DNA of 60,016 bases. It comes from a virus (Duplodnaviria > Caudoviricetes). Numbering within the stretch: the stretch's first letter is position 1; each line of letters opens with the position of its first letter. Of the stretch, positions 1 through 60,016 are shown one piece after another. The stretch is from positions 1 through 60,016 of IMG/VR virus record IMGVR_UViG_3300049930_000038, one strand, 5' to 3'. The notes beneath the pieces are model-generated. The model saw only the letters and a list, made by a program, of their open reading frames with translations, did no database searches and had not been told where the DNA came from. A program made the position numbers and the translations under genes.

Positions 1-256
1 ACGGTTTCATCATCGACGGTGTCGATGACCGCGAGCAGATCGAGCCGGAACTCGCCGTTCGCTTTCTCGATCTGACGGTCGCACCACTCGGCGAGCTTGC
101 CGAGCGCCGCCTGCAGGCGCTTGGCTCGATCGAGTGCGTTCATCAGGCAGCACCGTCGACCGCTGCAGGTTCGAGCTCGGTCACGTCGGCGACGTCGTCG
201 TCGCCCGCAGCGGCAGCCTTGCCGTCAGCGCCGCCGCCGCGCTTGCGCTTGCCCGC
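1..256 (+). repeat. Terminal direct repeat / assembly overlap, left copy
   Basis: Matches 59761-60016 except positions 83, 86, 129 (A here, G there). Confidence 0.97.
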
Positions 257-541
257 CATGCCGTCGAAATCCATCGCCTGCTGTGCGTCGACGTTCGCCT
301 CGTGTGTGTCGACCTCGTCGGCGAGCGTCGAGATCTTTTCTTTCAGCAGCTTAAGCTCGCCGTTGTATTTCTCGGCGGCCGCAGCTTTCTTGCCCTCGAC
401 GTCCTCGGCCTTTTTTAGGTACGAGGCGAGCTCGTCGCATCGAGCTCGCCACTGCTCGTCGGTCAGCCTGACGCGAACGAGGCCCGTGCCCTCGTCGTTC
501 GCTGCCGCTCGTTTCTCGCGTCCCTTTTTACGTGCTGCCAT
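143..541 (-). CDS. Hypothetical coiled-coil protein
   Basis: 132 aa, GAGG SD upstream, stop overlaps ATG of the gene at 59346-59903 across the circular junction. Confidence 0.8.
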   Translation of the reverse strand: MAARKKGREKRAAANDEGTGLVRVRLTDEQWRARCDELASYLKKAEDVEGKKAAAAEKYNGELKLLKEKISTLADEVDTHEANVDAQQAMDFDGMAGKRKRGGGADGKAAAAGDDDVADVTELEPAAVDGAA

Positions 542-844
542 GTGTCCTCGCTGTCTGTCGCCCGGCAGCCCGCCGCGATCGGGCTGTCGGTTAGAGGTTT
601 CGAGCGAGGCGGTTTAGCGGGGCGGTTCATTGGGTTTCTCTGCTGCTGTCGGGCGATGGGCCCGGGTGACTGAACGGGTGCCGCTTATCGAACGGCGCCA
701 GAATCGTTTATGAGCGCCTCGCCGGCAGGCATGCACGGCAGGTCGCAATTTCCGGGAACGCTCGAGGACACCCCCAAAGCGCGCCGGCACGAGGCCGGAT
801 CGCCAGCCGCACGCGCGAGCAGGGGTGACGCCCGAGCAGGCGGG

Positions 845-1549
845 TCATGGGTTCACCGGCCGAGGCTTGGCGGGGTCGTGGCAATCGACGACGAGGACCG
901 CCGACCCGACGTGCTGCTCGACGAGGCGTCGCACCCCTGCGGCGCCGAGGTGTTTCGTCAGGCCCGCTTTCGTCAGCGGCAGCCCGGTCGTCACGACCGT
1001 CGCCCGGCACTCGTCGTACCGCGACGACAGCACCGGGAACACCGCGCCGGGTTCCTCGAGCCCGAGGTCGTCGAGCACGAGCAGCCCGCAGCGCGCTGCC
1101 TTGGCGAGCAGCTCGGGCGTGCCGGCGCCGAGGGCATGCCGACGCTCGGCCGTCGCGAGCTCGATCGCCGACACCCAAACGAGATCCGTCGCAGCCTTGC
1201 ATCGCTCGCCGCCCGATGCCTCGAACTCGGCGAGCGCTCGTCGCACGAGGACCGCCGCCGCCGTCGACTTGCCGCAGCCGGTCGGGCCCGACAGCACGGC
1301 CGCGACGGCGTGCGCGTTCCGCACCTTGCCGAGCAGGCGCCGCCCGGCGATGCCGGTGCGCTCGTGCTCGAGCCGTTTCAGCAGGTCGGCGATCGGCGCC
1401 CGGTACGTCGTCGGCACGTTCTGCCATGCGAGGCCCGCCCTGCGGTTCAGCTCGCGCTCGGCCTCGGTTCGCTTTGCCTCGCGAGCTCGCGCCTCGGCGA
1501 CCTCGTCGGGCGCAGGCGGCAGCGTGAACAGGTCACCGGCGGGCTGCAC
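845..1549 (-). CDS. DnaC/IstB-like AAA+ helicase loader
   Basis: Walker A GPTGCGKST, Walker B LLVLDDLG, directly downstream of initiator. Confidence 0.85.
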   Translation of the reverse strand: MQPAGDLFTLPPAPDEVAEARAREAKRTEAERELNRRAGLAWQNVPTTYRAPIADLLKRLEHERTGIAGRRLLGKVRNAHAVAAVLSGPTGCGKSTAAAVLVRRALAEFEASGGERCKAATDLVWVSAIELATAERRHALGAGTPELLAKAARCGLLVLDDLGLEEPGAVFPVLSSRYDECRATVVTTGLPLTKAGLTKHLGAAGVRRLVEQHVGSAVLVVDCHDPAKPRPVNP

Positions 1550-2495
1550 GTCGAGGCCTTTCGGGTGCGGGTGCCGGCAGGTCGAGCGCCTCGAACCCCG
1601 TGCGGTCAGCGTCGGGCTGCAGCTGCGCGACGCCGTTCGTCGGCATGCGCCCTCGCCGCAGCGTCGCGCCGCCCTGCTCGCTGTGCTGCATCGCCTTGGC
1701 TCGGTCCTGCTCGCCCTGCTTTTTGGCGTCGAGCAGCCACAGATCGAACCGCTTGTCAGTGCCCGCCTCGGTCGCCGGGAACTCTTTTCGAAAGCGGGTC
1801 ACGCGGAACCGCTCGGCCTCGTCGGCGACGTTCAGGGCGAACTCGGCGCAGCGCCCGACGTGCCGGTCTTTCGGGCCCGTCCACCATTCGGGCACGTCGA
1901 GCGTCATCGCCGGCTGCGCCTGCAGCACCGGCGCATCGAACACACCCGACGGCAGCGGGGTCGCGCGCGCGGGTCCGTCTTTAGCGGGGTGGTTAGGGAT
2001 CGGATCCGGATCCGAATGATCAGGATCTTCTAAAGACTGATCAGAGGGCAGAGGACAAAGCAAAGCGTTACTCGCGTTACCGGTAACGGTAGTAACAGGG
2101 GCGCTGACGGGTTGAAACGGCGCCGGCTTGGCGCGCTTTTTTGCCTTGAACTTGGCCTGCCGTTCAGCGTTCTGCACCTGCGATTCGGTGCGCATTTCCC
2201 GATATTTGCGATGGTTCAGGACGTGCCACCCGCCGTCGATTTCCTCGATCCGGCGCCCCTCGTGATCCGGCGTGCGGCTGAACGGGTCCGGTTTCTGAAA
2301 CTGATCGAGCGCCTGCAGCACCTCGGGAATCGTCACGCCGGCGTCCTGCGCGAGGCCCGGCACGCTCGACATGACGTTCCCATGCTTGTCAGCGAGCACG
2401 AGCAGCGCGAACCAAGTCAGGCGCAGGTGTGCGGGTTGTCCCACCCACACCGACGATTTCAGGATGTGACCGTATATCTTAACGAAACCACTCAC
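1533..2495 (-). CDS. Phage replication initiator (O-like)
   Basis: N-terminal FVKIYGHILKSSVW wHTH-type start, low-complexity central linker with iteron-like repeats, coupled to DnaC-like gene. Confidence 0.75.
   Translation of the reverse strand: MSGFVKIYGHILKSSVWVGQPAHLRLTWFALLVLADKHGNVMSSVPGLAQDAGVTIPEVLQALDQFQKPDPFSRTPDHEGRRIEEIDGGWHVLNHRKYREMRTESQVQNAERQAKFKAKKRAKPAPFQPVSAPVTTVTGNASNALLCPLPSDQSLEDPDHSDPDPIPNHPAKDGPARATPLPSGVFDAPVLQAQPAMTLDVPEWWTGPKDRHVGRCAEFALNVADEAERFRVTRFRKEFPATEAGTDKRFDLWLLDAKKQGEQDRAKAMQHSEQGGATLRRGRMPTNGVAQLQPDADRTGFEALDLPAPAPERPRRAARR
1998..2096. promoter_or_regulatory. Putative replication origin inside initiator gene
   Basis: GTTAC at 2067 and 2076, GTAAC at 2083 and 2092, palindrome CGTTACCGGTAACG 2075-2088, six GATC in 1998-2042. 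Confidence 0.6.
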
Positions 2496-2582
2496 GTTTT
2501 TGCCTGCATCAAAAAGTGTCCCCGGATGGTGCGCATCGGATCAGCACACTTTCGTCTCGCATTTTTCCGGCCGGCGTGTCAA

Positions 2583-2626
2583 CGTTACCGTGCGTTACCG
2601 GTTCAGACGGGTAACGCGAGGTAATG
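2583..2626. promoter_or_regulatory. Iteron-like operator in divergent intergenic region
   Basis: CGTTACCG x2 (2583, 2593) then GGTAACG (2610) and GGTAATG (2620). Confidence 0.6.
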
Positions 2627-2652
2627 CGCAGACACACACGAGGGCACCCGCC

Positions 2653-2871
2653 ATGAACACGAACCGAACCCCGTCGCCCATGGAGCCACCCGACGCCGTG
2701 CTCGCGCTGCAGCGCGAGGTCGAGCGTCGCGCCGCAGGTCGAGCCGACCTCGTGCCGTTCGTCGCATGGCTGCGCACACGTCTCGACGTGCTCGCTGCGG
2801 AACTGACACCCGCACACCGAACGCCCGCGAGCTCGACGAAACCGCTGCAGGTCGACCGGTCGCTGAACTAA
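2653..2871 (+). CDS. Hypothetical protein
   Basis: ATG 2653 with GAGGG SD, first gene of rightward operon. Confidence 0.6.
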   Translation: MNTNRTPSPMEPPDAVLALQREVERRAAGRADLVPFVAWLRTRLDVLAAELTPAHRTPASSTKPLQVDRSLN

Positions 2872-2886
2872 CATCGCGGCCGGACC

Positions 2887-3321
2887 ATGAACGCGCTTGA
2901 CCTGCCGCTGTGCGCCGTGTGCCGAACGCGCGTCGCGCGGGTCGAGCGCGTGTTCGATCCGAACGCGAACCGAGGGCTCGGCGCGCACACGCTGATCGCG
3001 CACTGCCACGGCGAGCGCGACGTCGTCGACATCAGCGACGAGGACCTGCTCGCGATGGTGCCCGACAGCATGCGAGCCGGCGTCGCGTTCACACGCGGCG
3101 GGTTCATCGGTCGTGCAACACACGACGCCGCCGCCGGCGCGCGCGTCGAGGTCGACCTGCGCGATGCAGCTTTCAGTGCACCGCGCCCTTATGTCGCGCG
3201 CAGTGGTTTCCGTTATGGGGCGGACCATGGCGACACACCGAACGGACCGCCACAGCAGCCACTTAACGGGGCACTCGCATTTCGATTGTCGTCGTCGCAC
3301 CGACGCTCGCGCACACGGTGA
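2887..3321 (+). CDS. Hypothetical protein with CxxC...CH motif
   Basis: ORF with phage-typical codon usage in the N-terminal part. Confidence 0.6.
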   Translation: MNALDLPLCAVCRTRVARVERVFDPNANRGLGAHTLIAHCHGERDVVDISDEDLLAMVPDSMRAGVAFTRGGFIGRATHDAAAGARVEVDLRDAAFSAPRPYVARSGFRYGADHGDTPNGPPQQPLNGALAFRLSSSHRRSRTR

Positions 3322-3324
3322 ACG

Positions 3325-3570
3325 ATGATGCGACTCGACGTGCACATGACGCCGCGTCAGCACCGCGACGGGTTCGCAGACCGCATCGCCCTGCTGCTGT
3401 TCAAGGGAACTTTTCGCGCGATGCAAGGCCGATGGCGCGCGCGCCGTCAGCTCGTCGTGTACGACTGCCGCCCCTGCCGAAAGCAGCTCGCGCTGCGGCA
3501 GGTGACGTTCGACCTCGAACCGCTCGACGACATCGCTGACGCCGTCGTCGCGCAGCAGCAGGTGCGCTGA
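3325..3570 (+). CDS. Hypothetical protein (CxxC)
   Basis: 81 aa, TGATG coupling to next gene. Confidence 0.65.
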   Translation: MMRLDVHMTPRQHRDGFADRIALLLFKGTFRAMQGRWRARRQLVVYDCRPCRKQLALRQVTFDLEPLDDIADAVVAQQQVR

Positions 3571-3935
3571 TGCCGCGCCGAATGTCGTTCAGCCTGACCG
3601 AGCCGCAGCTACTCGCCGGCGAAAAGGACGTCACGCGCCGGCTCGGTTGGCTCGACCTGCGCGAGGGCGACTCGATCGTCGCGCTGCGGAAAGGCATGGG
3701 TCTGCGCAAGGGCGAGCGTCAGGTCGTGCTCGGGACGATCCGCGTCGTGCGCGTCAGTCGCGAACGGCTGAACACCATCAGCGCCGACGAGGTGCGACGC
3801 GAGGGGTTCCCGCAGGAAACGCCCGAGTCGTTCGTCGCTTTCTTTTGCCGAGCAAACAAGTGCGATCCAAGTGCGTTCGTAACGCGCATCGAGTTTCAAT
3901 TCACGAAAGGGCCCGACACCCGCCATGGCAGTTAA
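3570..3935 (+). CDS. ASCH/PUA-like domain protein
   Basis: GEKDVTRR...IRVVRVSRERLNTISADEVRREGF matches ASCH signature. Confidence 0.8.
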   Translation: MPRRMSFSLTEPQLLAGEKDVTRRLGWLDLREGDSIVALRKGMGLRKGERQVVLGTIRVVRVSRERLNTISADEVRREGFPQETPESFVAFFCRANKCDPSAFVTRIEFQFTKGPDTRHGS

Positions 3936-4353
3936 AGTGCGACGGTACGCGCAGGACACGAAAGTGCCTGCCGGGATCACGAAAGACGAAATCGAACGGC
4001 TGCTGCGAAAGGGCGGCGCGACGCAGATCTTTTCGGGGTTTAACGAGGACACGAAACAGATCACCCTCGGATGGCGACTCGACGGTCGCAATTACAAGCT
4101 GACGAGCTCGACAGACAGACCGACGCGACGCTGCGACGAGCAGCAGATCGAGCGCGAGGCTTGGCGCGTCCTGCTGCTGCTGCTGAAAGCAAAGCTCGAG
4201 GTCATTGCCGCCGGCGGCACGTCGTTCGAGTCAGAGTTTCTCGCGAACCTGCTGCTGCCTGACGGCACGACGGTCGGCGAGGATGTGCTGCCGAAAGTCG
4301 CGCATGCGTACGAAACCGCGAGCATGCCGAACCTGCTCGGCGCCGGCGCATGA
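3925..4353 (+). CDS. Phage hypothetical protein
   Basis: 142 aa, WRVLLLLLKAKLE...FESEFLANLLLPDG motif, overlapping neighbours. Confidence 0.75.
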   Translation: MAVKVRRYAQDTKVPAGITKDEIERLLRKGGATQIFSGFNEDTKQITLGWRLDGRNYKLTSSTDRPTRRCDEQQIEREAWRVLLLLLKAKLEVIAAGGTSFESEFLANLLLPDGTTVGEDVLPKVAHAYETASMPNLLGAGA

Positions 4354-4598
4354 CGACGACCGAGGCAGCGTTCGACGAGGGCGCCCGATGGTGTCGGGTG
4401 CACGCCGAGGCATGGGTTTTCTTTCCGGCGCTCGGCACGTTCACGGGTATGGCGTTTCATCGAGGGCCCGAGCTCGCATGGTGCGCCCACTGCGCCGGCA
4501 TGGTGCACACCGGGCTCGGGTTCGTCGATGCCGTCGCCATCGTGGAACAGGCAGCGCTGAACGACCTCGACGCGACGACTGACGCCCTTAAGCTGTGA
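4350..4598 (+). CDS. Hypothetical protein (CxxH/CxxC)
   Basis: ATGA coupling to upstream gene. Confidence 0.6.
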   Translation: MTTTEAAFDEGARWCRVHAEAWVFFPALGTFTGMAFHRGPELAWCAHCAGMVHTGLGFVDAVAIVEQAALNDLDATTDALKL

Positions 4599-4650
4599 CG
4601 TCAGCCTGCCGCACACTCGCGGCGCTGTTTCAATTCGGAGGGTTCGCACA

Positions 4651-5751
4651 ATGGCACAGCCTGCATTCGACGACGTCGTCACCTCGGTTCGCCCGGCACC
4701 GTTCGCTGCCACCTGCAGGGCGACGGGCATTCACTCGCGCGACCGCGAGCAGTGGCTGCGCGCGCGCCGGCACGGCATGACCGGCAGCGAGGTCGCTGCC
4801 ATCCTGAACCTGCACCCGTATAAGTCGGCGCTCGAGGTGTACGCCGAAAAGGTCGGGCTCGCCCCGGCGAACGACGTGCACGAGGCGGCGCTTTGGGGTC
4901 AGCTGTTCGAGCCGGCGATCCTCGCCGAGTATGGGCGCCGCAGCGGGCGCGTCGTCGTGCCCTCGGGCGAGCTGCTGCAGTCGAAAGCTCGCGAATGGTG
5001 GCTCGTCACGCCCGACGGCGTGCAGCTCGAGGGCCCGAACATGCCGGCTTTCGCCGTCGGCGACGGCCTCGTCGAGATCAAAACCACCGGCAACGGGCCG
5101 TCATGGCACGAGGAAATACCGGCATACGTGCAGGTGCAGGTGCAGCATCAGCTGCTCGTCACGGGCGCGCTGTGGAACACGCTCGCATGGCTGCCGTTTC
5201 CCGAGCGCGAGCTGCAGTGGTACGACGTCGCGCCGCACCGCGAGTTTCAGGCGTTGCTCGCTGCCAAGTGTGACGAATTTTGGACTCGCGTCCTCGAACG
5301 CCGCCCGCCGGATCCGGACGGCAGCGACAGCGCCCGCCGCGCGATCCTCGCGATGAACCCGCAGCTCGACGACGAGGTCGTCGATTTCGACGCGACCGCA
5401 GTGCCCATCGCCGACGAGCTCGAACAGATCAGCGCGACGATCAAGCAGCTCGAGGCGCGCAAGGATCTGATCTCGAACGTCGTCCTGCACACCCTCGGCG
5501 AGCAAAAGGCCGGGCTGCTGCCGGACGGGCGCTATTTCAATTCATGGATCGTCGACGCGAGCGAGTCGCGCTGCAGCTGCGGGCAGGTGCACACGAGTCG
5601 CAAGGGGTTCCGGGCGTGCCGCCTGATGGCGCCGCGAAAGAAACCGCACCCGCTGCCGGTCGGCACCCGGTCGCTGTCGATGAAACCGAGCGACGAAATA
5701 GCCGACCTGCTGCGCGCCTCGCTCGAGCTCGTCAAGCGGGGCGAGCCTTGA
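4651..5751 (+). CDS. YqaJ-family (lambda exo-like) recombination exonuclease
   Basis: WLRARRHGMTGSEVAAIL, TPDG, LVEIKT, YVQVQVQHQLLVTG; GGAGG SD. Confidence 0.9.
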   Translation: MAQPAFDDVVTSVRPAPFAATCRATGIHSRDREQWLRARRHGMTGSEVAAILNLHPYKSALEVYAEKVGLAPANDVHEAALWGQLFEPAILAEYGRRSGRVVVPSGELLQSKAREWWLVTPDGVQLEGPNMPAFAVGDGLVEIKTTGNGPSWHEEIPAYVQVQVQHQLLVTGALWNTLAWLPFPERELQWYDVAPHREFQALLAAKCDEFWTRVLERRPPDPDGSDSARRAILAMNPQLDDEVVDFDATAVPIADELEQISATIKQLEARKDLISNVVLHTLGEQKAGLLPDGRYFNSWIVDASESRCSCGQVHTSRKGFRACRLMAPRKKPHPLPVGTRSLSMKPSDEIADLLRASLELVKRGEP

Positions 5752-6626
5752 CCCTGCCGCAGTGCCCGATGCGCAGCGCGCCCCTGCAGTGCAAGCCTGC
5801 CCTGTTCGGGCCGACCTGCATATTCTGTCACCGGGTGCTCGATAAGTCGCCGGCGTATATCGCGACGCTCGCCGCCGAAATGCTCGCGAGCGACAGCATC
5901 GCGCAGGACGCCCTGCAGGCGGCGGCCGATGGCAAGCTGCAGCCGCCGCCCGCGCCGCTGACCTGCCCGCTGTGCTCGTTCGCGGCCGCCGGCGACAGCG
6001 GGTGCCCGGCGTGCGGCGCGTCGTTCTATCGCGTCGTTCGCCTGCGCGATCCCGAGGGGCAGGTCGTCGCGGCAGCGAGGCCCGAGGTCGTCGCAGCCGC
6101 TCGTCGCATCAAACGGGCGCTGCTCGCCGAGGCTGACCGCGCCGCGGGCATCGACACCAGCACACCGCAGCGCCCGCTCGCCCGCCTCGACGAGGTGCGC
6201 GCCGAGCTCGACGGCGAGCTGTCGATGTCGCAGGCCGAGCGCCTGCTGCGCGAGGACCTGCCGCCGCTGCTCGCCGTGCTCGCCCGGGTGCGCGAGCTCG
6301 TCGACGAGGCCGTCGCCCGAAAGTCGACGGCTGCGCAGCTCGAGGTGTTCGCAGACATCCGTGACCTGCTGTATCCCGGCCTCGCCTCGACATGGCAGAT
6401 CCCGGCCGACATCCCTGACGCGCCGCCCGCGTGCCCGACCTGCGGCAAGCCGATGCAGCGCGCGACGGTCATGTCAGCGGGGCAGCGCCCGCGCGACGCC
6501 GGCGACGTGTGCCTCGACTGCAGCGGCCTGCGCGAACCGCTGCGCCCCTGCGCCGAGTGCGGGCGCCTGACGCAGCACGAGCTGTGTTCGCAGTGCGCTG
6601 ACCCTGACGAATGCGGGCGCGTGTGA
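5748..6626 (+). CDS. Multi-zinc-finger hypothetical protein
   Basis: TTG start overlapping YqaJ stop; seven CxxC pairs. Confidence 0.7.
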   Translation: MTLPQCPMRSAPLQCKPALFGPTCIFCHRVLDKSPAYIATLAAEMLASDSIAQDALQAAADGKLQPPPAPLTCPLCSFAAAGDSGCPACGASFYRVVRLRDPEGQVVAAARPEVVAAARRIKRALLAEADRAAGIDTSTPQRPLARLDEVRAELDGELSMSQAERLLREDLPPLLAVLARVRELVDEAVARKSTAAQLEVFADIRDLLYPGLASTWQIPADIPDAPPACPTCGKPMQRATVMSAGQRPRDAGDVCLDCSGLREPLRPCAECGRLTQHELCSQCADPDECGRV

Positions 6627-6925
6627 TGCGCTCGACCGCCCCGCAGGATCGCTCGCCGATCGGCAAGCGCGTGCAGGATCGCCGGCGGCAGCTCGGGCTG
6701 ACGCCGGCCGAGCTCGGCGAGCGCCTCGGGTGCTCGGCGGGGCGGGTCTACAATATCGAGTGTTACGGGGTCGGAACGCTCGACCTCGTCGAGCAGCTCG
6801 CCCGGGCGCTCGACGAGGACCCTCGATGGATCGCGTTCGGCAGCTATCGCGACGACGAGCTGCGCGAGCACGCCCGGCAGCGCGGCCTCGACGCTGCGCG
6901 TACACTCGACCGCCTCGGCGCTTGA
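6626..6925 (+). CDS. XRE/Cro-like HTH regulator
   Basis: IGKRVQDRRRQLGLTPAELGERLGCSAGRVYNIE. Confidence 0.85.
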   Translation: MRSTAPQDRSPIGKRVQDRRRQLGLTPAELGERLGCSAGRVYNIECYGVGTLDLVEQLARALDEDPRWIAFGSYRDDELREHARQRGLDAARTLDRLGA

Positions 6926-7251
6926 AAGACTTTCCAGATCTGACCGACCGCGAGCTCGCGTTTCGCGCGATGCTGCAGAACCCCGCCAAGCTCGCCGCAT
7001 GGTGCGAGCGAGCGCGCCATCGATGGGAACGCCGGCGCGGCATTGAATGGTTTCACGGCTACAGGCACGGCCGCGAGATCTGGAAAACGGTTCGCCCGCC
7101 GCCCGACGAGAACAGCTCGCCGCGCTTTCGCGAGAACGCCGAGGTCGCCGCGCAGTACCGCGCCGCCGAGGCCGCTGCCAAAGCGGAACGACTCGCGCCT
7201 CCATCAGCGACGACGACCCGCACCGGCACACACCCCGCGCGCACGGGGTGA
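6922..7251 (+). CDS. Hypothetical protein
   Basis: TTGA coupling; LKDFPDLTDRELAF start. Confidence 0.55.
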   Translation: MKDFPDLTDRELAFRAMLQNPAKLAAWCERARHRWERRRGIEWFHGYRHGREIWKTVRPPPDENSSPRFRENAEVAAQYRAAEAAAKAERLAPPSATTTRTGTHPARTG

Positions 7252-7261
7252 CGATTTGCGT

Positions 7262-7286
7262 TCAAGGGCGGCGCAGTCGAGCCGTT
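7262..7286 (+). promoter_or_regulatory. Sigma28-like promoter
   Basis: TCAAG-N14-GCCGTT, ATG 10 nt later at 7297. Confidence 0.65.
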
Positions 7287-7296
7287 CCCTGCCGCC

Positions 7297-7503
7297 ATGG
7301 GTCAAGGCAAGGTCGAGAAACCTGTTACGCTAACCGAGCTGCGCGACGCGAGCACTAGCCTGAAAGCATGGCGCACCGGCGCCCTCGTTCGCCTCGCGCG
7401 CAAGCAGACCGAGCGAGTCATGTCACGACGCAGCGGCACGAGGCCGGTCGTCGCTGACGGGCCGCCGAGCAGCAGGAAAAACCGACATGGGATCAACCGA
7501 TAA
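7297..7503 (+). CDS. Small basic hypothetical protein
   Basis: 68 aa directly after promoter motif, overlaps recT start. Confidence 0.55.
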   Translation: MGQGKVEKPVTLTELRDASTSLKAWRTGALVRLARKQTERVMSRRSGTRPVVADGPPSSRKNRHGINR

Positions 7504-8620
7504 CCGACGACCGCAGGGGCAGCGACCGCAGCAGGCGCGCCCACAGACGCAGGCGCAGACGCCGCCGCAGGGCGAGCAGCGTCAGCCAACCAAGCTCGAC
7601 GACGTGCGGGCCCTCGTGAAACATCGCATGACGCCCGCCATCTCGCGGCTGCTCGCACACCGCTCGGTCGAGGACCGCACGCGGTTCGCGCAGGTGTTCC
7701 TAAACGCGCTCGAGGTGAACCCGGAACTGATCGAGTGCAGCCCGGGCTCGATCGCGCGAGCGATGCAGCACTGCGCCGAGGTCGACCTCGTGCCGGGCGG
7801 CGCCTACCCGCACGCCTATTTGCTTCCCTATTGGAACAAGGATCGCAAGGTTCACGAGGTCCAGTTTCAGATCTCGGTTTGGGGTTATGTCGAGCTGATC
7901 CGCCGCGCCGGCGTTCAAAAGGTGTGGGCCGACGTCATCTATTCGGGCGACAAATACAAGCTGACGAGCGGCAGCGCCGGCAAGTCGATCGAGCACGAGC
8001 CGAATTGGTTCGCGCCTCGCGCCGAGCGGGGCAAGCTCGTCGGCGCGTACGCCTGCGCGCTGCTCGAGAACGGCGAGGTCGTCTGCGAACCCGTCAGCGC
8101 CGAGGATCTCGAGCTCGCCCGCGCGCAGAACCGCGGCAAGTCGCCGGCATGGGAACTGTGGCCCGATCAGCAGCGGCAGAAAGTCGCGCTGAAACGCCTG
8201 CAGAAATACCTGCCGAAAGGCCCGGCTGATCGCGCGCTCGAGCTCGACGAGGATCCCGGCACGCGCCCTCGCGGCATCATCGACGCCGAGGGGCACGAGG
8301 TGTCGCCCGTCGACGACGAGCCGCAGCAGCAGCAGGGCCCGCTCGACCGCGCCGTCGAGCAGCACAAGGTCGAGCAGCAGGTGCAGCAGACGCAGGGCGG
8401 CAGTCAGACGACGACGCTCGATCGCGATCAACTGTTCGGCATGCTGTGCGACGCCGACGAGCGATGGCAGACCGAGCGCGCGCGCGTCGACGGATGGGAC
8501 GACATCGAGGCGCTGTCGGCGCTCGCGTTCCTGCGCACCATCCTCGGCGACGGTGTCGGTCTCGATGGGACACCGCCCGTCATGCCCGAGTGCATGCGCC
8601 TGCCGCGCGACGCCGCGTGA
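7487..8620 (+). CDS. recT: RecT-family single-strand annealing protein
   Basis: HAYLLPY, QFQISVWGYVELIRRAG, GAYACA, KVALKRLQKYLP. Confidence 0.9.
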   Translation: MGSTDNRRPQGQRPQQARPQTQAQTPPQGEQRQPTKLDDVRALVKHRMTPAISRLLAHRSVEDRTRFAQVFLNALEVNPELIECSPGSIARAMQHCAEVDLVPGGAYPHAYLLPYWNKDRKVHEVQFQISVWGYVELIRRAGVQKVWADVIYSGDKYKLTSGSAGKSIEHEPNWFAPRAERGKLVGAYACALLENGEVVCEPVSAEDLELARAQNRGKSPAWELWPDQQRQKVALKRLQKYLPKGPADRALELDEDPGTRPRGIIDAEGHEVSPVDDEPQQQQGPLDRAVEQHKVEQQVQQTQGGSQTTTLDRDQLFGMLCDADERWQTERARVDGWDDIEALSALAFLRTILGDGVGLDGTPPVMPECMRLPRDAA

Positions 8621-8628
8621 TCTTTTCG

Positions 8629-8664
8629 GGACGCCGAGGGGTTAACCTGCCACCCTCGGCGTCC
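8629..8664 (+). terminator. Hairpin after recT
   Basis: 12-bp perfect stem GGACGCCGAGGG/CCCTCGGCGTCC, weak U tract. Confidence 0.5.
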
Positions 8665-8692
8665 GTTCCAATCCGGCTCGGAGGGTTTCAGT

Positions 8693-8878
8693 TTGGCAGT
8701 GTTGCTCGTGTTCGGTCTCGCGCCGCGCGCCGTCGCGATTTATGAGTCGTTCGGTGACAACGACGCCGAGCGCCGCGAGGCGCTCGAACTCGTGCTCGAC
8801 GAGGCGAACCGTCGTCGCCTCGCCGAGCTCGACAATCGATGGCGCCGCGTCGCGCGCCGGGGCGGCGGGTCGTCGTGA
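8693..8878 (+). CDS. Hypothetical protein
   Basis: TTG start with GGAGGG SD, GTGA coupling to next gene. Confidence 0.55.
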   Translation: MAVLLVFGLAPRAVAIYESFGDNDAERREALELVLDEANRRRLAELDNRWRRVARRGGGSS

Positions 8879-9171
8879 CCGAGCGCCTGACGGGTTCGCC
8901 CGAGCCGTCCTCGCGCCTCGGCGCTGCCGACGCAGGATGGCGGTTCGCCGAGCGGCATCGAGGGCAGGTGCTCGTGCTGCAGCACTCGGGCGCCGAGGGC
9001 AACCGATGGCAGCTGCGCGCCGCCTGCGTCGAGCTCGGCGCTGCGGTCGCGACGTTCAAGGCACGCCGGCAGCAGGTCGTGCGCGGCGCTGTCGCGCTGT
9101 GGCACGCCGGGCGTGTGATCCGATACGAGACGGCGAGCGACCGAGCGACGATTTCGTTCAAGGCAGGCTGA
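8875..9171 (+). CDS. Hypothetical protein
   Basis: GTG start overlapping upstream stop. Confidence 0.55.
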   Translation: MTERLTGSPEPSSRLGAADAGWRFAERHRGQVLVLQHSGAEGNRWQLRAACVELGAAVATFKARRQQVVRGAVALWHAGRVIRYETASDRATISFKAG

Positions 9172-9182
9172 CTCGTGCCGTT
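9158..9182 (+). promoter_or_regulatory. Sigma28-like promoter
   Basis: TCAAG-N14-GCCGTT, in-frame GTG 10 nt later at 9193. Confidence 0.6.
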
Positions 9183-9192
9183 CACAGGGTCG

Positions 9193-9543
9193 GTGCCTGC
9201 CGCTGCTGTTTCGTTTCCGACCGACGAGCTCGAACGCTTGCCGGTCGTCACGTGCTCGTGCGGGCAGCACGCCGCCGGCGCCTGCCCCGATGACTATCGG
9301 CGCGACCTCGAACCGAGCGACTCGACGATCGCCGAGCTGCAGTCGGTCATCGTGGCGATGCGACACCGCGACGGCGACGACGCCGTCGAGCTCGAACGCG
9401 ACCTCGACCTGTACCTGCAGCAGCTGCATCACGTCAGCTGCTTGCCCGATCCGCAGTCGCCGCCGCGTTCGGTGCAGCTGATCCGTCTGTCTATCGCGCT
9501 CGCCGCGACCGCCATCCGTTACCGCGAGGAACTGAAACCATGA
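9193..9543 (+). CDS. Hypothetical protein (CxCGxH...C)
   Basis: ATGA coupling to ATPase gene. Confidence 0.65.
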   Translation: MPAAAVSFPTDELERLPVVTCSCGQHAAGACPDDYRRDLEPSDSTIAELQSVIVAMRHRDGDDAVELERDLDLYLQQLHHVSCLPDPQSPPRSVQLIRLSIALAATAIRYREELKP

Positions 9544-10841
9544 CCGAGAAACCGAAAGCCGACCGACCCCTGCGCATCGTTGACCTGAAAGTGCAGAACA
9601 TCAAACGTGTTCGCGCCGTGCACATTACGCCGAACGGCGACAGCACCGTGATCCTCGGCGGCAAAAACGGCGCCGGCAAAACGAGCGTGCTCGACGCGAT
9701 CGCGATGGCGCTCGGCGGCGCGCGCGCGATCCCGAGCGACCCGGTGCGGCACGGCGCCAAACGGGGCAGCATCGTTGCGAACCTCGGCGACCTCGTCGTC
9801 GAGCGCGTGATCTCGCCCGACGGGCAGACGACGCTGACGGTGCGCGACGCCGACGGCAACCGGCAGCGCTCGCCGCAAAAGATACTCGACGAGCTGTGCT
9901 CGCGGATCGCGTTCGACCCGCTCGCGTTCATGTCGATGGATCCGGGCAAGCAGAACGAACAGCTGCGGCAGCTGCTCGGGCTCGACTTTACCGAGCTCGA
10001 TGCCGAGCACGAGCGTTGCTATGCGAAACGCACCGACATCAATCGCGACGCCAAGGCCGCCCGCGCGACGAGCGAGTCGGTCGTCGTGCCGCCGAACACG
10101 CCCGCGAAAGCCGTCGTCGTCGCCGACCTGCTCGCCGAGCTCGAACGGGCGAACGCTGCGGCCGAGGTCGTGCGCACACACGAGCGGGCCCTGACGACGC
10201 TGCGCACCGACATCGGGACGCTGACGACCGAGCTCGCCCGCATCGAACAGCAGCTGATGCAGAAACGGATGCAGCTGAAAGCGCTCGAACGGCAGGCCCC
10301 TGCGGCCGCGCCGGACACCGCTGCGATCAGCAAACAGATCGCCGAGGCCGAGGCGACGAACCGCGCCGTGCACGCCCGCGGGCAGCGCGACGCGCTCGAG
10401 CAAAAGGCGAACCTGCTCGACGCCGAGGCCGCCAAGCTGACCGCGCGCCTCGCCGAAATCGAGTCCGAGAAAGCCAAGGCGATCGCCGCCTGCGCGTTCC
10501 CGGTGCCGGGCCTGACCCTCGGCGACAGCGGGCCCATGCTCGACGGCGTGCCGCTCGAGCAGGCATCGCAGGCGCAAAAGCTGCGGGTCAGCGTCGCCCT
10601 CGGCATCGCGATGAACCCGCGCCTGAAAGTGCTGCTCGTGCGCGACGCCTCGCTGCTCGACGAAACGAGCCTCGCCCTCGTCGCCGAGATGGCATCGGCT
10701 GCCGACGCGCAGGTGTGGCTCGAACGGGTCGGCGACGGCGACCCGACCGCAGTCGTCATCGCCGACGGGCAGGTGTCCGGCGGCGACGTCGAGCCGGCGA
10801 ACGACTCGATCCCTGCGCCCGACGCGGCTGCCTCGGCATGA
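9540..10841 (+). CDS. SMC/SbcC-like AAA ATPase with coiled coil
   Basis: GKNGAGKTSVLDAI, long coiled coil, ASQAQ signature, LLVRDASLLD. Confidence 0.88.
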   Translation: MTEKPKADRPLRIVDLKVQNIKRVRAVHITPNGDSTVILGGKNGAGKTSVLDAIAMALGGARAIPSDPVRHGAKRGSIVANLGDLVVERVISPDGQTTLTVRDADGNRQRSPQKILDELCSRIAFDPLAFMSMDPGKQNEQLRQLLGLDFTELDAEHERCYAKRTDINRDAKAARATSESVVVPPNTPAKAVVVADLLAELERANAAAEVVRTHERALTTLRTDIGTLTTELARIEQQLMQKRMQLKALERQAPAAAPDTAAISKQIAEAEATNRAVHARGQRDALEQKANLLDAEAAKLTARLAEIESEKAKAIAACAFPVPGLTLGDSGPMLDGVPLEQASQAQKLRVSVALGIAMNPRLKVLLVRDASLLDETSLALVAEMASAADAQVWLERVGDGDPTAVVIADGQVSGGDVEPANDSIPAPDAAASA

Positions 10842-10845
10842 CCCG

Positions 10846-11199
10846 TCAGCCCGCCTTTCGCACGCTCGCCGGGATCGGGGTCAGCTCGGCCTCGCGCTCG
10901 GCGGCCTCGGCGAGGAACGCCTCGAGCGTCAGCCCTCGCCGCCCGGCTAGCGCCGCATGGTTCGCGCACAGCGGCACGAGCTCGGGCGGGGTGCCGAACG
11001 CGACGAGCCGCAGCACCCGGCTGAACGTGATGCCGCACGAGGGCACCGTGCAGGCGCGCCCCTCGACGTCGGTGCCTCGACACTTCCGGACCCGGCAGCG
11101 GACGCACCTGCTGCCGTTCGGGATCATGACGCCGCAGCCGCCGTCGCACGGTCGAGGCTCGGGCGTCGGTCGCTTGAACTTGGCTTTCCGCAATTGCAT
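10846..11199 (-). CDS. Cys-rich zinc-binding protein, counter-oriented
   Basis: ATG 11199; CxxxC, CxxC, CxxxxC, LCANH motifs; fills gap between plus-strand genes. Confidence 0.65.
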   Translation of the reverse strand: MQLRKAKFKRPTPEPRPCDGGCGVMIPNGSRCVRCRVRKCRGTDVEGRACTVPSCGITFSRVLRLVAFGTPPELVPLCANHAALAGRRGLTLEAFLAEAAEREAELTPIPASVRKAG

Positions 11200-11287
11200 A
11201 AGCGCACGGGTGGCATGGCGCTTTCCGGCCGGGCAAGTTTCGGGCGTAACGTTCGCCCCGGCCCGAGGGCGCAGCAGCGTTTCAGCC

Positions 11288-11307
11288 GTAACGTTCCACG
11301 CGAAACG
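11288..11307. repeat. 20-bp repeat, parS-like, copy 1
   Basis: GTAACGTTCCACGCGAAACG identical to 12105-12124. Confidence 0.75.
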
Positions 11308-11316
11308 GGGTGCCTC

Positions 11317-11523
11317 GTGAAACGCCCGGCGAACTGTCTGTGCCCGGCCTGCGGCGACGAGGGTGTCGTCGCGTCCTATGGCGGCGGGCGCCATTTCGTC
11401 GCCTGCTGCCTGACCTGCAGCGAGCGCCCGTTCGCGCCCTCGGGCGCAGGCGCGACCGAGGTGCAGGCCGTCGACCGCTGGATCCGCGCCGCCGAGCGGG
11501 CCGTGCTACGGGGTGCCGCATGA
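11317..11523 (+). CDS. Lar-like (restriction alleviation) zinc-ribbon protein
   Basis: CPACG...VACCLTC...ATEVQAVDRW pattern. Confidence 0.55.
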   Translation: MKRPANCLCPACGDEGVVASYGGGRHFVACCLTCSERPFAPSGAGATEVQAVDRWIRAAERAVLRGAA

Positions 11524-11804
11524 CGTGCGACGGCGCCGAGCCCGACGTGTGTTGGCACTGTCACGTGTGCCTCGTGCCCGAGCCGGCGCACTGCGATCAG
11601 TGCCCGCCGCCGGGCGAATGCGACCTCGTCGGGTGTACCGAACCGGGCTGCTGCGGCGAGTCGCCGGTGCCCTCGCGCCTCGACCGCTGCCTCGACCTGC
11701 TGCGCAGGGTCATCGACGACGGGAACGACGAGCGGGCCCTGCGCGCCCTCGCGCACGACATCGCCGTCGAGCTTGGCGTGCCCGACCCGCTCGCGCAGAA
11801 TTGA
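11520..11804 (+). CDS. Cys-rich hypothetical protein
   Basis: ATGA coupling; many Cys in the N-terminal half. Confidence 0.65.
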   Translation: MTCDGAEPDVCWHCHVCLVPEPAHCDQCPPPGECDLVGCTEPGCCGESPVPSRLDRCLDLLRRVIDDGNDERALRALAHDIAVELGVPDPLAQN

Positions 11805-11808
11805 CCCC

Positions 11809-11943
11809 GTGCCCGTCGCCGTGTTCGCCGCCCTCGTCGCACTGCTCGCCGTGTTCGCGATCGGGGTGCTCGTCGGCCGCCGGCGCGAGCGACGGCAGAT
11901 CGAGGCCCGCCTGTTCGGCGACGTCAGGGTGCGGGTGCGATGA
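11809..11943 (+). CDS. Small membrane protein (44 aa, not in ORF track)
   Basis: Hand translation MPVAVFAALVALLAVFAIGVLVGRRRERR...; ATGA coupling. Confidence 0.6.
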   Translation: MPVAVFAALVALLAVFAIGVLVGRRRERRQIEARLFGDVRVRVR

Positions 11944-12089
11944 CGCGACCGGCGCGGCGCCTGCTCGACGCGCTCGCCTGCGGCCTCGTCGCCGTGCTCG
12001 GCGCGACGGCGCTCGTCGCGCTCGTCATCGGGGTGGCCTGCTTTTGGGGTGGCATGACCGTCGGGCGGGCGAGGGTGCGACTGCGATGA
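11940..12089 (+). CDS. Small membrane protein (49 aa, not in ORF track)
   Basis: MTRPARRLLDALACGLVAVLGATALVALVIGVACFWGG...; ATGA coupling on both sides. Confidence 0.6.
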   Translation: MTRPARRLLDALACGLVAVLGATALVALVIGVACFWGGMTVGRARVRLR

Positions 12090-12847
12090 CCGCTCGTTTC
12101 ACTGGTAACGTTCCACGCGAAACGCGCGCCTGCCGATGGTGTCGCCGTGGGATCCCGGCGACGGCGCCGTCGTGGCAGCGGTTCTGCGGCAAGCGCTGCA
12201 GGCAGACCGAGTTTCGAGCTCGGCGGGTGTCGCTGATGGAGGGCGCCGACGGGCAGCCTCGGCGCATCGGGTACGCCGACCCGCCTTATCCGGGCATGGC
12301 GTTCCGCTGCTATGGCGATCAGGCGAACTATGCCGGCGAGGTCGATCATGCCGAGCTCGTCGCCCGCCTGCAGGGGTTCGACGGATGGGCGCTGTCGACC
12401 TCGGCGAAAGCGCTGCGCGACGTCCTGCCGCTGTGCCCGCCCGAGGCGAGGGTCGCCGCATGGGTCAAGCCGATCGGGGTCAGCGGCGAAACCCGCGGCC
12501 CGCACAGCACGTGGGAACCCGTGATCTATGTGCCGGCGCGCCTGCAGAAACCCGGTCGCCGCGACTGGATCAGCGCCATGCCCGCCCGCGGCGGCGACTC
12601 GGAACTGCTCGGTCGCAAGCCGCCGGCGTTCTCGCTGTGGCTGTTCGCGCTGCTTGGCACGGCGCCCGGTGACACGTTCGTCGACCTGTTCCCGGGCAGC
12701 GAGGCCGTGACCCGGGCATGGGCCGCAGCGTCGCTGCAGGCCTCGGGCGACGAGGTGTCGCGACGCGTTCTCGGCGACGGGGCGATCGAGTCATTACCCG
12801 CAAAACCAACGGGGCAGCCGCCCCTCGAAAGGACCGACATCCTATGA
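12086..12847 (+). CDS. Amino (m6A/m4C) DNA methyltransferase with N-terminal zinc finger
   Basis: YADPPY catalytic motif before FVDLFPGS SAM motif; N-terminal CxxC...FCxxxC. Confidence 0.8.
   Translation: MTARFTGNVPRETRACRWCRRGIPATAPSWQRFCGKRCRQTEFRARRVSLMEGADGQPRRIGYADPPYPGMAFRCYGDQANYAGEVDHAELVARLQGFDGWALSTSAKALRDVLPLCPPEARVAAWVKPIGVSGETRGPHSTWEPVIYVPARLQKPGRRDWISAMPARGGDSELLGRKPPAFSLWLFALLGTAPGDTFVDLFPGSEAVTRAWAAASLQASGDEVSRRVLGDGAIESLPAKPTGQPPLERTDIL
12105..12124. repeat. 20-bp repeat, parS-like, copy 2
   Basis: Identical to 11288-11307, read as NVPRET in the MTase. Confidence 0.75.
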
Positions 12848-13659
12848 GCTACCGATATCCGATGCAGGCACACACCTCGGAAACCCTACAGGCCGCCGTC
12901 GCGAAAGCGTTCGAGGCCGCGCTGCCCGTTGCCGACGAGCAAGGCGTCGGCCTCGTCGTCGTCGTCATCGACCTCGCCGAGCGCGTGCACTATCAGACGA
13001 ACCTCGGTCCCACGATGACGGCCGGCATGCTGTCGCGCTGCGCCGGGCTGTACGACGCCAAGCCGGCGACCCCGCACGGCGTGCCCGTCGTCCTGCAGCA
13101 GCCGCCCCTCGGCGGCGGCGCGACCGTGGCGACGGGCACCGGCGGCGGCAGCTCGGGCAGCGCGGGCAGCAGCACACACGGCCCGGGCGGCGGCGGCGCG
13201 TACCCGCCCGGCTGCGGACCGGTGTCGCAGGCTGACCGCGACAGCCTATACCGTTCGGGCATCATCCTCGGCGGCGCGGTGTACAGCGTCGTCAGCGACC
13301 CGCCGGGCGCCGGCGGCGCAGGGCGCCCGGGCCCGAGCGGCAGCGAGCTCGACCTCGCCGCGATGAACCGCGGCCGCGCTGCCGTTGGAATGCCGCCGCT
13401 GACGCAGGCGCAGCTCGACGAGCTCGCGTCGCTGCCGTCGCCGAGCGACGCGCCCGAGGCCGTGCCGAGCTATCCCGGCGAGGTGCTCGACGGGTTCCTC
13501 GAATGCAAGGGGTGCGCGCAGCCGTTCCCTGCCGGCGACGCCTATCAGCTGCGGGTCAAGGGCAAGCTGTTCGCGTTCCACCCCGGTCAATTCTGCCCGG
13601 ACTGCGCCACTCGGTACGACCGCGGCGACCTCGACCCTAGTTCCTCGCCGCCGGCTTGA
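12844..13659 (+). CDS. Hypothetical protein with Gly-rich linker and C-terminal zinc ribbon
   Basis: ATGA coupling; CKGC...FCPDC. Confidence 0.7.
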   Translation: MSYRYPMQAHTSETLQAAVAKAFEAALPVADEQGVGLVVVVIDLAERVHYQTNLGPTMTAGMLSRCAGLYDAKPATPHGVPVVLQQPPLGGGATVATGTGGGSSGSAGSSTHGPGGGGAYPPGCGPVSQADRDSLYRSGIILGGAVYSVVSDPPGAGGAGRPGPSGSELDLAAMNRGRAAVGMPPLTQAQLDELASLPSPSDAPEAVPSYPGEVLDGFLECKGCAQPFPAGDAYQLRVKGKLFAFHPGQFCPDCATRYDRGDLDPSSSPPA

Positions 13660-14092
13660 CCGGGCAGGCATCGCGCACGAGCAGCTCGATCCGTCGCACG
13701 TCCTCGCGCCCGGCGTCGATGACGAGCTGCGCAGCCTCGATGCGGCGCAGCTGTTCCTGCTCGCGGAACAGGCGGCGGTCGGCTCGCTCACCCTCGAGCA
13801 CACTCCACAGCGCGAACCCGACAATGATGACGGCGAACACGCCCGCCCATCCGGCGAGCTTGATCGTCGTCGTCGCGCTGCGCACCTGCGCCTTGACGTC
13901 GCCCGCCTCGCGCAGAACGTCGAGCATGTCGCGGCTGCGATTGTCCCATGCGACGAGGATCGGTTTCATCTGCGCGCCGAGCTCGAGCCGCACGGCCTCG
14001 CGGATCCATAGTCGCTGCGCCTCGGTCGGCGGATAATCGATCGTGCCCTCGTCGTCGACTAGCTCGAGGTGCGGGTCGGGTCTGTCTGTCAT
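13637..14092 (-). CDS. Membrane protein of lysis cassette (spanin-like?)
   Basis: One TM segment flanked by coiled coil, last gene of late operon. Confidence 0.6.
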   Translation of the reverse strand: MTDRPDPHLELVDDEGTIDYPPTEAQRLWIREAVRLELGAQMKPILVAWDNRSRDMLDVLREAGDVKAQVRSATTTIKLAGWAGVFAVIIVGFALWSVLEGERADRRLFREQEQLRRIEAAQLVIDAGREDVRRIELLVRDACPVKPAARN

Positions 14093-14319
14093 CGCGGTTT
14101 GCCCTCGAGCGCGTCGCGCCCGGCGCGCGCGTTCCGTCTGATGCGTTCGGCGAGCTCGCCGCCGTCGCGCACGAGACGGCGTGTCTCGCGGCGTGTTTGC
14201 TCGATGGCGAGGTCGAGCTGCTCGCCGACCTCGGCGAATGGTTCCGGCGGCAGGATCGTCGCCCGCGAGGACTGCGGCTCGCGCTGCAGGCGAGCGTGCA
14301 GCCACTGCCACAGTCTCAC
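14089..14319 (-). CDS. Hypothetical protein in lysis cassette
   Basis: GTGA and ATGA coupling on both sides. Confidence 0.6.
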   Translation of the reverse strand: MRLWQWLHARLQREPQSSRATILPPEPFAEVGEQLDLAIEQTRRETRRLVRDGGELAERIRRNARAGRDALEGKPR

Positions 14320-14756
14320 GGGCCACCCCTGCGGCGAGGGTCCGCGACCGTCCGTTCGAGCGCCTGCTGCGCCGCGAGCAGTTTCGTCAGCACGTCGTCC
14401 TGCCCTTTCAGGCGTTCCGCGATCGCGCGCTTGTGTTCGGTGTCCGCCTCGATCAGCTTGACCAGTTTCTCGACGAGCTGATCTTTCGATGCGTTCGCCG
14501 CGCGCCGCTCGGTTCTCTCTTCCTGCCGGTCCGCTTTCTCCGATCGAACCCACAGCAGCAGGACCGCGCCGACCGTCGAGGAACCGATCAGGCTCCAAAG
14601 CGCGTTCAAGGGATCGCCGGTCTGTGACGCGGCTGACGTCGCGTTCGTCGTCGCATGCTGCGCGAGCGCTGCCGCCTGCGTCGCCGCGAACGATATGCAG
14701 GCGCCGCCGAACGCTGCCATCGCGAGCAGCAGCCGGATGCCGCCGCGGGGTTTCAT
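14316..14756 (-). CDS. Putative holin
   Basis: Two hydrophobic segments then charged coiled coil, right after endolysin. Confidence 0.6.
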   Translation of the reverse strand: MKPRGGIRLLLAMAAFGGACISFAATQAAALAQHATTNATSAASQTGDPLNALWSLIGSSTVGAVLLLWVRSEKADRQEERTERRAANASKDQLVEKLVKLIEADTEHKRAIAERLKGQDDVLTKLLAAQQALERTVADPRRRGGP

Positions 14757-15217
14757 CCTCGCCCATATTGCCGCGCGAGCTCGCCGTCGAGCTCGATGTG
14801 CCATGCGTCGATGAACCGCTCGTCGCCGCGTGACTTGCCGTCGCCGTCGAAATCGAGCCCGACCCGGATCGGGATCCGCAGCGCGATCGCTCGCGCGTCG
14901 AATATCCCGATCAGCCGCGCGATGCGCAGGTCGTCTTTCCACGCCGGCGCTTTCAGGTCGACGTCGTACGGGGCGACGTCGACGGCGAGCGAGAACGGCT
15001 TACCCTCGCGCATGACGTTGTGCATGCTGTCGGGCCACTGTTTCGTTGACGCCTTGTCTGCGAATGCTTTCGCTTGCGCGACCTTGTCACGGAACCCGCA
15101 GATCAGGCTGAAATCGAACTTGGCGGGAACGAACCCCGCGACGTCATCGACGAGCACGACGAGCGGCGGCGCGAGCGTCGCCCGCACCGCGAGGCTCGCT
15201 TTCCCGAACGTGATCAC
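14753..15217 (-). CDS. Endolysin, M15-family Zn peptidase
   Basis: CGFR...SMHN...SLAVDVAPY...DAWHIEL. Confidence 0.88.
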   Translation of the reverse strand: MITFGKASLAVRATLAPPLVVLVDDVAGFVPAKFDFSLICGFRDKVAQAKAFADKASTKQWPDSMHNVMREGKPFSLAVDVAPYDVDLKAPAWKDDLRIARLIGIFDARAIALRIPIRVGLDFDGDGKSRGDERFIDAWHIELDGELARQYGRG

Positions 15218-15600
15218 TCGGCAGCCGCCTCGCCTGACGGGTACGGGTCAGCCTCGAGCGAGGCCGAGGACACGTCGGGCACAGCCACGCCGGCGCGCTG
15301 CGCTTGGTTGATCTGCACCGACAGCAGCAGCTCGCGCATCGTGCGCGTGATGTTCTCGACCGCGCACGTCGTCGCGATGATGCGCTGTGCGTCCGCACCC
15401 GAGCGCTCGGCGAGCGCCTGCGCGAGGCCTTGGCAGGCGAGCTGCACGTGCTGATCGACCTGCCGCAGGATCGGCTTGACCTGCGTTCCTGCAGACGGGC
15501 CGCATGCGACGAGCAGCGTCGGCACGGCGAGGCCGACCGTCATGAGGGCAACGCAAACGACGACAGCGAACCGATGAAACAGACTGATGCGATCGGGCAT
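15214..15600 (-). CDS. Lipoprotein of lysis cassette
   Basis: Signal peptide with LLVAC lipobox; GGAGG SD; TGn-TAGTCT just upstream. Confidence 0.7.
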   Translation of the reverse strand: MPDRISLFHRFAVVVCVALMTVGLAVPTLLVACGPSAGTQVKPILRQVDQHVQLACQGLAQALAERSGADAQRIIATTCAVENITRTMRELLLSVQINQAQRAGVAVPDVSSASLEADPYPSGEAAAE

Positions 15601-15637
15601 GGGCACACCTCCACTGCGCAGACTAGCAGGGCGACCG

Positions 15638-15769
15638 TCAGTCGCCCATCACCTCGCCGGCGACCTCGACGCCCTCGACGAGCTCGCCCTCGCATTCCAC
15701 CCCTGCAACGATCGCCGCGTCGACGACGACGCCCTCGAGCAGTGACGCCTCGGCGCTCGCGCCCGTCAC
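15638..15769 (-). CDS. Small acidic Val/Glu/Gly-rich peptide (43 aa, not in ORF track)
   Basis: GTGA coupling; MTGASAEASLLEGVVVDAAIVAGVECEGELVEGVEVAGEVMGD. Confidence 0.55.
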   Translation of the reverse strand: MTGASAEASLLEGVVVDAAIVAGVECEGELVEGVEVAGEVMGD

Positions 15770-16092
15770 ACGCCGTCCCGCAGGATCTCGATCGGACGCC
15801 ATCGCGTCCGCACCGGTTCGTCGACACCCGTCAGCGTGATGTCGGCGCGCACGCGAGCCGTGCCCTCGACGCCCGCAGGGATGTCGTCCTCGTCATGCTC
15901 GCGCGTCAGCGTCGCGCTCGTCGCTGTCGCAGCGCTGACGGTCGCAGGCCACGTCGCAGCGCTGCCGTTCGCGAACCGCACGAGCAGGCGAGCGCTCGCG
16001 ATCGTCGTCAGGTCGAACGCGCCGCCCGTGCTCGTCACGTTGAACACGGTTCGCACCGGCGCCGCGGCGCCCACATAAAGCGATCCTGCCAT
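15766..16092 (-). CDS. Ig-like/BppU-like virion protein
   Basis: Beta-rich 108 aa (FDLTTIASARLLVRFANGS) after the fibres. Confidence 0.65.
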   Translation of the reverse strand: MAGSLYVGAAAPVRTVFNVTSTGGAFDLTTIASARLLVRFANGSAATWPATVSAATATSATLTREHDEDDIPAGVEGTARVRADITLTGVDEPVRTRWRPIEILRDGV

Positions 16093-16291
16093 CAGTGTTT
16101 CACTCGAAAAGGGCGGTCGACCTCGCCGGCAGAGAACCCGTCCCGGCAGGCACGCGCGTGACGGGATCCGAACGCTTTCATCGCTGCGACGTGCCGACAC
16201 ACGGCGTTGCGCTGAAAGCCAGAACAGCGAGGTCGACCGCTTGAACTATAACAGCGCCATCGAGCATCACGTCGAAATCGTGCTCGCGTGA

Positions 16292-17800
<1,509 letters not shown>

Positions 17801-17812
17801 GCATTCACCCGT

Positions 17813-19420
17813 TCAGGCGTAAGCGTCGACAATGATGCACGAGTCGCCGCCGAGGCCGCCGTCGCCGCCGATGCACGTGCGACCGCTGAACGTTCGGATC
17901 CTCGTCGCGCCGCCGCCGCCGCCGCCGCCGCCCGGAAACCCCCCGTTACCACCCGCGCCCGCGATCATTGTCGTAGTGTTCCCGTCGTGCGAGCCGCCGC
18001 CGCCGCCGCCGTCGCCGTTGGTTTCGAACGCGCCGTCGGCGCCGTTGCCTGCAGCCGCAGGTGCGATGCCGTCGAGTGCCGTGCCCGGTCCGCCCGAGCC
18101 GCCGCCGCCGCTCGTCGCAGTGCCCGTCATGCGCCCGCCGCCGTCAGCGCCGTTCGCGCCGCCGCCGACGGTCAGATCCGTCGAGCGACCCGAGCCGCCG
18201 CCGCCGCCGCCATACACGGCGCGCCCGCCCGCGGCGCTGACCTCGGCGCCTGCAACCGAGGACCCGCCCGAGGCGCCGCCATACACGGCGGGCAGCCCGG
18301 GAAATGTGTTGCCCGACGCCGTCGAGGGGTGACCTGCGCCATCGAGATACTGACCGGACACACCCGCGACCGTCGCCGGCACGCCGCCGAGGGCAGCTGT
18401 GCTCACATTGCCGGGCTGCGGCGCGTCGGCGGTTCCGCCGCCCGTGCCGCCATGCTTGCCGGTGTTTCCCACGATGCCACCCGAGCCGCCGCCGGCGGTC
18501 AGGTTCCCAAACGAGGCCGTCGTTCCGTTGCCGCCGCTCGTCGCAGTGACCGTCTGCACGGCGTTGTTCGTCTGCCCGCCGAGGCCTTTCGCTGCGCCGA
18601 GCGGGCAGGTCATCACGATCGGCAGCATCGCGATCAGGTCACGTCGCGAGTAACGCTGCCGCCGGCGAGCGCCGCCGCCGCCGCCCGGGCCCGAGCCGCC
18701 CTCGGTCGTGTTCGCACCCGAGCCGCCGCCGCCCGGGCCGGCGACTTGCACGTCAAAAAAGTTACCCGGCGGGATGTGCGCCGCCGTCGTCCAGGTCGTC
18801 GCCGCCTCGCACGTCACCCCGATGTGCGACGTGTTCAGGCGCGAGCTCGCTGCGTTGACGTACACGTGCCGCGACAGAAACCCGTTGCCGGTGCCGCCCT
18901 CGGGCGTGAACGGCGCGCCTGCAGCCCCGGGCCTGCCGCACTCGGGCGCCCATCCGTCATCCTCGTACTGCGTCGTTTCCGTCGCGATGACCGGACGCCC
19001 GTCGGTGTCGCTGTCGCGGATCACGATCATGCGCTCGTGCACGAGGCGCGGGTCGAACGCGAGGCGCCCGTCGGGCAGCTCGCTCAAGCCGCCGTTGACG
19101 ACGCAGCGAACGATCCATGAATGGTTATCGCTGCCCGGCATGGTGACGCTGACGGTGCCGTCGACCGTGACCGGTGAGACGTTCGGGCCCGAGGTCGAGC
19201 CGACGAGCGTCAGGTTCGGCGAGTCTTTCGCCTTGCGCGGCGGGTTCTGAATCGGGTCGAGATCAGGGTCGAACGCGGTCGCGTCCCACACCTGAAAGCG
19301 CACCGACTGCACGCCGCTGACCGGCAGCGTTTTGAGTCGCAGCGTCAGCACCTGACTCGGCGTCGCGTCGAACCCTTGGTTCGAGCTGTCGGCGTTGATC
19401 GTGAATAGTGCGTCAGCCAT
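17813..19420 (-). CDS. Gly-rich tail fibre/adhesin 1
   Basis: Same architecture, ends GGDSCIIVDAYA. Confidence 0.8.
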   Translation of the reverse strand: MADALFTINADSSNQGFDATPSQVLTLRLKTLPVSGVQSVRFQVWDATAFDPDLDPIQNPPRKAKDSPNLTLVGSTSGPNVSPVTVDGTVSVTMPGSDNHSWIVRCVVNGGLSELPDGRLAFDPRLVHERMIVIRDSDTDGRPVIATETTQYEDDGWAPECGRPGAAGAPFTPEGGTGNGFLSRHVYVNAASSRLNTSHIGVTCEAATTWTTAAHIPPGNFFDVQVAGPGGGGSGANTTEGGSGPGGGGGARRRQRYSRRDLIAMLPIVMTCPLGAAKGLGGQTNNAVQTVTATSGGNGTTASFGNLTAGGGSGGIVGNTGKHGGTGGGTADAPQPGNVSTAALGGVPATVAGVSGQYLDGAGHPSTASGNTFPGLPAVYGGASGGSSVAGAEVSAAGGRAVYGGGGGGSGRSTDLTVGGGANGADGGGRMTGTATSGGGGSGGPGTALDGIAPAAAGNGADGAFETNGDGGGGGGSHDGNTTTMIAGAGGNGGFPGGGGGGGGATRIRTFSGRTCIGGDGGLGGDSCIIVDAYA

Positions 19421-19423
19421 GCA

Positions 19424-19774
19424 TCAGCTTTGCTTTAGCGTCGCGCCGTCGACCTCGATCAGCAGCGATCCGAACCAACGGTTATGATGCGCCTCGGCGA
19501 GGCGCACGAGGTGCGGGCCGCCCTCGCGCGGCAGAAACGAGATCTGCAGCGGGGCAAGGCGCTTGAACACGCGGCGCTGATAGGTGGCCGCGCCGGCCGA
19601 GCTCGACACCGTGAACTCGAGGGGCAGCACGATCCCTGCCGGCAGCGTCAGCGCATAGTCGACGTCGATCAGGCAGGCGCCGAACGCGCGCACCGACTGC
19701 GTCTGCTGACTTAGCGTCAGCCGGATCAGATCCTGCCCGTACGTTACCGGGCTGACCTCGTCGACGACCGCCAT
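19424..19774 (-). CDS. Beta-sandwich virion protein
   Basis: ATG 19774 overlapping upstream stop; FLPREGGPHLVRL. Confidence 0.7.
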   Translation of the reverse strand: MAVVDEVSPVTYGQDLIRLTLSQQTQSVRAFGACLIDVDYALTLPAGIVLPLEFTVSSSAGAATYQRRVFKRLAPLQISFLPREGGPHLVRLAEAHHNRWFGSLLIEVDGATLKQS

Positions 19775-20148
19775 CAGTAAATGTCCACGTGAACGAAAAG
19801 CGACCCGTGCCCCTCGCGCACGAGCCGCAGGGTGTAGTGCCCGGCGACGATCGGGGTGAACCGCTGCACGCTCGACTGACCTGCCGGGCTCGTCAGCGCC
19901 GGCGCCGGGAACACCGGCGCCTCGGCAAAAAACGCCGTGAACAGCTCGCCGCCGAGGGTCGCGTCGAGCGGGGCGAGCACCCCGGCGACCCGGGCAGACA
20001 CCTCGACCTGCACGCCGAGGTCGCCCTCGTGCCGTCGATGCTGATGCTCGGCACGCGGGTTCAGTCGCCCGGGGCGACTGCCGTTCGCGGGGTCGACCCA
20101 TGGGACGACCGCCGCGCCTGCCGTGAACTCTGCCCGAAAGTCAGCCAT
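19774..20148 (-). CDS. Beta-sandwich (PKD-like) virion protein
   Basis: FTPIVAGHYTLRL motif. Confidence 0.7.
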   Translation of the reverse strand: MADFRAEFTAGAAVVPWVDPANGSRPGRLNPRAEHQHRRHEGDLGVQVEVSARVAGVLAPLDATLGGELFTAFFAEAPVFPAPALTSPAGQSSVQRFTPIVAGHYTLRLVREGHGSLFVHVDIY

Positions 20149-20151
20149 GGG

Positions 20152-20565
20152 TCAGCCGTCGGCCGCCGTCAGCTCGGGCGGCGGCACCGGGGTCGCGCCC
20201 TCGGGAACGATGCCGTGCCCGACCGGGGTGACGCTCGCGAGGTGCGGCGGCGGGCGCGCGTCGCGCAGGCGGGACGGCGCGGGTTCGAGCACCTCGGGCT
20301 GCGGCACCTCGGGATCGTCCTCGAACCGCTCGATGGGCAACGCCTTGAACGCGGCGAGCTGCTGTTCGAGATCCCGGATGAACGCGCGCTGTCGGTCGAG
20401 CTGCTGCTGCAGCTGCAGGCCTTGCTGCCGCGCCGTGCGCAGGCTGCGTTCGATGTCGTCGACCGACAGCACCTGCGCCTGCTGCTGCGGCATGACGATC
20501 ATGTGCCGGTCGCCGATGCGCCGCATGCGGGTCGGGCGCACCTGCCCGAGGCGAACGTCGGTCAT
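20152..20565 (-). CDS. Coiled-coil hypothetical protein
   Basis: ATG 20565 (MTDVRLGQ), ATGA coupling. Confidence 0.65.
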   Translation of the reverse strand: MTDVRLGQVRPTRMRRIGDRHMIVMPQQQAQVLSVDDIERSLRTARQQGLQLQQQLDRQRAFIRDLEQQLAAFKALPIERFEDDPEVPQPEVLEPAPSRLRDARPPPHLASVTPVGHGIVPEGATPVPPPELTAADG

Positions 20566-20864
20566 GGCTGCACCTCGTCGGCCGGCGCCTCGTCGTCCGG
20601 TGATGGCGGCGACAGCGAGGCGAGCTCGCGTTCGAGCTCGGCGAGCTCGGCGCCGGTGTCCTCGACGCGCTTGCGCGCGAGCTCGAGGCGCTGCTCGGCA
20701 GACTCGACGCTGCTGCGATGCCGCTCGAGCTGCCGCCTCGTCGCGTCGATCTGTTCCTCGAGCTGCAGCACACGCTGCTGCCGCTGCTGCTCGGCGCGCT
20801 GCGCCCTGATCCGATCGGCGCTTTCTGCTGCCGAGGCGGGCGGGGTTTCGGGTGTGTCGGTCAT
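20562..20864 (-). CDS. Coiled-coil hypothetical protein (fibre chaperone-like)
   Basis: ATG 20864 (MTDTPETPP), heptad-rich. Confidence 0.65.
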   Translation of the reverse strand: MTDTPETPPASAAESADRIRAQRAEQQRQQRVLQLEEQIDATRRQLERHRSSVESAEQRLELARKRVEDTGAELAELERELASLSPPSPDDEAPADEVQP

Positions 20865-20881
20865 GTCGTCGGGTTTCCCTT

Positions 20882-22009
20882 TCAGCTGTAAATGGCAAGG
20901 TCGCCGCGATAGCTGCGCGCCGTGATGTTCCCGGTGATGGATCCGATTTCGAGGCCTCCGATCGCATCCGCCCCTGCCTCGCCCGTCACGACAATGTAAA
21001 GCGGTTCGTCCGTCGCGAGCCTCGGCATCGCGCCCGAGTCGAGAGAACCCGTTTGCAGGACGACGTAATGCGGCGCCTCGTACACACCCGTCGATGCGCT
21101 CGGGTCGACTTTCACGGCGAGCGTCGTCAGTGTGCCGTCGAGCGCCGCTCGAACGAGGCGCACCTCGGGCATCGTTGCCGGCAGCGCGGCGTGCCCGTTC
21201 TCGCCGTTCAGGCTGACGAACACGTCGATCAGGTCGTCGCCCGGGCGAATCGCGAGCGGGAACGCGATGCGGTCCAGACCGGCGGCGACTTGTTCCCACA
21301 CGAGCTCGCTCGTCATGCGGGGCACCCAACTGCCACCCACATTGCCGAGCGGCACGAGCGTCGTGCGGAACCCCTCGGGCGAGTCGTTGATCGTGATGTC
21401 CTCGGCATCCTCGACGTTCACGCCGGCGCCGGCGCCGGCGTTCAGGAAACTGCCGCTGCCGAGGGTGATGTCGCCGCCGTTCGCCTGAATGAACCCGGTC
21501 GCCCCGATCAGCAGCCCGCCGCCGTTCAGCAGGATCTGCCCGCCGCCGTTGATGGTGACGTCGGCGCTCGTCACGTTGATGTCGCCGCCCGAGGTCACGT
21601 CGATCGAGCCGCCCGAGTTGACGGCGAGCGAGCCCTCGAGGTCGATGACGGCGGTTCCGTCGACGAACATGTCGGACCCGTTCTCGAACGTGACGAGGCC
21701 GCCGCTTTCGACGATCAGCTCGCCGCCCGAGCTGATGTGCAGGTCACCCGAAAAGTCGAGGATGCCGCCGGCGAGCACGTTCAGCGCGCCGCCGGATTGA
21801 ATGTTGATCTCGCCGCCCGAGATCACCTCGAGGTCGGCAGCGATGCGCACGTCGCTGCCCTGAAAGGTCAGCGGCGAGGCGAGCGTATACGTCCCGCCGT
21901 TGACGCCGTCGATCGCTTTCAGCAGCTCGTTTTGCAGGTGCGTCATCTGCGCCGAGGTCAGCACCTCGTTCAGACTCCACCCGCCCGGGTTCGCAGCAGT
22001 GAGTGCCAT
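20882..22009 (-). CDS. Tail fibre/spike with beta-helix repeats
   Basis: Repeated GG-x-hydrophobic-x-hydrophobic units, follows gp48-like gene. Confidence 0.75.
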   Translation of the reverse strand: MALTAANPGGWSLNEVLTSAQMTHLQNELLKAIDGVNGGTYTLASPLTFQGSDVRIAADLEVISGGEINIQSGGALNVLAGGILDFSGDLHISSGGELIVESGGLVTFENGSDMFVDGTAVIDLEGSLAVNSGGSIDVTSGGDINVTSADVTINGGGQILLNGGGLLIGATGFIQANGGDITLGSGSFLNAGAGAGVNVEDAEDITINDSPEGFRTTLVPLGNVGGSWVPRMTSELVWEQVAAGLDRIAFPLAIRPGDDLIDVFVSLNGENGHAALPATMPEVRLVRAALDGTLTTLAVKVDPSASTGVYEAPHYVVLQTGSLDSGAMPRLATDEPLYIVVTGEAGADAIGGLEIGSITGNITARSYRGDLAIYS

Positions 22010-22714
22010 TTATGGGTTCAATCCTGTTAGGTCGAGCAGGTCGACGTCGAGGATGAACCCGACGCCGGTCAGCACCTGAAAGTTGTGTGTAGCCGGCAGC
22101 ACCTTGTTCAGGTGCGCTTTCGCACGCCCGATCAGCTTTTGCTCGGGAATGCCCGGCGCGACGCCGCTGCCGATGTCGAACAGCGCCGTGACGACGAACT
22201 CGGTCGAGTAGTTTGCGAAGCGCGTCGACTCGCGCCCGCCGCCGAACGGCAGCGCGCCGGCGAGATCCTGAAAGGCTCGGTCGAGCAGGGTGTCGGTCGA
22301 GCTCGCGTGCGAGAACGCCGCGACCGAAAAGCGCGGGTCGATGGCGACGAGGTCGGCGGCGATGTCCGGCAGCGAGGCTCGCACGCGCTCGGTCCACAGC
22401 TGCTCGACGACCGCCTGCCGTTCGAGCACGCTGTCGCCCGGCTCGGGCACGGCCTGCAGCAGGTCCTCGTAATACTCGAGCAGGTCGGTCGCGCGCGCCG
22501 GGAACGCCTGCAGGATCGCCCGCTCGCCCGTCGTGCCGGCTGCCGCGACGGCGGTCGCACGCGCCGCTCGCCACAGTCCCTCGATGCCGTCGTCGACGGG
22601 CGCCGACCCGCCGACGCCGACGCTCGCGCGCAAGGCGGCATAGATCGTTTCGGTGCCCGTGCTGCCGCCGCCGAACTCAAACGGAAAGCCGTTCTGCCAA
22701 CCGAACCCGCCCAT
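22010..22714 (-). CDS. Baseplate protein, Mu gp48-like
   Basis: ATDLLEYYEDLL...LNKVLPATHNF; position after baseplate J. Confidence 0.7.
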   Translation of the reverse strand: MGGFGWQNGFPFEFGGGSTGTETIYAALRASVGVGGSAPVDDGIEGLWRAARATAVAAAGTTGERAILQAFPARATDLLEYYEDLLQAVPEPGDSVLERQAVVEQLWTERVRASLPDIAADLVAIDPRFSVAAFSHASSTDTLLDRAFQDLAGALPFGGGRESTRFANYSTEFVVTALFDIGSGVAPGIPEQKLIGRAKAHLNKVLPATHNFQVLTGVGFILDVDLLDLTGLNP

Positions 22715-22717
22715 CGG

Positions 22718-23215
22718 TTACCACCCGAGCAGCACGACCGTGCTGCCGTCGACGAGCGCGTTCGACCCGTCGAATATGCAGACGCGGATCCGGTTCGTCT
22801 GCGCGTCGACCGCGGCCTGCGCATGGCGGAACACGGTCGGGTCGGCGTTCGCGATGATGGGCAGGGCCCACGAGAAAGACACGCCCTGATCGACGCCGCC
22901 CTCGTCAGGGATCGGCGTCGGGTACGTCACGAGATAGTTGCCCGCCCCGGTGCGCGTCAGCTCGGGATCGGTGTACGGGGTCGCCGTCTCGCGGCGCACG
23001 TTCCACGCCTCGACGCGGCCGAGGACCGCCGGCGACGGCGATGCCGAGAACACGAGCGCCGTGCGAGGGCTGACGAGGCCGAGGCCCGCGCACTGATGCA
23101 TGATCAGGTTCGCGATCGAGGCGTCCCATTGCCGCCGGCTGTCGCGCACCGGCGCGCTATTGACGACCTCGGGCCCGAACGAGTCGCGGTCGGGTCGCTG
23201 TGGAAAGCCGCTCAC
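22718..23215 (-). CDS. Virion hypothetical protein
   Basis: GTG 23215; LTRTGAGNYLVTY beta motif. Confidence 0.7.
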   Translation of the reverse strand: MSGFPQRPDRDSFGPEVVNSAPVRDSRRQWDASIANLIMHQCAGLGLVSPRTALVFSASPSPAVLGRVEAWNVRRETATPYTDPELTRTGAGNYLVTYPTPIPDEGGVDQGVSFSWALPIIANADPTVFRHAQAAVDAQTNRIRVCIFDGSNALVDGSTVVLLGW

Positions 23216-23478
23216 TAGCGCGCCCCTGCGTCGCCTGGATCTCCAGGCGACGGGGCAGCAGGTGCCGGCGCCGGCGGCAGCGCCTCGGGCTCGCATGCGT
23301 CGAGGTGCACGCCGACCGCGTCGAGCGGGCTGCACACGTCGAACCCGAACGCCATCGCGAGGGGCACGAGGGCGGCGACGACGATCGCGCCGATGGCGAG
23401 GATCTGGTTTCGGCGCCGCAGCGCTGCCGGGCGCGCGTCCTCGGGCAGCGGCTCGGGCTCGGTCGGTGTCGGTGTCAT
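23215..23478 (-). CDS. Small membrane protein
   Basis: Single TM segment after RRRNQ. Confidence 0.65.
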   Translation of the reverse strand: MTPTPTEPEPLPEDARPAALRRRNQILAIGAIVVAALVPLAMAFGFDVCSPLDAVGVHLDACEPEALPPAPAPAAPSPGDPGDAGAR

Positions 23479-23491
23479 TGGCTCGATCCTT

Positions 23492-25075
23492 TCAGGGCAG
23501 CTCGTACGCTGCGAACTTGCCGAGGGTCACCCGCCGAGGACCGTTCACGGGATCCGTCGGCAGGCTCGGCGTCTGCACGCTGATGCTCGTCAGCGTGGCA
23601 TCGGACTGCACGGCGCCGAGCGCCTCGGCGATAAATGAAATCAGCGTCTGACCTGCACGCGACGGGTATTCCTCGCTCGGCAGCGGGCGACGGAACGCGC
23701 GAGGGGCGAGCACGTCCGTCGACAGATTGATGACCTCGCCCGGGCCGAGGCTGTCGAAATAGGCCTCGACCGCGACGGCGAGCGAGTCTTTCTGCAGGCT
23801 CGCCGGGCTGATCCAGTCGCCGACCGCGATCGTGTGCGAGCTCGGCGCCGACAGGGTCACGCGATATACGCCGCCGGTCATGTCCTGCACGTTCGCGACC
23901 TGCAGCGTGACGAACCGCGAGGTCGGCACGTCCCACACCATCAGCCCGACGCCGGCGACGTTCACGGCGCCGCTCGGCAGCAGGCCCGCGCCGCCGGTCA
24001 GCGTGATGCGAAAGTCGGTCTGATTCGTCACGAGCGACACCGCGACGGCGCCCGACCCGGTGTTCACCGGCGGGAACGGCTGCAGGTCGGTCCACCCCGC
24101 CGCGCTGCCCTTTCGCAGGGCGAGCTGCACGACCGAGTCGGCTGCCTGCGGGGTGTCGGGTACGACGACGACGAACGCCTGCGCCGGCATGTCGGGCGAG
24201 CCCGGCGGCACGATGGCGGCCTGCACCTGCAGCAGCACGCCGGCGCTCGCGACGCGCCCGCTCGGGCCGACCGTGACCCCGCGCTTTTGCGTGATGGCGA
24301 CGAGGACCGAGCCGGCGTTCATCGCGCACGGGTACACGAATGCGTCCTCGACCGCGTTGCTCGCCGCTCGCGCGAGGGCCCGGATCTGCGCGTCGTTGCC
24401 CGCGCCCGGCTTGTGCCTGATGCGCGCCGCGAGGCGCAGGCTGAACTCGGCGTCGGTCTCTGCCGGGCCGCCGCCGGTGAACGTCGCCTGCGCGAGGGCG
24501 ACCGGGTCGGATCCTGCGGGCGGGTTACTCCAACGGATCTCGCTGCCGGCCGCGATGTTCGTTTCGAGGCCGCCGTCGATGCCGATGACGGTCAGCACGG
24601 CCTCGCCGTCGCTGTCGGCGATGCCGCTGACGAGCACCTGAAAGCGCTTGCCCGCCTCGTCGGTGCCGAACGTGGCGAACGGATCGGGCACCGTCGTCGA
24701 GCCGATCCAGGTCGTACCCGGCAGCCCGGTCGCGAGCACGTTGCCGGTGCCGCCGGTCGCCGGCAGGTATTCCTCGCCCCACTGCGGCGCGTGGAAATTC
24801 TGCAGGAACGAGGTGCCGGCGCGGTCGACGCGGATCTGCTGCGCGAGGAACTCGTCGCGCTTTTGGATGCCTTGGCAGGCGAGGTCGATCGCGTCGGCCT
24901 CGACATAAAAGCGACCGCCCGCCGTCGTCGCCTTGCGGATCACGTCCTCGGTAAACAGCTCGCCCGTCTGCGGATCGAGCATGTTTCGCAGGCCGTTGCG
25001 GAAAAATCGCAGGATGTCCTCGCGAACCTCGCCTCGGCGGAAAACAGCGAACTCGCGCTCGGTCGGTGTGGGCAT
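23492..25075 (-). CDS. Baseplate J / Mu gp47-like wedge protein
   Basis: FTGGGPAETDAEFSLRL...PGAGN...AFVYP...GSVLVAI. Confidence 0.88.
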   Translation of the reverse strand: MPTPTEREFAVFRRGEVREDILRFFRNGLRNMLDPQTGELFTEDVIRKATTAGGRFYVEADAIDLACQGIQKRDEFLAQQIRVDRAGTSFLQNFHAPQWGEEYLPATGGTGNVLATGLPGTTWIGSTTVPDPFATFGTDEAGKRFQVLVSGIADSDGEAVLTVIGIDGGLETNIAAGSEIRWSNPPAGSDPVALAQATFTGGGPAETDAEFSLRLAARIRHKPGAGNDAQIRALARAASNAVEDAFVYPCAMNAGSVLVAITQKRGVTVGPSGRVASAGVLLQVQAAIVPPGSPDMPAQAFVVVVPDTPQAADSVVQLALRKGSAAGWTDLQPFPPVNTGSGAVAVSLVTNQTDFRITLTGGAGLLPSGAVNVAGVGLMVWDVPTSRFVTLQVANVQDMTGGVYRVTLSAPSSHTIAVGDWISPASLQKDSLAVAVEAYFDSLGPGEVINLSTDVLAPRAFRRPLPSEEYPSRAGQTLISFIAEALGAVQSDATLTSISVQTPSLPTDPVNGPRRVTLGKFAAYELP

Positions 25076-25077
25076 GG

Positions 25078-25524
25078 TTACTCGGTGAACGTGAACGTGC
25101 GGTCGGCGTCGCGGCGCGGCGCGAGCAGGTCGGTGTACTGAATGCCGGTGTTCACCTGCGTCCCGTCGGCAGGCTCGACCTCGGCCTCGATCTGATCGAA
25201 CCGCACGACGCCGGCGTCGGCAGCGGGCTGCAGCGCCTCGCGCGCCATCGACTCGACGAGCTCGGGCGACTCGCTCGTCACGTGCGTCAGCTCGCGAAAG
25301 CGTTGCCCGAACGACAGAACGGCAGCGCCCGACCCGCGCTGCGTCCGCAGCAGGTGCACGACGAGGCCGTCGGCTATCGACGCGCTATCGACAATCGACA
25401 GGTATTCACCCGTCGCCGGGTCGATAGAATCAGCGAGGATCGCAGGCGGCGGTTCGCTGATGGCGTGCTGCTGCAGCGTGAACGCGCTCGCCGGCGTTAC
25501 GCCTGCAGGCGGTATGTTCGACAT
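25078..25524 (-). CDS. Baseplate sheath-initiator (gp46/gpW/gp25-like)
   Basis: LRTQRGS...FGQRF...AREALQP; position before baseplate J. Confidence 0.7.
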   Translation of the reverse strand: MSNIPPAGVTPASAFTLQQHAISEPPPAILADSIDPATGEYLSIVDSASIADGLVVHLLRTQRGSGAAVLSFGQRFRELTHVTSESPELVESMAREALQPAADAGVVRFDQIEAEVEPADGTQVNTGIQYTDLLAPRRDADRTFTFTE

Positions 25525-25531
25525 CGCGTCG

Positions 25532-25540
25532 ACTGTAACA
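25532..25540 (-). promoter_or_regulatory. Extended -10 promoter, leaderless
   Basis: TGT-TACAGT, 7 nt before ATG 25524. Confidence 0.5.
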
Positions 25541-25546
25541 CGTCGA

Positions 25547-25864
25547 TCATGGGATCGGACAGAACAGCCCCGGTATGTCAGGCAAGCTCGGCAGCGTCGG
25601 CAGCGTGACGACGCCGAGCGAGAACCCGAACGACGGCAGCGACGGGATGCCGGGTAGCGCGGGCAGCGACAGCCCGAGCTCGGGCAGCGAGGGCAGCGTC
25701 GGCAGCGTGACGACGCCGAGCGAGAACCCGAACGATGGCAGCGACGGGATGCCGGGTAGCGCGGGCAGCGACAGCCCGAGCTCGGGCAAGCTCGGCAGCG
25801 ACGGGATCGTCACGACGCCGAGCGAGAACCCGAACGATGGCAGCGGCGGGAACGCGCAGGCCAT
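25547..25864 (-). CDS. Pro/Leu/Ser tandem-repeat protein (candidate spike tip)
   Basis: 34-aa unit repeated nearly 3 times, start overlaps spike stop. Confidence 0.75.
   Translation of the reverse strand: MACAFPPLPSFGFSLGVVTIPSLPSLPELGLSLPALPGIPSLPSFGFSLGVVTLPTLPSLPELGLSLPALPGIPSLPSFGFSLGVVTLPTLPSLPDIPGLFCPIP
25580..25845. repeat. 102-bp tandem repeat
   Basis: ACGCCGAGCGAGAACCCGAACGA at 25611, 25713, 25815. Confidence 0.9.
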
Positions 25865-26601
25865 TACACGGGCGAGACGAAAAACGAGGGGCAGGGCGGC
25901 GAGGCAGGGCCCGCGAGCAGCGGCAGCCCGGTTTCAGCGGACCTGCCGACGTACACGTTCCCTTTCAGCATCACTTTCGCGGCCTGTAGCGTCAGCTCGC
26001 CCGCAGTCATGCGCAGGAACGTCGAGCCGTCGACGGCGACGACAATGCCCGGACCGTTGCCGGTGTCCTCGGTCATGCTGACGAACAGGCCGTCGGCATG
26101 CACGAGGGCGATCGACGAGCTGCCCGGCGTCGGGTCGATGCTGATCGTGTGCGCCTTTTGCGGGACCCCGTTGCCGTCGAAATCAAACGGGACGTACCAA
26201 GTCGCCCGGTTCGCCTTGCGCGAGCCGACCTCGTCGTCGGTCATCGCGTGCGACAGCACGGCGCCGCCATAGCCGGCGAACGCGAGCTGCCCCTCGGCGG
26301 GCTGCAGGGCGCGGTTCAGGCGCATGTCGCGCCATCCGATCGGCGACAGACCGCCGTCGACGCGCAGCGCGGCAGCCTCGGCGAACAGCGACCCCTCGGG
26401 CGGCAGCGGGCGCCCGATGATGCCGAGCGCCGAGTAACCGGGTTGCCCCGTCGCCTGCTCGGCAGCTGCCGGATCGCCGTCCTCGCCGTCGAACCCCCCG
26501 AACCCCCCGATGCCCCGCACATTGAACGTCGGCTCGCCGCCGGCGGCGATGGCGGACCCGACGACCTTGACGAATGCCGCGACGGCGTCGAGCGCTGTCA
26601 T
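25864..26601 (-). CDS. Baseplate spike, Mu gp45-like
   Basis: ALGIIGRPLPP...WRDMRL...EGQLAFAGYGG and C-terminal beta strands. Confidence 0.72.
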   Translation of the reverse strand: MTALDAVAAFVKVVGSAIAAGGEPTFNVRGIGGFGGFDGEDGDPAAAEQATGQPGYSALGIIGRPLPPEGSLFAEAAALRVDGGLSPIGWRDMRLNRALQPAEGQLAFAGYGGAVLSHAMTDDEVGSRKANRATWYVPFDFDGNGVPQKAHTISIDPTPGSSSIALVHADGLFVSMTEDTGNGPGIVVAVDGSTFLRMTAGELTLQAAKVMLKGNVYVGRSAETGLPLLAGPASPPCPSFFVSPV

Positions 26602-27059
26602 CGCGGCGGGCGCCTACTCGGCGGCGGCGTCGGCACCGGTGTGAACGAGGGCAGCGAGTCCCGCGCCGAGGCAGGCTGCTGCGGCGTCGTCGACGGCATC
26701 GGCGGCGGCGTCGCCGACTCGGAAGAAACCCGCGAGCTCGCCGAGGTGCCGCGCCTTGTCGATACAATTCCTTCGAAAGCGTGCAGCATCTGCATCAGCA
26801 GCGACTGCTGCTCGAGCGAATGCTGTTTCACCTGCGAGATACGTTCGTTCGAGTGCTGCCTGATCACGAGGTGAAAGGCCTCGGTCAAGCAGGCGTTGCG
26901 TTTCCACAGGAAATAGAGCGCTGCGCCGAGCACTAGAATGAACAGGGCGCTGACGATCGCCTGCGCCCGCAGCGCCTGCATCACCATGTCGTGTTCGAGC
27001 ATGCCCTGCGCGATCTGCGCCCTGATCGTCTCTAGCTCGTCGCCCGGCTGCTGATGCAT
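26598..27059 (-). CDS. Membrane protein (holin-like), inserted between hub and spike
   Basis: TM IVSALFILVLGAALYFLW then helical region and Ser/Pro tail. Confidence 0.6.
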   Translation of the reverse strand: MHQQPGDELETIRAQIAQGMLEHDMVMQALRAQAIVSALFILVLGAALYFLWKRNACLTEAFHLVIRQHSNERISQVKQHSLEQQSLLMQMLHAFEGIVSTRRGTSASSRVSSESATPPPMPSTTPQQPASARDSLPSFTPVPTPPPSRRPPR

Positions 27060-27067
27060 GCTGCCGC

Positions 27068-27076
27068 ATGATACCA
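27068..27076 (-). promoter_or_regulatory. Extended -10 promoter, leaderless
   Basis: TGG-TATCAT, 8 nt before ATG 27059. Confidence 0.55.
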
Positions 27077-27134
27077 CCCGTTGCACCGGCTGTCGCATCA
27101 CCCGCAGCTGCTGCGGCACCTTGAAATTGCGTTG

Positions 27135-28343
27135 TCATAATTGCCACACACCTTGTTTGACGAGAGATAGTCGGGTGACGTCGCCGGCGGCGGCATCACG
27201 CTGCATCTGAATTTCCTCGACGTAATAGATCCCGAGCACGCCGCCGAGGGTGTCGTCGATGACGTCGACCGTCGTGTCGGGCGCCCATGGTACAGGGTCG
27301 GTGCCGTCGCGGTAAGACAGGCCGTCGACGGTGACCGTCAGGCGGTCGAGGCCGCGGCTGCGGGTGACGAACTCGCGGCAGGCGCGTCGCGTCGCGATCG
27401 CTTTGCTCGTCAGTCCCTCGTCGAGAACGGCAGCGCGGCGCGTGAAACCACGGTCGATCAGCGCTTGGTTTCGGATGACGGCGCTGACGCTCGCGCGGCT
27501 GAACCCCGCTTTGCCGCCCATGCCGAACACGCCCATTTCAGTCGGCGCCTCGCTGACGTCCTGATCGCGCTCGAGCACGAGCACGTTGTTAAACTGCCCG
27601 GCGCCGCCGTCCTCGCCCCGGATGCTGCGCAGCACGCCGAGGGCGTCCTGCATATCGTTCGGCGGCGCGACGACGATACGCCCGTCGGGCCCGTCCCAAT
27701 GCAGCAGGCCGTGCCGGCGCAGGTGCCTGTCAGCCGCCTCGAATATCGACTCGGGCGGCTGAACCTTGCTGTTCTCTTCGGTCTCTTCGATCGCCTCGAA
27801 CCCTCGCGGCGGGTCGGCGAGCAGACGCCCGTCGATGCCGCGCCGGCGCCCGTGCGCCTCGGGCCCGCGGGTGATGCGGCCCGTCATGACGTCGCGGGAC
27901 ACGTCGCCCCGAAAGTCGAAATCTGCCTCGGTCAATCCGAGATCCTTGTACAGCGCGAGGATGAACTCGCGCAGCGTGCGACCCTGCAGCCGCACGTTCT
28001 GCGGCGCGCTGCTGAACAGGGCATCCGACAGCTTGGTTCGGATCGTGAATCGCTGCGTCGCGCTTTGGCGAGCGTCGTTGACGCTGTTCAGCGACTCGAT
28101 GCGCCCGGTCAGGCGCAGGCGGTCGTCGACGAAAACACGGAACTCGCTGCCTAGATCGACGAGCTCGGCGAGCCGGTCCCACCCCGTCTGATCGCCGAGC
28201 TCGAACGACGCCTCGGCGGGTTTCAGGATCGAGCTCGTCAGCGCGAACGTCGTCCAGTCCTCGAAATTGAAATCGATGTGGCTCGAGCCGGGCGTGCCGT
28301 ACGCCTCGACCGTGATGCTATCGAGCGGTTCGTCGTCAGCCAC
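27135..28343 (-). CDS. Baseplate hub, Mu gp44/P-like
   Basis: LRLTGRIESL, KVQPPESIFEAADRHLRRHGLLHWDGPDGRIVV, PWAPDTTVDVID. Confidence 0.85.
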   Translation of the reverse strand: MADDEPLDSITVEAYGTPGSSHIDFNFEDWTTFALTSSILKPAEASFELGDQTGWDRLAELVDLGSEFRVFVDDRLRLTGRIESLNSVNDARQSATQRFTIRTKLSDALFSSAPQNVRLQGRTLREFILALYKDLGLTEADFDFRGDVSRDVMTGRITRGPEAHGRRRGIDGRLLADPPRGFEAIEETEENSKVQPPESIFEAADRHLRRHGLLHWDGPDGRIVVAPPNDMQDALGVLRSIRGEDGGAGQFNNVLVLERDQDVSEAPTEMGVFGMGGKAGFSRASVSAVIRNQALIDRGFTRRAAVLDEGLTSKAIATRRACREFVTRSRGLDRLTVTVDGLSYRDGTDPVPWAPDTTVDVIDDTLGGVLGIYYVEEIQMQRDAAAGDVTRLSLVKQGVWQL

Positions 28344-28376
28344 GGCTCGGCCTCGATGCAAGTCGCGAGCCGCTCG

Positions 28377-29387
28377 TCACGCGGCCCGGCCTCGGGTGTC
28401 GAACACCCGGATCACGTCGCCCTGCTCGAGATAGAACGGGTCGGGCACGCGCTCGCCGTTCAGCTCGAGCAGGTCCTGCGCGTCCTGCTTGAACCTCGCG
28501 GCGATTTCGAAAAGCGACGTGTGCTCGACGTCGACGACGAACGTTTTGATGCGCGGCCGCGAGGCGAACTTTTCGTCGGCGGCCTTGCCGAGGGTGTCCT
28601 CGAGCCGGATCGACAGACGGTGGAACTCGCTGCCGCGGGGTTCCTCGGTTCCGCCGATCCCGAGGTCCTCGGCGAGCTGCCGCTGCGTCTGCCGCCCGCG
28701 CTGCAGCTGCCATCGCATCGAGCGAGCCTCGGCCTCGAGGTCCGCGATCGTGCGGCCCGGCGCGAGCAGCAGCGTTTCGAGGTCGGTCGCGCGCTGCTGC
28801 AGCTCGAACACGTCCTCGTCGACGACGCCGCCCTCGCGCTCGATGCTGAACACCGTCTGCGCCGCCGCCTTGGCGACGGTCGCCCGCGCCGAGGGCAGGG
28901 CGAACGAGGCGGTCGCGAGGCTTTCCTCGTTGTCCTCGACGAACGACAGGGCGAGGGTCGCTTGATCGCGCTCGCCGACGTTCTCGACGCGCTTGCACCG
29001 GTCGAGCCGGCAGCGGACCGAGCCGATCGTCGGCAGCGTCAGGGTGCCCGTCTGCTGAATCGCGAACGACGCCATCAGCGCCCGCAGCATGTGCGGGTAC
29101 AGCGGGCGCGGGTTCTGCTCGAGGCCGCGTTCGCGGATCGTGTTATTGAACAGCGCCGTCAGCTGAAACTCGCGCTCGGCCTGCCCGGTGCTGTCGAGCT
29201 TGGCGCCGCGCCGGTGCGCGCGCGGGTGCCGCACGATCCGGTTGCCGAGGTCCTCGCCGAGCTCGCCCGTCAGCGGGAACCGGATCAGGGGCGAGTCGCC
29301 GACCTGCCACGACGCGACCGGGTAACCCTCGAACAGGTTCTGCCGCCCCTGCCCCGGGGTGTCTGCCGGCTTGAACGCGCCCGCCAT
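28377..29387 (-). CDS. Mu N-like DNA circularisation protein with C-terminal LysM-like region
   Basis: GNRIVRHPRAHRRGAKLDSTG, GTLTLPTIGSV, SLFEIAARF...LLELN. Confidence 0.8.
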   Translation of the reverse strand: MAGAFKPADTPGQGRQNLFEGYPVASWQVGDSPLIRFPLTGELGEDLGNRIVRHPRAHRRGAKLDSTGQAEREFQLTALFNNTIRERGLEQNPRPLYPHMLRALMASFAIQQTGTLTLPTIGSVRCRLDRCKRVENVGERDQATLALSFVEDNEESLATASFALPSARATVAKAAAQTVFSIEREGGVVDEDVFELQQRATDLETLLLAPGRTIADLEAEARSMRWQLQRGRQTQRQLAEDLGIGGTEEPRGSEFHRLSIRLEDTLGKAADEKFASRPRIKTFVVDVEHTSLFEIAARFKQDAQDLLELNGERVPDPFYLEQGDVIRVFDTRGRAA

Positions 29388-31552
29388 CAGTAGCCACCCC
29401 CCGGCGCCTGCGCCGCCGGCGGCTTGACCCCGCGGCTGCCGCCCGGGCCTGCCCTGCCTGCGGTCGCCGCCGGCGTCGGTTGGTTCACGACCTCGACGCG
29501 CAGGGGCGCGCCGGCTTTCATCGCGTCGGCGACCGCCTTGCCGTCGATGCCCTTTCCGCCCGGCGCTGCCGCGGCCGAGGGGTTCTCGAGCTTGGCGATC
29601 AACGCTTCCTTTTCTTTCAGCACCTGTTCCATTTCCGCGATCTGCTCGGCATTGATCTTTTGCAGGTTCGGGCCGTCGTCGCTGCGGGTGCCGATCGGGT
29701 TGCCCATCTCGTCGACGTCGCCGCCGCCGGCTGACAGCAGCCCGAACAGGCCTTGCATGAACCCGCCGCTTTCCTCTTTTGCCTTGGCGATGGCGACGCG
29801 CAAGCGGTCGCGCTCGGCCTTGTGTTTCGACAGCGGCCCGCGGGTGCTCGCCGCTGACGCGCCCGCCGCCGACAGCTCGCTCGTCGCGCTCGCGTTCGCG
29901 CCGAACGCATTGTCGATCTGCTCTTCACCGATCTCGTACGCGACGCCGGCGAGGGCAGCGACCGCAGCGAGGCGCATCGCCGTCGCCATTTTGCTCGCGC
30001 CTTTCTTTCCGCCGTCGGCGATTTCGTCCTCGACGACGTTGCCGAGCAGCTGCGCCTCGGTCAATCCCTCGCCGAGCATCTGATGATGGCGCTCGAGCGA
30101 GCTGCGCCGACCGCTGCCGCCGCCGCCCTTGCCGCCGGCGCCGCCCCTGCCGCCGCCGCCGCCGCCGCCGCCGAACCCGAACGCCTCGCGGAACGCCTCG
30201 CCGAGCGCCTCGTTCACGGCGCCGCTGACGAAACCCATGCCCGCCTTTCCGCCGACGGCAGCCGCGCCCGACAGCCACGGGTTATTGACGACGAACTTAG
30301 CGAGCTTGCCCATGCCGCTCGCGATGCTCGGCAGCATTTTCGACAGGTCCTCGACGGCCTCGATGATGCGCGGGTCGCTGAACGACTGCGTCAGCGTTTC
30401 GAGGGCCCGCTCGAGCCGGCGCTGCGGGTCGTTCATGCGCCGCTGCGCCTCGTCCTGCAGGTGCGTCCCGTGCGTCAGCGACTTGCCGAGGTTCGAGATC
30501 TGCCCGTCGAGCACGGCGAGCGCGCTGTCGATCGCGGCCTTGCCTTTCAGGCCTGACTCGTTCGCCTGTTTCAGCGCTTGCTCGAACGGGTCGGTGAAAA
30601 GGATCTTGAGCGCTTTCTGTTCCTCGGCCTCTTTCATCGACCCTTTGATCGCGTCGAGGCCTTTCTTTCCCATGCCGAGGATCCGTCGCATGCGCGCCAT
30701 CAGATCCTTTTCGTTCAGCAGCTTTTTTGGATCGATGTGCAGCGCCTTGGCGATGGCGGTTATCTGCGCCTGATCGCCGAGCGACAGCAGGATCTGTTTG
30801 ATGCCTTTCACCTGCTTTTGCAGGTTGCCCATCGCGTCGTCAGTTTGCACGAGCGCGCCGAGCATGAAGTCGAGGCCGCGCCTGCCGTCGAGGCCGGCGT
30901 TCAAAAGCTCGGCGCCCATGTTCGAGGCGACGTCGGCGAACTCCTGAAAGCTCGGGCCGCCCATCTGCGCGGCCTCGAACACCTGCCCGAACACGTCGCC
31001 CATGTCCTCGGCAGCGACGCCGAATTTCGTATGCATCTGATCGGCGAGCGAGGTCAGGGTCGAGATCTCCTGACCCGTCGCGGTCGCTGCCTCGCCGATG
31101 GTTTCGAGCATGTTGTCAGCGAAATCACGGTCGCCCGTCGCTGCGAACAGCTGCTCGTATGCGTCTGCCATCTCGACCGTACGCCGGCCGGTTTTGATGG
31201 CGGCCTGCTCGGCGAGGCGCTGCAGGTCGGTATGCTTCACCTGCTCGCGCGTCGCGGTCGACACACGGAACGCGAGCTGCTTGAACTTGGCGTCGAGCTC
31301 GACGGCGCCTTTCAGCGCGCTGCCGAACGTCAGCCCGCCGAGCAGACCGCCGACCATGCCGAGCGACGAGCGTGCGGTCGCTGCCATCTCGCCGAGGTTC
31401 GACGTCGCCTTTTTGACGCCGGCACCGAACACCTGCATCGCCTTTTCGGATCGCTGCGCTGCGCGCACGGCAGCGTCACCCGACTTGCCCATCGCGGCGA
31501 CGAACTGCCCGTCATCGAGGGTCAGCTTTATCGCTGCTTCACGGTCGGCCAT
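29387..31552 (-). CDS. Tape measure protein
   Basis: 721 aa Ala/Gly-rich helical protein after TAC. Confidence 0.88.
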   Translation of the reverse strand: MADREAAIKLTLDDGQFVAAMGKSGDAAVRAAQRSEKAMQVFGAGVKKATSNLGEMAATARSSLGMVGGLLGGLTFGSALKGAVELDAKFKQLAFRVSTATREQVKHTDLQRLAEQAAIKTGRRTVEMADAYEQLFAATGDRDFADNMLETIGEAATATGQEISTLTSLADQMHTKFGVAAEDMGDVFGQVFEAAQMGGPSFQEFADVASNMGAELLNAGLDGRRGLDFMLGALVQTDDAMGNLQKQVKGIKQILLSLGDQAQITAIAKALHIDPKKLLNEKDLMARMRRILGMGKKGLDAIKGSMKEAEEQKALKILFTDPFEQALKQANESGLKGKAAIDSALAVLDGQISNLGKSLTHGTHLQDEAQRRMNDPQRRLERALETLTQSFSDPRIIEAVEDLSKMLPSIASGMGKLAKFVVNNPWLSGAAAVGGKAGMGFVSGAVNEALGEAFREAFGFGGGGGGGGRGGAGGKGGGGSGRRSSLERHHQMLGEGLTEAQLLGNVVEDEIADGGKKGASKMATAMRLAAVAALAGVAYEIGEEQIDNAFGANASATSELSAAGASAASTRGPLSKHKAERDRLRVAIAKAKEESGGFMQGLFGLLSAGGGDVDEMGNPIGTRSDDGPNLQKINAEQIAEMEQVLKEKEALIAKLENPSAAAAPGGKGIDGKAVADAMKAGAPLRVEVVNQPTPAATAGRAGPGGSRGVKPPAAQAPGGGY

Positions 31553-31560
31553 GCGAGCAC

Positions 31561-31566
31561 AGTCTA
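31561..31566 (-). promoter_or_regulatory. Sigma70-like -10 box, leaderless TMP start
   Basis: TAGACT 8 nt before ATG 31552, no SD. Confidence 0.45.
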
Positions 31567-31588
31567 ACGGGCGTTGCCCGGATGCGCA

Positions 31589-31768
31589 TCACTTGCCGTG
31601 TTCGGGCGGCAGCCGCAGGATGGCGCGCAGCTGATCGGGCGTCAGTTGCCCGGTGTCGAGGTCCCTGACGATCGCGCAAACGAGGGTGCGTTCGGCGAGC
31701 AGCATGCTTCCCGCGCCATAAGCAGAATGCAGCTGGCCTGCTCGAAACCAGGCATACCGGCTAAAAAA
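31589..31768 (-). CDS. -1 frameshift extension of tail assembly chaperone
   Basis: T TTT TTA at 31768-31762; -1 frame open to 31589. Confidence 0.6.
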   Translation of the reverse strand, partial: FFSRYAWFRAGQLHSAYGAGSMLLAERTLVCAIVRDLDTGQLTPDQLRAILRLPPEHGK

Positions 31769-32250
31769 CTGATGTCTGCCCGCGCCTTGATCTGCGCGAT
31801 GATGCGCCACATTTTCTCGCCGTCGTACGCCCCGAACGACGGGTGCTGCATCCGAACCCATGCGTCATAGCGACCCCAAAGCTCGCTGATGCTCGCCGGG
31901 TCGTAGTCTCGCCACAGCGTTTCGGGGTCGGGCACGTGCTGCGTATGGCAGTCGGTGTCGCGGATCGCGAACGACAGGATCACGTATTCCTCGAACATCT
32001 CGACGAGGTCGCTGTCGCGGTCGAGGTCGAGCTTTTCTTTCAGCGCCCATGCCCGGGCCTGCACGCGAGCTCGCACCTTGATCCCGTTCGGCACGACGCG
32101 CAGGCGCACCGGGGTTTCGCTGACGCCGCCCTGCGCGTTGCGTCGTTTGATTGACGCCGGCATGTGCAGGATGCCGTCGCGTTCCTCGACCCCGATCTGA
32201 TCCCAATTTTCGAGCACGAGCGCGACGGCTCGTTCGACGTCGTCTGCCAT
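31642..32250 (-). CDS. Tail assembly chaperone
   Basis: Between tube and TMP, contains slippery heptamer. Confidence 0.75.
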   Translation of the reverse strand: MADDVERAVALVLENWDQIGVEERDGILHMPASIKRRNAQGGVSETPVRLRVVPNGIKVRARVQARAWALKEKLDLDRDSDLVEMFEEYVILSFAIRDTDCHTQHVPDPETLWRDYDPASISELWGRYDAWVRMQHPSFGAYDGEKMWRIIAQIKARADISFLAGMPGFEQASCILLMAREACCSPNAPSFARSSGTSTPGN

Positions 32251-32603
32251 CAGTGCCCCGCCGCGGGGTGCTCGTCGCCCATGGACGGCGGCGACGCCGG
32301 CGCCTGCCGCGAGCTCGGCGGCAGCGGGTCGAGGCCCGCCCTGACTGCGCAGTCTTTCGCGATCAGCAGGTGCTCGAGCGCCCGGCGACTCTGCTCGTTC
32401 TCGGGCAGCTCGCGCGCGATGAAATGCGCGAGGTCGGCGAACGGCTTGCTCGTCGCCTGCAGCGCCGGCGACAGGTGACTGAACCGAAAGTATTGCAGGT
32501 CGCTGTGCATGGGGCGCCTCGAGGTCAGCGCGAGCTCGACCGGGTTAGCCGTGCAGTCCGCGTCAGGGAACCGCACCCGGTCGAGGCTCGCGTCGGGCGT
32601 CAC
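32250..32603 (-). CDS. Acb2/Tad1-like helical hairpin protein
   Basis: LQYFRFSHLSPALQATSKPFADLAH...EQSRRALEHLLIAKDCAVRA. Confidence 0.55.
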   Translation of the reverse strand: MTPDASLDRVRFPDADCTANPVELALTSRRPMHSDLQYFRFSHLSPALQATSKPFADLAHFIARELPENEQSRRALEHLLIAKDCAVRAGLDPLPPSSRQAPASPPSMGDEHPAAGH

Positions 32604-32604
32604 A

Positions 32605-33000
32605 CTACGCTGCGGCGCGCTGCTTTTCCAGCTTGCCGATGAACGTGATCGACCCCTTGACCGCGTCGTCGAGCGGGGCGTCGAGCTGCACCTGCGTGTA
32701 AATGCCGTTCAGCGTCAGGACCTTGCCGCCCGGGAACTTGGCGCGCAGCTGCACGATCTTGCCGTCTTGCACGTCCTTTATGTAGTTGCGCTCGAACCCG
32801 TTCTCGCCGACGACGAAATCGAACGTGACCGTCGACTCGCGCACGCCGAGCGTCACGCCGGCGCCGTCCTCGCGCAGCGTGTGCACCTGCTTGCCGTTGT
32901 TCGTCGTCGTGATGCTGAAATTCGTAACGCGAACGAGGTCGCCGTTTCCCTGCGCGAGAAAGGCTTTCGCGAATAGTTCCTGCTCTGTGCCGTCTGCCAT
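32605..33000 (-). CDS. Tail tube protein
   Basis: 131 aa beta-rich gene right after sheath. Confidence 0.8.
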   Translation of the reverse strand: MADGTEQELFAKAFLAQGNGDLVRVTNFSITTTNNGKQVHTLREDGAGVTLGVRESTVTFDFVVGENGFERNYIKDVQDGKIVQLRAKFPGGKVLTLNGIYTQVQLDAPLDDAVKGSITFIGKLEKQRAAA

Positions 33001-33042
33001 GATGCTTGCTCCTATGCCGCTGCTGCTGCCGCCGGGGCGGCG

Positions 33043-34554
33043 TTACCCCGCGACCTTTTGAGCGACGACGCCGAGTTTCGCGAGCGGCTTGACGATCGCG
33101 AGGGGCAGGAAAATGTCGACCTGCGACCCATCGGTCGCGTTGATCTCGACGATCAGCTCGCCCGCCGTGATGCTCGCGTCGAGGGCTGCGCCCTGCACGA
33201 CGCCGAGGTCGACCCATCTGCCGAGGCGCGACTCGATGAAAGCCTGAATGTCCTTTCGCTCGGTCACGCCGGCAGGCAGGCGGTTCTGCCCGGGCGGCAG
33301 ATCCGGCGTGATGCTGGTGTTCGCGAACTCGATCGGCAGCGCGCTGCGCAGGTCGCTCGCGACGGTGAACATGCCGTCGGTGTCTGACAGGTCGAGCGCT
33401 CGATAATCCTGCGACGCGCCGTTCAGGCTGTGCGTCGTGATGGGCCGCACGACGAACAGCTCGCCCGTCAGCAGCTCGACGTCGAGCGGGGTCACGCCGT
33501 TGTTCAGCAGCGACTCGGTTTCGGCAACCGTCAGCTTTTCGGCAACGATGTCGCGCGGCCCGTACAGGTCGAGCTTGTTTCCGATCCGGTTATAGTTCGC
33601 CCGGATCGCGATCCATTTCAGCGCGTCGCCCGCGTCGGCAGCGGCGAGCTCGCCGGGCAGGTCCTCGAAATTCTGCCCGAACACATACTCGAACGCCTCG
33701 TTATTGCGCGCGATGGCGCCCGCCTGCGCGTTCGCGACGCTGCCCGTGTGCCCGACGACGCCGACCTGCAGCAGCGCTTGATTGCCCGTTTCCGTCGCGT
33801 CGATGTGCGCCGCGATGCGGGCCGCGTTGCTCGTGCCCGCAGACGCCGTCGCGTCGGCGTTCGACAGAACGCCGATGATGCGCCGGTATTCCTGCGTCGC
33901 AACGGTCGACAGCGCGGTCGTGAAATCCGGCTCGAGCGTGCCGCCCGTCAGGGCTGCCGGGTTCACGGTGATGGCGATGCCGCCGCCGCCCGTCAGGATC
34001 GAGGCGTTCAGCAGGATGTCGTTTCCCCACAGCCCGGCGAGCTTGGCCGTGTAATCGATGCTGCCCGCGTTCGCGGCGGGCGTCAGCGGCAGGTCGTCGG
34101 TTTTGGCGGCGATGGCAGCGACGGCGCGCACGACGAACGTCGTCGCCGACTCGCCGTTGTTCCACGCGACGTCGGTGACCCGCCCGCAGTGGCGGAACCG
34201 GATCACGCTGTTCTGTGTCGCCGGGCCCGTGAACGTTTGCGTGCCCGTCGCGGCGACGCCGGCGCTCGGCGTCGGGCTGATCGCGTACAGCTGCCCGAGC
34301 GGGTTCTGCCGAAAGAAACGCTTTGCCGCGAGGTGCCCGGGCGTACCCGTGCCGTACGCGGTCGCGCCGTCGTCGGGCCCGAAAAGCTGCCGCACCTCGG
34401 TATTGTTCACGAGGGTGCCGGCGCTGCCTTTCGGTGCCATCAGCAGCGCGCGCGCGACGTCGCTGCCGGGGTTCGCGGGATCGCCGAGCAGGTCGACGAC
34501 GAGGTACAGACCGGGTGTTTTAGTCGCCGGTGCGACGGCGAGCGGGATCGTCAT
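33043..34554 (-). CDS. Tail sheath protein (Mu gpL-like)
   Basis: TPGLYL, YTAKLAGLWGNDI, ESLLNNGVTPL, VVRPITT. Confidence 0.92.
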   Translation of the reverse strand: MTIPLAVAPATKTPGLYLVVDLLGDPANPGSDVARALLMAPKGSAGTLVNNTEVRQLFGPDDGATAYGTGTPGHLAAKRFFRQNPLGQLYAISPTPSAGVAATGTQTFTGPATQNSVIRFRHCGRVTDVAWNNGESATTFVVRAVAAIAAKTDDLPLTPAANAGSIDYTAKLAGLWGNDILLNASILTGGGGIAITVNPAALTGGTLEPDFTTALSTVATQEYRRIIGVLSNADATASAGTSNAARIAAHIDATETGNQALLQVGVVGHTGSVANAQAGAIARNNEAFEYVFGQNFEDLPGELAAADAGDALKWIAIRANYNRIGNKLDLYGPRDIVAEKLTVAETESLLNNGVTPLDVELLTGELFVVRPITTHSLNGASQDYRALDLSDTDGMFTVASDLRSALPIEFANTSITPDLPPGQNRLPAGVTERKDIQAFIESRLGRWVDLGVVQGAALDASITAGELIVEINATDGSQVDIFLPLAIVKPLAKLGVVAQKVAG

Positions 34555-34876
34555 GAGGCTTTAACTCCGAGCGCTTTTGATGGCGCGCGGGGTGTGCCTC
34601 CCCCGGTGCTGATGGTTCGTCCTGTCGGTTCTGCTGCAGCCACTCGTCAGCGGTCCGCTCGACGAGCGAGCCCTCGCGCAGCGCGCGCAGGTATTCCCTG
34701 CGGAACTTGCGATGCTCGTCGTGCGGGATCGCGATGACCTGTTCGGGGTGATACTCGACGACCGTCGGATCGTCTGTTCGGCGCTCGGCGCCGATGAACG
34801 TGCGAGTGCCGTAGCGGGTGACGAGGCAGCCCTCGACGCACGAGACGAACAGCGCGAACTGCGACAGCTGCGACAT
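34520..34876 (-). CDS. Small tail-associated protein
   Basis: ATG 34876; EYLRALREGSLV motif, precedes sheath as Mu gp38 does. Confidence 0.65.
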   Translation of the reverse strand: MSQLSQFALFVSCVEGCLVTRYGTRTFIGAERRTDDPTVVEYHPEQVIAIPHDEHRKFRREYLRALREGSLVERTADEWLQQNRQDEPSAPGEAHPARHQKRSELKPHDDPARRRTGD

Positions 34877-34883
34877 GCGGACA

Positions 34884-34912
34884 ATGCTACGCGAGGCCGG
34901 CTGCACCGGCAA
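34884..34912 (-). promoter_or_regulatory. Sigma70-like promoter, leaderless
   Basis: TTGCCG-N17-TAGCAT, 7 nt before ATG 34876. Confidence 0.65.
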
Positions 34913-34915
34913 GCA

Positions 34916-35902
34916 TCAGGGCCCGGGCGGGATCGGTACGCCGATGTCGACGATCGTCAGCGGCGTCGTCGGTTCGGGCGCAGGCCGCCCCGGCAGCGCT
35001 TGCCGCAGCCTCGTTCGCAGCCACGGCAGGAACGTGCGGGTGTCGGTGCGCGAGATGACGCGGTTAACCCGCAGCGTCATCGCGTACACATAGTGACGCT
35101 CGCCCCGCACGAAACGGCTGCGGTTCAGCAGCTCGAGACTGCCGAGGTTCGTCAGCTGCTCGCCGTCGGTCGTCACCTGCTGATCCGTCAGCAGCCGGGT
35201 AATGGCCTGCATCAGGCGCAGTCCCTCGCTGCGCCGCTTGCTCGAGCCGGCGACTGACGAGCTGACGACGAATAGCCGGTAATTCTCGGCGAACCCGCGC
35301 ATGCCGTCGGCGAGGCGGGTCGAGCCTTGGTTCGTCCCTGCCGTGCGACCCTCGTACGGGGTCGATTGTGTCCAGACGATCATTAGCCCGGGCAGCTGCG
35401 ACAGGCGCCCGCCGGCGATGTCGTCCTCGATGGCAGCCGGATCCATGTCCTCGTAATAGACCGCGCGCCGCAGCGCGAGCTCGCCCTCGGCCCGATCGGC
35501 GGCGTCGGTGATGGCGGCATCGAGGGTCGCCTCGTCGTCGAGGTCGGCGATCAGCGGGTCGAACCGCAGCCGGGTGCCGGCGTCGAGGTTGTGCCGGGCG
35601 CCGCCGAGGTTCGAGCGCACGGCGACCGACAGGCTGCCGCCGGGCGGGATAGTCCAGGCGCCGCCCTTGCCGTGCGGCAGCGTCGTCGCGGGGTTCGGCG
35701 CGACCTTGAACACGAGGTCGTCGGCGAGCTCGTCGTGCACGACGGGCAGCAGGCACATGTTCGGGTCGAGCTCGACGGCGGCGCCCGAGGGGTTCGACAC
35801 CGTCATCGTGCCCGTTCCGCGGGTGCCGGTCAGGGGCGCGAGCTGCCCGAGGATGGCGCGAGCTAGCGCCTCGATGACGTCATAATCGAGCGGGGTCGGC
35901 AT
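34916..35902 (-). CDS. Tail completion/terminator protein with inserted baseplate-J-like beta domain
   Basis: Position between neck and sheath; C-terminal LPGLMIVW...YRLFVV...YVYAMTL. Confidence 0.65.
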   Translation of the reverse strand: MPTPLDYDVIEALARAILGQLAPLTGTRGTGTMTVSNPSGAAVELDPNMCLLPVVHDELADDLVFKVAPNPATTLPHGKGGAWTIPPGGSLSVAVRSNLGGARHNLDAGTRLRFDPLIADLDDEATLDAAITDAADRAEGELALRRAVYYEDMDPAAIEDDIAGGRLSQLPGLMIVWTQSTPYEGRTAGTNQGSTRLADGMRGFAENYRLFVVSSSVAGSSKRRSEGLRLMQAITRLLTDQQVTTDGEQLTNLGSLELLNRSRFVRGERHYVYAMTLRVNRVISRTDTRTFLPWLRTRLRQALPGRPAPEPTTPLTIVDIGVPIPPGP

Positions 35903-35921
35903 GGTGTCTCGTGGTCCCTCG

Positions 35922-36542
35922 TCACTCGGCCGCAGGCGCGAGCACCTGCGACAGGATCAGGTCGACGGCCTCGGCCTGCGCGGCCTCGAAATCGATGTCG
36001 GTAAAGTCACGTTTGGGCAGCCGCTTGCGAGGCGCGTCGCTGACGTGGAACCCGGCATACGGCACGTTCGTGAACGCCTCGGCGACGGCCTGATCGGCGT
36101 ACGGCATGATCGAGCCGGCGAGGTTGCCGGTGTCCTGCAGGATGGTGAACGCGATCGACGCCTCGCGCGCCTTGCGTTTCTCGCGCGCCTTGCCCTGCCG
36201 TTTGATGCGGGCCCGGCGCTCTTTTGCCGATTCGGTGTACCACTGCCCCTCGTGCATGTAGGTGCCGCCGCCGCGCAGCTTGCGCCCGCCCCGGATTTTC
36301 CGCAGCCGATTTTCTTTCGTCGACTCGGCGAGGTCCTGCCATTTCGGGCGCCCGGCGACGGCGCCCTCGCGCGTGAACACTTCCTGCACCGACGTGACGA
36401 GGATCTCGGCGAGCGCCGGCGTCGTCTCTGCCATGACCGTTGACCCGGCCTCCGACAGTCGATGCAGGGCAGACAGCAGCGCCGAGCTGTCGAGCTCGAC
36501 GGTGCTGCCGCCGCCGCGCCGGCGATAATCGACGACGGGCAT
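35922..36542 (-). CDS. Virion morphogenesis (Mu gpG / tail S-like) protein
   Basis: WQDLAEST, ILQDTGNLAGSI, TNVPYAGFH, LPKRDF. Confidence 0.88.
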   Translation of the reverse strand: MPVVDYRRRGGGSTVELDSSALLSALHRLSEAGSTVMAETTPALAEILVTSVQEVFTREGAVAGRPKWQDLAESTKENRLRKIRGGRKLRGGGTYMHEGQWYTESAKERRARIKRQGKAREKRKAREASIAFTILQDTGNLAGSIMPYADQAVAEAFTNVPYAGFHVSDAPRKRLPKRDFTDIDFEAAQAEAVDLILSQVLAPAAE

Positions 36543-36629
36543 TCAGCGACCCCCGCAGGTGCATGCACACCAGACGCAGCGCCTGCAGTACAGGCAGCGA
36601 CCGACGAGGCAGGGGCAGCGCACGGTCAC
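36543..36629 (-). CDS. 28-aa micro-protein with 8 Cys (not in ORF track)
   Basis: MTVRCPCLVGRCLYCRRCVWCACTCGGR, exactly fills the gap. Confidence 0.55.
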   Translation of the reverse strand: MTVRCPCLVGRCLYCRRCVWCACTCGGR

Positions 36630-37063
36630 ACCCCGGGGTTCGGGTCGTCGATCGCGATGCCGTCGCTCGGGTACAGCGCGACCTCGCCATACCCGGGCAG
36701 CGGTCCCTCGGGCGGGTCATCGGGCAGCGGCGCCGCGAACCCCGTCGGCGTCGGCAGCGGCGACTCGTGCGGGGTGCCGGGCTCGCACGCGATCGCCTTG
36801 TTTGCCGTCATCATCGCCTCGTGCAGCTGCCGCAGCGCCGCTGTCTGATCGGCGCCGTCCGGGCAATTCTCGATGACGGCGAGGGCGCACACCTTGAACG
36901 CGAGCCGGTTGCGCTCGATGCGCTCGGCCTGCTCGGGCGCCGGCCGGTGATAATCGAACGAGTCGAGGATGCCCTGCTGTCGCGGCGTCAGTACGGTGCC
37001 GCGTCTGCCGCTCGGCAGCGTCACGCGGCGGTCATCATTCGGATCGATGGGTCGGTTCATCAC
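36626..37063 (-). CDS. Acb2/Tad1-like helical hairpin protein
   Basis: FDYHRPAPEQAERIERNR...NCPDGADQTAALRQLHEAMMTANKAIA. Confidence 0.65.
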   Translation of the reverse strand: MMNRPIDPNDDRRVTLPSGRRGTVLTPRQQGILDSFDYHRPAPEQAERIERNRLAFKVCALAVIENCPDGADQTAALRQLHEAMMTANKAIACEPGTPHESPLPTPTGFAAPLPDDPPEGPLPGYGEVALYPSDGIAIDDPNPGV

Positions 37064-37242
37064 CCGAACCGTACACCATCAGTGCGGCCGCGTCGCAGCT
37101 GCGTCGCCTGCTGCCGCATGCGCGTCGCCTCGCGGCGTCGCCGGTCGGCTTGGCTCGGGTCGAGCTGCTCGAGCTCGGTTGCCTCGGCGTCGAGGCGCGC
37201 CGCCTGCTGCTCGAGGTCGTCTGCGCGGGTCACCTGAATCAT
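37060..37242 (-). CDS. Small coiled-coil protein
   Basis: ATG 37242, coupled at both ends. Confidence 0.55.
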   Translation of the reverse strand: MIQVTRADDLEQQAARLDAEATELEQLDPSQADRRRREATRMRQQATQLRRGRTDGVRFG

Positions 37243-37487
37243 CGCCAATGCTTTCCCGCAGCGGTCACATGCCGCAGCGAATGCCCTGCGCCGAGGATGC
37301 ACTGATGCCCGGCGTCGCTCGTCGAGCTGCAGCGGTCCTGCACCTCGCACGTGCAAGGTAACCGCGCGTCGCCGCTCGTGCACGCGGGACATTCGCCGCG
37401 ACGACCGGCGAACGCCGGGGCAGGCTTGGCGGCTTTCCTCGTGCCGCGCGTCGGTGGGACGGGCCCGCGAGGCACGCCTCGCTGCAC
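37239..37487 (-). CDS. Small Cys/His-rich protein, start uncertain
   Basis: CPAC...CTC...C...HQCILGAGH. Confidence 0.45.
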   Translation of the reverse strand: MQRGVPRGPVPPTRGTRKAAKPAPAFAGRRGECPACTSGDARLPCTCEVQDRCSSTSDAGHQCILGAGHSLRHVTAAGKHWR

Positions 37488-37492
37488 CGCTG

Positions 37493-37981
37493 TCAGAACC
37501 CCCCCGGGCCCGAGCTGCCCGGATAGCGCGGGTCGCGCGCGATGACGAATGCCGGGCCCGGACCGGTGCTGACGTCGCCGCCGACGATCGGGTTCTCGCC
37601 GGCGCCGGTGTCCTCGGTCTTACTGCGCAGCTCGCCGAGGCTCATTTTCACGAGGGCAGAACGGGCGTCCTCGCCCATCTGATAATACGGGCCGCGCCCG
37701 TTCGCGTCGTGAAACTCGAGGCGCATATACCCGGCAGCCTGCGCGAGCATCCGGGTCGCGTAGCGACGTAGCGATGCATCCTCGGAAAGGGCATTCAGCG
37801 CCGGCGCGCCGAACCCCTTGCGAAACAGGATCGAGGTCACCTCGTCGTTGACGCCGGCGACGGTTTCGTCGACCCGAGTCGCGTCGGCGCCCTCGATCCT
37901 GCCGTCGCCGTCCTCGTCGAACAGCTCGACGACGCGGCGCCGTCCGATCAATTGCACGAGCTGTTCGAGCGAGGTCCACAT
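37493..37981 (-). CDS. Head-tail adaptor (Mu gp36 / DUF1320-like)
   Basis: WTSLEQLVQLIG...EVTSIL...ARSALVKMSLGEL; position after MCP. Confidence 0.75.
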   Translation of the reverse strand: MWTSLEQLVQLIGRRRVVELFDEDGDGRIEGADATRVDETVAGVNDEVTSILFRKGFGAPALNALSEDASLRRYATRMLAQAAGYMRLEFHDANGRGPYYQMGEDARSALVKMSLGELRSKTEDTGAGENPIVGGDVSTGPGPAFVIARDPRYPGSSGPGGF

Positions 37982-37996
37982 AAGGGCGTTCCGATG

Positions 37997-38551
37997 TCAG
38001 GGTGTGAACGGGTTCGGCGGCTGCTTTGGCGGCAGCGGGCCGACGACCTGCCCGCGGGTTTCGACGATCGCCTGCGCGAGGTCGGATGGCAGCGCGCTGA
38101 TCGGCGTGCCGTGTTTCACGTACGCCGGGCAAGGCTCGCCCTCGTCGTCATGATAGCGCCCGACCCAATTGCCGTGAACGACGGCCTCGGTCGTCGACAG
38201 CGGTTTCGACGGGTCCGGCTTGGCGACGTACTGACCCGAGCGCTGCGCGATATACGCGCCCGGCGCGGCGTCGACGTCGACCGGTGCTGCCGGGATCGCG
38301 ATGCCGCCGGCGAGCTTGTTTGCCGCTCGGGTCACCTCGGGCGAGGCAGGGGCGGGCGCAGTGCGAGCCTCGGCAGCGGCCTCGCCGACGGCCGCGTCGC
38401 GCGCTGCGACGGCGTCGCGCGCTGCCGCGAGCTTGGCGTCGTCGGCAGTCGCCTTGCCGCTTTCCGCGTGCGGCACGTCGCTGTGCCCGCCGGCGGCGAC
38501 GGCGGCCTCGTCATCGAGCGGCGGCGGGGTTGGCTTGTTATTTTTCGACAT
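37997..38551 (-). CDS. Ala/Pro-rich head-associated protein
   Basis: ATG 38551 with AGGAG SD. Confidence 0.7.
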   Translation of the reverse strand: MSKNNKPTPPPLDDEAAVAAGGHSDVPHAESGKATADDAKLAAARDAVAARDAAVGEAAAEARTAPAPASPEVTRAANKLAGGIAIPAAPVDVDAAPGAYIAQRSGQYVAKPDPSKPLSTTEAVVHGNWVGRYHDDEGEPCPAYVKHGTPISALPSDLAQAIVETRGQVVGPLPPKQPPNPFTP

Positions 38552-38594
38552 GCGTTCTCCTAAACGAGGGGGTTCGCTCGTCAGGGTAACACAC

Positions 38595-38645
38595 AAAAAA
38601 ACAGCGGGCCGCACCCTGTCGCAGTGGCAAGGGGCGGCCCGACTG
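38595..38645 (-). terminator. Intrinsic terminator after MCP
   Basis: CGGGCCGC...GCGGCCCG stem followed by T7 on minus strand. Confidence 0.8.
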
Positions 38646-38669
38646 TAAGGGCATCGATGCTGTGGCGAC

Positions 38670-39920
38670 TTACGCCAGTGTGTTCAGGATCAGCGCGCCG
38701 ACGTTGTTCGCGATGAACCTCGGATCCTCGCTGTACCCGGAAACCATCATCTGCCCGGCGTGCAGACCGCGGCGCGGCAGCTCGAACTCGCGGGTGATGA
38801 ACCCCGTGCCGCTCGGGCCGTTGAAACGCCAAGTCACGGCGGTCTGAATGTCCTCGGGATTGACGAGGCTACCCGTCGGCTTTCGCACGCCGACGACCGC
38901 CTCGCCCATGATGTAATCAATGTTGCCCGTCGACTCGTTCAGCACCTTGCCGCCGACGACGTGAATCGGGGCGAGGCCCGGGATCACGACGTCGCGCTTG
39001 CGATTGACGACATCCGGGCTCGGCGCGTTGTCGCCGAGCATCTGCCGGAAATACAGGCGCACGTTCGCGTTGCGCAGAAAGGCATTGAATACCGGCACCG
39101 ACATGAACCAGTCGGTGATCGGCATGATGCTGTTTTCCTCGGCGTCCTGCATATTGCGGATGGGATCGCCGTTCGTCGTGTCCCACTCGCTGCCGCCCGC
39201 GATCGTCGTGACGTTGTTCGCGTTCCAGTTGGCAGACGTCGTCAGCAGGCCCGAGCTGCCGAAAATCCGCACCTCGCGTTCGAGCGCGAGCGCCCATCGG
39301 ATCCGGCGCGCGAGCGCCTGCCGCGGGTCGTACGCCTTGCGCGCGGTGTACTGCGTCACGTTCGGGATGAACCCGCCGATGGCGCGATCCACGCAAATGA
39401 ACGTGCGCAGGATGGTTTCGGGGTCGACCTCGTTGATATCCGACTGCGTCGAGGCGAGCACGTTGACGACGCGGAAAGCGTTGTTTTCCGTGAACGTGCG
39501 GAACTGATCCGTCAGAAAGTCAGTCGGCACGATCGGCACGGCCTCGTCGGCACGGAACTCGTCGGGCGCGTACCCGGCGAGGAACGTATCGATCTCCTCG
39601 GCGACGTGCACGTCAGCCGGCTGCAGCGCGAGCATGATCTGCTGCCCTGCGCGCAGGCCGAGGTGCGGCACGTCACTCGCGAGGGCGAGGGCGATCTGCT
39701 GCTGACCGCCATACGCCTGCAGCTGTCGAGGGTCGACCCCGTACTGCTGCATCAGCTGCATTTGCTGACCGAGGTTCGGCATGCCGCCGCCGCCCGTCAG
39801 CAGCCCGCCGGGCGCCATGCCCTGCGTCTGCGAAAGCAGCTGACGGATGTCTGCGGTCAGGGCACCGGGCACCGGCATCAGGCCCGCGTTCGCGGGCATC
39901 CTGAAAATGTTCGGGTTCAT
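38670..39920 (-). CDS. Major capsid protein
   Basis: 416 aa after protease and cement genes; WDTTNGDPIRNM, IANNVGALILN; followed by terminator. Confidence 0.85.
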   Translation of the reverse strand: MNPNIFRMPANAGLMPVPGALTADIRQLLSQTQGMAPGGLLTGGGGMPNLGQQMQLMQQYGVDPRQLQAYGGQQQIALALASDVPHLGLRAGQQIMLALQPADVHVAEEIDTFLAGYAPDEFRADEAVPIVPTDFLTDQFRTFTENNAFRVVNVLASTQSDINEVDPETILRTFICVDRAIGGFIPNVTQYTARKAYDPRQALARRIRWALALEREVRIFGSSGLLTTSANWNANNVTTIAGGSEWDTTNGDPIRNMQDAEENSIMPITDWFMSVPVFNAFLRNANVRLYFRQMLGDNAPSPDVVNRKRDVVIPGLAPIHVVGGKVLNESTGNIDYIMGEAVVGVRKPTGSLVNPEDIQTAVTWRFNGPSGTGFITREFELPRRGLHAGQMMVSGYSEDPRFIANNVGALILNTLA

Positions 39921-39950
39921 CTGTGGGTTCGTTCCTGTTCGATGCCGGGG

Positions 39951-40343
39951 TTAGGCCGCGAGGATCGTCGGCTGACTCGCGAGCTCGACCTCGAGGATCT
40001 GCCCGAGTGCGGTCGACGCGACGACGGTGCGACCGATGACGCAGTTGCCTGCGGTCGCGAGGATGGCGCGACCGCTCGCGTCTGACATGACGTTGACGTT
40101 TTTCGCGACGGCAGCGCCTGCCTCGATCGTCGCCTTGCCTTTCACCTGCACGTCGCCGGTGATGCCGTTGACAATGGCGTTCATCGTTACCCCGTAGTAC
40201 GGGGCGGTCGCTGCAGCGGCCTGCGCGATCTGATCGGTCGCCGCGCCGTGCACGACGATCCGGTTCGCGGCAATGGTGCTGCCGCTGAGGTTTAGGCCGG
40301 GGCGTACGCCGCCATCCGGCACGATGCGACGGGGTTCGGGCAT
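39951..40343 (-). CDS. Capsid cement/decoration protein (DUF2190-like)
   Basis: GDVQVKGKATIEAGAAV...SDASGRAI. Confidence 0.8.
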   Translation of the reverse strand: MPEPRRIVPDGGVRPGLNLSGSTIAANRIVVHGAATDQIAQAAAATAPYYGVTMNAIVNGITGDVQVKGKATIEAGAAVAKNVNVMSDASGRAILATAGNCVIGRTVVASTALGQILEVELASQPTILAA

Positions 40344-40433
40344 GTGTGATCCTTGCGAGGGTTACTGCTGTTCGGTGTCTGCTGCGCAGCGCGCCTGATG
40401 CCGGTCAGGCGCGCAACGGCGAGGGGTCGTTCG

Positions 40434-42071
40434 TCAGGCGGCGGCGCCGACGATCAGGTGTGCGTTCGCTCGGCGCCATGCGCTCGCGCGCGACACTTGC
40501 GTGCCGTGGTCGAGCTTGGCGAATGCAGCGTCGCTGCTCGACAGCATCGACATGATCTGCTCGGTCTGGTTGCGACCGCTGTACTGCGACAGGTCGACGG
40601 CGCCCTGCGGCTGCGGCTGCTGCTGCGACAGCTGCAGGGGTTGCCCGGGCTGCGGGTAACCGTGCGGGGCGGCGCGGAACGCCGGCTGCTGCGATTGCAT
40701 GATGGGCGCGTGCACGGCGCCGGGCGGCGCGTACTGCGTCGAGTGCCCCTGCGCGCCCGGGCCCGCAGCGAACGTCGTCGTCAGGTGCATGTGCGCCGGG
40801 TTCGTCGGCACCCCGTAGTGAGTCAGGAACACGGCACGCCCCTGCGCGCGGGCGGCTCGCACCTTGCCGACATCTTTCTGATCGGCAGGCGGCAGCTTAT
40901 GGATCTCGGTCTGCACGAGCTGACTGCGATGGGCAGCGAGCGAGTGCACGAGCGACGGGTCATTGAACCGCCGCGAGCTGAACGCGGCCGCGACGTCCTG
41001 CTGCTCGACCTCGGTATCGGCAGTCGCGTCGGCCCGCATCAGCGCGTCGAACTGCGCGAGCAGCTCGGTCAGCTTGCCGCGCGCGCCCATCAGGTCCGGC
41101 AGCGCGCCGATGGCATCAGCCGCAGCGCCCATGCCGAGGGCTTTCAGCAGCCCGGCGAGGTCGTTCGCTGCGGTCGAGGCGTTCTCGGCGGCGCGGATGA
41201 TGCTGCCGTCGGATGCTTCGGGGTTCAGAGAATACAGGCGGCACAGTGTCGATCGGAGGTCTGCAGATAACGCGGTCATGGCTATCCCTTGGGTTGAGGG
41301 TGCGCCCGCGTGTGCCTCCGAGGACTGCGCCCTGATGTTTACACTACCGGCGGGCGCGAGGCCAGCCGCGCGGTTTGCTGCAGCGAGCGGCAGCAGGTCG
41401 CGAATGAACGGGTGATTCGTGAACGCGATGCTCGTCAGCACCGCGCCGATCGGCTTGCCCGTGACGTAATGCACGCCCGCCGGGTTCCACGCGATCGATA
41501 CCGAATTGTATTCGTCGGCGTCGATCTGCCGCCGGATCTGATCGCCGAGCTTGGCGAGCGCCCATAGCGTCGGCTGCCCGTCGTCGCCCGGGCGCACGTC
41601 GAGCTCGATGACCCATCCGATGGCAGGCGCGCCCTGCGTCGGGATGGCGCCCTCGAACGGCGGCATTTCGGACGCATGCTCATAATCGAACTGAACGATG
41701 CGGCTCGTGTTCCCGCCGGCGTACGGCTTGCCGTCGAGCTCGACCGCGCCGACGCTGAATTTCGGGTCGCCATACTTGGGATCGGCGCGAAAGTTTCGCA
41801 CCATTTCGGCGAACGTCTCGCCCGTCAGCGTGAACTCGCCCTGATGGTGCCCCTTATACGTGCCGGGGTTCGCGACGTGCAGCCACTTGAACGCCGGCGT
41901 CGGCTTGCGTGCGGGCGCTGCTGCGTCCGCAGGCGCCGCCTGCGGGGTCACCTCGATGTCGTTCGCCGGCGGCAGCTGCGGGGCAGCGAACGCGAGCACG
42001 GTGTGCCCGAACTCGGTTGCTCGATTGACGTAACACTGCACCCGAGGGGCAGGCGCGGCGGTCGCGACCAT
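40434..42071 (-). CDS. Mu I-like prohead protease / scaffold
   Basis: FDYEHAS, EYNSVSIAW, SIAFTNHPFI; helical C-terminal half. Confidence 0.88.
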   Translation of the reverse strand: MVATAAPAPRVQCYVNRATEFGHTVLAFAAPQLPPANDIEVTPQAAPADAAAPARKPTPAFKWLHVANPGTYKGHHQGEFTLTGETFAEMVRNFRADPKYGDPKFSVGAVELDGKPYAGGNTSRIVQFDYEHASEMPPFEGAIPTQGAPAIGWVIELDVRPGDDGQPTLWALAKLGDQIRRQIDADEYNSVSIAWNPAGVHYVTGKPIGAVLTSIAFTNHPFIRDLLPLAAANRAAGLAPAGSVNIRAQSSEAHAGAPSTQGIAMTALSADLRSTLCRLYSLNPEASDGSIIRAAENASTAANDLAGLLKALGMGAAADAIGALPDLMGARGKLTELLAQFDALMRADATADTEVEQQDVAAAFSSRRFNDPSLVHSLAAHRSQLVQTEIHKLPPADQKDVGKVRAARAQGRAVFLTHYGVPTNPAHMHLTTTFAAGPGAQGHSTQYAPPGAVHAPIMQSQQPAFRAAPHGYPQPGQPLQLSQQQPQPQGAVDLSQYSGRNQTEQIMSMLSSSDAAFAKLDHGTQVSRASAWRRANAHLIVGAAA

Positions 42072-42079
42072 ATGCCGCA

Positions 42080-42108
42080 ACGGTACGCGCGTGTTCCACT
42101 ATGGGCAA
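42080..42108 (-). promoter_or_regulatory. Sigma70-like promoter, leaderless
   Basis: TTGCCC-N17-TACCGT, 8 nt before ATG 42071. Confidence 0.6.
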
Positions 42109-42175
42109 GCCGTCCGGCACGGCGAGCTCGTCGCGCTAGTACTCGGGCGACGAGCTCGTCAGCGCGACGACGCCG

Positions 42176-42352
42176 TCAGTCGAGCCACCCGCGCGCTGCC
42201 CCGTACGTCAGCAGCACCTCGACGTTGACGCGCCCCTGCCACCTGTCGAGCCTCGCCTGCCATCGTTTGCGCGACGGCGACGGATCCGCCTCGACCTCGG
42301 CGAGGAACTCGTCGGTCAGCTTTTCCAATTCGAAACGTTCCTCGTCGGTCAC
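42176..42352 (-). CDS. Small protein coupled to MuF (candidate immunity)
   Basis: GTGA overlap with MuF stop; 58 aa MTDEERFELEKLTDEFL... Confidence 0.6.
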   Translation of the reverse strand: MTDEERFELEKLTDEFLAEVEADPSPSRKRWQARLDRWQGRVNVEVLLTYGAARGWLD

Positions 42353-44172
42353 TTCAGGCCTTTCAGCTTTAGCACCTTGCGCACGAGGCGCAGCGTTCGC
42401 GGCGCGTTCTGCTGCAGCCACGGGCGCGGATAGTACCGGTACGCCGTCAGCGACTCGGCCCAAAATTCGAACCGATCGGTCATGCCGTACCGGCTGACGT
42501 TCTGCCGATCCGAGCGCATGAACTCGCGATGGATCGCGATGTCGGCCTCGTCGTTCGGGTCGGGCCCGGCGTCGAGCTCGGCGCGCGTCGTCGCCGACAG
42601 CCGCGACATGTGCATGTGATGCGCGAACTCGTGACACGCCGTCATCTCGACGACCTGCTCGCGCGACTGCGCGATGTCCTGACTGTTCTGCGGGACGTCG
42701 CGGCCGCCCCGCTCGCGAGGCATGAACTCGGCGATGCTGCGCCGTTTCAGGAACGGCTCGATGTGCCCGTCGCCCATGCCGACGCGCAGGCGTCGGGTGT
42801 TTTTCCAATAGACCCCGCCCGTGTATTTGGGCAGGACGTTCGCGCCGTGCAGGTTGTCCGTCGCCCGCTCGCTCGACGTCAGCTGCAGGTCGTGCAGCTG
42901 CGCGATGCGCCCGCCGTCGGCCTTGCCGCCCTTGCCGAGGGCGACCTCGAACCCGCGCGCGGTCGCCCGCTGCAGCGCCTCGGGCGCGCTGCCCTGCACC
43001 TCGGGCTGCGGCACGCCGAGCCGATCGAACGTCGCGGCCGCCGGCGGCGGCGGTTTCGGCTTGCGCGGCGCGCGAGGCTTGCGCGGTTTCTGCGGCACGG
43101 TGTCGTTCGCCGGCAGCGGGCCCGGGTCGTTCGCCGGCGGCAGGTGCGGCGGCAGCTGCGGCGGCGGCACCTCGAGCTGCGACAGCCCGCTCGTGAACCC
43201 GGGGTCGGGCAGACCGCGCAGCGAGCGCCCGCTGACGACGAGCGGCTCGCCCTCGCGCCTCGACAGCGAGCGCACCCGGCAGCGGCACTGATACCCGAAC
43301 GGCGGGTATGCCTCGAGCCAAAAGGGATCGTCGGCGCGCAGCACGACGAGGTGCGCCGCCTGATGCGCCGGGCGCTGCCGGGGCGGCCCGTCGTTGACCG
43401 TGACGATCTGCCAAAAAGGCCGATACCGCAGCACCGTCGGCTGCGTCATCTGCTGCGCGCGCCCGGCGTTGTAGGCGCTGCCGACGTTCGTCCGCAGCAC
43501 GTTCTCGACGTGCGAGTCGTTCAGCGGTGTCCAGCCCGCTTGCTCGAGCCGGGGCACGACGCGGTTCGAAAAGTCGCGCAGGTCGGCGCCCTCGCTGACC
43601 TGCCGCACGAGCTCGCGCTGCACGGTGCGCACGATGTCGGCCGTCGCCGCGCCGGCGACCGTGACCGAGCGCCGGCGGGCCGCGTCTGACAGGCTGTCGT
43701 ACACGTCGCGGGTGACCGGCTGCCGTTGCTCGAACTGCTTGCGCGCGTCCTTTACCGGCCGCGTCGCGAACGCGGGGTCGGTGCTGCGGTCGTACGGGGC
43801 GAGCAGGATCGGGGCGTGCAGCGCGGCGAACGAGGGCACTGCGACGGGGCGGTCGGTGCGCGCCTCGAAATCCGCGTCGAGCGCGCCGAGCATCGCCCCG
43901 TGCTCGAGCTCGGCCTGCAGCGGCAGCGCCATGCGGCGCACCGGCCACTCGCGCGCGGTCCGTTTGATGGCGGCGTGAATCGCCTTGGCGCTCGACAGGC
44001 CGTGCGTCGCCTTGGCGATGGCGATGCCGAGCCGCTCGGTCTGCGCCGCGAGCAGGTCGGTGCCCTGCTCGATGATGTCCTCGGGCGAGCCGAACACCGA
44101 CCGCGGCTGCGCCGGCGGCTTGCGTCGCCGGCGGGCGAGCTGCACCCCGCCGCAGTGCCCGCAGGTGTTCAC
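42349..44172 (-). CDS. MuF minor head protein with C-terminal HExxH metallopeptidase domain
   Basis: RTNVGSAYNAGR, DPFW...YPPFGYQCRCRV; later HEFAH...VSRYG...EFWAE. Confidence 0.88.
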   Translation of the reverse strand: MNTCGHCGGVQLARRRRKPPAQPRSVFGSPEDIIEQGTDLLAAQTERLGIAIAKATHGLSSAKAIHAAIKRTAREWPVRRMALPLQAELEHGAMLGALDADFEARTDRPVAVPSFAALHAPILLAPYDRSTDPAFATRPVKDARKQFEQRQPVTRDVYDSLSDAARRRSVTVAGAATADIVRTVQRELVRQVSEGADLRDFSNRVVPRLEQAGWTPLNDSHVENVLRTNVGSAYNAGRAQQMTQPTVLRYRPFWQIVTVNDGPPRQRPAHQAAHLVVLRADDPFWLEAYPPFGYQCRCRVRSLSRREGEPLVVSGRSLRGLPDPGFTSGLSQLEVPPPQLPPHLPPANDPGPLPANDTVPQKPRKPRAPRKPKPPPPAAATFDRLGVPQPEVQGSAPEALQRATARGFEVALGKGGKADGGRIAQLHDLQLTSSERATDNLHGANVLPKYTGGVYWKNTRRLRVGMGDGHIEPFLKRRSIAEFMPRERGGRDVPQNSQDIAQSREQVVEMTACHEFAHHMHMSRLSATTRAELDAGPDPNDEADIAIHREFMRSDRQNVSRYGMTDRFEFWAESLTAYRYYPRPWLQQNAPRTLRLVRKVLKLKGLK

Positions 44173-46025
44173 GGGGTCAGCGTGCCGCGCGCGTCCTCGT
44201 CGTCACCTGGACCCGGCGACGGCTGCAGCTCGTCGTCGCCCTGGGCTCCCGGCGACGAGGGCGGGTCGCGACGCGTTCTCGACGACGGGGCACCGATCGG
44301 TTTCCACGCGACAGGCCAGTGCGCCTTTCCGTCGGGTCCCATCTCGACCGTACGCTCGCGCTCGATGCCGCACAGCGGGCAGCGGTTCTGCCGGTTATGG
44401 GCGCAGCGGTCGATGCCGAGCTCGGTCATCTGCCGGGCGAGCTCGGCGATATCGTCCGGGCTGTCGACGTCGTCGCCCATGGAAGGCGGCGACCCGGGCG
44501 GCAGCTGCGGCGGCACGGCACCCGGCGGCAGGCCCGGCACGCCGGGCCCGAGGTCGTCTTCGCCGGGGTTGTTCGCCGCCTCGGGCGAGTCGAGCAGCTC
44601 GCCCGGCGCCGGCGCCTTGCCGATGGGATACACGACCTCGGGCGCCGGCGGCGGCGTCTGCTGACCGAGCTCGGCAGGGCGCTGCGTCCGGATCACATAG
44701 GGCTCGTCGGCGCGCACCTCGCGAATGCCGACGCGCTGCCGGTATTCCTCGAGCGAGACGGGCACGCCGTCGTCGATGGCGCCGCGCAGGCGCTCGCGTT
44801 CCGCCTTGCGATCGAGGGGCGGGTCGGTGCGCAGCGTGAACTTAGGCGCGTGCGTCACGGCCTCGGGCCCATAGTTCACGATGACGATCGCGTCGGTCAG
44901 CTTGTCCTCGACCGTCTCGCTGATGCGTCGCGCGTCGCCTGCGATCAGCAGATCCTCGCCCGACTGCTGCACGTTCGCCGTGTTCGACCCGAGCCCGGTC
45001 GGCTTGCTATCGGTCGTAAGCACGTTGCCGAGGAACAGTTTCGACAGCACGTCGCGGCTGTCGGTGATCACGGCGGCGTGCACCTGCCCCGCACCCTGCT
45101 CGGGCTGCACGACCTGCACGTCGACGTTCGCCGGCATGCGCGCCGTGTTGTGATACCCGAGCAACGTCAGCGCCTGAAACCCCTGCTGCAGCGCCTCGAC
45201 GTTGATCGGTGGCATGCCCGTGCCCGTGCGCGGGATCATGATGCGCCACGGCTTGCCGAATATTTCCATCAGCTCGAGCTGCTCGCGCACGCCGAACCGG
45301 CCAAAAAACGACCAGTAAAGGGTACGGTACGCGAGGCCCTCGCGTTCCTGATAGTCGCCGAACATGCGCGGCCGGAACGTGACGAACTTGTAAGGGATGC
45401 ACTCGACGGCGAAACCCACGTCGGTGAAATTGCCGACCTGCCGCATCGGGTCGATGACGCGCAGGTCGCGGTCGGGCCCGAACGAAAGCCGGCGCGGATG
45501 GATCCAATGCAGGTCGCGCACGTTCCACTCGCGCCCGTAGCGACACCATTCGATCTCGCTGCAGCTGCGCCCGTCGAACACACCCCATGCGAGATCCGTC
45601 AGGCGGTCGCGAAAGTTTGGGATCTGATCGAGCGCCTCGCGCGCATGCGCCGCATAGTCTTTCGCGCGGCCCGGATCGATGCCGCGGCCCGTCGCCGGCG
45701 TGACGTCGAAATCGAGGGCGCCGATCCGCCCGAGCCGTTTCTGCAGCAGCGAGCTGACGTGCCCGTCGAGCGCGATCGTCTCGCGCGACAGGTCGGTGAT
45801 GCGCGACATGATGCCCATGTTCGCCGAGCGGATCGCGCCGTCGATGCGGTCGAGGTCGAGGCTGCGCCCGAACTGTGGCCGGTACTGCTCGTTCGCCGGG
45901 ATGTGCCCGGCGAAATAGTTACGCCCGAGCAGCCCCGGGTTCGGCGGCACCATCGGCGCGTATGACGTCGCGCGCAGCGCGCTTTCGTTCGCGTAGTAGC
46001 GATTCAGGTCGAGGGCGGCTGTCAC
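44169..46025 (-). CDS. Portal protein (Mu gp29 / DUF935-like)
   Basis: DGHVSSLLQKR, GRSCSEIEW, MEIFGKPWR, SKLFLGNVLTTD. Confidence 0.9.
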   Translation of the reverse strand: MTAALDLNRYYANESALRATSYAPMVPPNPGLLGRNYFAGHIPANEQYRPQFGRSLDLDRIDGAIRSANMGIMSRITDLSRETIALDGHVSSLLQKRLGRIGALDFDVTPATGRGIDPGRAKDYAAHAREALDQIPNFRDRLTDLAWGVFDGRSCSEIEWCRYGREWNVRDLHWIHPRRLSFGPDRDLRVIDPMRQVGNFTDVGFAVECIPYKFVTFRPRMFGDYQEREGLAYRTLYWSFFGRFGVREQLELMEIFGKPWRIMIPRTGTGMPPINVEALQQGFQALTLLGYHNTARMPANVDVQVVQPEQGAGQVHAAVITDSRDVLSKLFLGNVLTTDSKPTGLGSNTANVQQSGEDLLIAGDARRISETVEDKLTDAIVIVNYGPEAVTHAPKFTLRTDPPLDRKAERERLRGAIDDGVPVSLEEYRQRVGIREVRADEPYVIRTQRPAELGQQTPPPAPEVVYPIGKAPAPGELLDSPEAANNPGEDDLGPGVPGLPPGAVPPQLPPGSPPSMGDDVDSPDDIAELARQMTELGIDRCAHNRQNRCPLCGIERERTVEMGPDGKAHWPVAWKPIGAPSSRTRRDPPSSPGAQGDDELQPSPGPGDDEDARGTLTP

Positions 46026-46032
46026 GCCGCAT

Positions 46033-46061
46033 AGGTTATCCCTCGGCGGGCGTTACGTCAC
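46033..46061 (-). promoter_or_regulatory. Sigma70-like promoter, leaderless
   Basis: GTGACG-N17-TAACCT, 7 nt before GTG 46025. Confidence 0.6.
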
Positions 46062-46273
46062 GCCCGGCGGCCCGAGCTCGCGCCGGCGTCAGCGACGCGA
46101 CGCCGCCGAGCCCGCAGCTGCGACTGCCACACCTGACCGAGCAGGCAGGTCGCGACGGCGCCGATGACCGCAGGCCACCGGCTGCCGCCGAGGCACAGCC
46201 CGATGACGCCGCCGATCAGGATGCCCCCGGCGAACAGCAGCGCGACCCACCGCAGCGCATGGCGCAGGGTCAA
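46058..46273 (-). CDS. Small two-TM membrane protein
   Basis: TTG start overlapping upstream stop; two hydrophobic segments. Confidence 0.55.
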   Translation of the reverse strand: MTLRHALRWVALLFAGGILIGGVIGLCLGGSRWPAVIGAVATCLLGQVWQSQLRARRRRVADAGASSGRRA

Positions 46274-46434
46274 AACGGCATCTCTGCGTCGCGAGCTCGC
46301 GCTGCCCATCGCCATCGGGATCGCGCCGGGTCCTGCCACGGGCGCCCGCGGTACGTCGAGCGCCATCGCGGATCCATCCACGCCCGGAACGGCGTCGACC
46401 GGCAGCGCCGGCGACGGTCGCGCAGGCGCATCAT
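46270..46434 (-). CDS. Arg/Trp-rich 54-aa peptide (not in ORF track)
   Basis: MMRLRDRRRRCRSTPFRAWMDPRW...EMPF, coupled on both sides. Confidence 0.45.
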   Translation of the reverse strand: MMRLRDRRRRCRSTPFRAWMDPRWRSTYRGRPWQDPARSRWRWAARARDAEMPF

Positions 46435-46625
46435 CGCTGCCCTGCTTTCCGCGGTCCCTCGTGCAACGCCTGCCGCCCGTTGATCGTGATGAACAGCTGC
46501 CGTCGGTTCGACCCATCGCCGCAGGCGACGGGCAGGTGCTGCAGCTTGACGACGGGCCCGGCGCGCCGCTCGAGCTCGGCGCGCTGCTGCGGGTCGTCGT
46601 CGCCCTTTCGCAGCTCGTCGGGCAT
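46431..46625 (-). CDS. Hypothetical protein
   Basis: ATG 46625 overlapping upstream stop. Confidence 0.5.
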   Translation of the reverse strand: MPDELRKGDDDPQQRAELERRAGPVVKLQHLPVACGDGSNRRQLFITINGRQALHEGPRKAGQR

Positions 46626-46879
46626 CAGTCCTCGAACCCCGGGATCCGAGGGCGCTCGTCGGGCACCGCGACGGGAACCCGGGAAACGCGGTCGTGCGGC
46701 GGGCAGTAGTGCGCGACGCCGGCGACCGGGGCAGCGTGTTTTTTGCACATGACCCGGCTGCAGCTGCGATGCGGCGCGCCGTTGCGCGAGGCGATGGGAT
46801 AGTCGCACAGATAGAACCCGGGCTGCCCGCAGGTCGCGCACGCCGGGCGCTTGCCGCCCTTGCCGAGGGTTTCAGTCAC
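46625..46879 (-). CDS. Zinc-finger protein
   Basis: CATC...LCDYP...CSRVMCKKH...YCPPH. Confidence 0.7.
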   Translation of the reverse strand: MTETLGKGGKRPACATCGQPGFYLCDYPIASRNGAPHRSCSRVMCKKHAAPVAGVAHYCPPHDRVSRVPVAVPDERPRIPGFED

Positions 46880-47471
46880 TCGACCCCCCGCCGCTGTCGC
46901 CGCCCGAGCTGCCGCCCGAGTCGCCGCCGCCGGTGTCGCTGTACCCGCCGCCGTTGTCACCCGAGCTCGGCGCGTCCCACCCGCCCGAGGCGCCGCCGCC
47001 GGCGAACGACCCGCCGCCGCCCTCGAACGTCGTCGAGGAAAGCGACATTTCAGGCGCAGCGCCGCCGCCCGAGCTCGACAGGTCGAGGGGCACGGGGTCG
47101 CCATAGTAGACCGGCGAGGGCGACGCCGGCGCCGAGGGTCGCCGGAACGGGCCGCGGTCGACCCGCGCCGGGGTCGGCGAGCTGCCGCCGCCGCCGCCGC
47201 CCGGGAACACCGTTGCCCGGACGGTGCCCTGGATCGTCCTGCCGCTCGCGCCGGTTCCGGCAGCGACCCGCTGCGCCGGCGGGTGTGGCCACACTCGCGG
47301 CGCGTACGCCTGCGGGCGCTCGCGAGGGTCGATGCGACCGTCGTACGCCGCAGCGAGGCGCCGGCGTTTCTCGCGGCTGACGAGCCACGCTCGCGCGATG
47401 ATGCCTGCCGCCGCGACGAGGGCGAGGCCGGCCGCTGCTATCGCGATCGTTCCGATGATGTCGTCGTTCAT
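46872..47471 (-). CDS. Membrane protein with Gly/Ser-rich tail
   Basis: N-terminal TM; FEGGGGSFAGGGASGGW. Confidence 0.7.
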   Translation of the reverse strand: MNDDIIGTIAIAAAGLALVAAAGIIARAWLVSREKRRRLAAAYDGRIDPRERPQAYAPRVWPHPPAQRVAAGTGASGRTIQGTVRATVFPGGGGGGSSPTPARVDRGPFRRPSAPASPSPVYYGDPVPLDLSSSGGGAAPEMSLSSTTFEGGGGSFAGGGASGGWDAPSSGDNGGGYSDTGGGDSGGSSGGDSGGGSSD

Positions 47472-47737
47472 TCGTCGTGTCCGTTCGGGGTGGGTTTCAG
47501 GGGCGGCGGGCCCGCCGCGTTCATCTCGCCGAGGCACAGCACGGGCAGCAGCTCGACGGCGTGCGTCGGCTCGGGCGCCTCGCTGCCGTCCCATGCCCTG
47601 CCGCAGGCCGTGCACTCGTAAAAGTGCACGGCCGGCTCGACCCCGCTTTTCGTTGCCACCCGAGGGCGCAGCGAGGTCGAGCCGCAGGCGCCGCACGCCG
47701 GGCGCCATGGGTCGTCGGTGTCGCTACTGCCCGTCAT
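47468..47737 (-). CDS. Zinc-ribbon protein
   Basis: CGACGS...YECTACGRAW. Confidence 0.6.
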   Translation of the reverse strand: MTGSSDTDDPWRPACGACGSTSLRPRVATKSGVEPAVHFYECTACGRAWDGSEAPEPTHAVELLPVLCLGEMNAAGPPPLKPTPNGHDE

Positions 47738-48020
47738 ACTGCGACGCCGCAGTCGAAAGGGCGACGACCGCTGCGCCGAGCGCGAGCTGCGCGTCGTTGA
47801 CGACCTGATAGGCGGCGGCCCATGCCGGATCGGCGTTGCGCGCCGTCGCGAGCGCTGCCGTCTGCGCCGCCATCGCCGAGGCGACCGCCGCCGACTCGGC
47901 GGCACACGCTGCCTGCGCCGCGTTCTCGAGTGCATTGAACGCGGCGCTCGCCGTCGCGAGGTCGTTCTGCGCGTCGAGCACGCCCTGCGCCGCCGTTTGG
48001 ATCTCTGCTGCTGTGGCCAT
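47724..48020 (-). CDS. Ala-rich helical protein
   Basis: 98 aa, AAGGGA SD. Confidence 0.7.
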   Translation of the reverse strand: MATAAEIQTAAQGVLDAQNDLATASAAFNALENAAQAACAAESAAVASAMAAQTAALATARNADPAWAAAYQVVNDAQLALGAAVVALSTAASQYDGQ

Positions 48021-48053
48021 AGGTTCCCTTTTCTGCGGCTGTGCCGCGTTGAC

Positions 48054-48470
48054 TTATCGCAGGGCGTCGATCCTCGGCAGGCCGTGCTCGCGACGCTTGC
48101 GCCGCAGGTACTGCTTGCACACCTGCTCGGCGCCGGCGACCCCGTGCACCGCGACGGCAGCGCTCGTCGAGGCGACCGTGCCCCGGCTGTCGAGCAGCAG
48201 CCATGCGACGAACGAGTCGACGCCCTTGACGACGCGCCGCGCGACGTACCCGTACCCGGGCAGCGCCCGTTTGCGCGGCCCTCGGCGACGAGCTGCCCGA
48301 GCGTTCGCCGCGAGCACGGCGTCGCGCCATGCCTGCGCGGCAGCGAGCGAGGCCCGCACCCCGCCGTGCGAATTGAAGCTGAACAGCTTGGTTCTGCTGA
48401 GGGGCGGCCGCGCGATCCAGCCGCGCGTACCCTGATACTCGTGCCTCGTGATGTAACGTCGGTCGGTCAT
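48054..48470 (-). CDS. AP2-domain DNA-binding protein (two AP2-like units)
   Basis: GWIAR...TKLFSFNSHGGVRASLAAAQAWRD and a second degenerate unit. Confidence 0.7.
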   Translation of the reverse strand: MTDRRYITRHEYQGTRGWIARPPLSRTKLFSFNSHGGVRASLAAAQAWRDAVLAANARAARRRGPRKRALPGYGYVARRVVKGVDSFVAWLLLDSRGTVASTSAAVAVHGVAGAEQVCKQYLRRKRREHGLPRIDALR

Positions 48471-49243
48471 GCCCTCGTCGCCTTTCGGATCTCTGCCTTG
48501 ATTTCCTCGAACCTCGCTGCTGCCTCGCCGAGCGGCACGAGCGGCGCGTGCCGATATGCCTGCATCAGGTCGTAAAATGCGCTGCTCTCGAGCCACGCCT
48601 CGACCCGCTCGACGGCAGGCAGGGGCGCGCCCATAAGGGGCAGGACGAACGCGAGCAGCTCGTCGAGCTCGAGCAACACGGCCGCGTGTTCGTCCTGCGC
48701 GTCGCGGTCCCTGTCGCCGCCGGCGACCTCGGCCGCACGTGCCCGCGCCTGCCGCCGCCGGCGCAGCTCGTCGCCGATGCGCAGCAGGTCGCGCGGTTCG
48801 CCGGGCGGCCGCGGGTCGGGCTGCACCTTGCCGATCCAGGCGAGCAGCTCGTCGTGCTCGCGCACGAGCACCTCGCTGCACGCTGACCCGAGCGCTTTCA
48901 GGTCGCGAGCATGCTGCTGCCGCTCGCGAATGTGCTCGATCAGGTCGCGCCATTTCTCGCGCTGCCCGTGCCATGTGTCGGCTGCGGTTTTGAACGCCGA
49001 CGCGATCGGAACGTCGCGGTCGATCAGCTCGACGTCATCGCCGAGCAGCTCGTTCAGGATGTCGCGCGCGAGGGCGCCGGTCATCGACGCGCCGAACACG
49101 CGCTGCTCGTTCGGCAGGTCCTCGTCGCTGATGCGGCGCACCTGCTCGACGACGCGAGACAGCGCGCCGAGCGGCACGTGTGCGTCGAGCAGCAGGCGCA
49201 GCACGGCGCGCACCCGCAGGACGGTTCGCCATCGCGCGTTCAT
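48467..49243 (-). CDS. Hypothetical protein
   Basis: ATG 49243, ATGA coupling; FYDLMQAYRHAP motif. Confidence 0.7.
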   Translation of the reverse strand: MNARWRTVLRVRAVLRLLLDAHVPLGALSRVVEQVRRISDEDLPNEQRVFGASMTGALARDILNELLGDDVELIDRDVPIASAFKTAADTWHGQREKWRDLIEHIRERQQHARDLKALGSACSEVLVREHDELLAWIGKVQPDPRPPGEPRDLLRIGDELRRRRQARARAAEVAGGDRDRDAQDEHAAVLLELDELLAFVLPLMGAPLPAVERVEAWLESSAFYDLMQAYRHAPLVPLGEAAARFEEIKAEIRKATRA

Positions 49244-50067
49244 GACCGCCCCTCGAGGTGCTCGCTCGCCGGCGTGCCGTCGGGTCGCACGCGCCCGGTG
49301 TGCGGGTGACGTGTCCACCCCTCGGGCTCGCCGTGCCCGTCCCACGACAGCGCCGCCCGCCATCCGGCGTCGCGGTGTTCGGCGTCATAGTCCCACGTGC
49401 CGAGGAACTCGAGGCTGCCGAGCATGCCGACCGACAGCTGCACGCCCGCCGCATGCCACGGCAGCAGGAACAGCGAGCGCCCATCCTGCAGGCGCGTGAC
49501 CCACAGATAATCGACGTGCGGGCTGCTGCGGAACGCAGCCATGCCGATCCGCTGCGCGACGACGAGCTCGATGTCGCTGACCGGGCGAGGTCGTGTCCAG
49601 TCGCCGCCCGGCGGGGTGCGCACGCTCGCCCGCGAGGGCACGACCCCGCGCGCCGTCGGCGGCAGGCCGACGCTCGAACCGTCGTCGTGCACGACCTCGA
49701 GCTCGACCGTGCTGCGGTTCGTCACGAGCACGTCGCCGGCGACGGTCGCATGCACGAGCAGCTCGATATGCGGCGGCGGGTTCAGCTGCCGCAGGCCGCG
49801 GTCGAGCGCCGCCCGCTGCTCGGCGTCGGTCGCCGTGCGCACGTGCACGCGGTCGCGGATCGGGTCGTCGATGATGACGCCTGCGGCCCGCGCGGCGTGC
49901 AGGCGGGCCTCGGCGGCGTTCCCGGTGTGGCTGCCGACGTATCCCTCGATCGCGTCAGCGAGCTCGTCGAGGACCGTCGCGCTGCAGCCGTCCTGATCGC
50001 GCCATTGCTTGGCGAACGTCGTCGCCTTTTGAATCAGCAGCACGAGGTCGACACGCGGCGCGTTCAC
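49240..50067 (-). CDS. Hypothetical mosaic protein
   Basis: C-terminal WDGHGEPEGWTRHPHTGRVRPDG. Confidence 0.7.
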   Translation of the reverse strand: MNAPRVDLVLLIQKATTFAKQWRDQDGCSATVLDELADAIEGYVGSHTGNAAEARLHAARAAGVIIDDPIRDRVHVRTATDAEQRAALDRGLRQLNPPPHIELLVHATVAGDVLVTNRSTVELEVVHDDGSSVGLPPTARGVVPSRASVRTPPGGDWTRPRPVSDIELVVAQRIGMAAFRSSPHVDYLWVTRLQDGRSLFLLPWHAAGVQLSVGMLGSLEFLGTWDYDAEHRDAGWRAALSWDGHGEPEGWTRHPHTGRVRPDGTPASEHLEGRS

Positions 50068-50327
50068 GCTCGCCCCGCTTTCACGTCGGCAATGAACGCC
50101 TGAATTTCGGCGTTCACGCGCAGCATCAGCTGCTCGTCGTCGTCAGTGACCTCGTCGCCATCCGACGCGCCTCTCGTCAGGATCTCGAACAGCGCCTGCG
50201 CGCCGGCATAAAAGGCCCGCCGCGACTCGACGCGCTGCACGGGCGACGCCGTGCGCGGGATAACACCCGCCTCGTACGATTGCCACTGCTCGGCGAGCGT
50301 CGTGCCGTACTTGGCCGGGCCGTTCAC
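50064..50327 (-). CDS. Phage hypothetical protein
   Basis: GTG 50327; QRVESRRAFYAGA motif. Confidence 0.7.
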   Translation of the reverse strand: MNGPAKYGTTLAEQWQSYEAGVIPRTASPVQRVESRRAFYAGAQALFEILTRGASDGDEVTDDDEQLMLRVNAEIQAFIADVKAGRA

Positions 50328-50818
50328 GATGCACCCCGCTGACTGATGCGCTCGCCGAGCTCGAACAGCCATTTCCCGGCGCGCTGCCGCAGGGGCGCGT
50401 TCGGGCGCAGCGCTGCCTTGACGTGCTCGTCGAGTCGCTGCGCGCGCGCGCACGCCTGCCGGCTGCCGGCCGTGTTCTGTGTCTCGAGGTCGGCGCGCAC
50501 GGCGTCGACGAGCTGCCACAGGTGCTGTCTGCCGTTGCGCCAATAAGCGACGTTCGGCTCGGTCGAGTCGGCCGCCGGCGGCAGGGTGTCGGGCATGCGC
50601 GCCGTCGCCTCGTCGAGCAGGTGCCGCATGCGCTGCGCGTCCTCGCCCGCCTTGGCAGCGATGCCCGCATGCCGCCCTGCCTCGTACGCCTCGGTCAGCA
50701 GCGACCGCAGGTGCCCGGTGCTGCCGGGTCGCTCGGCGTCGTCGTGCAGCTGCAGGACGCGGGTCGTTAGTTCCTCGAACAACGCAGCTGTGCTGATGCT
50801 CGTTAGCTTTTGATTCAT
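50324..50818 (-). CDS. Hypothetical protein
   Basis: GGAGG SD, coupled to next gene. Confidence 0.7.
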   Translation of the reverse strand: MNQKLTSISTAALFEELTTRVLQLHDDAERPGSTGHLRSLLTEAYEAGRHAGIAAKAGEDAQRMRHLLDEATARMPDTLPPAADSTEPNVAYWRNGRQHLWQLVDAVRADLETQNTAGSRQACARAQRLDEHVKAALRPNAPLRQRAGKWLFELGERISQRGAS

Positions 50819-50866
50819 CCGGGTGCCTCCGGTGTTCCTATGTAGGTCGGTGTACTTAACGCCGGG

Positions 50867-52459
50867 TCACGGCGCGCCCGCCATCGTATACGAACCGCCG
50901 CTCGCCGCACCTGACATAACGACGCCGAGCATCATTGCCGCCTGATCCCGCAGCTGCGTCAGCGCGTCGGCGCGGTTGTCTCGCCCGCCCGGCATGCCGG
51001 TGAACAACCGCAATTCCTTACAGAACCCCGGAACCCACTCGCCTTTCCGCGGCACCCGCACGCGGCCCGCTCGGGCGTCGGCTGCCGTCGGCAGGCTGCG
51101 CAGGTATTTGGATCCGCGAGGCACGACGGGCACGATGAAAAGCGATTGATGGGTCTGCGCGGCGACGAGCTCGAGCAGCCGGAACGCCGACACCTCCTCG
51201 AGCAGCACCGGCGCGCCCGGGTAATGCACCTGCTGCAGGTCGTTCAGGAACTCGAGCAGCTCGAGCGGTTCGAGCCACAGCTGCTCGGCCCAAACGACAT
51301 CGAGGTTCACGTCGTGCACGACCTCGCGGCGACGGGTTTCCGGATTGATGACCTCGCGTTTCGTCAGGTACGCCCATGCGACCACGATGCCCGAGGGGTC
51401 GGGCTCGGTCCGCTTGCGCTGCTGACGCTGCTTGCTCGGGTCTTTCTTTTCGATACCGGGGTCGCAGCTGATCAGCAGGATCGCGCCGTCGCTGCGCGCG
51501 CGGTCGTACCGCGCGAGCTCGGGAAACAGGCGCTTGCCGCGAGGGCTGACGTCCTGCATCAGGTTCGGCCAAAAGTAGGGGCCGAGCAGCGACGCCCACT
51601 CGATGATTGCCGGCAGGTCATAGCGCCACGGGCACAGCGGTTTGCCGCCGACGATCCGTTCGTTGCCGTCCTCGTCGCTCGTCACCTCGATGTCCTCGAG
51701 GATCGGCAGCGTGATCACCTCGAACCGCGGCGCGTCCGGATCCTTTTCCAACCAGTCTTTTATGCGCCCGATCGGATCGTCCTCGTTCCACCGTTGCATG
51801 CCGACGAACACGCTGCAGCCCGGCTCGCGCCGCGACATCAGCGTGCCGCGCAGAGTGTTGTAAGCCTCGTCGCGGTACAGCTGCGACTCGGCCTCGCTGT
51901 GATCTTTCAGCGGGTCGTCGTACAGGATCAGGTCGAACCCCTCGCCGATCCATTGCCCGTGCCGGCCGCCGGCGACGAACTGCCCGCCCGAGCTCGTCTG
52001 CCAAAAGGCGACTGACTTGCTCGGGTCGAAATGCTGCGCGGTCCGCTGTTCCTCGCCGACCCATACGCCCGCCTGCGCGGCGAGCTCGCGCACCTCGCGG
52101 CTGCGCCTGAACGCGATGTCGTTCGCATACGTGCAGAACGCGACGCGAGGCCTCGTGCGATACCGCAGCAGGCGCGCTGCCGCAGCCTGAAATATGCTCG
52201 TTTTGATGTGCCGCGAGGGCGCCTCGATGATGCAGAACACCGGGCCTTTCATCGCGCGGTCGAACGCATCGACGAGCCGGTGCATGTGCGTCGGCTTGCG
52301 ATAGCGCGGCTGATGCAGCGCGATGAACTTGTAAAGCTCGTGCTCGGCCTGCCGCACGTCGAGCGCGCGTCGCGCCTTGGCGCGCATCAGCAGGTCGCGC
52401 CGGTGCGCCTTGGCGATGTCGTCGTCGTCGGTCAGGTCGATCGGCAGCGGCGCGATCAA
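50867..52459 (-). CDS. terL: Terminase large subunit
   Basis: APSRHIKTS Walker A, LILYDDP Walker B, MQRWNEDD, nuclease DPG...DNRADA. Confidence 0.92.
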   Translation of the reverse strand: MIAPLPIDLTDDDDIAKAHRRDLLMRAKARRALDVRQAEHELYKFIALHQPRYRKPTHMHRLVDAFDRAMKGPVFCIIEAPSRHIKTSIFQAAAARLLRYRTRPRVAFCTYANDIAFRRSREVRELAAQAGVWVGEEQRTAQHFDPSKSVAFWQTSSGGQFVAGGRHGQWIGEGFDLILYDDPLKDHSEAESQLYRDEAYNTLRGTLMSRREPGCSVFVGMQRWNEDDPIGRIKDWLEKDPDAPRFEVITLPILEDIEVTSDEDGNERIVGGKPLCPWRYDLPAIIEWASLLGPYFWPNLMQDVSPRGKRLFPELARYDRARSDGAILLISCDPGIEKKDPSKQRQQRKRTEPDPSGIVVAWAYLTKREVINPETRRREVVHDVNLDVVWAEQLWLEPLELLEFLNDLQQVHYPGAPVLLEEVSAFRLLELVAAQTHQSLFIVPVVPRGSKYLRSLPTAADARAGRVRVPRKGEWVPGFCKELRLFTGMPGGRDNRADALTQLRDQAAMMLGVVMSGAASGGSYTMAGAP

Positions 52460-53094
52460 TTCATGCCCCGCAGCGCCTCGATGCCCTGCTCGGCGACGAG
52501 CGCGAGCTGCTCGTCGGTCAGGTCGTCGAACTCATCCTGCGTCGACAGCTTGACGTTTTTGGGTGGCTCGACGCCGTTGTAACGCCCGAACGCCTCGGCC
52601 GCGTCGAGCGCGACCCGCATCGCAGCGACGCTGCCGTTCGCGAGCATGCGCAGCCGCACCGTGCGAAAGGTCGTCAGGCACTCGGCGAGCGCCTCGGCGC
52701 GCGCATCGGGATCGCTGCGGAACGCATGCCGCAGCAGCCGGTTCGCCTCGGCCGCGACGTGCTCGACCGTGCCCGGGTGCACACCCCATTTCTGCGCGAG
52801 GGCGACGTGCGAGCTGCCCGCATGCCACTCGCCCCGCTGCATCATCGCGAGCACCTCGGCGACCCGCTGCTCGCGCGGGGTCAGCGACGCCTGCCATGCG
52901 TCGAACTCGTTCGGCGGCGAGGGCTGCTCGTCGCGAGCTGCTCTCGGCGACGGACGCCTGCTCGAACGTTTGGGGGCGCGAGCCCCCTTGCCCTTGGCAG
53001 TCGCGCGCGCGCGTGACCGATCGGCAGACGGCGCTCGTGCCACCCCCCGGGGTGAACTCGGTTTGCGCGAGGCAGGTTTTTTGCGGGTCGGCAT
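52456..53094 (-). CDS. Terminase small subunit (putative)
   Basis: HTH-like segment, ends DDLTDEQL, directly upstream of TerL. Confidence 0.7.
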   Translation of the reverse strand: MPTRKKPASRKPSSPRGVARAPSADRSRARATAKGKGARAPKRSSRRPSPRAARDEQPSPPNEFDAWQASLTPREQRVAEVLAMMQRGEWHAGSSHVALAQKWGVHPGTVEHVAAEANRLLRHAFRSDPDARAEALAECLTTFRTVRLRMLANGSVAAMRVALDAAEAFGRYNGVEPPKNVKLSTQDEFDDLTDEQLALVAEQGIEALRGMN

Positions 53095-53344
53095 GGCGTC
53101 TCGATGTGAAACGTACCGCGAGAAACCGATCGGTTCCACGGTGCGAGTGCAGCGACGTGCGGCGTCGAGTGTCGCACCTAAGTCGATCGGCTGCGCCGAT
53201 TCCCTCTAGGCAGACCCGGGTCGAGCAAGGCAGTCTGCGACGCGAGACGACGGGTCACGAGGCTGTCCCCCCCCGGCCCGGGCCCGTCGTCACGCTTATT
53301 CGCAGGCAGGGGTTTCGAGGGCGGGAACAGGGGCAGGCAGGGGC

Positions 53345-54559
53345 ATGACTGACGAGGGCGAGCGGCGAGCGGCTCGGGTGAAACACATTGACCCGGCGGC
53401 ACTCGCCGAGCTGCGAACGGCGCTCGAACGCGAGGGCAGCGGGCTGTCGCTGCACGCGATCGACGTCATCGATTATGTCGAGCACCTGCGCGAGCTGCCC
53501 GACCGCACCCTCGCGAAAGACTTTCTCGCGCTGTACACCTCGGCGCGCGCGCTGACGTCGGCGTGGCATCCTGCCGTCGAGCGCGCCGCGCTGTGGGATC
53601 AGGTCGAGCACCTCGGCCTGCACGTGCGCCGGCTCGCCCCGCTGTACGACGACGTTCGGATGCAGCTGAACCTGCAGCTCGCGACCGACCGCGCCCGGAT
53701 TGCCCGCGACACCGGGCAGCAGCCGCACACCGTTCGGGTGCTGCAGCTCGACGGCAGCGTCAGCGTCGAGTGCGACCATACGTTCAAGGGCACGCGCGCC
53801 TGCGTTCACTGCGGCACGACCGTCGACGAGCTGATCGCCCGCACGCGCGCCGCGGTCGCCGCGATGCAGCATCGCCCCGGCGAAACCGTCGCCGAGGCGG
53901 CGCGCCGGCACGGCCTCGAATTTCTGCCGGACGGCAGCGCGCGCCTGATCGACCCGCCGGTGCCGTTCGTCCTGCAGGGTGCCGTGCCCGCCCGTCCGGG
54001 CGCCGCGCTGCGGCCCGGGCAGGACACCGACCCGTCGCTGCTCGACGACCTGCGGCTGCCCTCGCTGCTGCCCGACGGCGTGCTGCACGCGACGCCCGAC
54101 GAGCTCGCCGACGTCATCGCCCGGCAGCTCGACGAGCACGAGGGGCGGGGCATCATCGCGCTGCGCGGTATCAGCGAGCTCGACGCTGCCCTCGAACCCG
54201 ACGACGAGCTGTCCGTTCCCATCACCCTCGGCCCGACGCTGCGCCCGCGCATCGAGGCACTCGTCGCGACGACCCGGCTCGGCCGCGATATCGAGCACGT
54301 CGTGCAGACGCTGTTCGTTCTCGGCATGCTCGAGGCCGAGGGGCAGGACCCGCAGGCGCACGTCGGCGCGCCGCATTCGCACGTCAGCGCCGAGGCGCTG
54401 TTCGTCCGGTTCGGCATGCCGCACGAGGGCGACGGCAAGGCCGCGCAGCAGCGCGCCGCCGTCCTGCGGCAGCTGTTCCTCGACCTCGTCGAATGGTGCG
54501 ACGAGGCCGACCCGCTGCGCCCGTCGCTGCTCGCGGCACTCGAACACCTGCCCCGATGA
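53345..54559 (+). CDS. Hypothetical protein
   Basis: 404 aa, typical codon usage, CxH...CVHCG. Confidence 0.75.
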   Translation: MTDEGERRAARVKHIDPAALAELRTALEREGSGLSLHAIDVIDYVEHLRELPDRTLAKDFLALYTSARALTSAWHPAVERAALWDQVEHLGLHVRRLAPLYDDVRMQLNLQLATDRARIARDTGQQPHTVRVLQLDGSVSVECDHTFKGTRACVHCGTTVDELIARTRAAVAAMQHRPGETVAEAARRHGLEFLPDGSARLIDPPVPFVLQGAVPARPGAALRPGQDTDPSLLDDLRLPSLLPDGVLHATPDELADVIARQLDEHEGRGIIALRGISELDAALEPDDELSVPITLGPTLRPRIEALVATTRLGRDIEHVVQTLFVLGMLEAEGQDPQAHVGAPHSHVSAEALFVRFGMPHEGDGKAAQQRAAVLRQLFLDLVEWCDEADPLRPSLLAALEHLPR

Positions 54560-55062
54560 AAGCCGGCATGTCCTCGGCGCCGCCGATCCTCGTGCACGTG
54601 TACGGGGCACGCAACGGCGAGCCGCACCCTGAACCGCTGCCGCCGCACCGGGTCGTGCGCTCGTGCGAGGACCTGCACGGTTACCCGCGATGCATGGGCG
54701 CCGCCGCGATGGGACCCGAGCGCTGCAGCTGCGACGACACCCTGACGCCCGAGCAGCACGAGCAGTGCCGGGCCGAGGCGTGGCAGGCGTACCTCGACCG
54801 GGGCGGCGACATGTGCGACGACTGCGCCTTTCGCAAGGGGTCGCCCGAGGCCGAGTCGCTCGCCGCGATCGCGAGCTCGCCCGTGCCGTTCCGCTGTCAC
54901 AAGGGCATGCCCGTCGACGCTCGACCCGGTTACCCGCAGCGCGACGCCTACTGCCCGGGCCTGCTCGTGCTCGCGGTCGACGGTTCGAAAGTCGTTACCG
55001 CGCCCGACTATCCCGTGTGCGCCGGCTGGAAACGCGCGCACGAGGCGCAGGCGAGGCGCTAG
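54556..55062 (+). CDS. Cys-rich hypothetical protein
   Basis: MCDDCAFRKGSPE...FRCHKGM...CAGW. Confidence 0.7.
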   Translation: MKAGMSSAPPILVHVYGARNGEPHPEPLPPHRVVRSCEDLHGYPRCMGAAAMGPERCSCDDTLTPEQHEQCRAEAWQAYLDRGGDMCDDCAFRKGSPEAESLAAIASSPVPFRCHKGMPVDARPGYPQRDAYCPGLLVLAVDGSKVVTAPDYPVCAGWKRAHEAQARR

Positions 55063-55063
55063 A

Positions 55064-55369
55064 ATGTCGACCGTGACTCGTCGCCCGACGCGCCTCGACA
55101 CCCCGCTGCCGGGTCACCGGTGCCCGGCATGCTGGTGTTCGCTCGTGCTCGACCCTCGGCGCGTCGGCGTTTGCCCGCGCTGTTTCGTGCTCGTCGTCTG
55201 CCTCGCGCCCGAGCGCCTGCAGCGGCTCGTGCCTGCCGACCTGACCCGGCTGTCGCTCGACGACCGGTGCCGCCTCGTCGCCGAGCAGGCGCACCTGATC
55301 ACGGTCGCCTCGAACGCATGGCGCGCGGCGCCGCGCACGCCGAGCCGCCCTCGGGTGCAGGTTCGCTAG
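55064..55369 (+). CDS. Zinc-finger protein
   Basis: CPAC...VCPRC. Confidence 0.6.
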   Translation: MSTVTRRPTRLDTPLPGHRCPACWCSLVLDPRRVGVCPRCFVLVVCLAPERLQRLVPADLTRLSLDDRCRLVAEQAHLITVASNAWRAAPRTPSRPRVQVR

Positions 55370-55661
55370 CGTCCTCGGCCGAGCACTGCAGGCACTGCCA
55401 CGGCGACAGTTTCGGGAACGGCCCGCGCCCGCTCGGGCGGGTATCCCACTGCTCGGGCGTGACGAGCTCGCTGCAGCGCGGGCAGTGCCGCAGCCGGCGC
55501 ACCCCGCGAGGCACCGCGCCCGGGTGCGGGAACCCGTGACAGTCGGTGCTGTACCGAGCCGGGCACCGGTCGCAGGCCGCGTCGGGCCCGTGATAACCGC
55601 AGGGCAGCGCCGCCGTCGCCGGTCCGGGCGCCGCCTCGTCGAGCTCGTCGTCGCCGTCCAT
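55299..55661 (-). CDS. Cys-rich protein, counter-oriented
   Basis: CxxH, CxxC x3; divergent from promoter at 55696. Confidence 0.55.
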   Translation of the reverse strand: MDGDDELDEAAPGPATAALPCGYHGPDAACDRCPARYSTDCHGFPHPGAVPRGVRRLRHCPRCSELVTPEQWDTRPSGRGPFPKLSPWQCLQCSAEDASEPAPEGGSACAAPRAMRSRRP

Positions 55662-55695
55662 TGGCGACCCACTACGGCACGGCCGTCGATTTCGT

Positions 55696-55720
55696 TCAAG
55701 TCACGGCGCGCCGCGCCGAT
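55696..55720 (+). promoter_or_regulatory. Sigma28-like promoter
   Basis: TCAAG-N14-GCCGAT then CTGATGGGC-ATG. Confidence 0.75.
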
Positions 55721-55729
55721 CTGATGGGC

Positions 55730-55900
55730 ATGACTCGTAAGCAGCAGATTGCAGAACGCGCCCGACTGATCGCCCTGCTCGGGTGGGCACCCGAACCGCC
55801 CGTCGCCGCCGAACGCTACTGCGCCACGACGGGCGAGCTGTGGCAGACCGCCGTCGAGCAGTGCGGGCGCGACGCCGCTGACGCCGCGAGGGCGGGCTGA
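55730..55900 (+). CDS. Hypothetical protein
   Basis: ATG 9 nt after promoter; TGATG coupling. Confidence 0.6.
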   Translation: MTRKQQIAERARLIALLGWAPEPPVAAERYCATTGELWQTAVEQCGRDAADAARAG

Positions 55901-56262
55901 TGGCGGCCGAGCATCGCTGCACGGCGCGCTACGCCGACGACGACGGCAAGCCTACCGTTTCGGAACACACCTCGTTCGGGCTCGTCGACGGCAAGGGTCG
56001 CGAGCTCGGCGCCCGCACCCTGATCCATGCGCTGACCGTCGAGCTCGGCCCGATCGCCGAGTGGCACTCGGCGATTAGGCTCGCGCCCGGCCTGTATTTC
56101 ACGGTGTGGGTGCACGTCACACGCGACGCGCAGCCGTACGGTGCGAGCCCTCGAACGCACTACCTCGGGACGGTCGAGGCCGCGCAGCGCAAGGCCGCCG
56201 AGCTCGTCGCCGGCGCGCGCAAACGGTACGAGAAACGCGCCGCAGCGGGGCAAAAGCTGTGA
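55900..56262 (+). CDS. Hypothetical protein
   Basis: FGLVDGKGRELGA...VTRDAQPYGAS. Confidence 0.7.
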   Translation: MAAEHRCTARYADDDGKPTVSEHTSFGLVDGKGRELGARTLIHALTVELGPIAEWHSAIRLAPGLYFTVWVHVTRDAQPYGASPRTHYLGTVEAAQRKAAELVAGARKRYEKRAAAGQKL

Positions 56263-56486
56263 GCCGCACGCTGCGCATCGTTCTGAACCTGACGCCCGAC
56301 GAGGCGAGCGACCTGCACTCGGCGGTCGCCGTCCTGCGCGAGCGGCGCGCCGAGCAGGCCGAGCAGGCCGAGCTCGACCCGAGCGTCGCGATACCGCGCG
56401 AGGTCGAGGCGCTGCGCCTCGCCGTGCGAGCGCGCATGCTGCACGACCGGGTCGCCGCCGCGATCGAGCTCGCGCGCAAGCGCTGA
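56259..56486 (+). CDS. Hypothetical protein
   Basis: GTGA coupling. Confidence 0.6.
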   Translation: MSRTLRIVLNLTPDEASDLHSAVAVLRERRAEQAEQAELDPSVAIPREVEALRLAVRARMLHDRVAAAIELARKR

Positions 56487-56553
56487 CCCGTTCTAGTGCA
56501 GAGCTCCTATGTGGAACGCCCGCAGTTTTCTGTCGGGCGGATCCGCTTTTTGT

Positions 56554-56578
56554 TCAAGGCTCGGCAGGCCGCGCCGAT
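56554..56578 (+). promoter_or_regulatory. Sigma28-like promoter
   Basis: TCAAG-N14-GCCGAT then CTGATGGGC. Confidence 0.75.
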
Positions 56579-56590
56579 CTGATGGGCATC

Positions 56591-57157
56591 ATGAACGCGA
56601 CGCCGAACGCGGCCCCTGCCGCCCTCGAACCCGTTGACCCCTCGACCGTGCACCCGTGGGAACGCGCCGGCCTCGGCAAGGCGCCGTTTTTTTACCTCGG
56701 CGTTTCCGAGAAACGGGGCCCGATCGTCATCGAGCAGCGCGACGGCACGACGCTGACGATCGGTTCCGAGGGTCAGCCGATGGGCAGCTGCGCGTACTGC
56801 GGCCTCGGCATCGCCGAGTGTCATCATGTGCGCTCGAGCGACGGTAAGAAATTCACGGTCGGCTGCGATTGCATCCGTCGCGTGTATGGCGACGACCGCG
56901 CACCCCTGCGCGTCAAGGCCGAGGCCGCCTCGCGAAAGCGCCGGAACGCCGCCGCCAAGGCCCGCCGCGCCGCCAAGTCGACGACCGATCAGGCCGAGCT
57001 CGACGCGCTGCTCGCCGACGAGGGCACCCGCGCCAAGCTCGCCGCCCTGCCCGGGCCCCGTTTCGGAACGCTGCTCGAGCATGCCGAATTTATGGCGCGC
57101 AAGGCCGGCGCCGCAGGCCGAGCTCGGGCGCTGAAAGCGATCCGCGCAGCACTCTGA
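56591..57157 (+). CDS. Zinc-binding hypothetical protein
   Basis: HPWERAGLGKAPF...CAYCG...FTVGCDCI. Confidence 0.75.
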   Translation: MNATPNAAPAALEPVDPSTVHPWERAGLGKAPFFYLGVSEKRGPIVIEQRDGTTLTIGSEGQPMGSCAYCGLGIAECHHVRSSDGKKFTVGCDCIRRVYGDDRAPLRVKAEAASRKRRNAAAKARRAAKSTTDQAELDALLADEGTRAKLAALPGPRFGTLLEHAEFMARKAGAAGRARALKAIRAAL

Positions 57158-57174
57158 TTCACAGTGCGACACCC

Positions 57175-57214
57175 CTCGGGCCCGATGCATCAGCGTCGGG
57201 CCCGAGTCGCTTTT
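57175..57214 (+). terminator. Intrinsic terminator
   Basis: CTCGGGCCCGA...TCGGGCCCGAG stem then TCGCTTTT. Confidence 0.7.
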
Positions 57215-57218
57215 GTGT

Positions 57219-57243
57219 TCAAGGCGCCCGAGCTCGCGCCGGT
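57219..57243 (+). promoter_or_regulatory. Sigma28-like promoter
   Basis: TCAAG-N14-GCCGGT then CTGATCGGC-ATG. Confidence 0.7.
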
Positions 57244-57252
57244 CTGATCGGC

Positions 57253-57705
57253 ATGGTTCAGTATCAAGTCATCGTGCACGAGCTCGCGTTCTCGGGTGTG
57301 CAGGGCGCGCCCTGCCCGATCGGTACGTTCAAGGGCAAGCGTGCCAAGCAGCGCGCCATCGACGCAGCTCGCGCCGAGGCCGGCGACCGCGTCAGCGTCA
57401 CCTCGGTCGAGGTCGTGCAGCGCGGCGGCAAGGGCGACGGCGTCGCCGTCGCGACGTTCCGGAACCCCGATGCTTACATGCCCGCAGGGCACAGCTACTG
57501 CGCCGGGATCTACGTGTGCCCCAAAACGAAAGACATCATCGGCGTGTATGCCGTCAGCCGCGACAGCCGCCTGCCGCACACCTCGCCGCCGGCGTACACT
57601 TTCGAGCGCCTCGTGCCGGGCGTCGTCGTTCCGGATCCGACCGCGACTCGCGAGTCGGTCCTCGCCAAAATCTATCCGCCTGCTGCCGATGCCGCATGCG
57701 CCTAA
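57253..57705 (+). CDS. Hypothetical protein
   Basis: ATG 9 nt after promoter. Confidence 0.7.
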   Translation: MVQYQVIVHELAFSGVQGAPCPIGTFKGKRAKQRAIDAARAEAGDRVSVTSVEVVQRGGKGDGVAVATFRNPDAYMPAGHSYCAGIYVCPKTKDIIGVYAVSRDSRLPHTSPPAYTFERLVPGVVVPDPTATRESVLAKIYPPAADAACA

Positions 57706-57727
57706 AGGTCGCCCCGTCCCTGCCGTT
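57703..57727 (+). promoter_or_regulatory. Sigma28-like promoter
   Basis: TAAAG-N14-GCCGTT, ATG 10 nt later at 57738. Confidence 0.6.
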
Positions 57728-57737
57728 CCGGATGAAC

Positions 57738-58388
57738 ATGAACACGCTGCTGCGTTCCGCCCTCGCCGCCCTGCTGCTCGTCGCCTGCGGCGGCGAGGCC
57801 GCCGACCCCTCGTCGCCCGAGTACTCGAACGACTCGGTCGAGTCGCCCGCGGCCGCGCCCGACGCGCCCGAGCTCGACGTGCTCGAGCCGGTCGCGCAGG
57901 TCGAGCCGACGCCCGAGCCCGAACCCGTCGTCGAGGTCGCCCCGTCGACGCCGGCGCCGAGCGACGAGCCCGAGGTCGAGGTGCTGCCCGAGCCCGAGCC
58001 TGCCCCGTCGCCCGCTACGCGTGACGACGAGGTCGAGGTCGAGGTCGAGCCGACGCCCGAGCCCGAGCCCGAGCCGGTGCCCGGCTGGATCCAGGGCGGC
58101 GACGTGTGCACCGACACCGCACAGTGCGTCGCCGGCCTGACCTGCGCCGCCGCCGGCCTGCTCGACGAGCTCGTGTGCGCGTACGACCGCCGTGCCGAGG
58201 CACCCCTCGCGCCGCCGCCGAGCTCGCCCGGCAGCGCCGCGGATGGTGAAGCCTGTAACACCGACGAGCTGTGCTCGAGCGGACTGTGCACCCCGGCTCG
58301 CCCGGGCGATATCACGGGCGTCTGCGAACCCATGCCTGCCGACGGCGTGACGCATTTCTGTCGGTGGCTGACGACCGGGTGCCGATGA
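57738..58388 (+). CDS. Lipoprotein with Pro/Glu linker and Cys-rich repeats
   Basis: LLLVAC lipobox; GDVCTDTAQCVAGLTC and GEACNTDELCSSGLC. Confidence 0.8.
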   Translation: MNTLLRSALAALLLVACGGEAADPSSPEYSNDSVESPAAAPDAPELDVLEPVAQVEPTPEPEPVVEVAPSTPAPSDEPEVEVLPEPEPAPSPATRDDEVEVEVEPTPEPEPEPVPGWIQGGDVCTDTAQCVAGLTCAAAGLLDELVCAYDRRAEAPLAPPPSSPGSAADGEACNTDELCSSGLCTPARPGDITGVCEPMPADGVTHFCRWLTTGCR

Positions 58389-58669
58389 ACGCCGAGGCGT
58401 TCGAGGTCGCATGGCGCCAAGGCCGGCGCCGGTTCCCGGGCGTCACCCGCATCGAGGTGTCGCCCGCGTACGTCGAGGGGTGGGAACGTCGCACCCGCGC
58501 GCTGCGGTTCGAGCGCGAGCGATGGGTCGAGCTCGTCGAGGCCGAGCCGAACCGGCGCGGGAACTATCTGCGGCAGGCCCGAGTCGACGAGCTCGACGCC
58601 GAGCTGTGGCTGCTCGCCCTCGTGCGGCATCACGTGTTCCGGATCAACGACGCGGCCGCTGCCGCCTGA
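58385..58669 (+). CDS. Hypothetical protein
   Basis: ATGA coupling; converges on ruvC. Confidence 0.6.
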   Translation: MNAEAFEVAWRQGRRRFPGVTRIEVSPAYVEGWERRTRALRFERERWVELVEAEPNRRGNYLRQARVDELDAELWLLALVRHHVFRINDAAAAA

Positions 58670-59227
58670 TCACACGGCGACCCGCCGCGCCGCCCGCACG
58701 AGCGCCCGCTGCTGCTCGACCCGGTGCACCCGGGCGCCGCAGACCGCGACGGCGAGCGCGTCGGCGACGTGCGCGCTGCAGCGCTTGACGCCGAGCAGGC
58801 GCGCGACGCCGGCTTTCACCTCGTCTTTCGAGGCGTGCCCGTGCCCGCGCCCGAGCAGCGTGACCTTGACCGTCGAGGGCTGCGGCTCGTAACACGGGAT
58901 CGCCTCGGCGAGCGCCGTGCACGCCGCCATGCGCAGGATGCCCGTGACCGCATGCACGTATCGCAGCGAGATGTGCGCCGGCTGCCCCTCGCGATCCTTG
59001 CCGACGTGCACGCCCGCCTGCGCCTCGAGCGCCATCACGTCAGGGCACCATTGATTCATGATGCCGTCGACGCGCAGGCAGATCCGGTTCAGTCGTTCCG
59101 TGTGCGGCAGGTCGGCGTCGGGCTCGCCGATGTCGCCCCGGTCGAGCACCCTCGTGCTCGACGGCTGCAGGTCGATGACCCCGAACGCGAGCGTCGCGAG
59201 CCCGGGGTCGAACCCGACGACGATCAA
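58670..59227 (-). CDS. ruvC: RuvC-like Holliday junction resolvase
   Basis: VVGFDPGLATLAFG, MALE, GHASKDEVK, ADALAVA. Confidence 0.9.
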   Translation of the reverse strand: MIVVGFDPGLATLAFGVIDLQPSSTRVLDRGDIGEPDADLPHTERLNRICLRVDGIMNQWCPDVMALEAQAGVHVGKDREGQPAHISLRYVHAVTGILRMAACTALAEAIPCYEPQPSTVKVTLLGRGHGHASKDEVKAGVARLLGVKRCSAHVADALAVAVCGARVHRVEQQRALVRAARRVAV

Positions 59228-59349
59228 CTGATCACCCTTTCGAGCAGCCACCCCGCGGCGACCGTCAGGCACACGAGGATCGTGCACGCGACGGCCGCCT
59301 GCGGGCCCGTGATGCTCGCCGGGATCGCCGCGACGAGCTCGGCGATCAT
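59224..59349 (-). CDS. Small membrane peptide (41 aa, not in ORF track)
   Basis: MIAELVAAIPASITGPQAAVACTILVCLTVAAGWLLERVIS, coupled on both sides. Confidence 0.55.
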   Translation of the reverse strand: MIAELVAAIPASITGPQAAVACTILVCLTVAAGWLLERVIS

Positions 59350-59903
59350 GGCTGCGGCGCCGCGACGACGGTGCCGTCGGGTAGCGTGACCGCCGGCTCG
59401 CCCGGCTCGGGATACCGCAGCTCGCCGAGGGCGAGCGTCTGCCCGCCCTCGAGCACGACGACGCCGGACTGCTCGATCTGCACCATGCCCGGCGGCGGCG
59501 GCAGCGGGGTGTCGAGGCCCGACAGGTCGTCCTCGTCGCCGAGGTCGAACGAGCTCGGCAGCGGCGGCGGCGCGTCGGTTTCCGCCTCGTGCAGGTCGTC
59601 GCCCTGGTGTCCGGGCGACGAGCGCGACCGCCGCGTCGTCGGCAGCGGCGACGGCGACGGCGAGCGCCGCGAGTCGTTCCGTTCGTCGAGCGCGAGCTGC
59701 AGCGACAGCTGCAGGTAATGCTGCTCGCGGTCGATCGCGAGGCCGCGCATCACGAGCCCGACGGTTTCATCATCGACGGTGTCGATGACCGCGAGCAGAT
59801 CGAGCCGGAACTCGCCGTTCGCTTTCTCGATCTGACGGTCGCGCCGCTCGGCGAGCTTGCCGAGCGCCGCCTGCAGGCGCTTGGCTCGGTCGAGTGCGTT
59901 CAT
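59346..59903 (-). CDS. Hypothetical protein
   Basis: 185 aa, helical N-terminus and acidic Pro-rich C-terminus. Confidence 0.7.
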   Translation of the reverse strand: MNALDRAKRLQAALGKLAERRDRQIEKANGEFRLDLLAVIDTVDDETVGLVMRGLAIDREQHYLQLSLQLALDERNDSRRSPSPSPLPTTRRSRSSPGHQGDDLHEAETDAPPPLPSSFDLGDEDDLSGLDTPLPPPPGMVQIEQSGVVVLEGGQTLALGELRYPEPGEPAVTLPDGTVVAAPQP

Positions 59904-60016
59904 CAGGCAGCACCGTCGACCGCTGCAGGTTCGAGCTCGGTCACGTCGGCGACGTCGTCGTCGCCCGCAGCGGCAGCCTTGCCGTCAGCGCCGCCGCCGC
60001 GCTTGCGCTTGCCCGC
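59761..60016 (+). repeat. Terminal direct repeat / assembly overlap, right copy
   Basis: Matches 1-256. Confidence 0.97.

Follow-up and report, generated by a model that had tools for sequence, protein, structure and literature searches.

Near-complete loss of five asymmetric tetranucleotides from the genome of a soil myovirus, with host restriction as a candidate cause

The phage genome and the null models

The window, i.e., the whole stretch of DNA that was analysed, is the whole 60,016-bp genome of a soil phage, a myovirus with a GC content of 69.6%. Our own gene calls gave 92 genes, which take up 93.5% of the genome. They include an SbcC-like ATPase gene (9540–10841, + strand) that matches Pfam AAA_23 and PHROG 1499, a tape-measure gene, a tail sheath gene that starts at 34554, and two nuclease-like genes, one for a YqaJ exonuclease (4651–5751) and one for a RuvC-like resolvase (58670–59227). 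Word counts were compared with four null models: base composition, a second-order Markov model, a synonymous codon shuffle within genes (200 replicates), and synonymous swaps that preserve dinucleotides (30 replicates). The Markov nulls are independent of the gene calls and the codon shuffles rest on them. The window (G000) has two complete relatives, labelled G001 and G002.

Depletion of five tetranucleotides

GAAG/CTTC, GGAG/CTCC, CCAG/CTGG, TGAG/CTCA, and AGAG/CTCT are uniformly low on both strands over the whole genome (1–60016). A first-pass annotation of the sequence had claimed a two-strand depletion of the first three; the claim held under all four nulls and was extended by TGAG and AGAG. 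Summed over both strands, the five words occur 158 times, whereas ~2,125 copies are expected from the synonymous codon shuffle (z −12 to −41). In other words, ~93% of the expected copies are missing. The observed and expected counts in the shuffle were 27 and 578 for GGAG, 22 and 365 for GAAG, 48 and 754 for CCAG, 26 and 251 for TGAG/CTCA, and 35 and 177 for AGAG/CTCT, which gives ratios of 0.05–0.20. The first-pass annotation had named a codon-preserving shuffle as a refuting test, and the signal persisted in it as well as with dinucleotides kept: the dinucleotide-preserving swaps gave ratios of 0.08–0.18 for GAAG, GGAG, and CCAG and 0.08–0.39 for all five words, and the same five words still ranked lowest of all. 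The base-composition null gave observed/expected ratios of 0.035–0.10. Tetranucleotide Markov z-scores, a further check that had been suggested, indicated strong depletion on each strand (−12 to −17 under the second-order model).

The loss spares closely similar words. On the + strand, GAAG (6), CTTC (16), GGAG (5), CTCC (22), CCAG (31), and CTGG (17) stand against 1047 copies of CGAG, 1106 of CTCG, 751 of GCAG, 871 of CTGC, and 420 of GATC, and so CGAG, GCAG, and GATC are indeed abundant, as had been noted. The sharpest contrast between neighbouring words is that of GGAG (27) with CGAG (2153, both strands). GAGG/CCTC is at a normal level (799 vs 790 expected; ratio 1.01), AGGA is at 0.75, and palindromes are mildly affected (GGCC 0.51; CTCGAG 0.66 of the Markov expectation). 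The depletion is also uniform along the genome, as every 3-kb bin contains 0–7 copies per word group. The ATPase gene illustrates its extent: the six strand forms of GAAG, GGAG, and CCAG, reported as absent from it where about 40 would be expected, do number 0 vs 40.6 by base composition, and TGAG, CTCA, AGAG, and CTCT are absent too, so that all ten strand forms are missing from the gene.

The signal at the level of DNA

Does selection act on the DNA or on the RNA? One possibility is an RNA or translation effect, such as codon-pair bias, avoidance of internal sequences that resemble ribosome-binding sites, or evasion of a toxin that cuts mRNA. The ribosome-binding sequence has GGAG at its core, and the GGAG copies that survive within genes are mostly sense (18 vs 2 antisense). 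However, the reverse complements are equally rare in genes. The sense/antisense/intergenic counts were 16/6/0 for GAAG, 18/2/7 for GGAG, 13/12/1 for TGAG, 22/8/5 for AGAG, and 14/27/7 for CCAG. Intergenic DNA (4,140 nt) is depleted as well, with 0 GAAG observed vs 24 expected, 7 GGAG vs 49, 1 TGAG vs 22, 5 AGAG vs 23, and 7 CCAG vs 50. Furthermore, of the ribosome-binding-like words, GAGG is not depleted and AGGA only mildly so. The antisense and intergenic depletion contradicts an RNA or translation effect, which we consider very improbable, and a codon-pair or translational bias limited to the sense strand was rejected on the same counts. The results support selection acting on the DNA itself, with the depletion extending to either strand, to every reading frame, and to intergenic DNA.

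Some GGAG copies persist at ribosome-binding positions. Seven of the 27 surviving GGAG/CTCC words lie 4–18 nt upstream of start codons. Two of them are on the + strand: 4637–4640, 13 nt upstream of the start at 4651, and 8680–8683, 18 nt upstream of 8699. The other five are on the − strand: 15609–15612 (4 nt upstream of 15606), 33009–33012 (10 nt upstream of 33000), 34565–34568 (11 nt upstream of the tail sheath start), 38557–38560 (7 nt upstream of 38551), and 50827–50830 (10 nt upstream of 50818). Six of these had been pointed out as survivors at Shine-Dalgarno positions; the site at 33009 is the seventh.

The loss is specific to tetramers. The words are low with each of the four bases as 5' neighbour and likewise as 3' neighbour, and 39 of the 40 pentamers are at 0.01–0.34, AGAGA being the exception at 0.71. 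A scan of 5-mers and 6-mers revealed no signal of comparable size. Because every flanking base on either side is depleted, short undescribed motifs, which the first-pass annotation had suggested, fit better than the 6-bp enzymes that it listed. Its examples Eco57I, BpmI, BseRI, and BREX are not needed, since the depletion is not confined to particular flanks, and avoidance of 6-bp Type IIG or BREX motifs was rejected. The accessible part of a survey of site avoidance likewise reports that Type I and Type IIG sites are not avoided by phages (PMC6286503). Escape from Type III systems by strand-asymmetric avoidance was also rejected, as the remaining sites occur in both orientations (+/−: GAAG 6/16, GGAG 5/22, CCAG 31/17, TGAG 16/10). 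CRISPR PAM depletion, which has reportedly been seen in phages, is similar in that selection acts against very short motifs on both strands. However, an AAG or GAG PAM would be low after any preceding base; depletion of such 2–3-nt motifs was rejected because AAAG (1.35), CAAG (1.20), CGAG (1.58), and GCAG (1.52) are over-represented in the window.

Synonymous recoding

Synonymous recoding accounts for the loss of the words, as the first-pass annotation had proposed. Evidence for this comes from codon context, in which the choice of a codon follows its neighbour. AAG follows a G-ending codon in 3 of 281 cases and AAA in 135 of 189. After a codon ending in C, the fractions are 848/880 for GAG, 8/686 for CAG, and 3/433 for TTC. 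CTG precedes G in 4 of 865 cases and CTC in 704 of 714. All seven codon pairs quoted as examples of such choices are in frame at their coordinates, and so is GAG GAA CAG AAA in the tape-measure gene (− strand, 30625–30614).

More evidence comes from a retention test at sites where G002 has a word and the residues are identical in the window. The window retains 2 of 28 GAAG, 2 of 28 GGAG, 1 of 74 TGAG, 2 of 41 AGAG, and 12 of 72 CCAG, i.e., 1–17%, vs 61–81% for control words (CGAG 376/472, GCAG 185/227, GAGG 115/160, GACG 227/314, and GCCG 332/547). The replacements relative to G002 comprise both transversions and transitions.

Word sets of related phages

Comparison with related phages, another suggested check, indicated a clade-specific trait. 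Six further sequences (G001, L023, L025, L037, L038, and L042) have a profile like that of the window. In G002 the profile is weaker (GGAG 0.27, GAAG 0.28, CCAG 0.47, TGAG 0.88, AGAG 0.94), and this genome is notably poor in GAAGA (8 vs 88). A different set is low in L026 and L041, namely GAGG/CCTC, GGAG, GTGG, GATG, and GGGG; GAAG is over-represented 2.7–3.5 times there, and GAGG/CCTC is down to 3 copies vs 265 by composition in L026 and 7 vs 50 in L041. In other words, GGAG and GAAG fall together in G000, G001, and G002 and are uncoupled in L026 and L041. Seven loci of the sister clade, clade B, at 63–69% GC have GAAG at 1.8–3.3 times expectation, GGAG at 0.53–1.15, and CCAG at 0.57–1.39. 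The tree of relatives thus has three different profiles inside the clade of the window and a sister clade of similar GC that is not depleted, which supports the depletion being a trait of one clade and not a general high-GC bias. In G002, GAAG and GGAG drop together, TGAG and AGAG are unaffected, and CCAG is at 0.47, which fits separate targets. The profiles fit at least three of them: GRAG (GAAG and GGAG), WGAG (TGAG and AGAG), and CCAG.

A milder bias extends across the family, the non-depleted clade included: CC/GG is low, GGCC is at 0.34–0.68, CCCC is at 0.14–0.48, and TCGA is over-represented 2.3–5 times. This milder bias is probably compositional. It lends some credit to the idea that the phage merely copies the oligonucleotide usage of its host, set by the host's mutation and repair spectrum or by the host's own site avoidance, in which case phage DNA would not be a selected target. 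We regard this as an unlikely account of the five-word loss. Close relatives that agree in gene order and GC have three depleted sets between them, and the sister clade has none, so that each host would need an extreme bias of its own. The GGAG/CGAG contrast is very sharp, and replacements by both transversions and transitions do not fit a single mutational pathway. The continued use of GGAG at ribosome-binding positions of the phage also argues against it, as many genes of the host presumably have GGAG-type sites too.

Candidate agents of the depletion

Six-frame searches with three Pfam families (PF01555, PF00145, and PF02086) found no DNA methyltransferase in the window or in its two complete relatives (0/3). 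The same families gave a clear match in five of the six near-complete clade-B genomes (G003, G004, G005, G006, and G008) and a weak one in G007; this is a single phylogenetic contrast, and L026 was checked over ~3 kb only.

Restriction-site loss is a textbook anti-restriction strategy. The best explanation of the depletion, and one that we consider somewhat probable, is that the phage avoids several host restriction systems with asymmetric 4-bp sites, for which the lost words are candidates. Lacking a recognisable DNA methyltransferase, the lineage would escape host restriction-type nucleases by dropping the words themselves. Unmethylated DNA entering the host could be cut at each copy, and therefore each loss would raise the chance of a successful infection. 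All five words can be lost without protein change: either the preceding codon takes another third base or the codon is itself exchanged (NNG-GAG to NNC-GAG, NNC-CAG to NNG-CAG, NNG-AAG to NNG-AAA, CTG-G to CTC-G, and CTC-A to CTG-A). Part of the remaining copies are kept by function, e.g., as GGAG ribosome-binding sites. We infer nucleases as the selective agent, and their family likewise: the likeliest agents would be Type IIS-like systems, similar to MnlI/HpyAVI and MboII/HpyAII, in which methyltransferase and nuclease are separate.

How does this compare with known systems? Classic cases of single-word avoidance, e.g., of GATC or GGCC, concern palindromes, and CCTC is the MnlI site. A literature search found no restriction enzyme that reads just GAAG, TGAG, AGAG, or CCAG, and to our knowledge none has exactly one of these words as its site; we also know of no counterpart of TGAG, AGAG, or CCAG in systems of the MnlI/HpyAVI or MboII/HpyAII type. 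According to the accessible part of the survey, near-complete site elimination is found in about a tenth of viral genomes, mainly for Type II systems with separate enzymes, and most avoidance is ascribed to orthodox Type II sites (PMC6286503). The window resembles the virulent phages described there in that short words are nearly gone from a dsDNA phage in a lineage-specific manner, with proteins unchanged and no methyltransferase of its own. However, it differs from them in losing five asymmetric 4-bp words together, with palindromes mildly affected. The likeness to MnlI/HpyAVI and MboII/HpyAII lies in purine-rich asymmetric 4–5-bp words, GGAG and GAAG among them, and in specificities that shift between close homologues. 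As far as the accessible reports go, M1.HpyAVI methylates GAGG, GGAG, and GAAG, homologues of other strains methylate GAGG only, and one residue controls GGAG recognition (PMC5173035); an environmental m4C methyltransferase reads CTCC, and its nearest characterised relative is M2.HpyAII with the site GAAGA (PMC8919816). L026 and L041 match the former kind by avoiding GAGG/CCTC together with GGAG, and G002 matches the latter by its low GAAGA.

Some points weigh against restriction avoidance. The 158 sites left would still be cut by a classical 4-bp enzyme, the stepwise loss of ~2,000 sites needs a long and steady selective gradient, and GAGG, the main HpyAVI/MnlI word, is kept in the window. 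The remaining sites would also be cut by a nuclease of the phage's own making, which bears on another account: a low-specificity nuclease, made by the phage or by a partner element, destroys host DNA at the words, and the phage genome is spared because it does not contain them. Most early genes are without recognisable function, leaving room for an unrecognised nuclease, and the shift of the avoided set between sister lineages is as expected of an evolving phage-borne specificity. However, the nuclease-like genes are limited to the exonuclease and the resolvase, neither family is known to us to read 4-bp words, and we know of no phage that follows such a strategy without modifying its own DNA. 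We give this account little credence.

The words could instead be methyltransferase sites in some hosts, their loss preventing a mark that would lead to Type IV cutting in the next host. Avoidance of such marking predicts the same sequence pattern as restriction avoidance, and methyltransferases for GGAG/GAAG/GAGG (PMC5173035) and for CTCC (PMC8919816) do exist. However, nothing in the sequence separates the two, and Type IV-linked avoidance is only weak in the accessible part of the survey, which ascribes avoidance mainly to Type II systems (PMC6286503). We consider avoidance of marking quite unlikely.

Examples of nucleases with very short asymmetric sites are the nicking enzymes of Chlorella viruses, which infect eukaryotic algae and protect themselves by methylation. 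Nt.CviQII (R^AG) and Nt.CviPII (^CCD) have 2–3-bp sites, and RAG and CCD overlap the cores found here. However, avoidance of RAG alone would also deplete CGAG, AAAG, and CAAG, all of them abundant in the window. An agent other than ordinary restriction enzymes, to which we assign a small chance, would be an undescribed immunity by which soil bacteria target DNA, or a phage-borne nuclease directed at the destruction of host DNA, reading very short asymmetric words with a specificity that drifts quickly between strains: GRAG, WGAG, and CCAG in one host line and GAGG, GGAG, GTGG, and GATG in another. If this were true, the avoided-word profiles of the clade would be a direct read-out of the recognition code.

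Implications and host search

What is unusual here is that the words are asymmetric tetranucleotides, that five of them are removed together to 5–20% of expectation, and that sister lineages lack different sets. If restriction avoidance is the right reading, such profiles would predict specificities without a characterised nuclease (GRAG, WGAG, and CCAG), and 4-bp Type IIS-like systems would count among the dominant pressures on these soil phages. The clade is also a natural experiment in which site avoidance can be set against self-methylation, given that methyltransferase genes are found in its non-depleted sister. No prophage relative turned up in two scans of species-representative genomes, and the phage DNA was present in metagenome runs only. 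The word profiles of uncultured phages such as this one may be usable for host search, as the hosts should methylate exactly these words.

Depletion of five tetranucleotides

The window, an entire virus record of 60,016 bp with a GC content of 69.6%, is poor in five tetranucleotides. The first-pass annotation, made from the sequence alone, had described a depletion of GAAG, GGAG and CCAG. Counts on the plus strand bear this out (GAAG 6, CTTC 16, GGAG 5, CTCC 22, CCAG 31, CTGG 17), and the depletion is stronger and broader than first noted: TGAG and AGAG, absent from the original list, are also depleted. The comparison words CGAG, GCAG and GATC, described as abundant, occur 1047, 751 and 420 times on the same strand. 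None of the six words initially reported is found in the SbcC-like ATPase gene (9540-10841), where 40.6 would be expected, and the codon pairs quoted as recoded are in frame exactly where they had been read. Several surviving copies of GGAG/CTCC had been placed at Shine-Dalgarno positions, and 7 of the 27 survivors do lie upstream of start codons, at distances of 4-18 nt.

Is the depletion a product of codon usage? A codon-preserving shuffle had been proposed in the annotation as a check that could undo its claim, and the depletion persists under it, with the five words at 0.05-0.20 of expectation. Codons were shuffled synonymously within the genes of our own gene call (92 genes, 93.5% of the genome) in 200 replicates, with counts on both strands. 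In a second null (30 replicates), synonymous swaps also preserved dinucleotides. GGAG/CTCC was observed 27 times against a codon-shuffle mean of 578 (z -31, ratio 0.05; 0.13 with dinucleotides kept) and GAAG/CTTC 22 times against 365 (z -26, ratio 0.06; 0.08 with dinucleotides kept). The corresponding values were 48 against 754 for CCAG/CTGG (z -41, 0.06; 0.18), 26 against 251 for TGAG/CTCA (z -17, 0.10; 0.19), and 35 against 177 for AGAG/CTCT (z -12, 0.20; 0.39). Among all 136 strand-symmetric tetramers, these five remained the five lowest under the dinucleotide-preserving null. Second-tier words (TGGA, CCAC, GGAC, CCCC, and others) rose from 0.25-0.45 in the plain shuffle to 0.58-0.78 with dinucleotides kept, so most of their depletion reflects a CC/GG dinucleotide effect. 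The same top words came out of a second-order Markov model, which is independent of gene calls.

Other compositional features accompany the five words. GGGGA/TCCCC, which contains none of them, occurs 4 times against ~121 expected in the window and 4 times against 126 in G001, a complete relative, and ACGCGT occurs ~3 times against ~21 by Markov expectation; both may be further avoided sites. CGA/TCG and TCGA are over-represented 2.5-fold and 4.7-fold, and CC/GG stands at 0.66. Since the non-depleted sister clade is likewise rich in TCGA and CGAG, the CGA/TCGA excess and low CC/GG look like a family-wide compositional trait, distinct from the word loss.

The depletion signal resides in the DNA itself, at the level of the tetramer. 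The five words are scarce in the sense strand, in the antisense strand, and in the intergenic DNA (4,140 nt; observed/expected: GAAG 0/24, GGAG 7/49, TGAG 1/22, AGAG 5/23, CCAG 7/50), and every 3-kb bin is equally poor in them. Each word is depleted with all four bases on either side, and no comparably large 5- or 6-mer signal was found in the window. Thus, the antisense and intergenic depletion rules out a translational cause, the uniformity across bins rules out a mosaic genome or a recently acquired region, and the flanking bases together with the 5- and 6-mer result rule out a single longer motif. Strand-asymmetric escape of the Type III kind was rejected because surviving copies lie in both orientations, and depletion of CRISPR PAMs because AAAG, CAAG, CGAG and GCAG are over-represented.

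Synonymous recoding

Codon choice in the window varies with the neighboring codon. AAG follows a G-ending codon in 3 of 281 cases and AAA in 135 of 189. After a C-ending codon, the counts are 848/880 for GAG, 8/686 for CAG, and 3/433 for TTC; before a G-starting codon, they are 4/865 for CTG and 704/714 for CTC. Of 212 tryptophan codons (TGG), 71 stand after an A-ending codon and 20 after a C-ending one, as compared to 18 and 77 of 250 in G002, another complete relative. The rare A-ending codons before TGG in the window are an unusual usage that avoids CTGG.

Orthologous genes display the same recoding. The window and G002 share 52 reciprocal-best pairs with a mean identity of 55.5%, and retention was counted at sites with the word in G002 and the same residues in both. 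The window has kept GAAG at 2 of 28 such sites, GGAG at 2 of 28, TGAG at 1 of 74, AGAG at 2 of 41, and CCAG at 12 of 72. The control words were kept far more often (CGAG 376/472, GCAG 185/227, GAGG 115/160, GACG 227/314, GCCG 332/547). Among the replacements relative to G002 are transitions and also transversions; in 52 of 73 cases, for example, TGAG became TCAG. The over-represented CGAG, GCAG, and GAAA are products of recoding. Short contigs 90-97% identical to window positions 30001-50000 are present in four metagenome runs (X2-X5; soil and aquatic, from several studies). They show 1,664 differences from the window in all, the commonest being G-to-C and C-to-G (103 + 126 of 658 in X3), as third-position G/C toggling would give.

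Lineage-specific word sets among relatives

The terminase tree contains two well-supported groups, clade A and clade B; clade A resolves as (L026, (G002, (window, G001))), at support values of 100/99. G001 has a window-like profile (GGAG 0.10, GAAG 0.09, CCAG 0.13, TGAG 0.10, AGAG 0.35), as do five shorter contigs (L023, L025, L037, L038, and L042). G002, of which contig L040 is a copy, displays a weaker uniform version (GGAG 0.27, GAAG 0.28, CCAG 0.47, TGAG 0.88, AGAG 0.94). The contig L026 is low in other words (observed/composition: GAGG/CCTC 3/265, GGAG 13/265, GTGG 26/265, GATG 22/122, GGGG 66/577) and has GAAG in excess, 326 against 122 by composition; contig L041 repeats its profile. 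These profiles cover the clade-A sequences named here; ~20 further contigs of the clade are known from terminase proteins alone. The seven clade-B loci (GC 63-69%) have 1.8-3.3 times the expected GAAG, with ratios of 0.53-1.15 for GGAG and 0.57-1.39 for CCAG. Extreme word loss thus arose as a derived trait in clade A, where sublineages differ in the words lost. Because of how words change together among relatives, the data suggest no fewer than three units for the window's lineage, namely GAAG with GGAG, TGAG with AGAG, and CCAG.

At positions with identical residues, G001 shares 37 of 70 window survivors (about half) and 9 of 10 GGAG survivors. The shared survivors fit an old purge in which some sites are held by function. 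DNA and protein searches of a phage collection found no close relative of the window; some gave no match, and identities were ≤28% for the terminase and ≤29% for the sheath.

Methyltransferases in clade A and clade B

Searching all six frames with three Pfam families of DNA methyltransferases (PF01555, PF00145, and PF02086) gave no matches in the window, G001, or G002. Likewise, Pfam/PHROG scans of 70 of the 92 predicted window proteins found no methyltransferase, and PDB sequence searches with four large uncharacterized window proteins found no match. In clade B, a clear match was present in five of the six near-complete genomes, to PF01555 in G003 and G005 and to PF00145 in G004, G006, and G008. 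The sixth, G007, has only a weak PF02086 match, which was discounted as its L026 homologues match no methyltransferase family; G009, a 29% fragment, matches none of the three. The picture, drawn from a single phylogenetic contrast, is that the two clades follow alternative anti-restriction strategies, clade B by self-methylation and clade A by site loss.

In L026, two paralogous genes (6623-7567 and 8152-8856), ~50% identical to an ORF of G007 and without a match to any Pfam family, lie directly upstream of the terminase genes. They flank a gene for a ParB N-terminal domain (7552-8148). The ParB-like part occurs in clade B as a fusion to a PF01555 methyltransferase.

Restriction as the possible cause

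What removed the words? We infer that host nucleases were the cause. Nucleases reading 4-bp asymmetric sites would cut incoming unmethylated phage DNA at every copy of a word, and each copy lost would improve the chance of escape. Selection could thus have driven the words to 5-20% of expectation, because all of them can be lost synonymously. Alternatively, the host chromosome may have the same word bias and the phage may share it. This is less likely, as three different profiles among close relatives count against a shared host bias, and restriction would remain the root cause if the host were avoiding the sites itself.

The first-pass annotation had also favored host defense. Its interpretation is partly supported, in that the words were lost by recoding at the DNA level and in a clade-specific way. 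Its examples of 6-bp Type IIG and BREX sites fare worse: a survey of phage genomes reports no avoidance of Type I or Type IIG sites, which argues against them (PMC6286503). The same survey found site avoidance chiefly for Type II systems whose enzymes are separate, and near-complete elimination in about one-tenth of the genomes (PMC6286503).

Among described enzymes, the closest are Type IIS-like systems whose methyltransferases are separate. Supplementary motif tables aside, the literature yielded no described system reading these tetramers and no phosphorothioate motifs containing them, with the exception of two methyltransferase papers. One reports that M1.HpyAVI methylates GAGG, GGAG, and GAAG, that its homologues methylate only GAGG, and that one residue controls GGAG recognition (PMC5173035). 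The other describes an environmental m4C enzyme that recognizes CTCC and is most similar to M2.HpyAII, which recognizes GAAGA (PMC8919816). In G002, GAAGA is particularly scarce (8 vs 88). Unlike GGAG and GAAG, the M1.HpyAVI word GAGG is not avoided in the window. GAGG/CCTC, avoided by the L026/L041 line, is the MnlI site, and no enzyme is known for TGAG, AGAG, or CCAG alone. Restriction-site avoidance is a known phenomenon; as the proposed cause here, it makes testable predictions on undescribed 4-bp specificities.

Host and gene content

No prophage relative turned up when species-representative bacterial genomes were scanned twice with terminase alignments, and the protein atlas returned viral clusters only. 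Public runs with window DNA are metagenomes only, and the sole run holding the full DNA is labeled soil. The endolysin (14753-15217) is similar to peptidases from phages that infect Gram-negative hosts, a likeness that may weakly hint at such a host.

The window has genes for tail sheath (33043-34554), tape-measure protein (29387-31552), portal (44169-46025), and large terminase (50867-52459), and is therefore the genome of a tailed, contractile phage. It also encodes a YqaJ exonuclease (4651-5751) and RecT (7487-8620); no tRNA genes were found in it. A 145-aa protein in the structural module, at 36626-37063 (-), matches the Acb2/Tad1 hairpin domain above the cut-off (PF24729, E 9.6e-10) and is a candidate sponge against cyclic-nucleotide immune signaling, so the phage may carry a second anti-defense device besides word loss. 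Other matches are a small TFIIS-type zinc-ribbon protein at 47468-47737 (-) (PF01096, E 1.5e-5) and a RuvC-like resolvase at 58670-59227 (-) (PF02075, E 2.8e-15).

Follow-up and report, generated by a model that had tools for sequence, protein, structure and literature searches.

Promoter sets that are specific to a phage, and conserved with such length and strictness as that described below, are known from T7, SPO1 and phiEco32, with SPO1 gp28 and phiEco32 gp36 being phage-encoded sigma factors that read sets of this kind. Amongst host alternative factors, the EcfG type has the consensus GGAAC-N16-CGTT, a gap of 16 nt between elements being the usual ECF layout and an AAC core in the -35 element the most general ECF feature; between the -10 elements of Bacillus SigX and SigW, A and T interchange after CG. 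Leaderless transcripts include lambda cI from PRM, as well as a class of genes in Actinobacteria, Deinococcus and Caulobacter, with leaderless initiation at GTG being inefficient in E. coli. The morons of lambdoid phages are promoter-gene-terminator cassettes.

In the sigma-28 literature, the consensus is given as TAAAGTTT-N11-GCCGATAA, the P. aeruginosa fliC promoter as (-36)TCTAAAG(-30) and (-15)GCCGATAA(-8), and the WhiG -35 element as T(A/C)AA. There, too, the central CGA is described as strongly conserved in both FliA and WhiG promoters, and the A at -11 as a flipped base, no other base of the non-template strand being read by sigma-28. The FliA promoters of E. coli flgKL and fliL are tabulated as TCAAG-N14-GCCGATAA (table, PMC4183435).

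The locus described here lies in an uncultivated soil phage (Duplodnaviria; Caudoviricetes; IMGVR_UViG_3300049930_000038), the whole 60,016-nt stretch of which was analysed and is referred to as the window. Within it, the pattern TMAAG-N14-GCCGDT occurs seven times, always on the plus strand, against 0.13 expected (mean of 100 shuffles), and 0/100 shuffles contained at least seven matches. The stricter GTTCAAG-N15-CCGNTC has exactly five matches (7260, 9156, 55694, 56552 and 57217) against 0.01 expected, and the recurrence of a promoter-like motif in the window is confirmed as real. All six positions named by the initial annotation are recovered by the first pattern, together with a seventh at 16309; five of the six (7262, 9158, 55696, 56554 and 57219) are robust, with leave-one-out matrix scores of 25-39, whereas 57703 is weak (3.8). 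The robust sites share the extended motif WTTT-n-GTTCAAGG-N~13-CCGnTC, and their start codons lie 9-12 nt downstream. The features are as follows:

7253-7296, plus strand: promoter-like site 1, GATTTGCGT-TCAAG (7262-7266), N14, GCCGTT (7281-7286), 10 nt, ATG at 7297; matrix score 34.8
7297-8620, plus strand: first unit, a 68-aa ORF (7297-7503) and RecT (7487-8620)
9149-9192, plus strand: promoter-like site 2, GATTTCGT-TCAAG (9158-9162), N14, GCCGTT (9177-9182), 10 nt, GTG at 9193; matrix score 36.6
9193-10841, plus strand: second unit, a 116-aa ORF (9193-9543) and a P-loop SMC/RecF-like ATPase (9540-10841)
16309-16333, plus strand: seventh match to TMAAG-N14-GCCGDT, absent from the initial annotation
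55687-55729, plus strand: promoter-like site 3, GATTTCGT-TCAAG (55696), N14, GCCGAT (55715-55720), CTGATGGGC, ATG at 55730 (9 nt after the box); matrix score 35.0
55730-56551, plus strand: third unit, ORFs 55730-55900, 55900-56262 and 56259-56486, with a terminator-like hairpin at its end
56545-56590, plus strand: promoter-like site 4, CTTTTTGT-TCAAG (56554), N14, GCCGAT (56573-56578), CTGATGGGC, ATG at 56591 (12 nt after the box); matrix score 38.7
56591-57213, plus strand: fourth unit, a 188-aa Cys-rich ORF (to 57157), then a hairpin with a 14-bp stem (57175-57206) and T-run
57210-57252, plus strand: promoter-like site 5, CTTTTGTGT-TCAAG (57219), N14, GCCGGT (57238-57243), CTGATCGGC, ATG at 57253 (9 nt after the box); matrix score 25.1
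57253-58669, plus strand: fifth unit, a 150-aa ORF (57253-57705), a lipoprotein-like ORF (57738-58388) and a 101-aa ORF (58364-58669)
57703-57737, plus strand: look-alike, TAAAG, N14, GCCGTT, 10 nt, ATGAACACG, ATG at 57738

The 57703 sequence lacks the upstream WTTT..GT block, overlaps the end of the preceding ORF and ranks third by score amongst the non-site positions of the window, appearing to be a weak, degenerate look-alike. The 16309 match is probably due to chance, as judged from its antisense position opposite the final codons of a tail-fibre-region gene on the minus strand, in a GCC-repeat stretch, its matrix score of -34 and the want of a proper start codon downstream.

With regard to the genes served, the initial annotation had the sites feeding recT, an SMC-like ATPase, small genes and a lipoprotein, and profile searches agree: ORF 7487-8620 is RecT (Pfam, E 3.2e-28), ORF 9540-10841 matches AAA_23 (Pfam, E 7e-11) and, below threshold, SMC_N, and ORF 57738-58388 carries a lipoprotein-type signal, LLLVAC/GG (MNTLLRSALAALLLVAC/GG), with no known family found for the three ORFs of the third unit and none above the cut-off for those of the fifth. 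The CTGAT(G/C)GGC element previously described at three sites is present as CTGATGGGC at 55696 and 56554, and as CTGATCGGC at 57219. A small CCCCG..CGGGG hairpin lies immediately 5' of site 1, the spacer of site 2 contains the stop codon of the preceding ORF (9169-9171), and site 4 is followed by a second in-frame ATG at 56582, 3 nt past the box. A terminator-like hairpin (about 56513-56545, -23.5 kcal/mol) and T-run (56547-56551) close the third unit, the T-run supplying the upstream T-rich element of site 4, and the hairpin at 57175-57206 (-31.4 kcal/mol) closes the fourth. A terminator directly before a site had been reported once; it is indeed there, but two sites (56554 and 57219) are so placed. 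The segment 56545-57213 is a promoter-gene-terminator cassette, its promoter being putative, and resembles the lambdoid morons in that a single ORF stands between a promoter-like site and a strong terminator, and in that cassette content varies between relatives. It differs from them in that the same motif also heads the recT and ATPase units, and in that no integrase or sign of lysogeny was found.

Comparison with three related viral records (G1, G2 and G3) adds 15 sites, giving 20 in total (window 5, G1 4, G2 8, G3 3), all on the early-gene strand. Their leave-one-out matrix scores are 17.4-47.9, against 16.1 for the best non-site position when both strands of all four records are scored. 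The genomes carrying the motif are only 65-80% identical, and at orthologous sites of the recT and ATPase units both motif blocks are kept, with spacer and flanks having diverged. Site 1 aligns with orthologues in G1 (41922) and G3 (8840), both of which also conserve the 68-aa ORF; site 2 aligns with orthologues in G1, G2 and G3, the G3 start being ATG where the window has GTG, and G1 and G2 conserve the second unit. G2 and G3 share the 188-aa Cys-rich ORF, which in G2 again follows a motif site (55062), and in G1 and G2 the motif also stands upstream of small genes unrelated to those of the window. A single site of the 20, G2 54806, has no ORF of at least 40 aa downstream. At some sites within one genome the promoter-plus-first-codons blocks are near-identical, which could in part reflect recent duplication rather than selection. 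In seven relatives with 39-44% TerL identity the motif did not exceed the control count, hence the family is narrow.

Numbered with the A of ATG as +1, the motif comprises a T-rich block (-41 to -38), GTTCAAGG (-36 to -29), a variable spacer and (G)CCGnTC (-15 to -9). Across the 20 sites these are two conserved blocks separated by a spacer of fixed length but non-conserved sequence, with 11 positions over about 32 bp invariant (20/20 each). The T-run at -41 to -38, G-36, C-13, G-12 and T-10 are invariant, as is C at -9 (20/20), G-15 occurs in 14/20, and position -11 is T in 15/20, A in 4/20 and G in 1/20. A sigma-70 promoter was considered and rejected: in the hexamer from -12 to -7, A is not conserved at -11 and T is not conserved at -7, and no TTGACA/TATAAT-type match was found in positions 1-14000 or 52000-60016 of the window.

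An in-frame start 9-12 nt after each box, as first described, is found at 7297, 9193, 55730, 56591, 57253 and 57738 (10, 10, 9, 12, 9 and 10 nt, respectively). Amongst the 20 sites, ATG lies 9-13 nt after the box in 18 and GTG in one, compared with ATG in that range for only 5.4% of random window positions. Five of the 20 sit directly behind a hairpin that ends in a T-run and has a folding energy of -19.5 kcal/mol or below, and fresh initiation is therefore needed there. Mapped onto the frame of the P. aeruginosa fliC promoter, +1 is the tenth base after the box, that is, the start codon. This arrangement supports a promoter family that would give leaderless or near-leaderless transcripts, and from it we infer promoter activity, transcript start and leaderless translation. 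As in known leaderless transcripts, a few bases separate the putative -10 element from the start codon, leaving no room for a Shine-Dalgarno sequence; unlike them, a whole promoter family would be leaderless, and the -10 is not TANNNT. A short-leader, Shine-Dalgarno-like reading is possible, because a G-run (GGGC or GGGGC) stands just 5' of many motif-linked ATGs and GGGG also occurs 4-8 nt upstream of other genes in the window. Site 9158 would require leaderless initiation at GTG.

We consider it likely that the five strong window sites represent a clade-specific promoter family, read by RNA polymerase with a non-housekeeping specificity factor and having the geometry of group 3/4 sigma promoters. 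The first transcribed base would be the A of the start codon or would fall in the G-run 2-4 nt upstream of it, and each unit's leading gene would be translated from leaderless or nearly leaderless mRNA. Every promoter would open its own early-strand unit; these are the units of recT and of the ATPase and three small cassettes, with terminators bounding two of the three.

As to which factor this might be, one tentative answer is a phage-encoded protein beyond profile recognition, either a very divergent sigma factor or a small protein retargeting host polymerase, with the motif marking a phage-specific set of middle-class promoters. A sigma regulon would not usually show conservation of this length and strictness, with 11 positions invariant across about 32 bp between genomes of such modest identity, and the restriction of the motif to one phage clade, with no full match to any described sigma consensus found, points the same way. 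The likeness to the SPO1 and phiEco32 sets extends to many near-identical promoters per clade, placed before middle-type genes such as those of recombination. Most early ORFs are without a family, so candidate genes exist, and the genes that open each strand block lack the motif and must use another promoter class, which also favours this explanation. Against it, and in contrast to SPO1 and phiEco32, no sigma-like gene was detected: six-frame profile searches of three full genomes gave no match to Sigma70_r2, r4_2 or TIGR02937 (the last also searched in the G003 fragment), in agreement with the initial annotation, the sole r4-like match being to an HTH protein of XRE type (6623-6925) that only the window and G3 possess. 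No T7-like RNA polymerase was found, in a search whose control also matched nowhere, and no ORF outside the structural genes is long enough for one; by eye, none of the early proteins common to the three full genomes resembles a two-domain helical sigma factor.

The same lack of a phage sigma factor speaks for a host factor of the sigma-28 family (FliA, SigD or WhiG), should the host possess one, which we regard as an equally tentative answer, and under which the phage regulon would be coupled to host motility or developmental state. The consensus match originally proposed holds in part. The T(C/A)AAG -35 element, 14-nt spacing, GCCG at -15 to -12 and T-10 agree with the sigma-28 promoters listed for E. 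coli and P. aeruginosa, and the -35 element also with that of WhiG, C-13, G-12 and T-10 being invariant and G-15 frequent; ATG stands as far from the box as +1 does in the P. aeruginosa fliC promoter. Variant boxes GTCG, ACCG and TCCG also occur amongst the tabulated E. coli FliA sites (PMC4183435), and FliA binding with T at -11 is conceivable, as a FliA-bound site inside secD has ACCGTTAT in that table. The match fails, however, at -11, which is A in 4/20 phage sites against 48/52 E. coli sites (our count from the ChIP-seq motif table of PMC4183435, n=52), with 0/4 of the non-A E. coli sites marked there as FliA-dependent in expression. It fails too at -9 (C in 20/20 rather than A), and at the invariant G-36, which is T in the P. 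aeruginosa promoter, and the invariant T-run is a further difference. A and T swap at -11 between orthologous phage sites, which suggests that recognition does not depend on an A there. The phage sites also stand in a genome without flagellar genes, and their transcripts would be leaderless. Profile searches found no integrase or transposase and all TerL relatives are on contigs of no more than 66.8 kb, so the phage is probably not temperate, and for a lytic phage a usually sequestered sigma factor would be a risky dependence.

Another host alternative sigma factor, of ECF (group 4) type such as the CGTT -10 class, is unlikely. The phage motif shares with EcfG-type promoters the CGTT -10 and the 16 nt between elements (CGT in 15/20 sites, 16 nt from the end of TCAAG), and tolerates A or T after CG as do Bacillus SigX and SigW, but the -35 block GTTCAAGG is without the AAC core, the GCC before CG is sigma-28-like, and a literature search gave no paper joining TTCAAG and CCGTT with sigma factor promoters. 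Least probable, and improbable in itself, is that the motif is no promoter but a DNA site bound by a phage regulator, an element acting in mRNA or in translation initiation, or what is left of a duplicated gene cassette: conservation does extend into the first codons (ATGA at 11/19 starts, ATGAAC at 5), and the G-run adjoins ATG, with a conserved RBS block in the distant relative G9, but two conserved blocks around a fixed-length, non-conserved spacer are the signature of sigma recognition rather than of an RNA fold or dyad operator, the terminators just upstream of five sites would leave no transcript to act on, and an Rfam search of the window gave no family match.

The motif of this likely clade-specific promoter family closely resembles a flagellar sigma-28 promoter and yet differs at the key base of that factor.

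The pattern reported in the initial annotation, TCAAG or TAAAG followed after 14 nt by a GCCGnT box, is present seven times in the window, always on the plus strand, against a mean of 0.13 in 100 shuffled sequences, none of which reached seven. Five of the six promoters proposed there are strong sites, at 7262, 9158, 55696, 56554 and 57219 (named by the first base of TCAAG), and have more in common than the pattern: TCAAG is preceded by a T-rich block and GT and followed by G, and the GCCGnT box is followed by C. A stricter pattern, GTTCAAG-N15-CCGNTC, matches precisely these five, with 0.01 matches expected. The sixth, at 57703 (TAAAG), is degenerate: the box, a 10 nt gap and ATGAAC are present, the upstream block is absent, and its score under the matrix described below is 3.8. 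The additional match, at 16309 (TAAAG), scores −34 and, within a GCC-repeat stretch, lies opposite the end of a gene on the minus strand.

The window comprises 60,016 bases, the whole of a viral record, with a G+C content of 69.6 % and approximately 91 ORFs from a gene call by codon usage. Because its first 82 bases recur exactly at 59761–59842, with the copies diverging beyond, the contig closes on itself, albeit imperfectly; the record is probably a complete assembly that closes into a circle, population variants being present at the join. Its genes fall into the following blocks.

13637–52854, minus strand: long late-gene block
2653–13659, plus strand: early-type gene block
53345–58669, plus strand: early-type gene block
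2495, over the contig ends, to 58670, minus strand: early-type gene block

The late block encodes a small terminase-like HTH protein, TerL, a Mu-type portal, MuF, a protease/scaffold and the major head protein, as well as tail sheath, tape measure, baseplate, tail-fibre-region genes and an M15 endolysin, on which basis the phage is a myovirus. The early blocks encode a YqaJ exonuclease, RecT, an SMC-like ATPase, a DPPY-motif methyltransferase-like ORF, a replication-organiser-like ORF, a DnaC-like loader and RuvC, with the remaining ORFs mostly lacking a family. Within the late block, around eleven family-less ORFs occupy 46058–50818 (minus strand) between the portal and TerL genes, this 4.8 kb insert being unusually located for a Mu-type head module. 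In addition, 17334–17801 and 18948–19421 (minus strand) both map to one shared pair of positions in the related viral record G1 (~72 % identity); these are the 5′ ends of adjacent large minus-strand genes (16292–17800 and 17813–19420), suggesting that the two have an N-terminal module in common, as in duplicated tail fibres with differing tips. Across the window, GAGCTC-centred palindromic words are very common, with CGCCGAGCTCG and its reverse complement each found 23 times (both strands counted), and a weaker excess of this type is seen in some distant relatives; Glu-Leu codon bias and avoidance or selection are alternative explanations.

Two further viral records of ~60 kb were found by a portal protein search: G1, which is ~80 % identical to the window and syntenic, and G2, which is ~70 % identical. 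Scanning the viral collection for the motif identified five other contigs with a single pattern match, four of which (G004–G007) stayed at one upon rescanning, whilst the fifth, the 10.8 kb fragment G3, gave two matches, turned out to be a relative and was added to the set. When a matrix was derived from the initial sites and used to rescan the four records, it returned 20 sites (window 5, G1 4, G2 8, G3 3), all on the early-gene strand. Leave-one-out scores for these range from 17.4 to 47.9, with the top non-site on either strand scoring 16.1. Counting the A of ATG as +1, eleven positions are invariant in 20/20 sites (T-40, T-39, G-36, T-34, A-32, A-31, G-30, C-13, G-12, T-10 and C-9), with no conservation in the −28 to −18 spacer. 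The sites of the recT unit (7262) and the ATPase unit (9158) are at orthologous places in every record covering them, where alignments reveal both motif blocks conserved against diverged flanks. The motif defines a real, conserved and clade-specific promoter-like family.

The small-gene cluster at 54.6–58.2 kb is not alignable between the window and G1. Both G1 and G2 carry the motif there, before small genes largely unrelated to those of the window, and among their cluster sites only that at 55062 of G2 precedes a homologue of a window ORF (56591–57157). One G2 site, at 54806, is of full strength, scoring 42.5 in leave-one-out, and is followed by no ORF of at least 40 aa and, after 256 nt, by the next motif site; its transcript may be a small RNA or encode a very short peptide. 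In a close relative (one 46.9 kb contig), the stretch corresponding to 54534–56179 is replaced or inverted in several places between collinear flanks. The cluster is a hot spot of change.

Beyond this clade, the motif did not exceed the control count in seven distant relatives (39–44 % TerL identity). A metagenome scan with a 34 nt pattern returned at least 120 stretches, nearly all of them either lone chance matches or part of an unrelated block of conserved coding sequence, and the full motif was recovered only from the source contigs of G1 and G2, from one fragment (L069) identical to a G1 site and from a new fragment, L054. Counts of exact 11-mers and upstream 8-mers in the distant relatives gave no analogous promoter, and only a ribosome-binding block in G009 (L170–L172; 63 % G+C, 43 % TerL identity). 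Here GGAAACCAAGACCA immediately precedes the start ATG in many small genes, for example at record positions 45474, 45806, 46265 and 47945; it resembles a conserved ribosome-binding region more than a promoter, which would give G009 a different start design.

Two conserved blocks held at a fixed distance by a free spacer are how sigma factors read DNA, hence the reading of the motif as a promoter. The box is followed by ATG at 9–13 nt in 18 of the 20 sites and by GTG at one, compared with 5.4 % of random positions having an ATG in this range. Five sites, including 56554 and 57219 in the window, lie directly behind a strong hairpin and T-run, and upstream transcripts should therefore stop there; at these terminator-adjacent sites the T-run also serves as the T-rich block of the motif. 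The Pseudomonas aeruginosa fliC sigma-28 promoter is described with the elements (−36)TCTAAAG(−30) and (−15)GCCGATAA(−8). Placing this frame upon the phage motif would make the A of ATG, as the tenth base after the box, the +1 position. An ECF-like frame would place +1 at the G-run, 2–4 nt earlier. Under either frame there would be no room for a Shine–Dalgarno sequence. The distance to the start codon that underlay the earlier proposal of leaderless starts is borne out by the geometry, whilst the leaderless transcript itself is predicted from that geometry. The first codons are also biased, 11 of 19 starts reading ATGA and 5 reading ATGAAC, which may serve leaderless initiation or reflect cassette duplication. 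A search of the window against Rfam returned no match.

With regard to sigma factor class, the match to sigma-28 suggested initially stands for the −35 element, the 14 nt spacing and GCCG, all exact fits, whereas the phage motif is unlike sigma-28 promoters in having mostly T at −11 and an invariant C at −9. The consensus quoted in the literature is TAAAGTTT-N11-GCCGATAA, and passages of a preprint on Actinomycetota give T(A/C)AA as the −35 form for WhiG. The phage −35 element conforms to TAAA(G) or T(A/C)AA, with T-34, A-32, A-31 and G-30 in 20/20 sites and C (18) or A (2) at −33, whilst the spacing is 14 nt throughout. The extended −10 conforms to GCCG, with C-13 and G-12 in 20/20, C-14 in 17/20 and G-15 in 14/20. 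The fit to the central CGA ends at −11, which is T in 15 sites, A in 4 and G in 1; within the window, CGA is found at 55696 and 56554, CGT at two sites and CGG at one, and A and T are swapped between orthologous sites in relatives. Of the TAA expected at −10 to −8, the T is found in 20/20 sites, but −9 is invariably C, and −8 is divided among A (9 sites), T (9) and C (2). According to the same preprint passages, the final −10 bases vary among confirmed targets, and the central CGA is highly conserved and was made obligatory in its searches. A structural study describes the −11 A as flipped out and as the sole non-template base read by region 2 of sigma-28. In the Escherichia coli FliA ChIP-seq table (PMC4183435), flgKL and fliL have TCAAG-N14-GCCGATAA, and box variants GTCG, ACCG and TCCG are present. 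By our count from that table, −11 is A in 48 of 52 FliA motifs, the remainder being T (2), G (1) and C (1), and none of these four is marked there for FliA-dependent expression.

The phage −35 block reads GTTCAAGG, lacking the AAC core. This core is the defining feature of ECF promoters, for which CGT with a 16 nt gap is the usual layout. CGT is found in the −10 of 15 of the 20 phage sites, 16 nt from the G of TCAAG, a layout also compatible with sigma-28 spacing. For sigma-70, the consensus (TTGACA-like −35 and TAnnnT −10) had no match in 1–14000 or 52000–60016, and −12 to −7 reads G-(T/A/G)-T-C-N-N rather than carrying A-11 and T-7. A PIP-box-like reading (TTCGT-N15-TCGT) was dropped, its second half not being conserved. 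Since its geometry fits whilst −11 and −9 do not, the motif is closest to sigma-28 and not canonical for any class assessed; calling it sigma-28 suits its geometry but does not denote established membership.

As to the factor that reads the motif, no phage sigma factor was seen in the initial annotation, nor was one found here: Sigma70_r2 and r4_2, searched in six frames of the three full genomes, and TIGR02937, searched in these and G3, gave no match. The only r4 match in the three full genomes was to the HTH of a 100 aa XRE-type protein (6623–6925), present in the window and G3 only. The search for a T7-type polymerase returned no match, as did its control, and all long ORFs in the phage are structural. 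A small, unrecognised phage-encoded factor may nevertheless read the motif, and strict, clade-limited conservation is what would be expected of such a factor; by eye, the early proteins common to the three full genomes have no sigma-like features. Because no integrase or rve transposase was found in the phage, and all TerL relatives (at least 79) lie on contigs of at most 66.8 kb, it is probably not temperate. Reliance upon a normally sequestered host sigma factor is therefore less attractive, though possible.

Information on the host is indirect. Megablast of 12 kb against GenBank phages gave no match, scans of bacterial genome contigs with the portal and with a TerL alignment found no relative, a protein atlas search returned viral clusters only, and no tRNA genes were found in the window. 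The portal, sheath and endolysin have only distant phage matches (23–40 % identity), which among the matches listed are all to phages of Gram-negative Proteobacteria, whilst TerL matches are mixed; these structural and lysis homologues offer a weak hint of a Gram-negative host. In the endolysin region (14316–15543, minus strand), the M15 endolysin (14753–15217) is flanked by a 109 aa lipoprotein-like ORF (LLVAC|G) and by a 146 aa ORF that has membrane segments at its N-terminus and a coiled coil, neighbours that have no family match, are spanin- or holin-like by their features, and would fit a Gram-negative host. Samples in which the phage DNA occurs are labelled, where the organism is given, as soil, rhizosphere, freshwater or aquatic metagenome, and no RNA run was listed among them.

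Other candidate regulatory elements are also apparent. A 19 nt exact repeat, GTAACGTTCCACGCGAAAC, at 11288–11306 and 12105–12123 (plus strand) is flanked by an inverted repeat (CGTTTC...GAAACG), both copies being placed shortly upstream of Cys-rich ORFs and the methyltransferase-like ORF; the repeat is letter-identical at both G1 places (45933 and 46988) despite ~80 % overall identity, and is absent from G2. It may act as a second regulatory element or encode a conserved NVPRET peptide. Between two divergent early blocks, 2496–2652 contains CTCGCATTTTTCCGGCCGGCGTGTCAA, conserved in the window, G1 and G3, the minus strand of which reads TTGACA, with the window adding GTTACC/GGTAAC repeats. This region is a candidate early promoter and operator, different in kind from the TCAAG/GCCGnT motif.

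Taken together, it is possible, although we regard it as rather doubtful in its entirety, that these phages form a probably lytic soil myovirus clade that places recombination genes and accessory cassettes under promoters of sigma-28 geometry with T at −11, yielding leaderless mRNAs, and that, having no sigma factor of their own, they depend upon either a host sigma-28-family factor of altered specificity or a new small factor that retargets RNA polymerase to promoters resembling those of sigma-28. Conserved promoter sets are a main handle on gene timing in uncultivated phages, and this one is clean, with 20 sites and 11 invariant positions, and unusual in its output, as the first gene of each unit would be leaderless. 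Although similar to the flagellar sigma-28 class, it violates the best-understood rule of that class, A at −11, and the natural T/A swap between orthologous sites makes it concretely testable. Among the papers listed by our literature searches, none describes a phage regulon tied to a host sigma-28-type factor. For annotation of this clade, the motif is useful as a marker of where transcription units begin and end. Were it read by a host sigma-28-type factor, recombination and accessory genes would track host motility or development, a coupling of the kind proposed initially; were the factor encoded by the phage, it would lie outside every known family.
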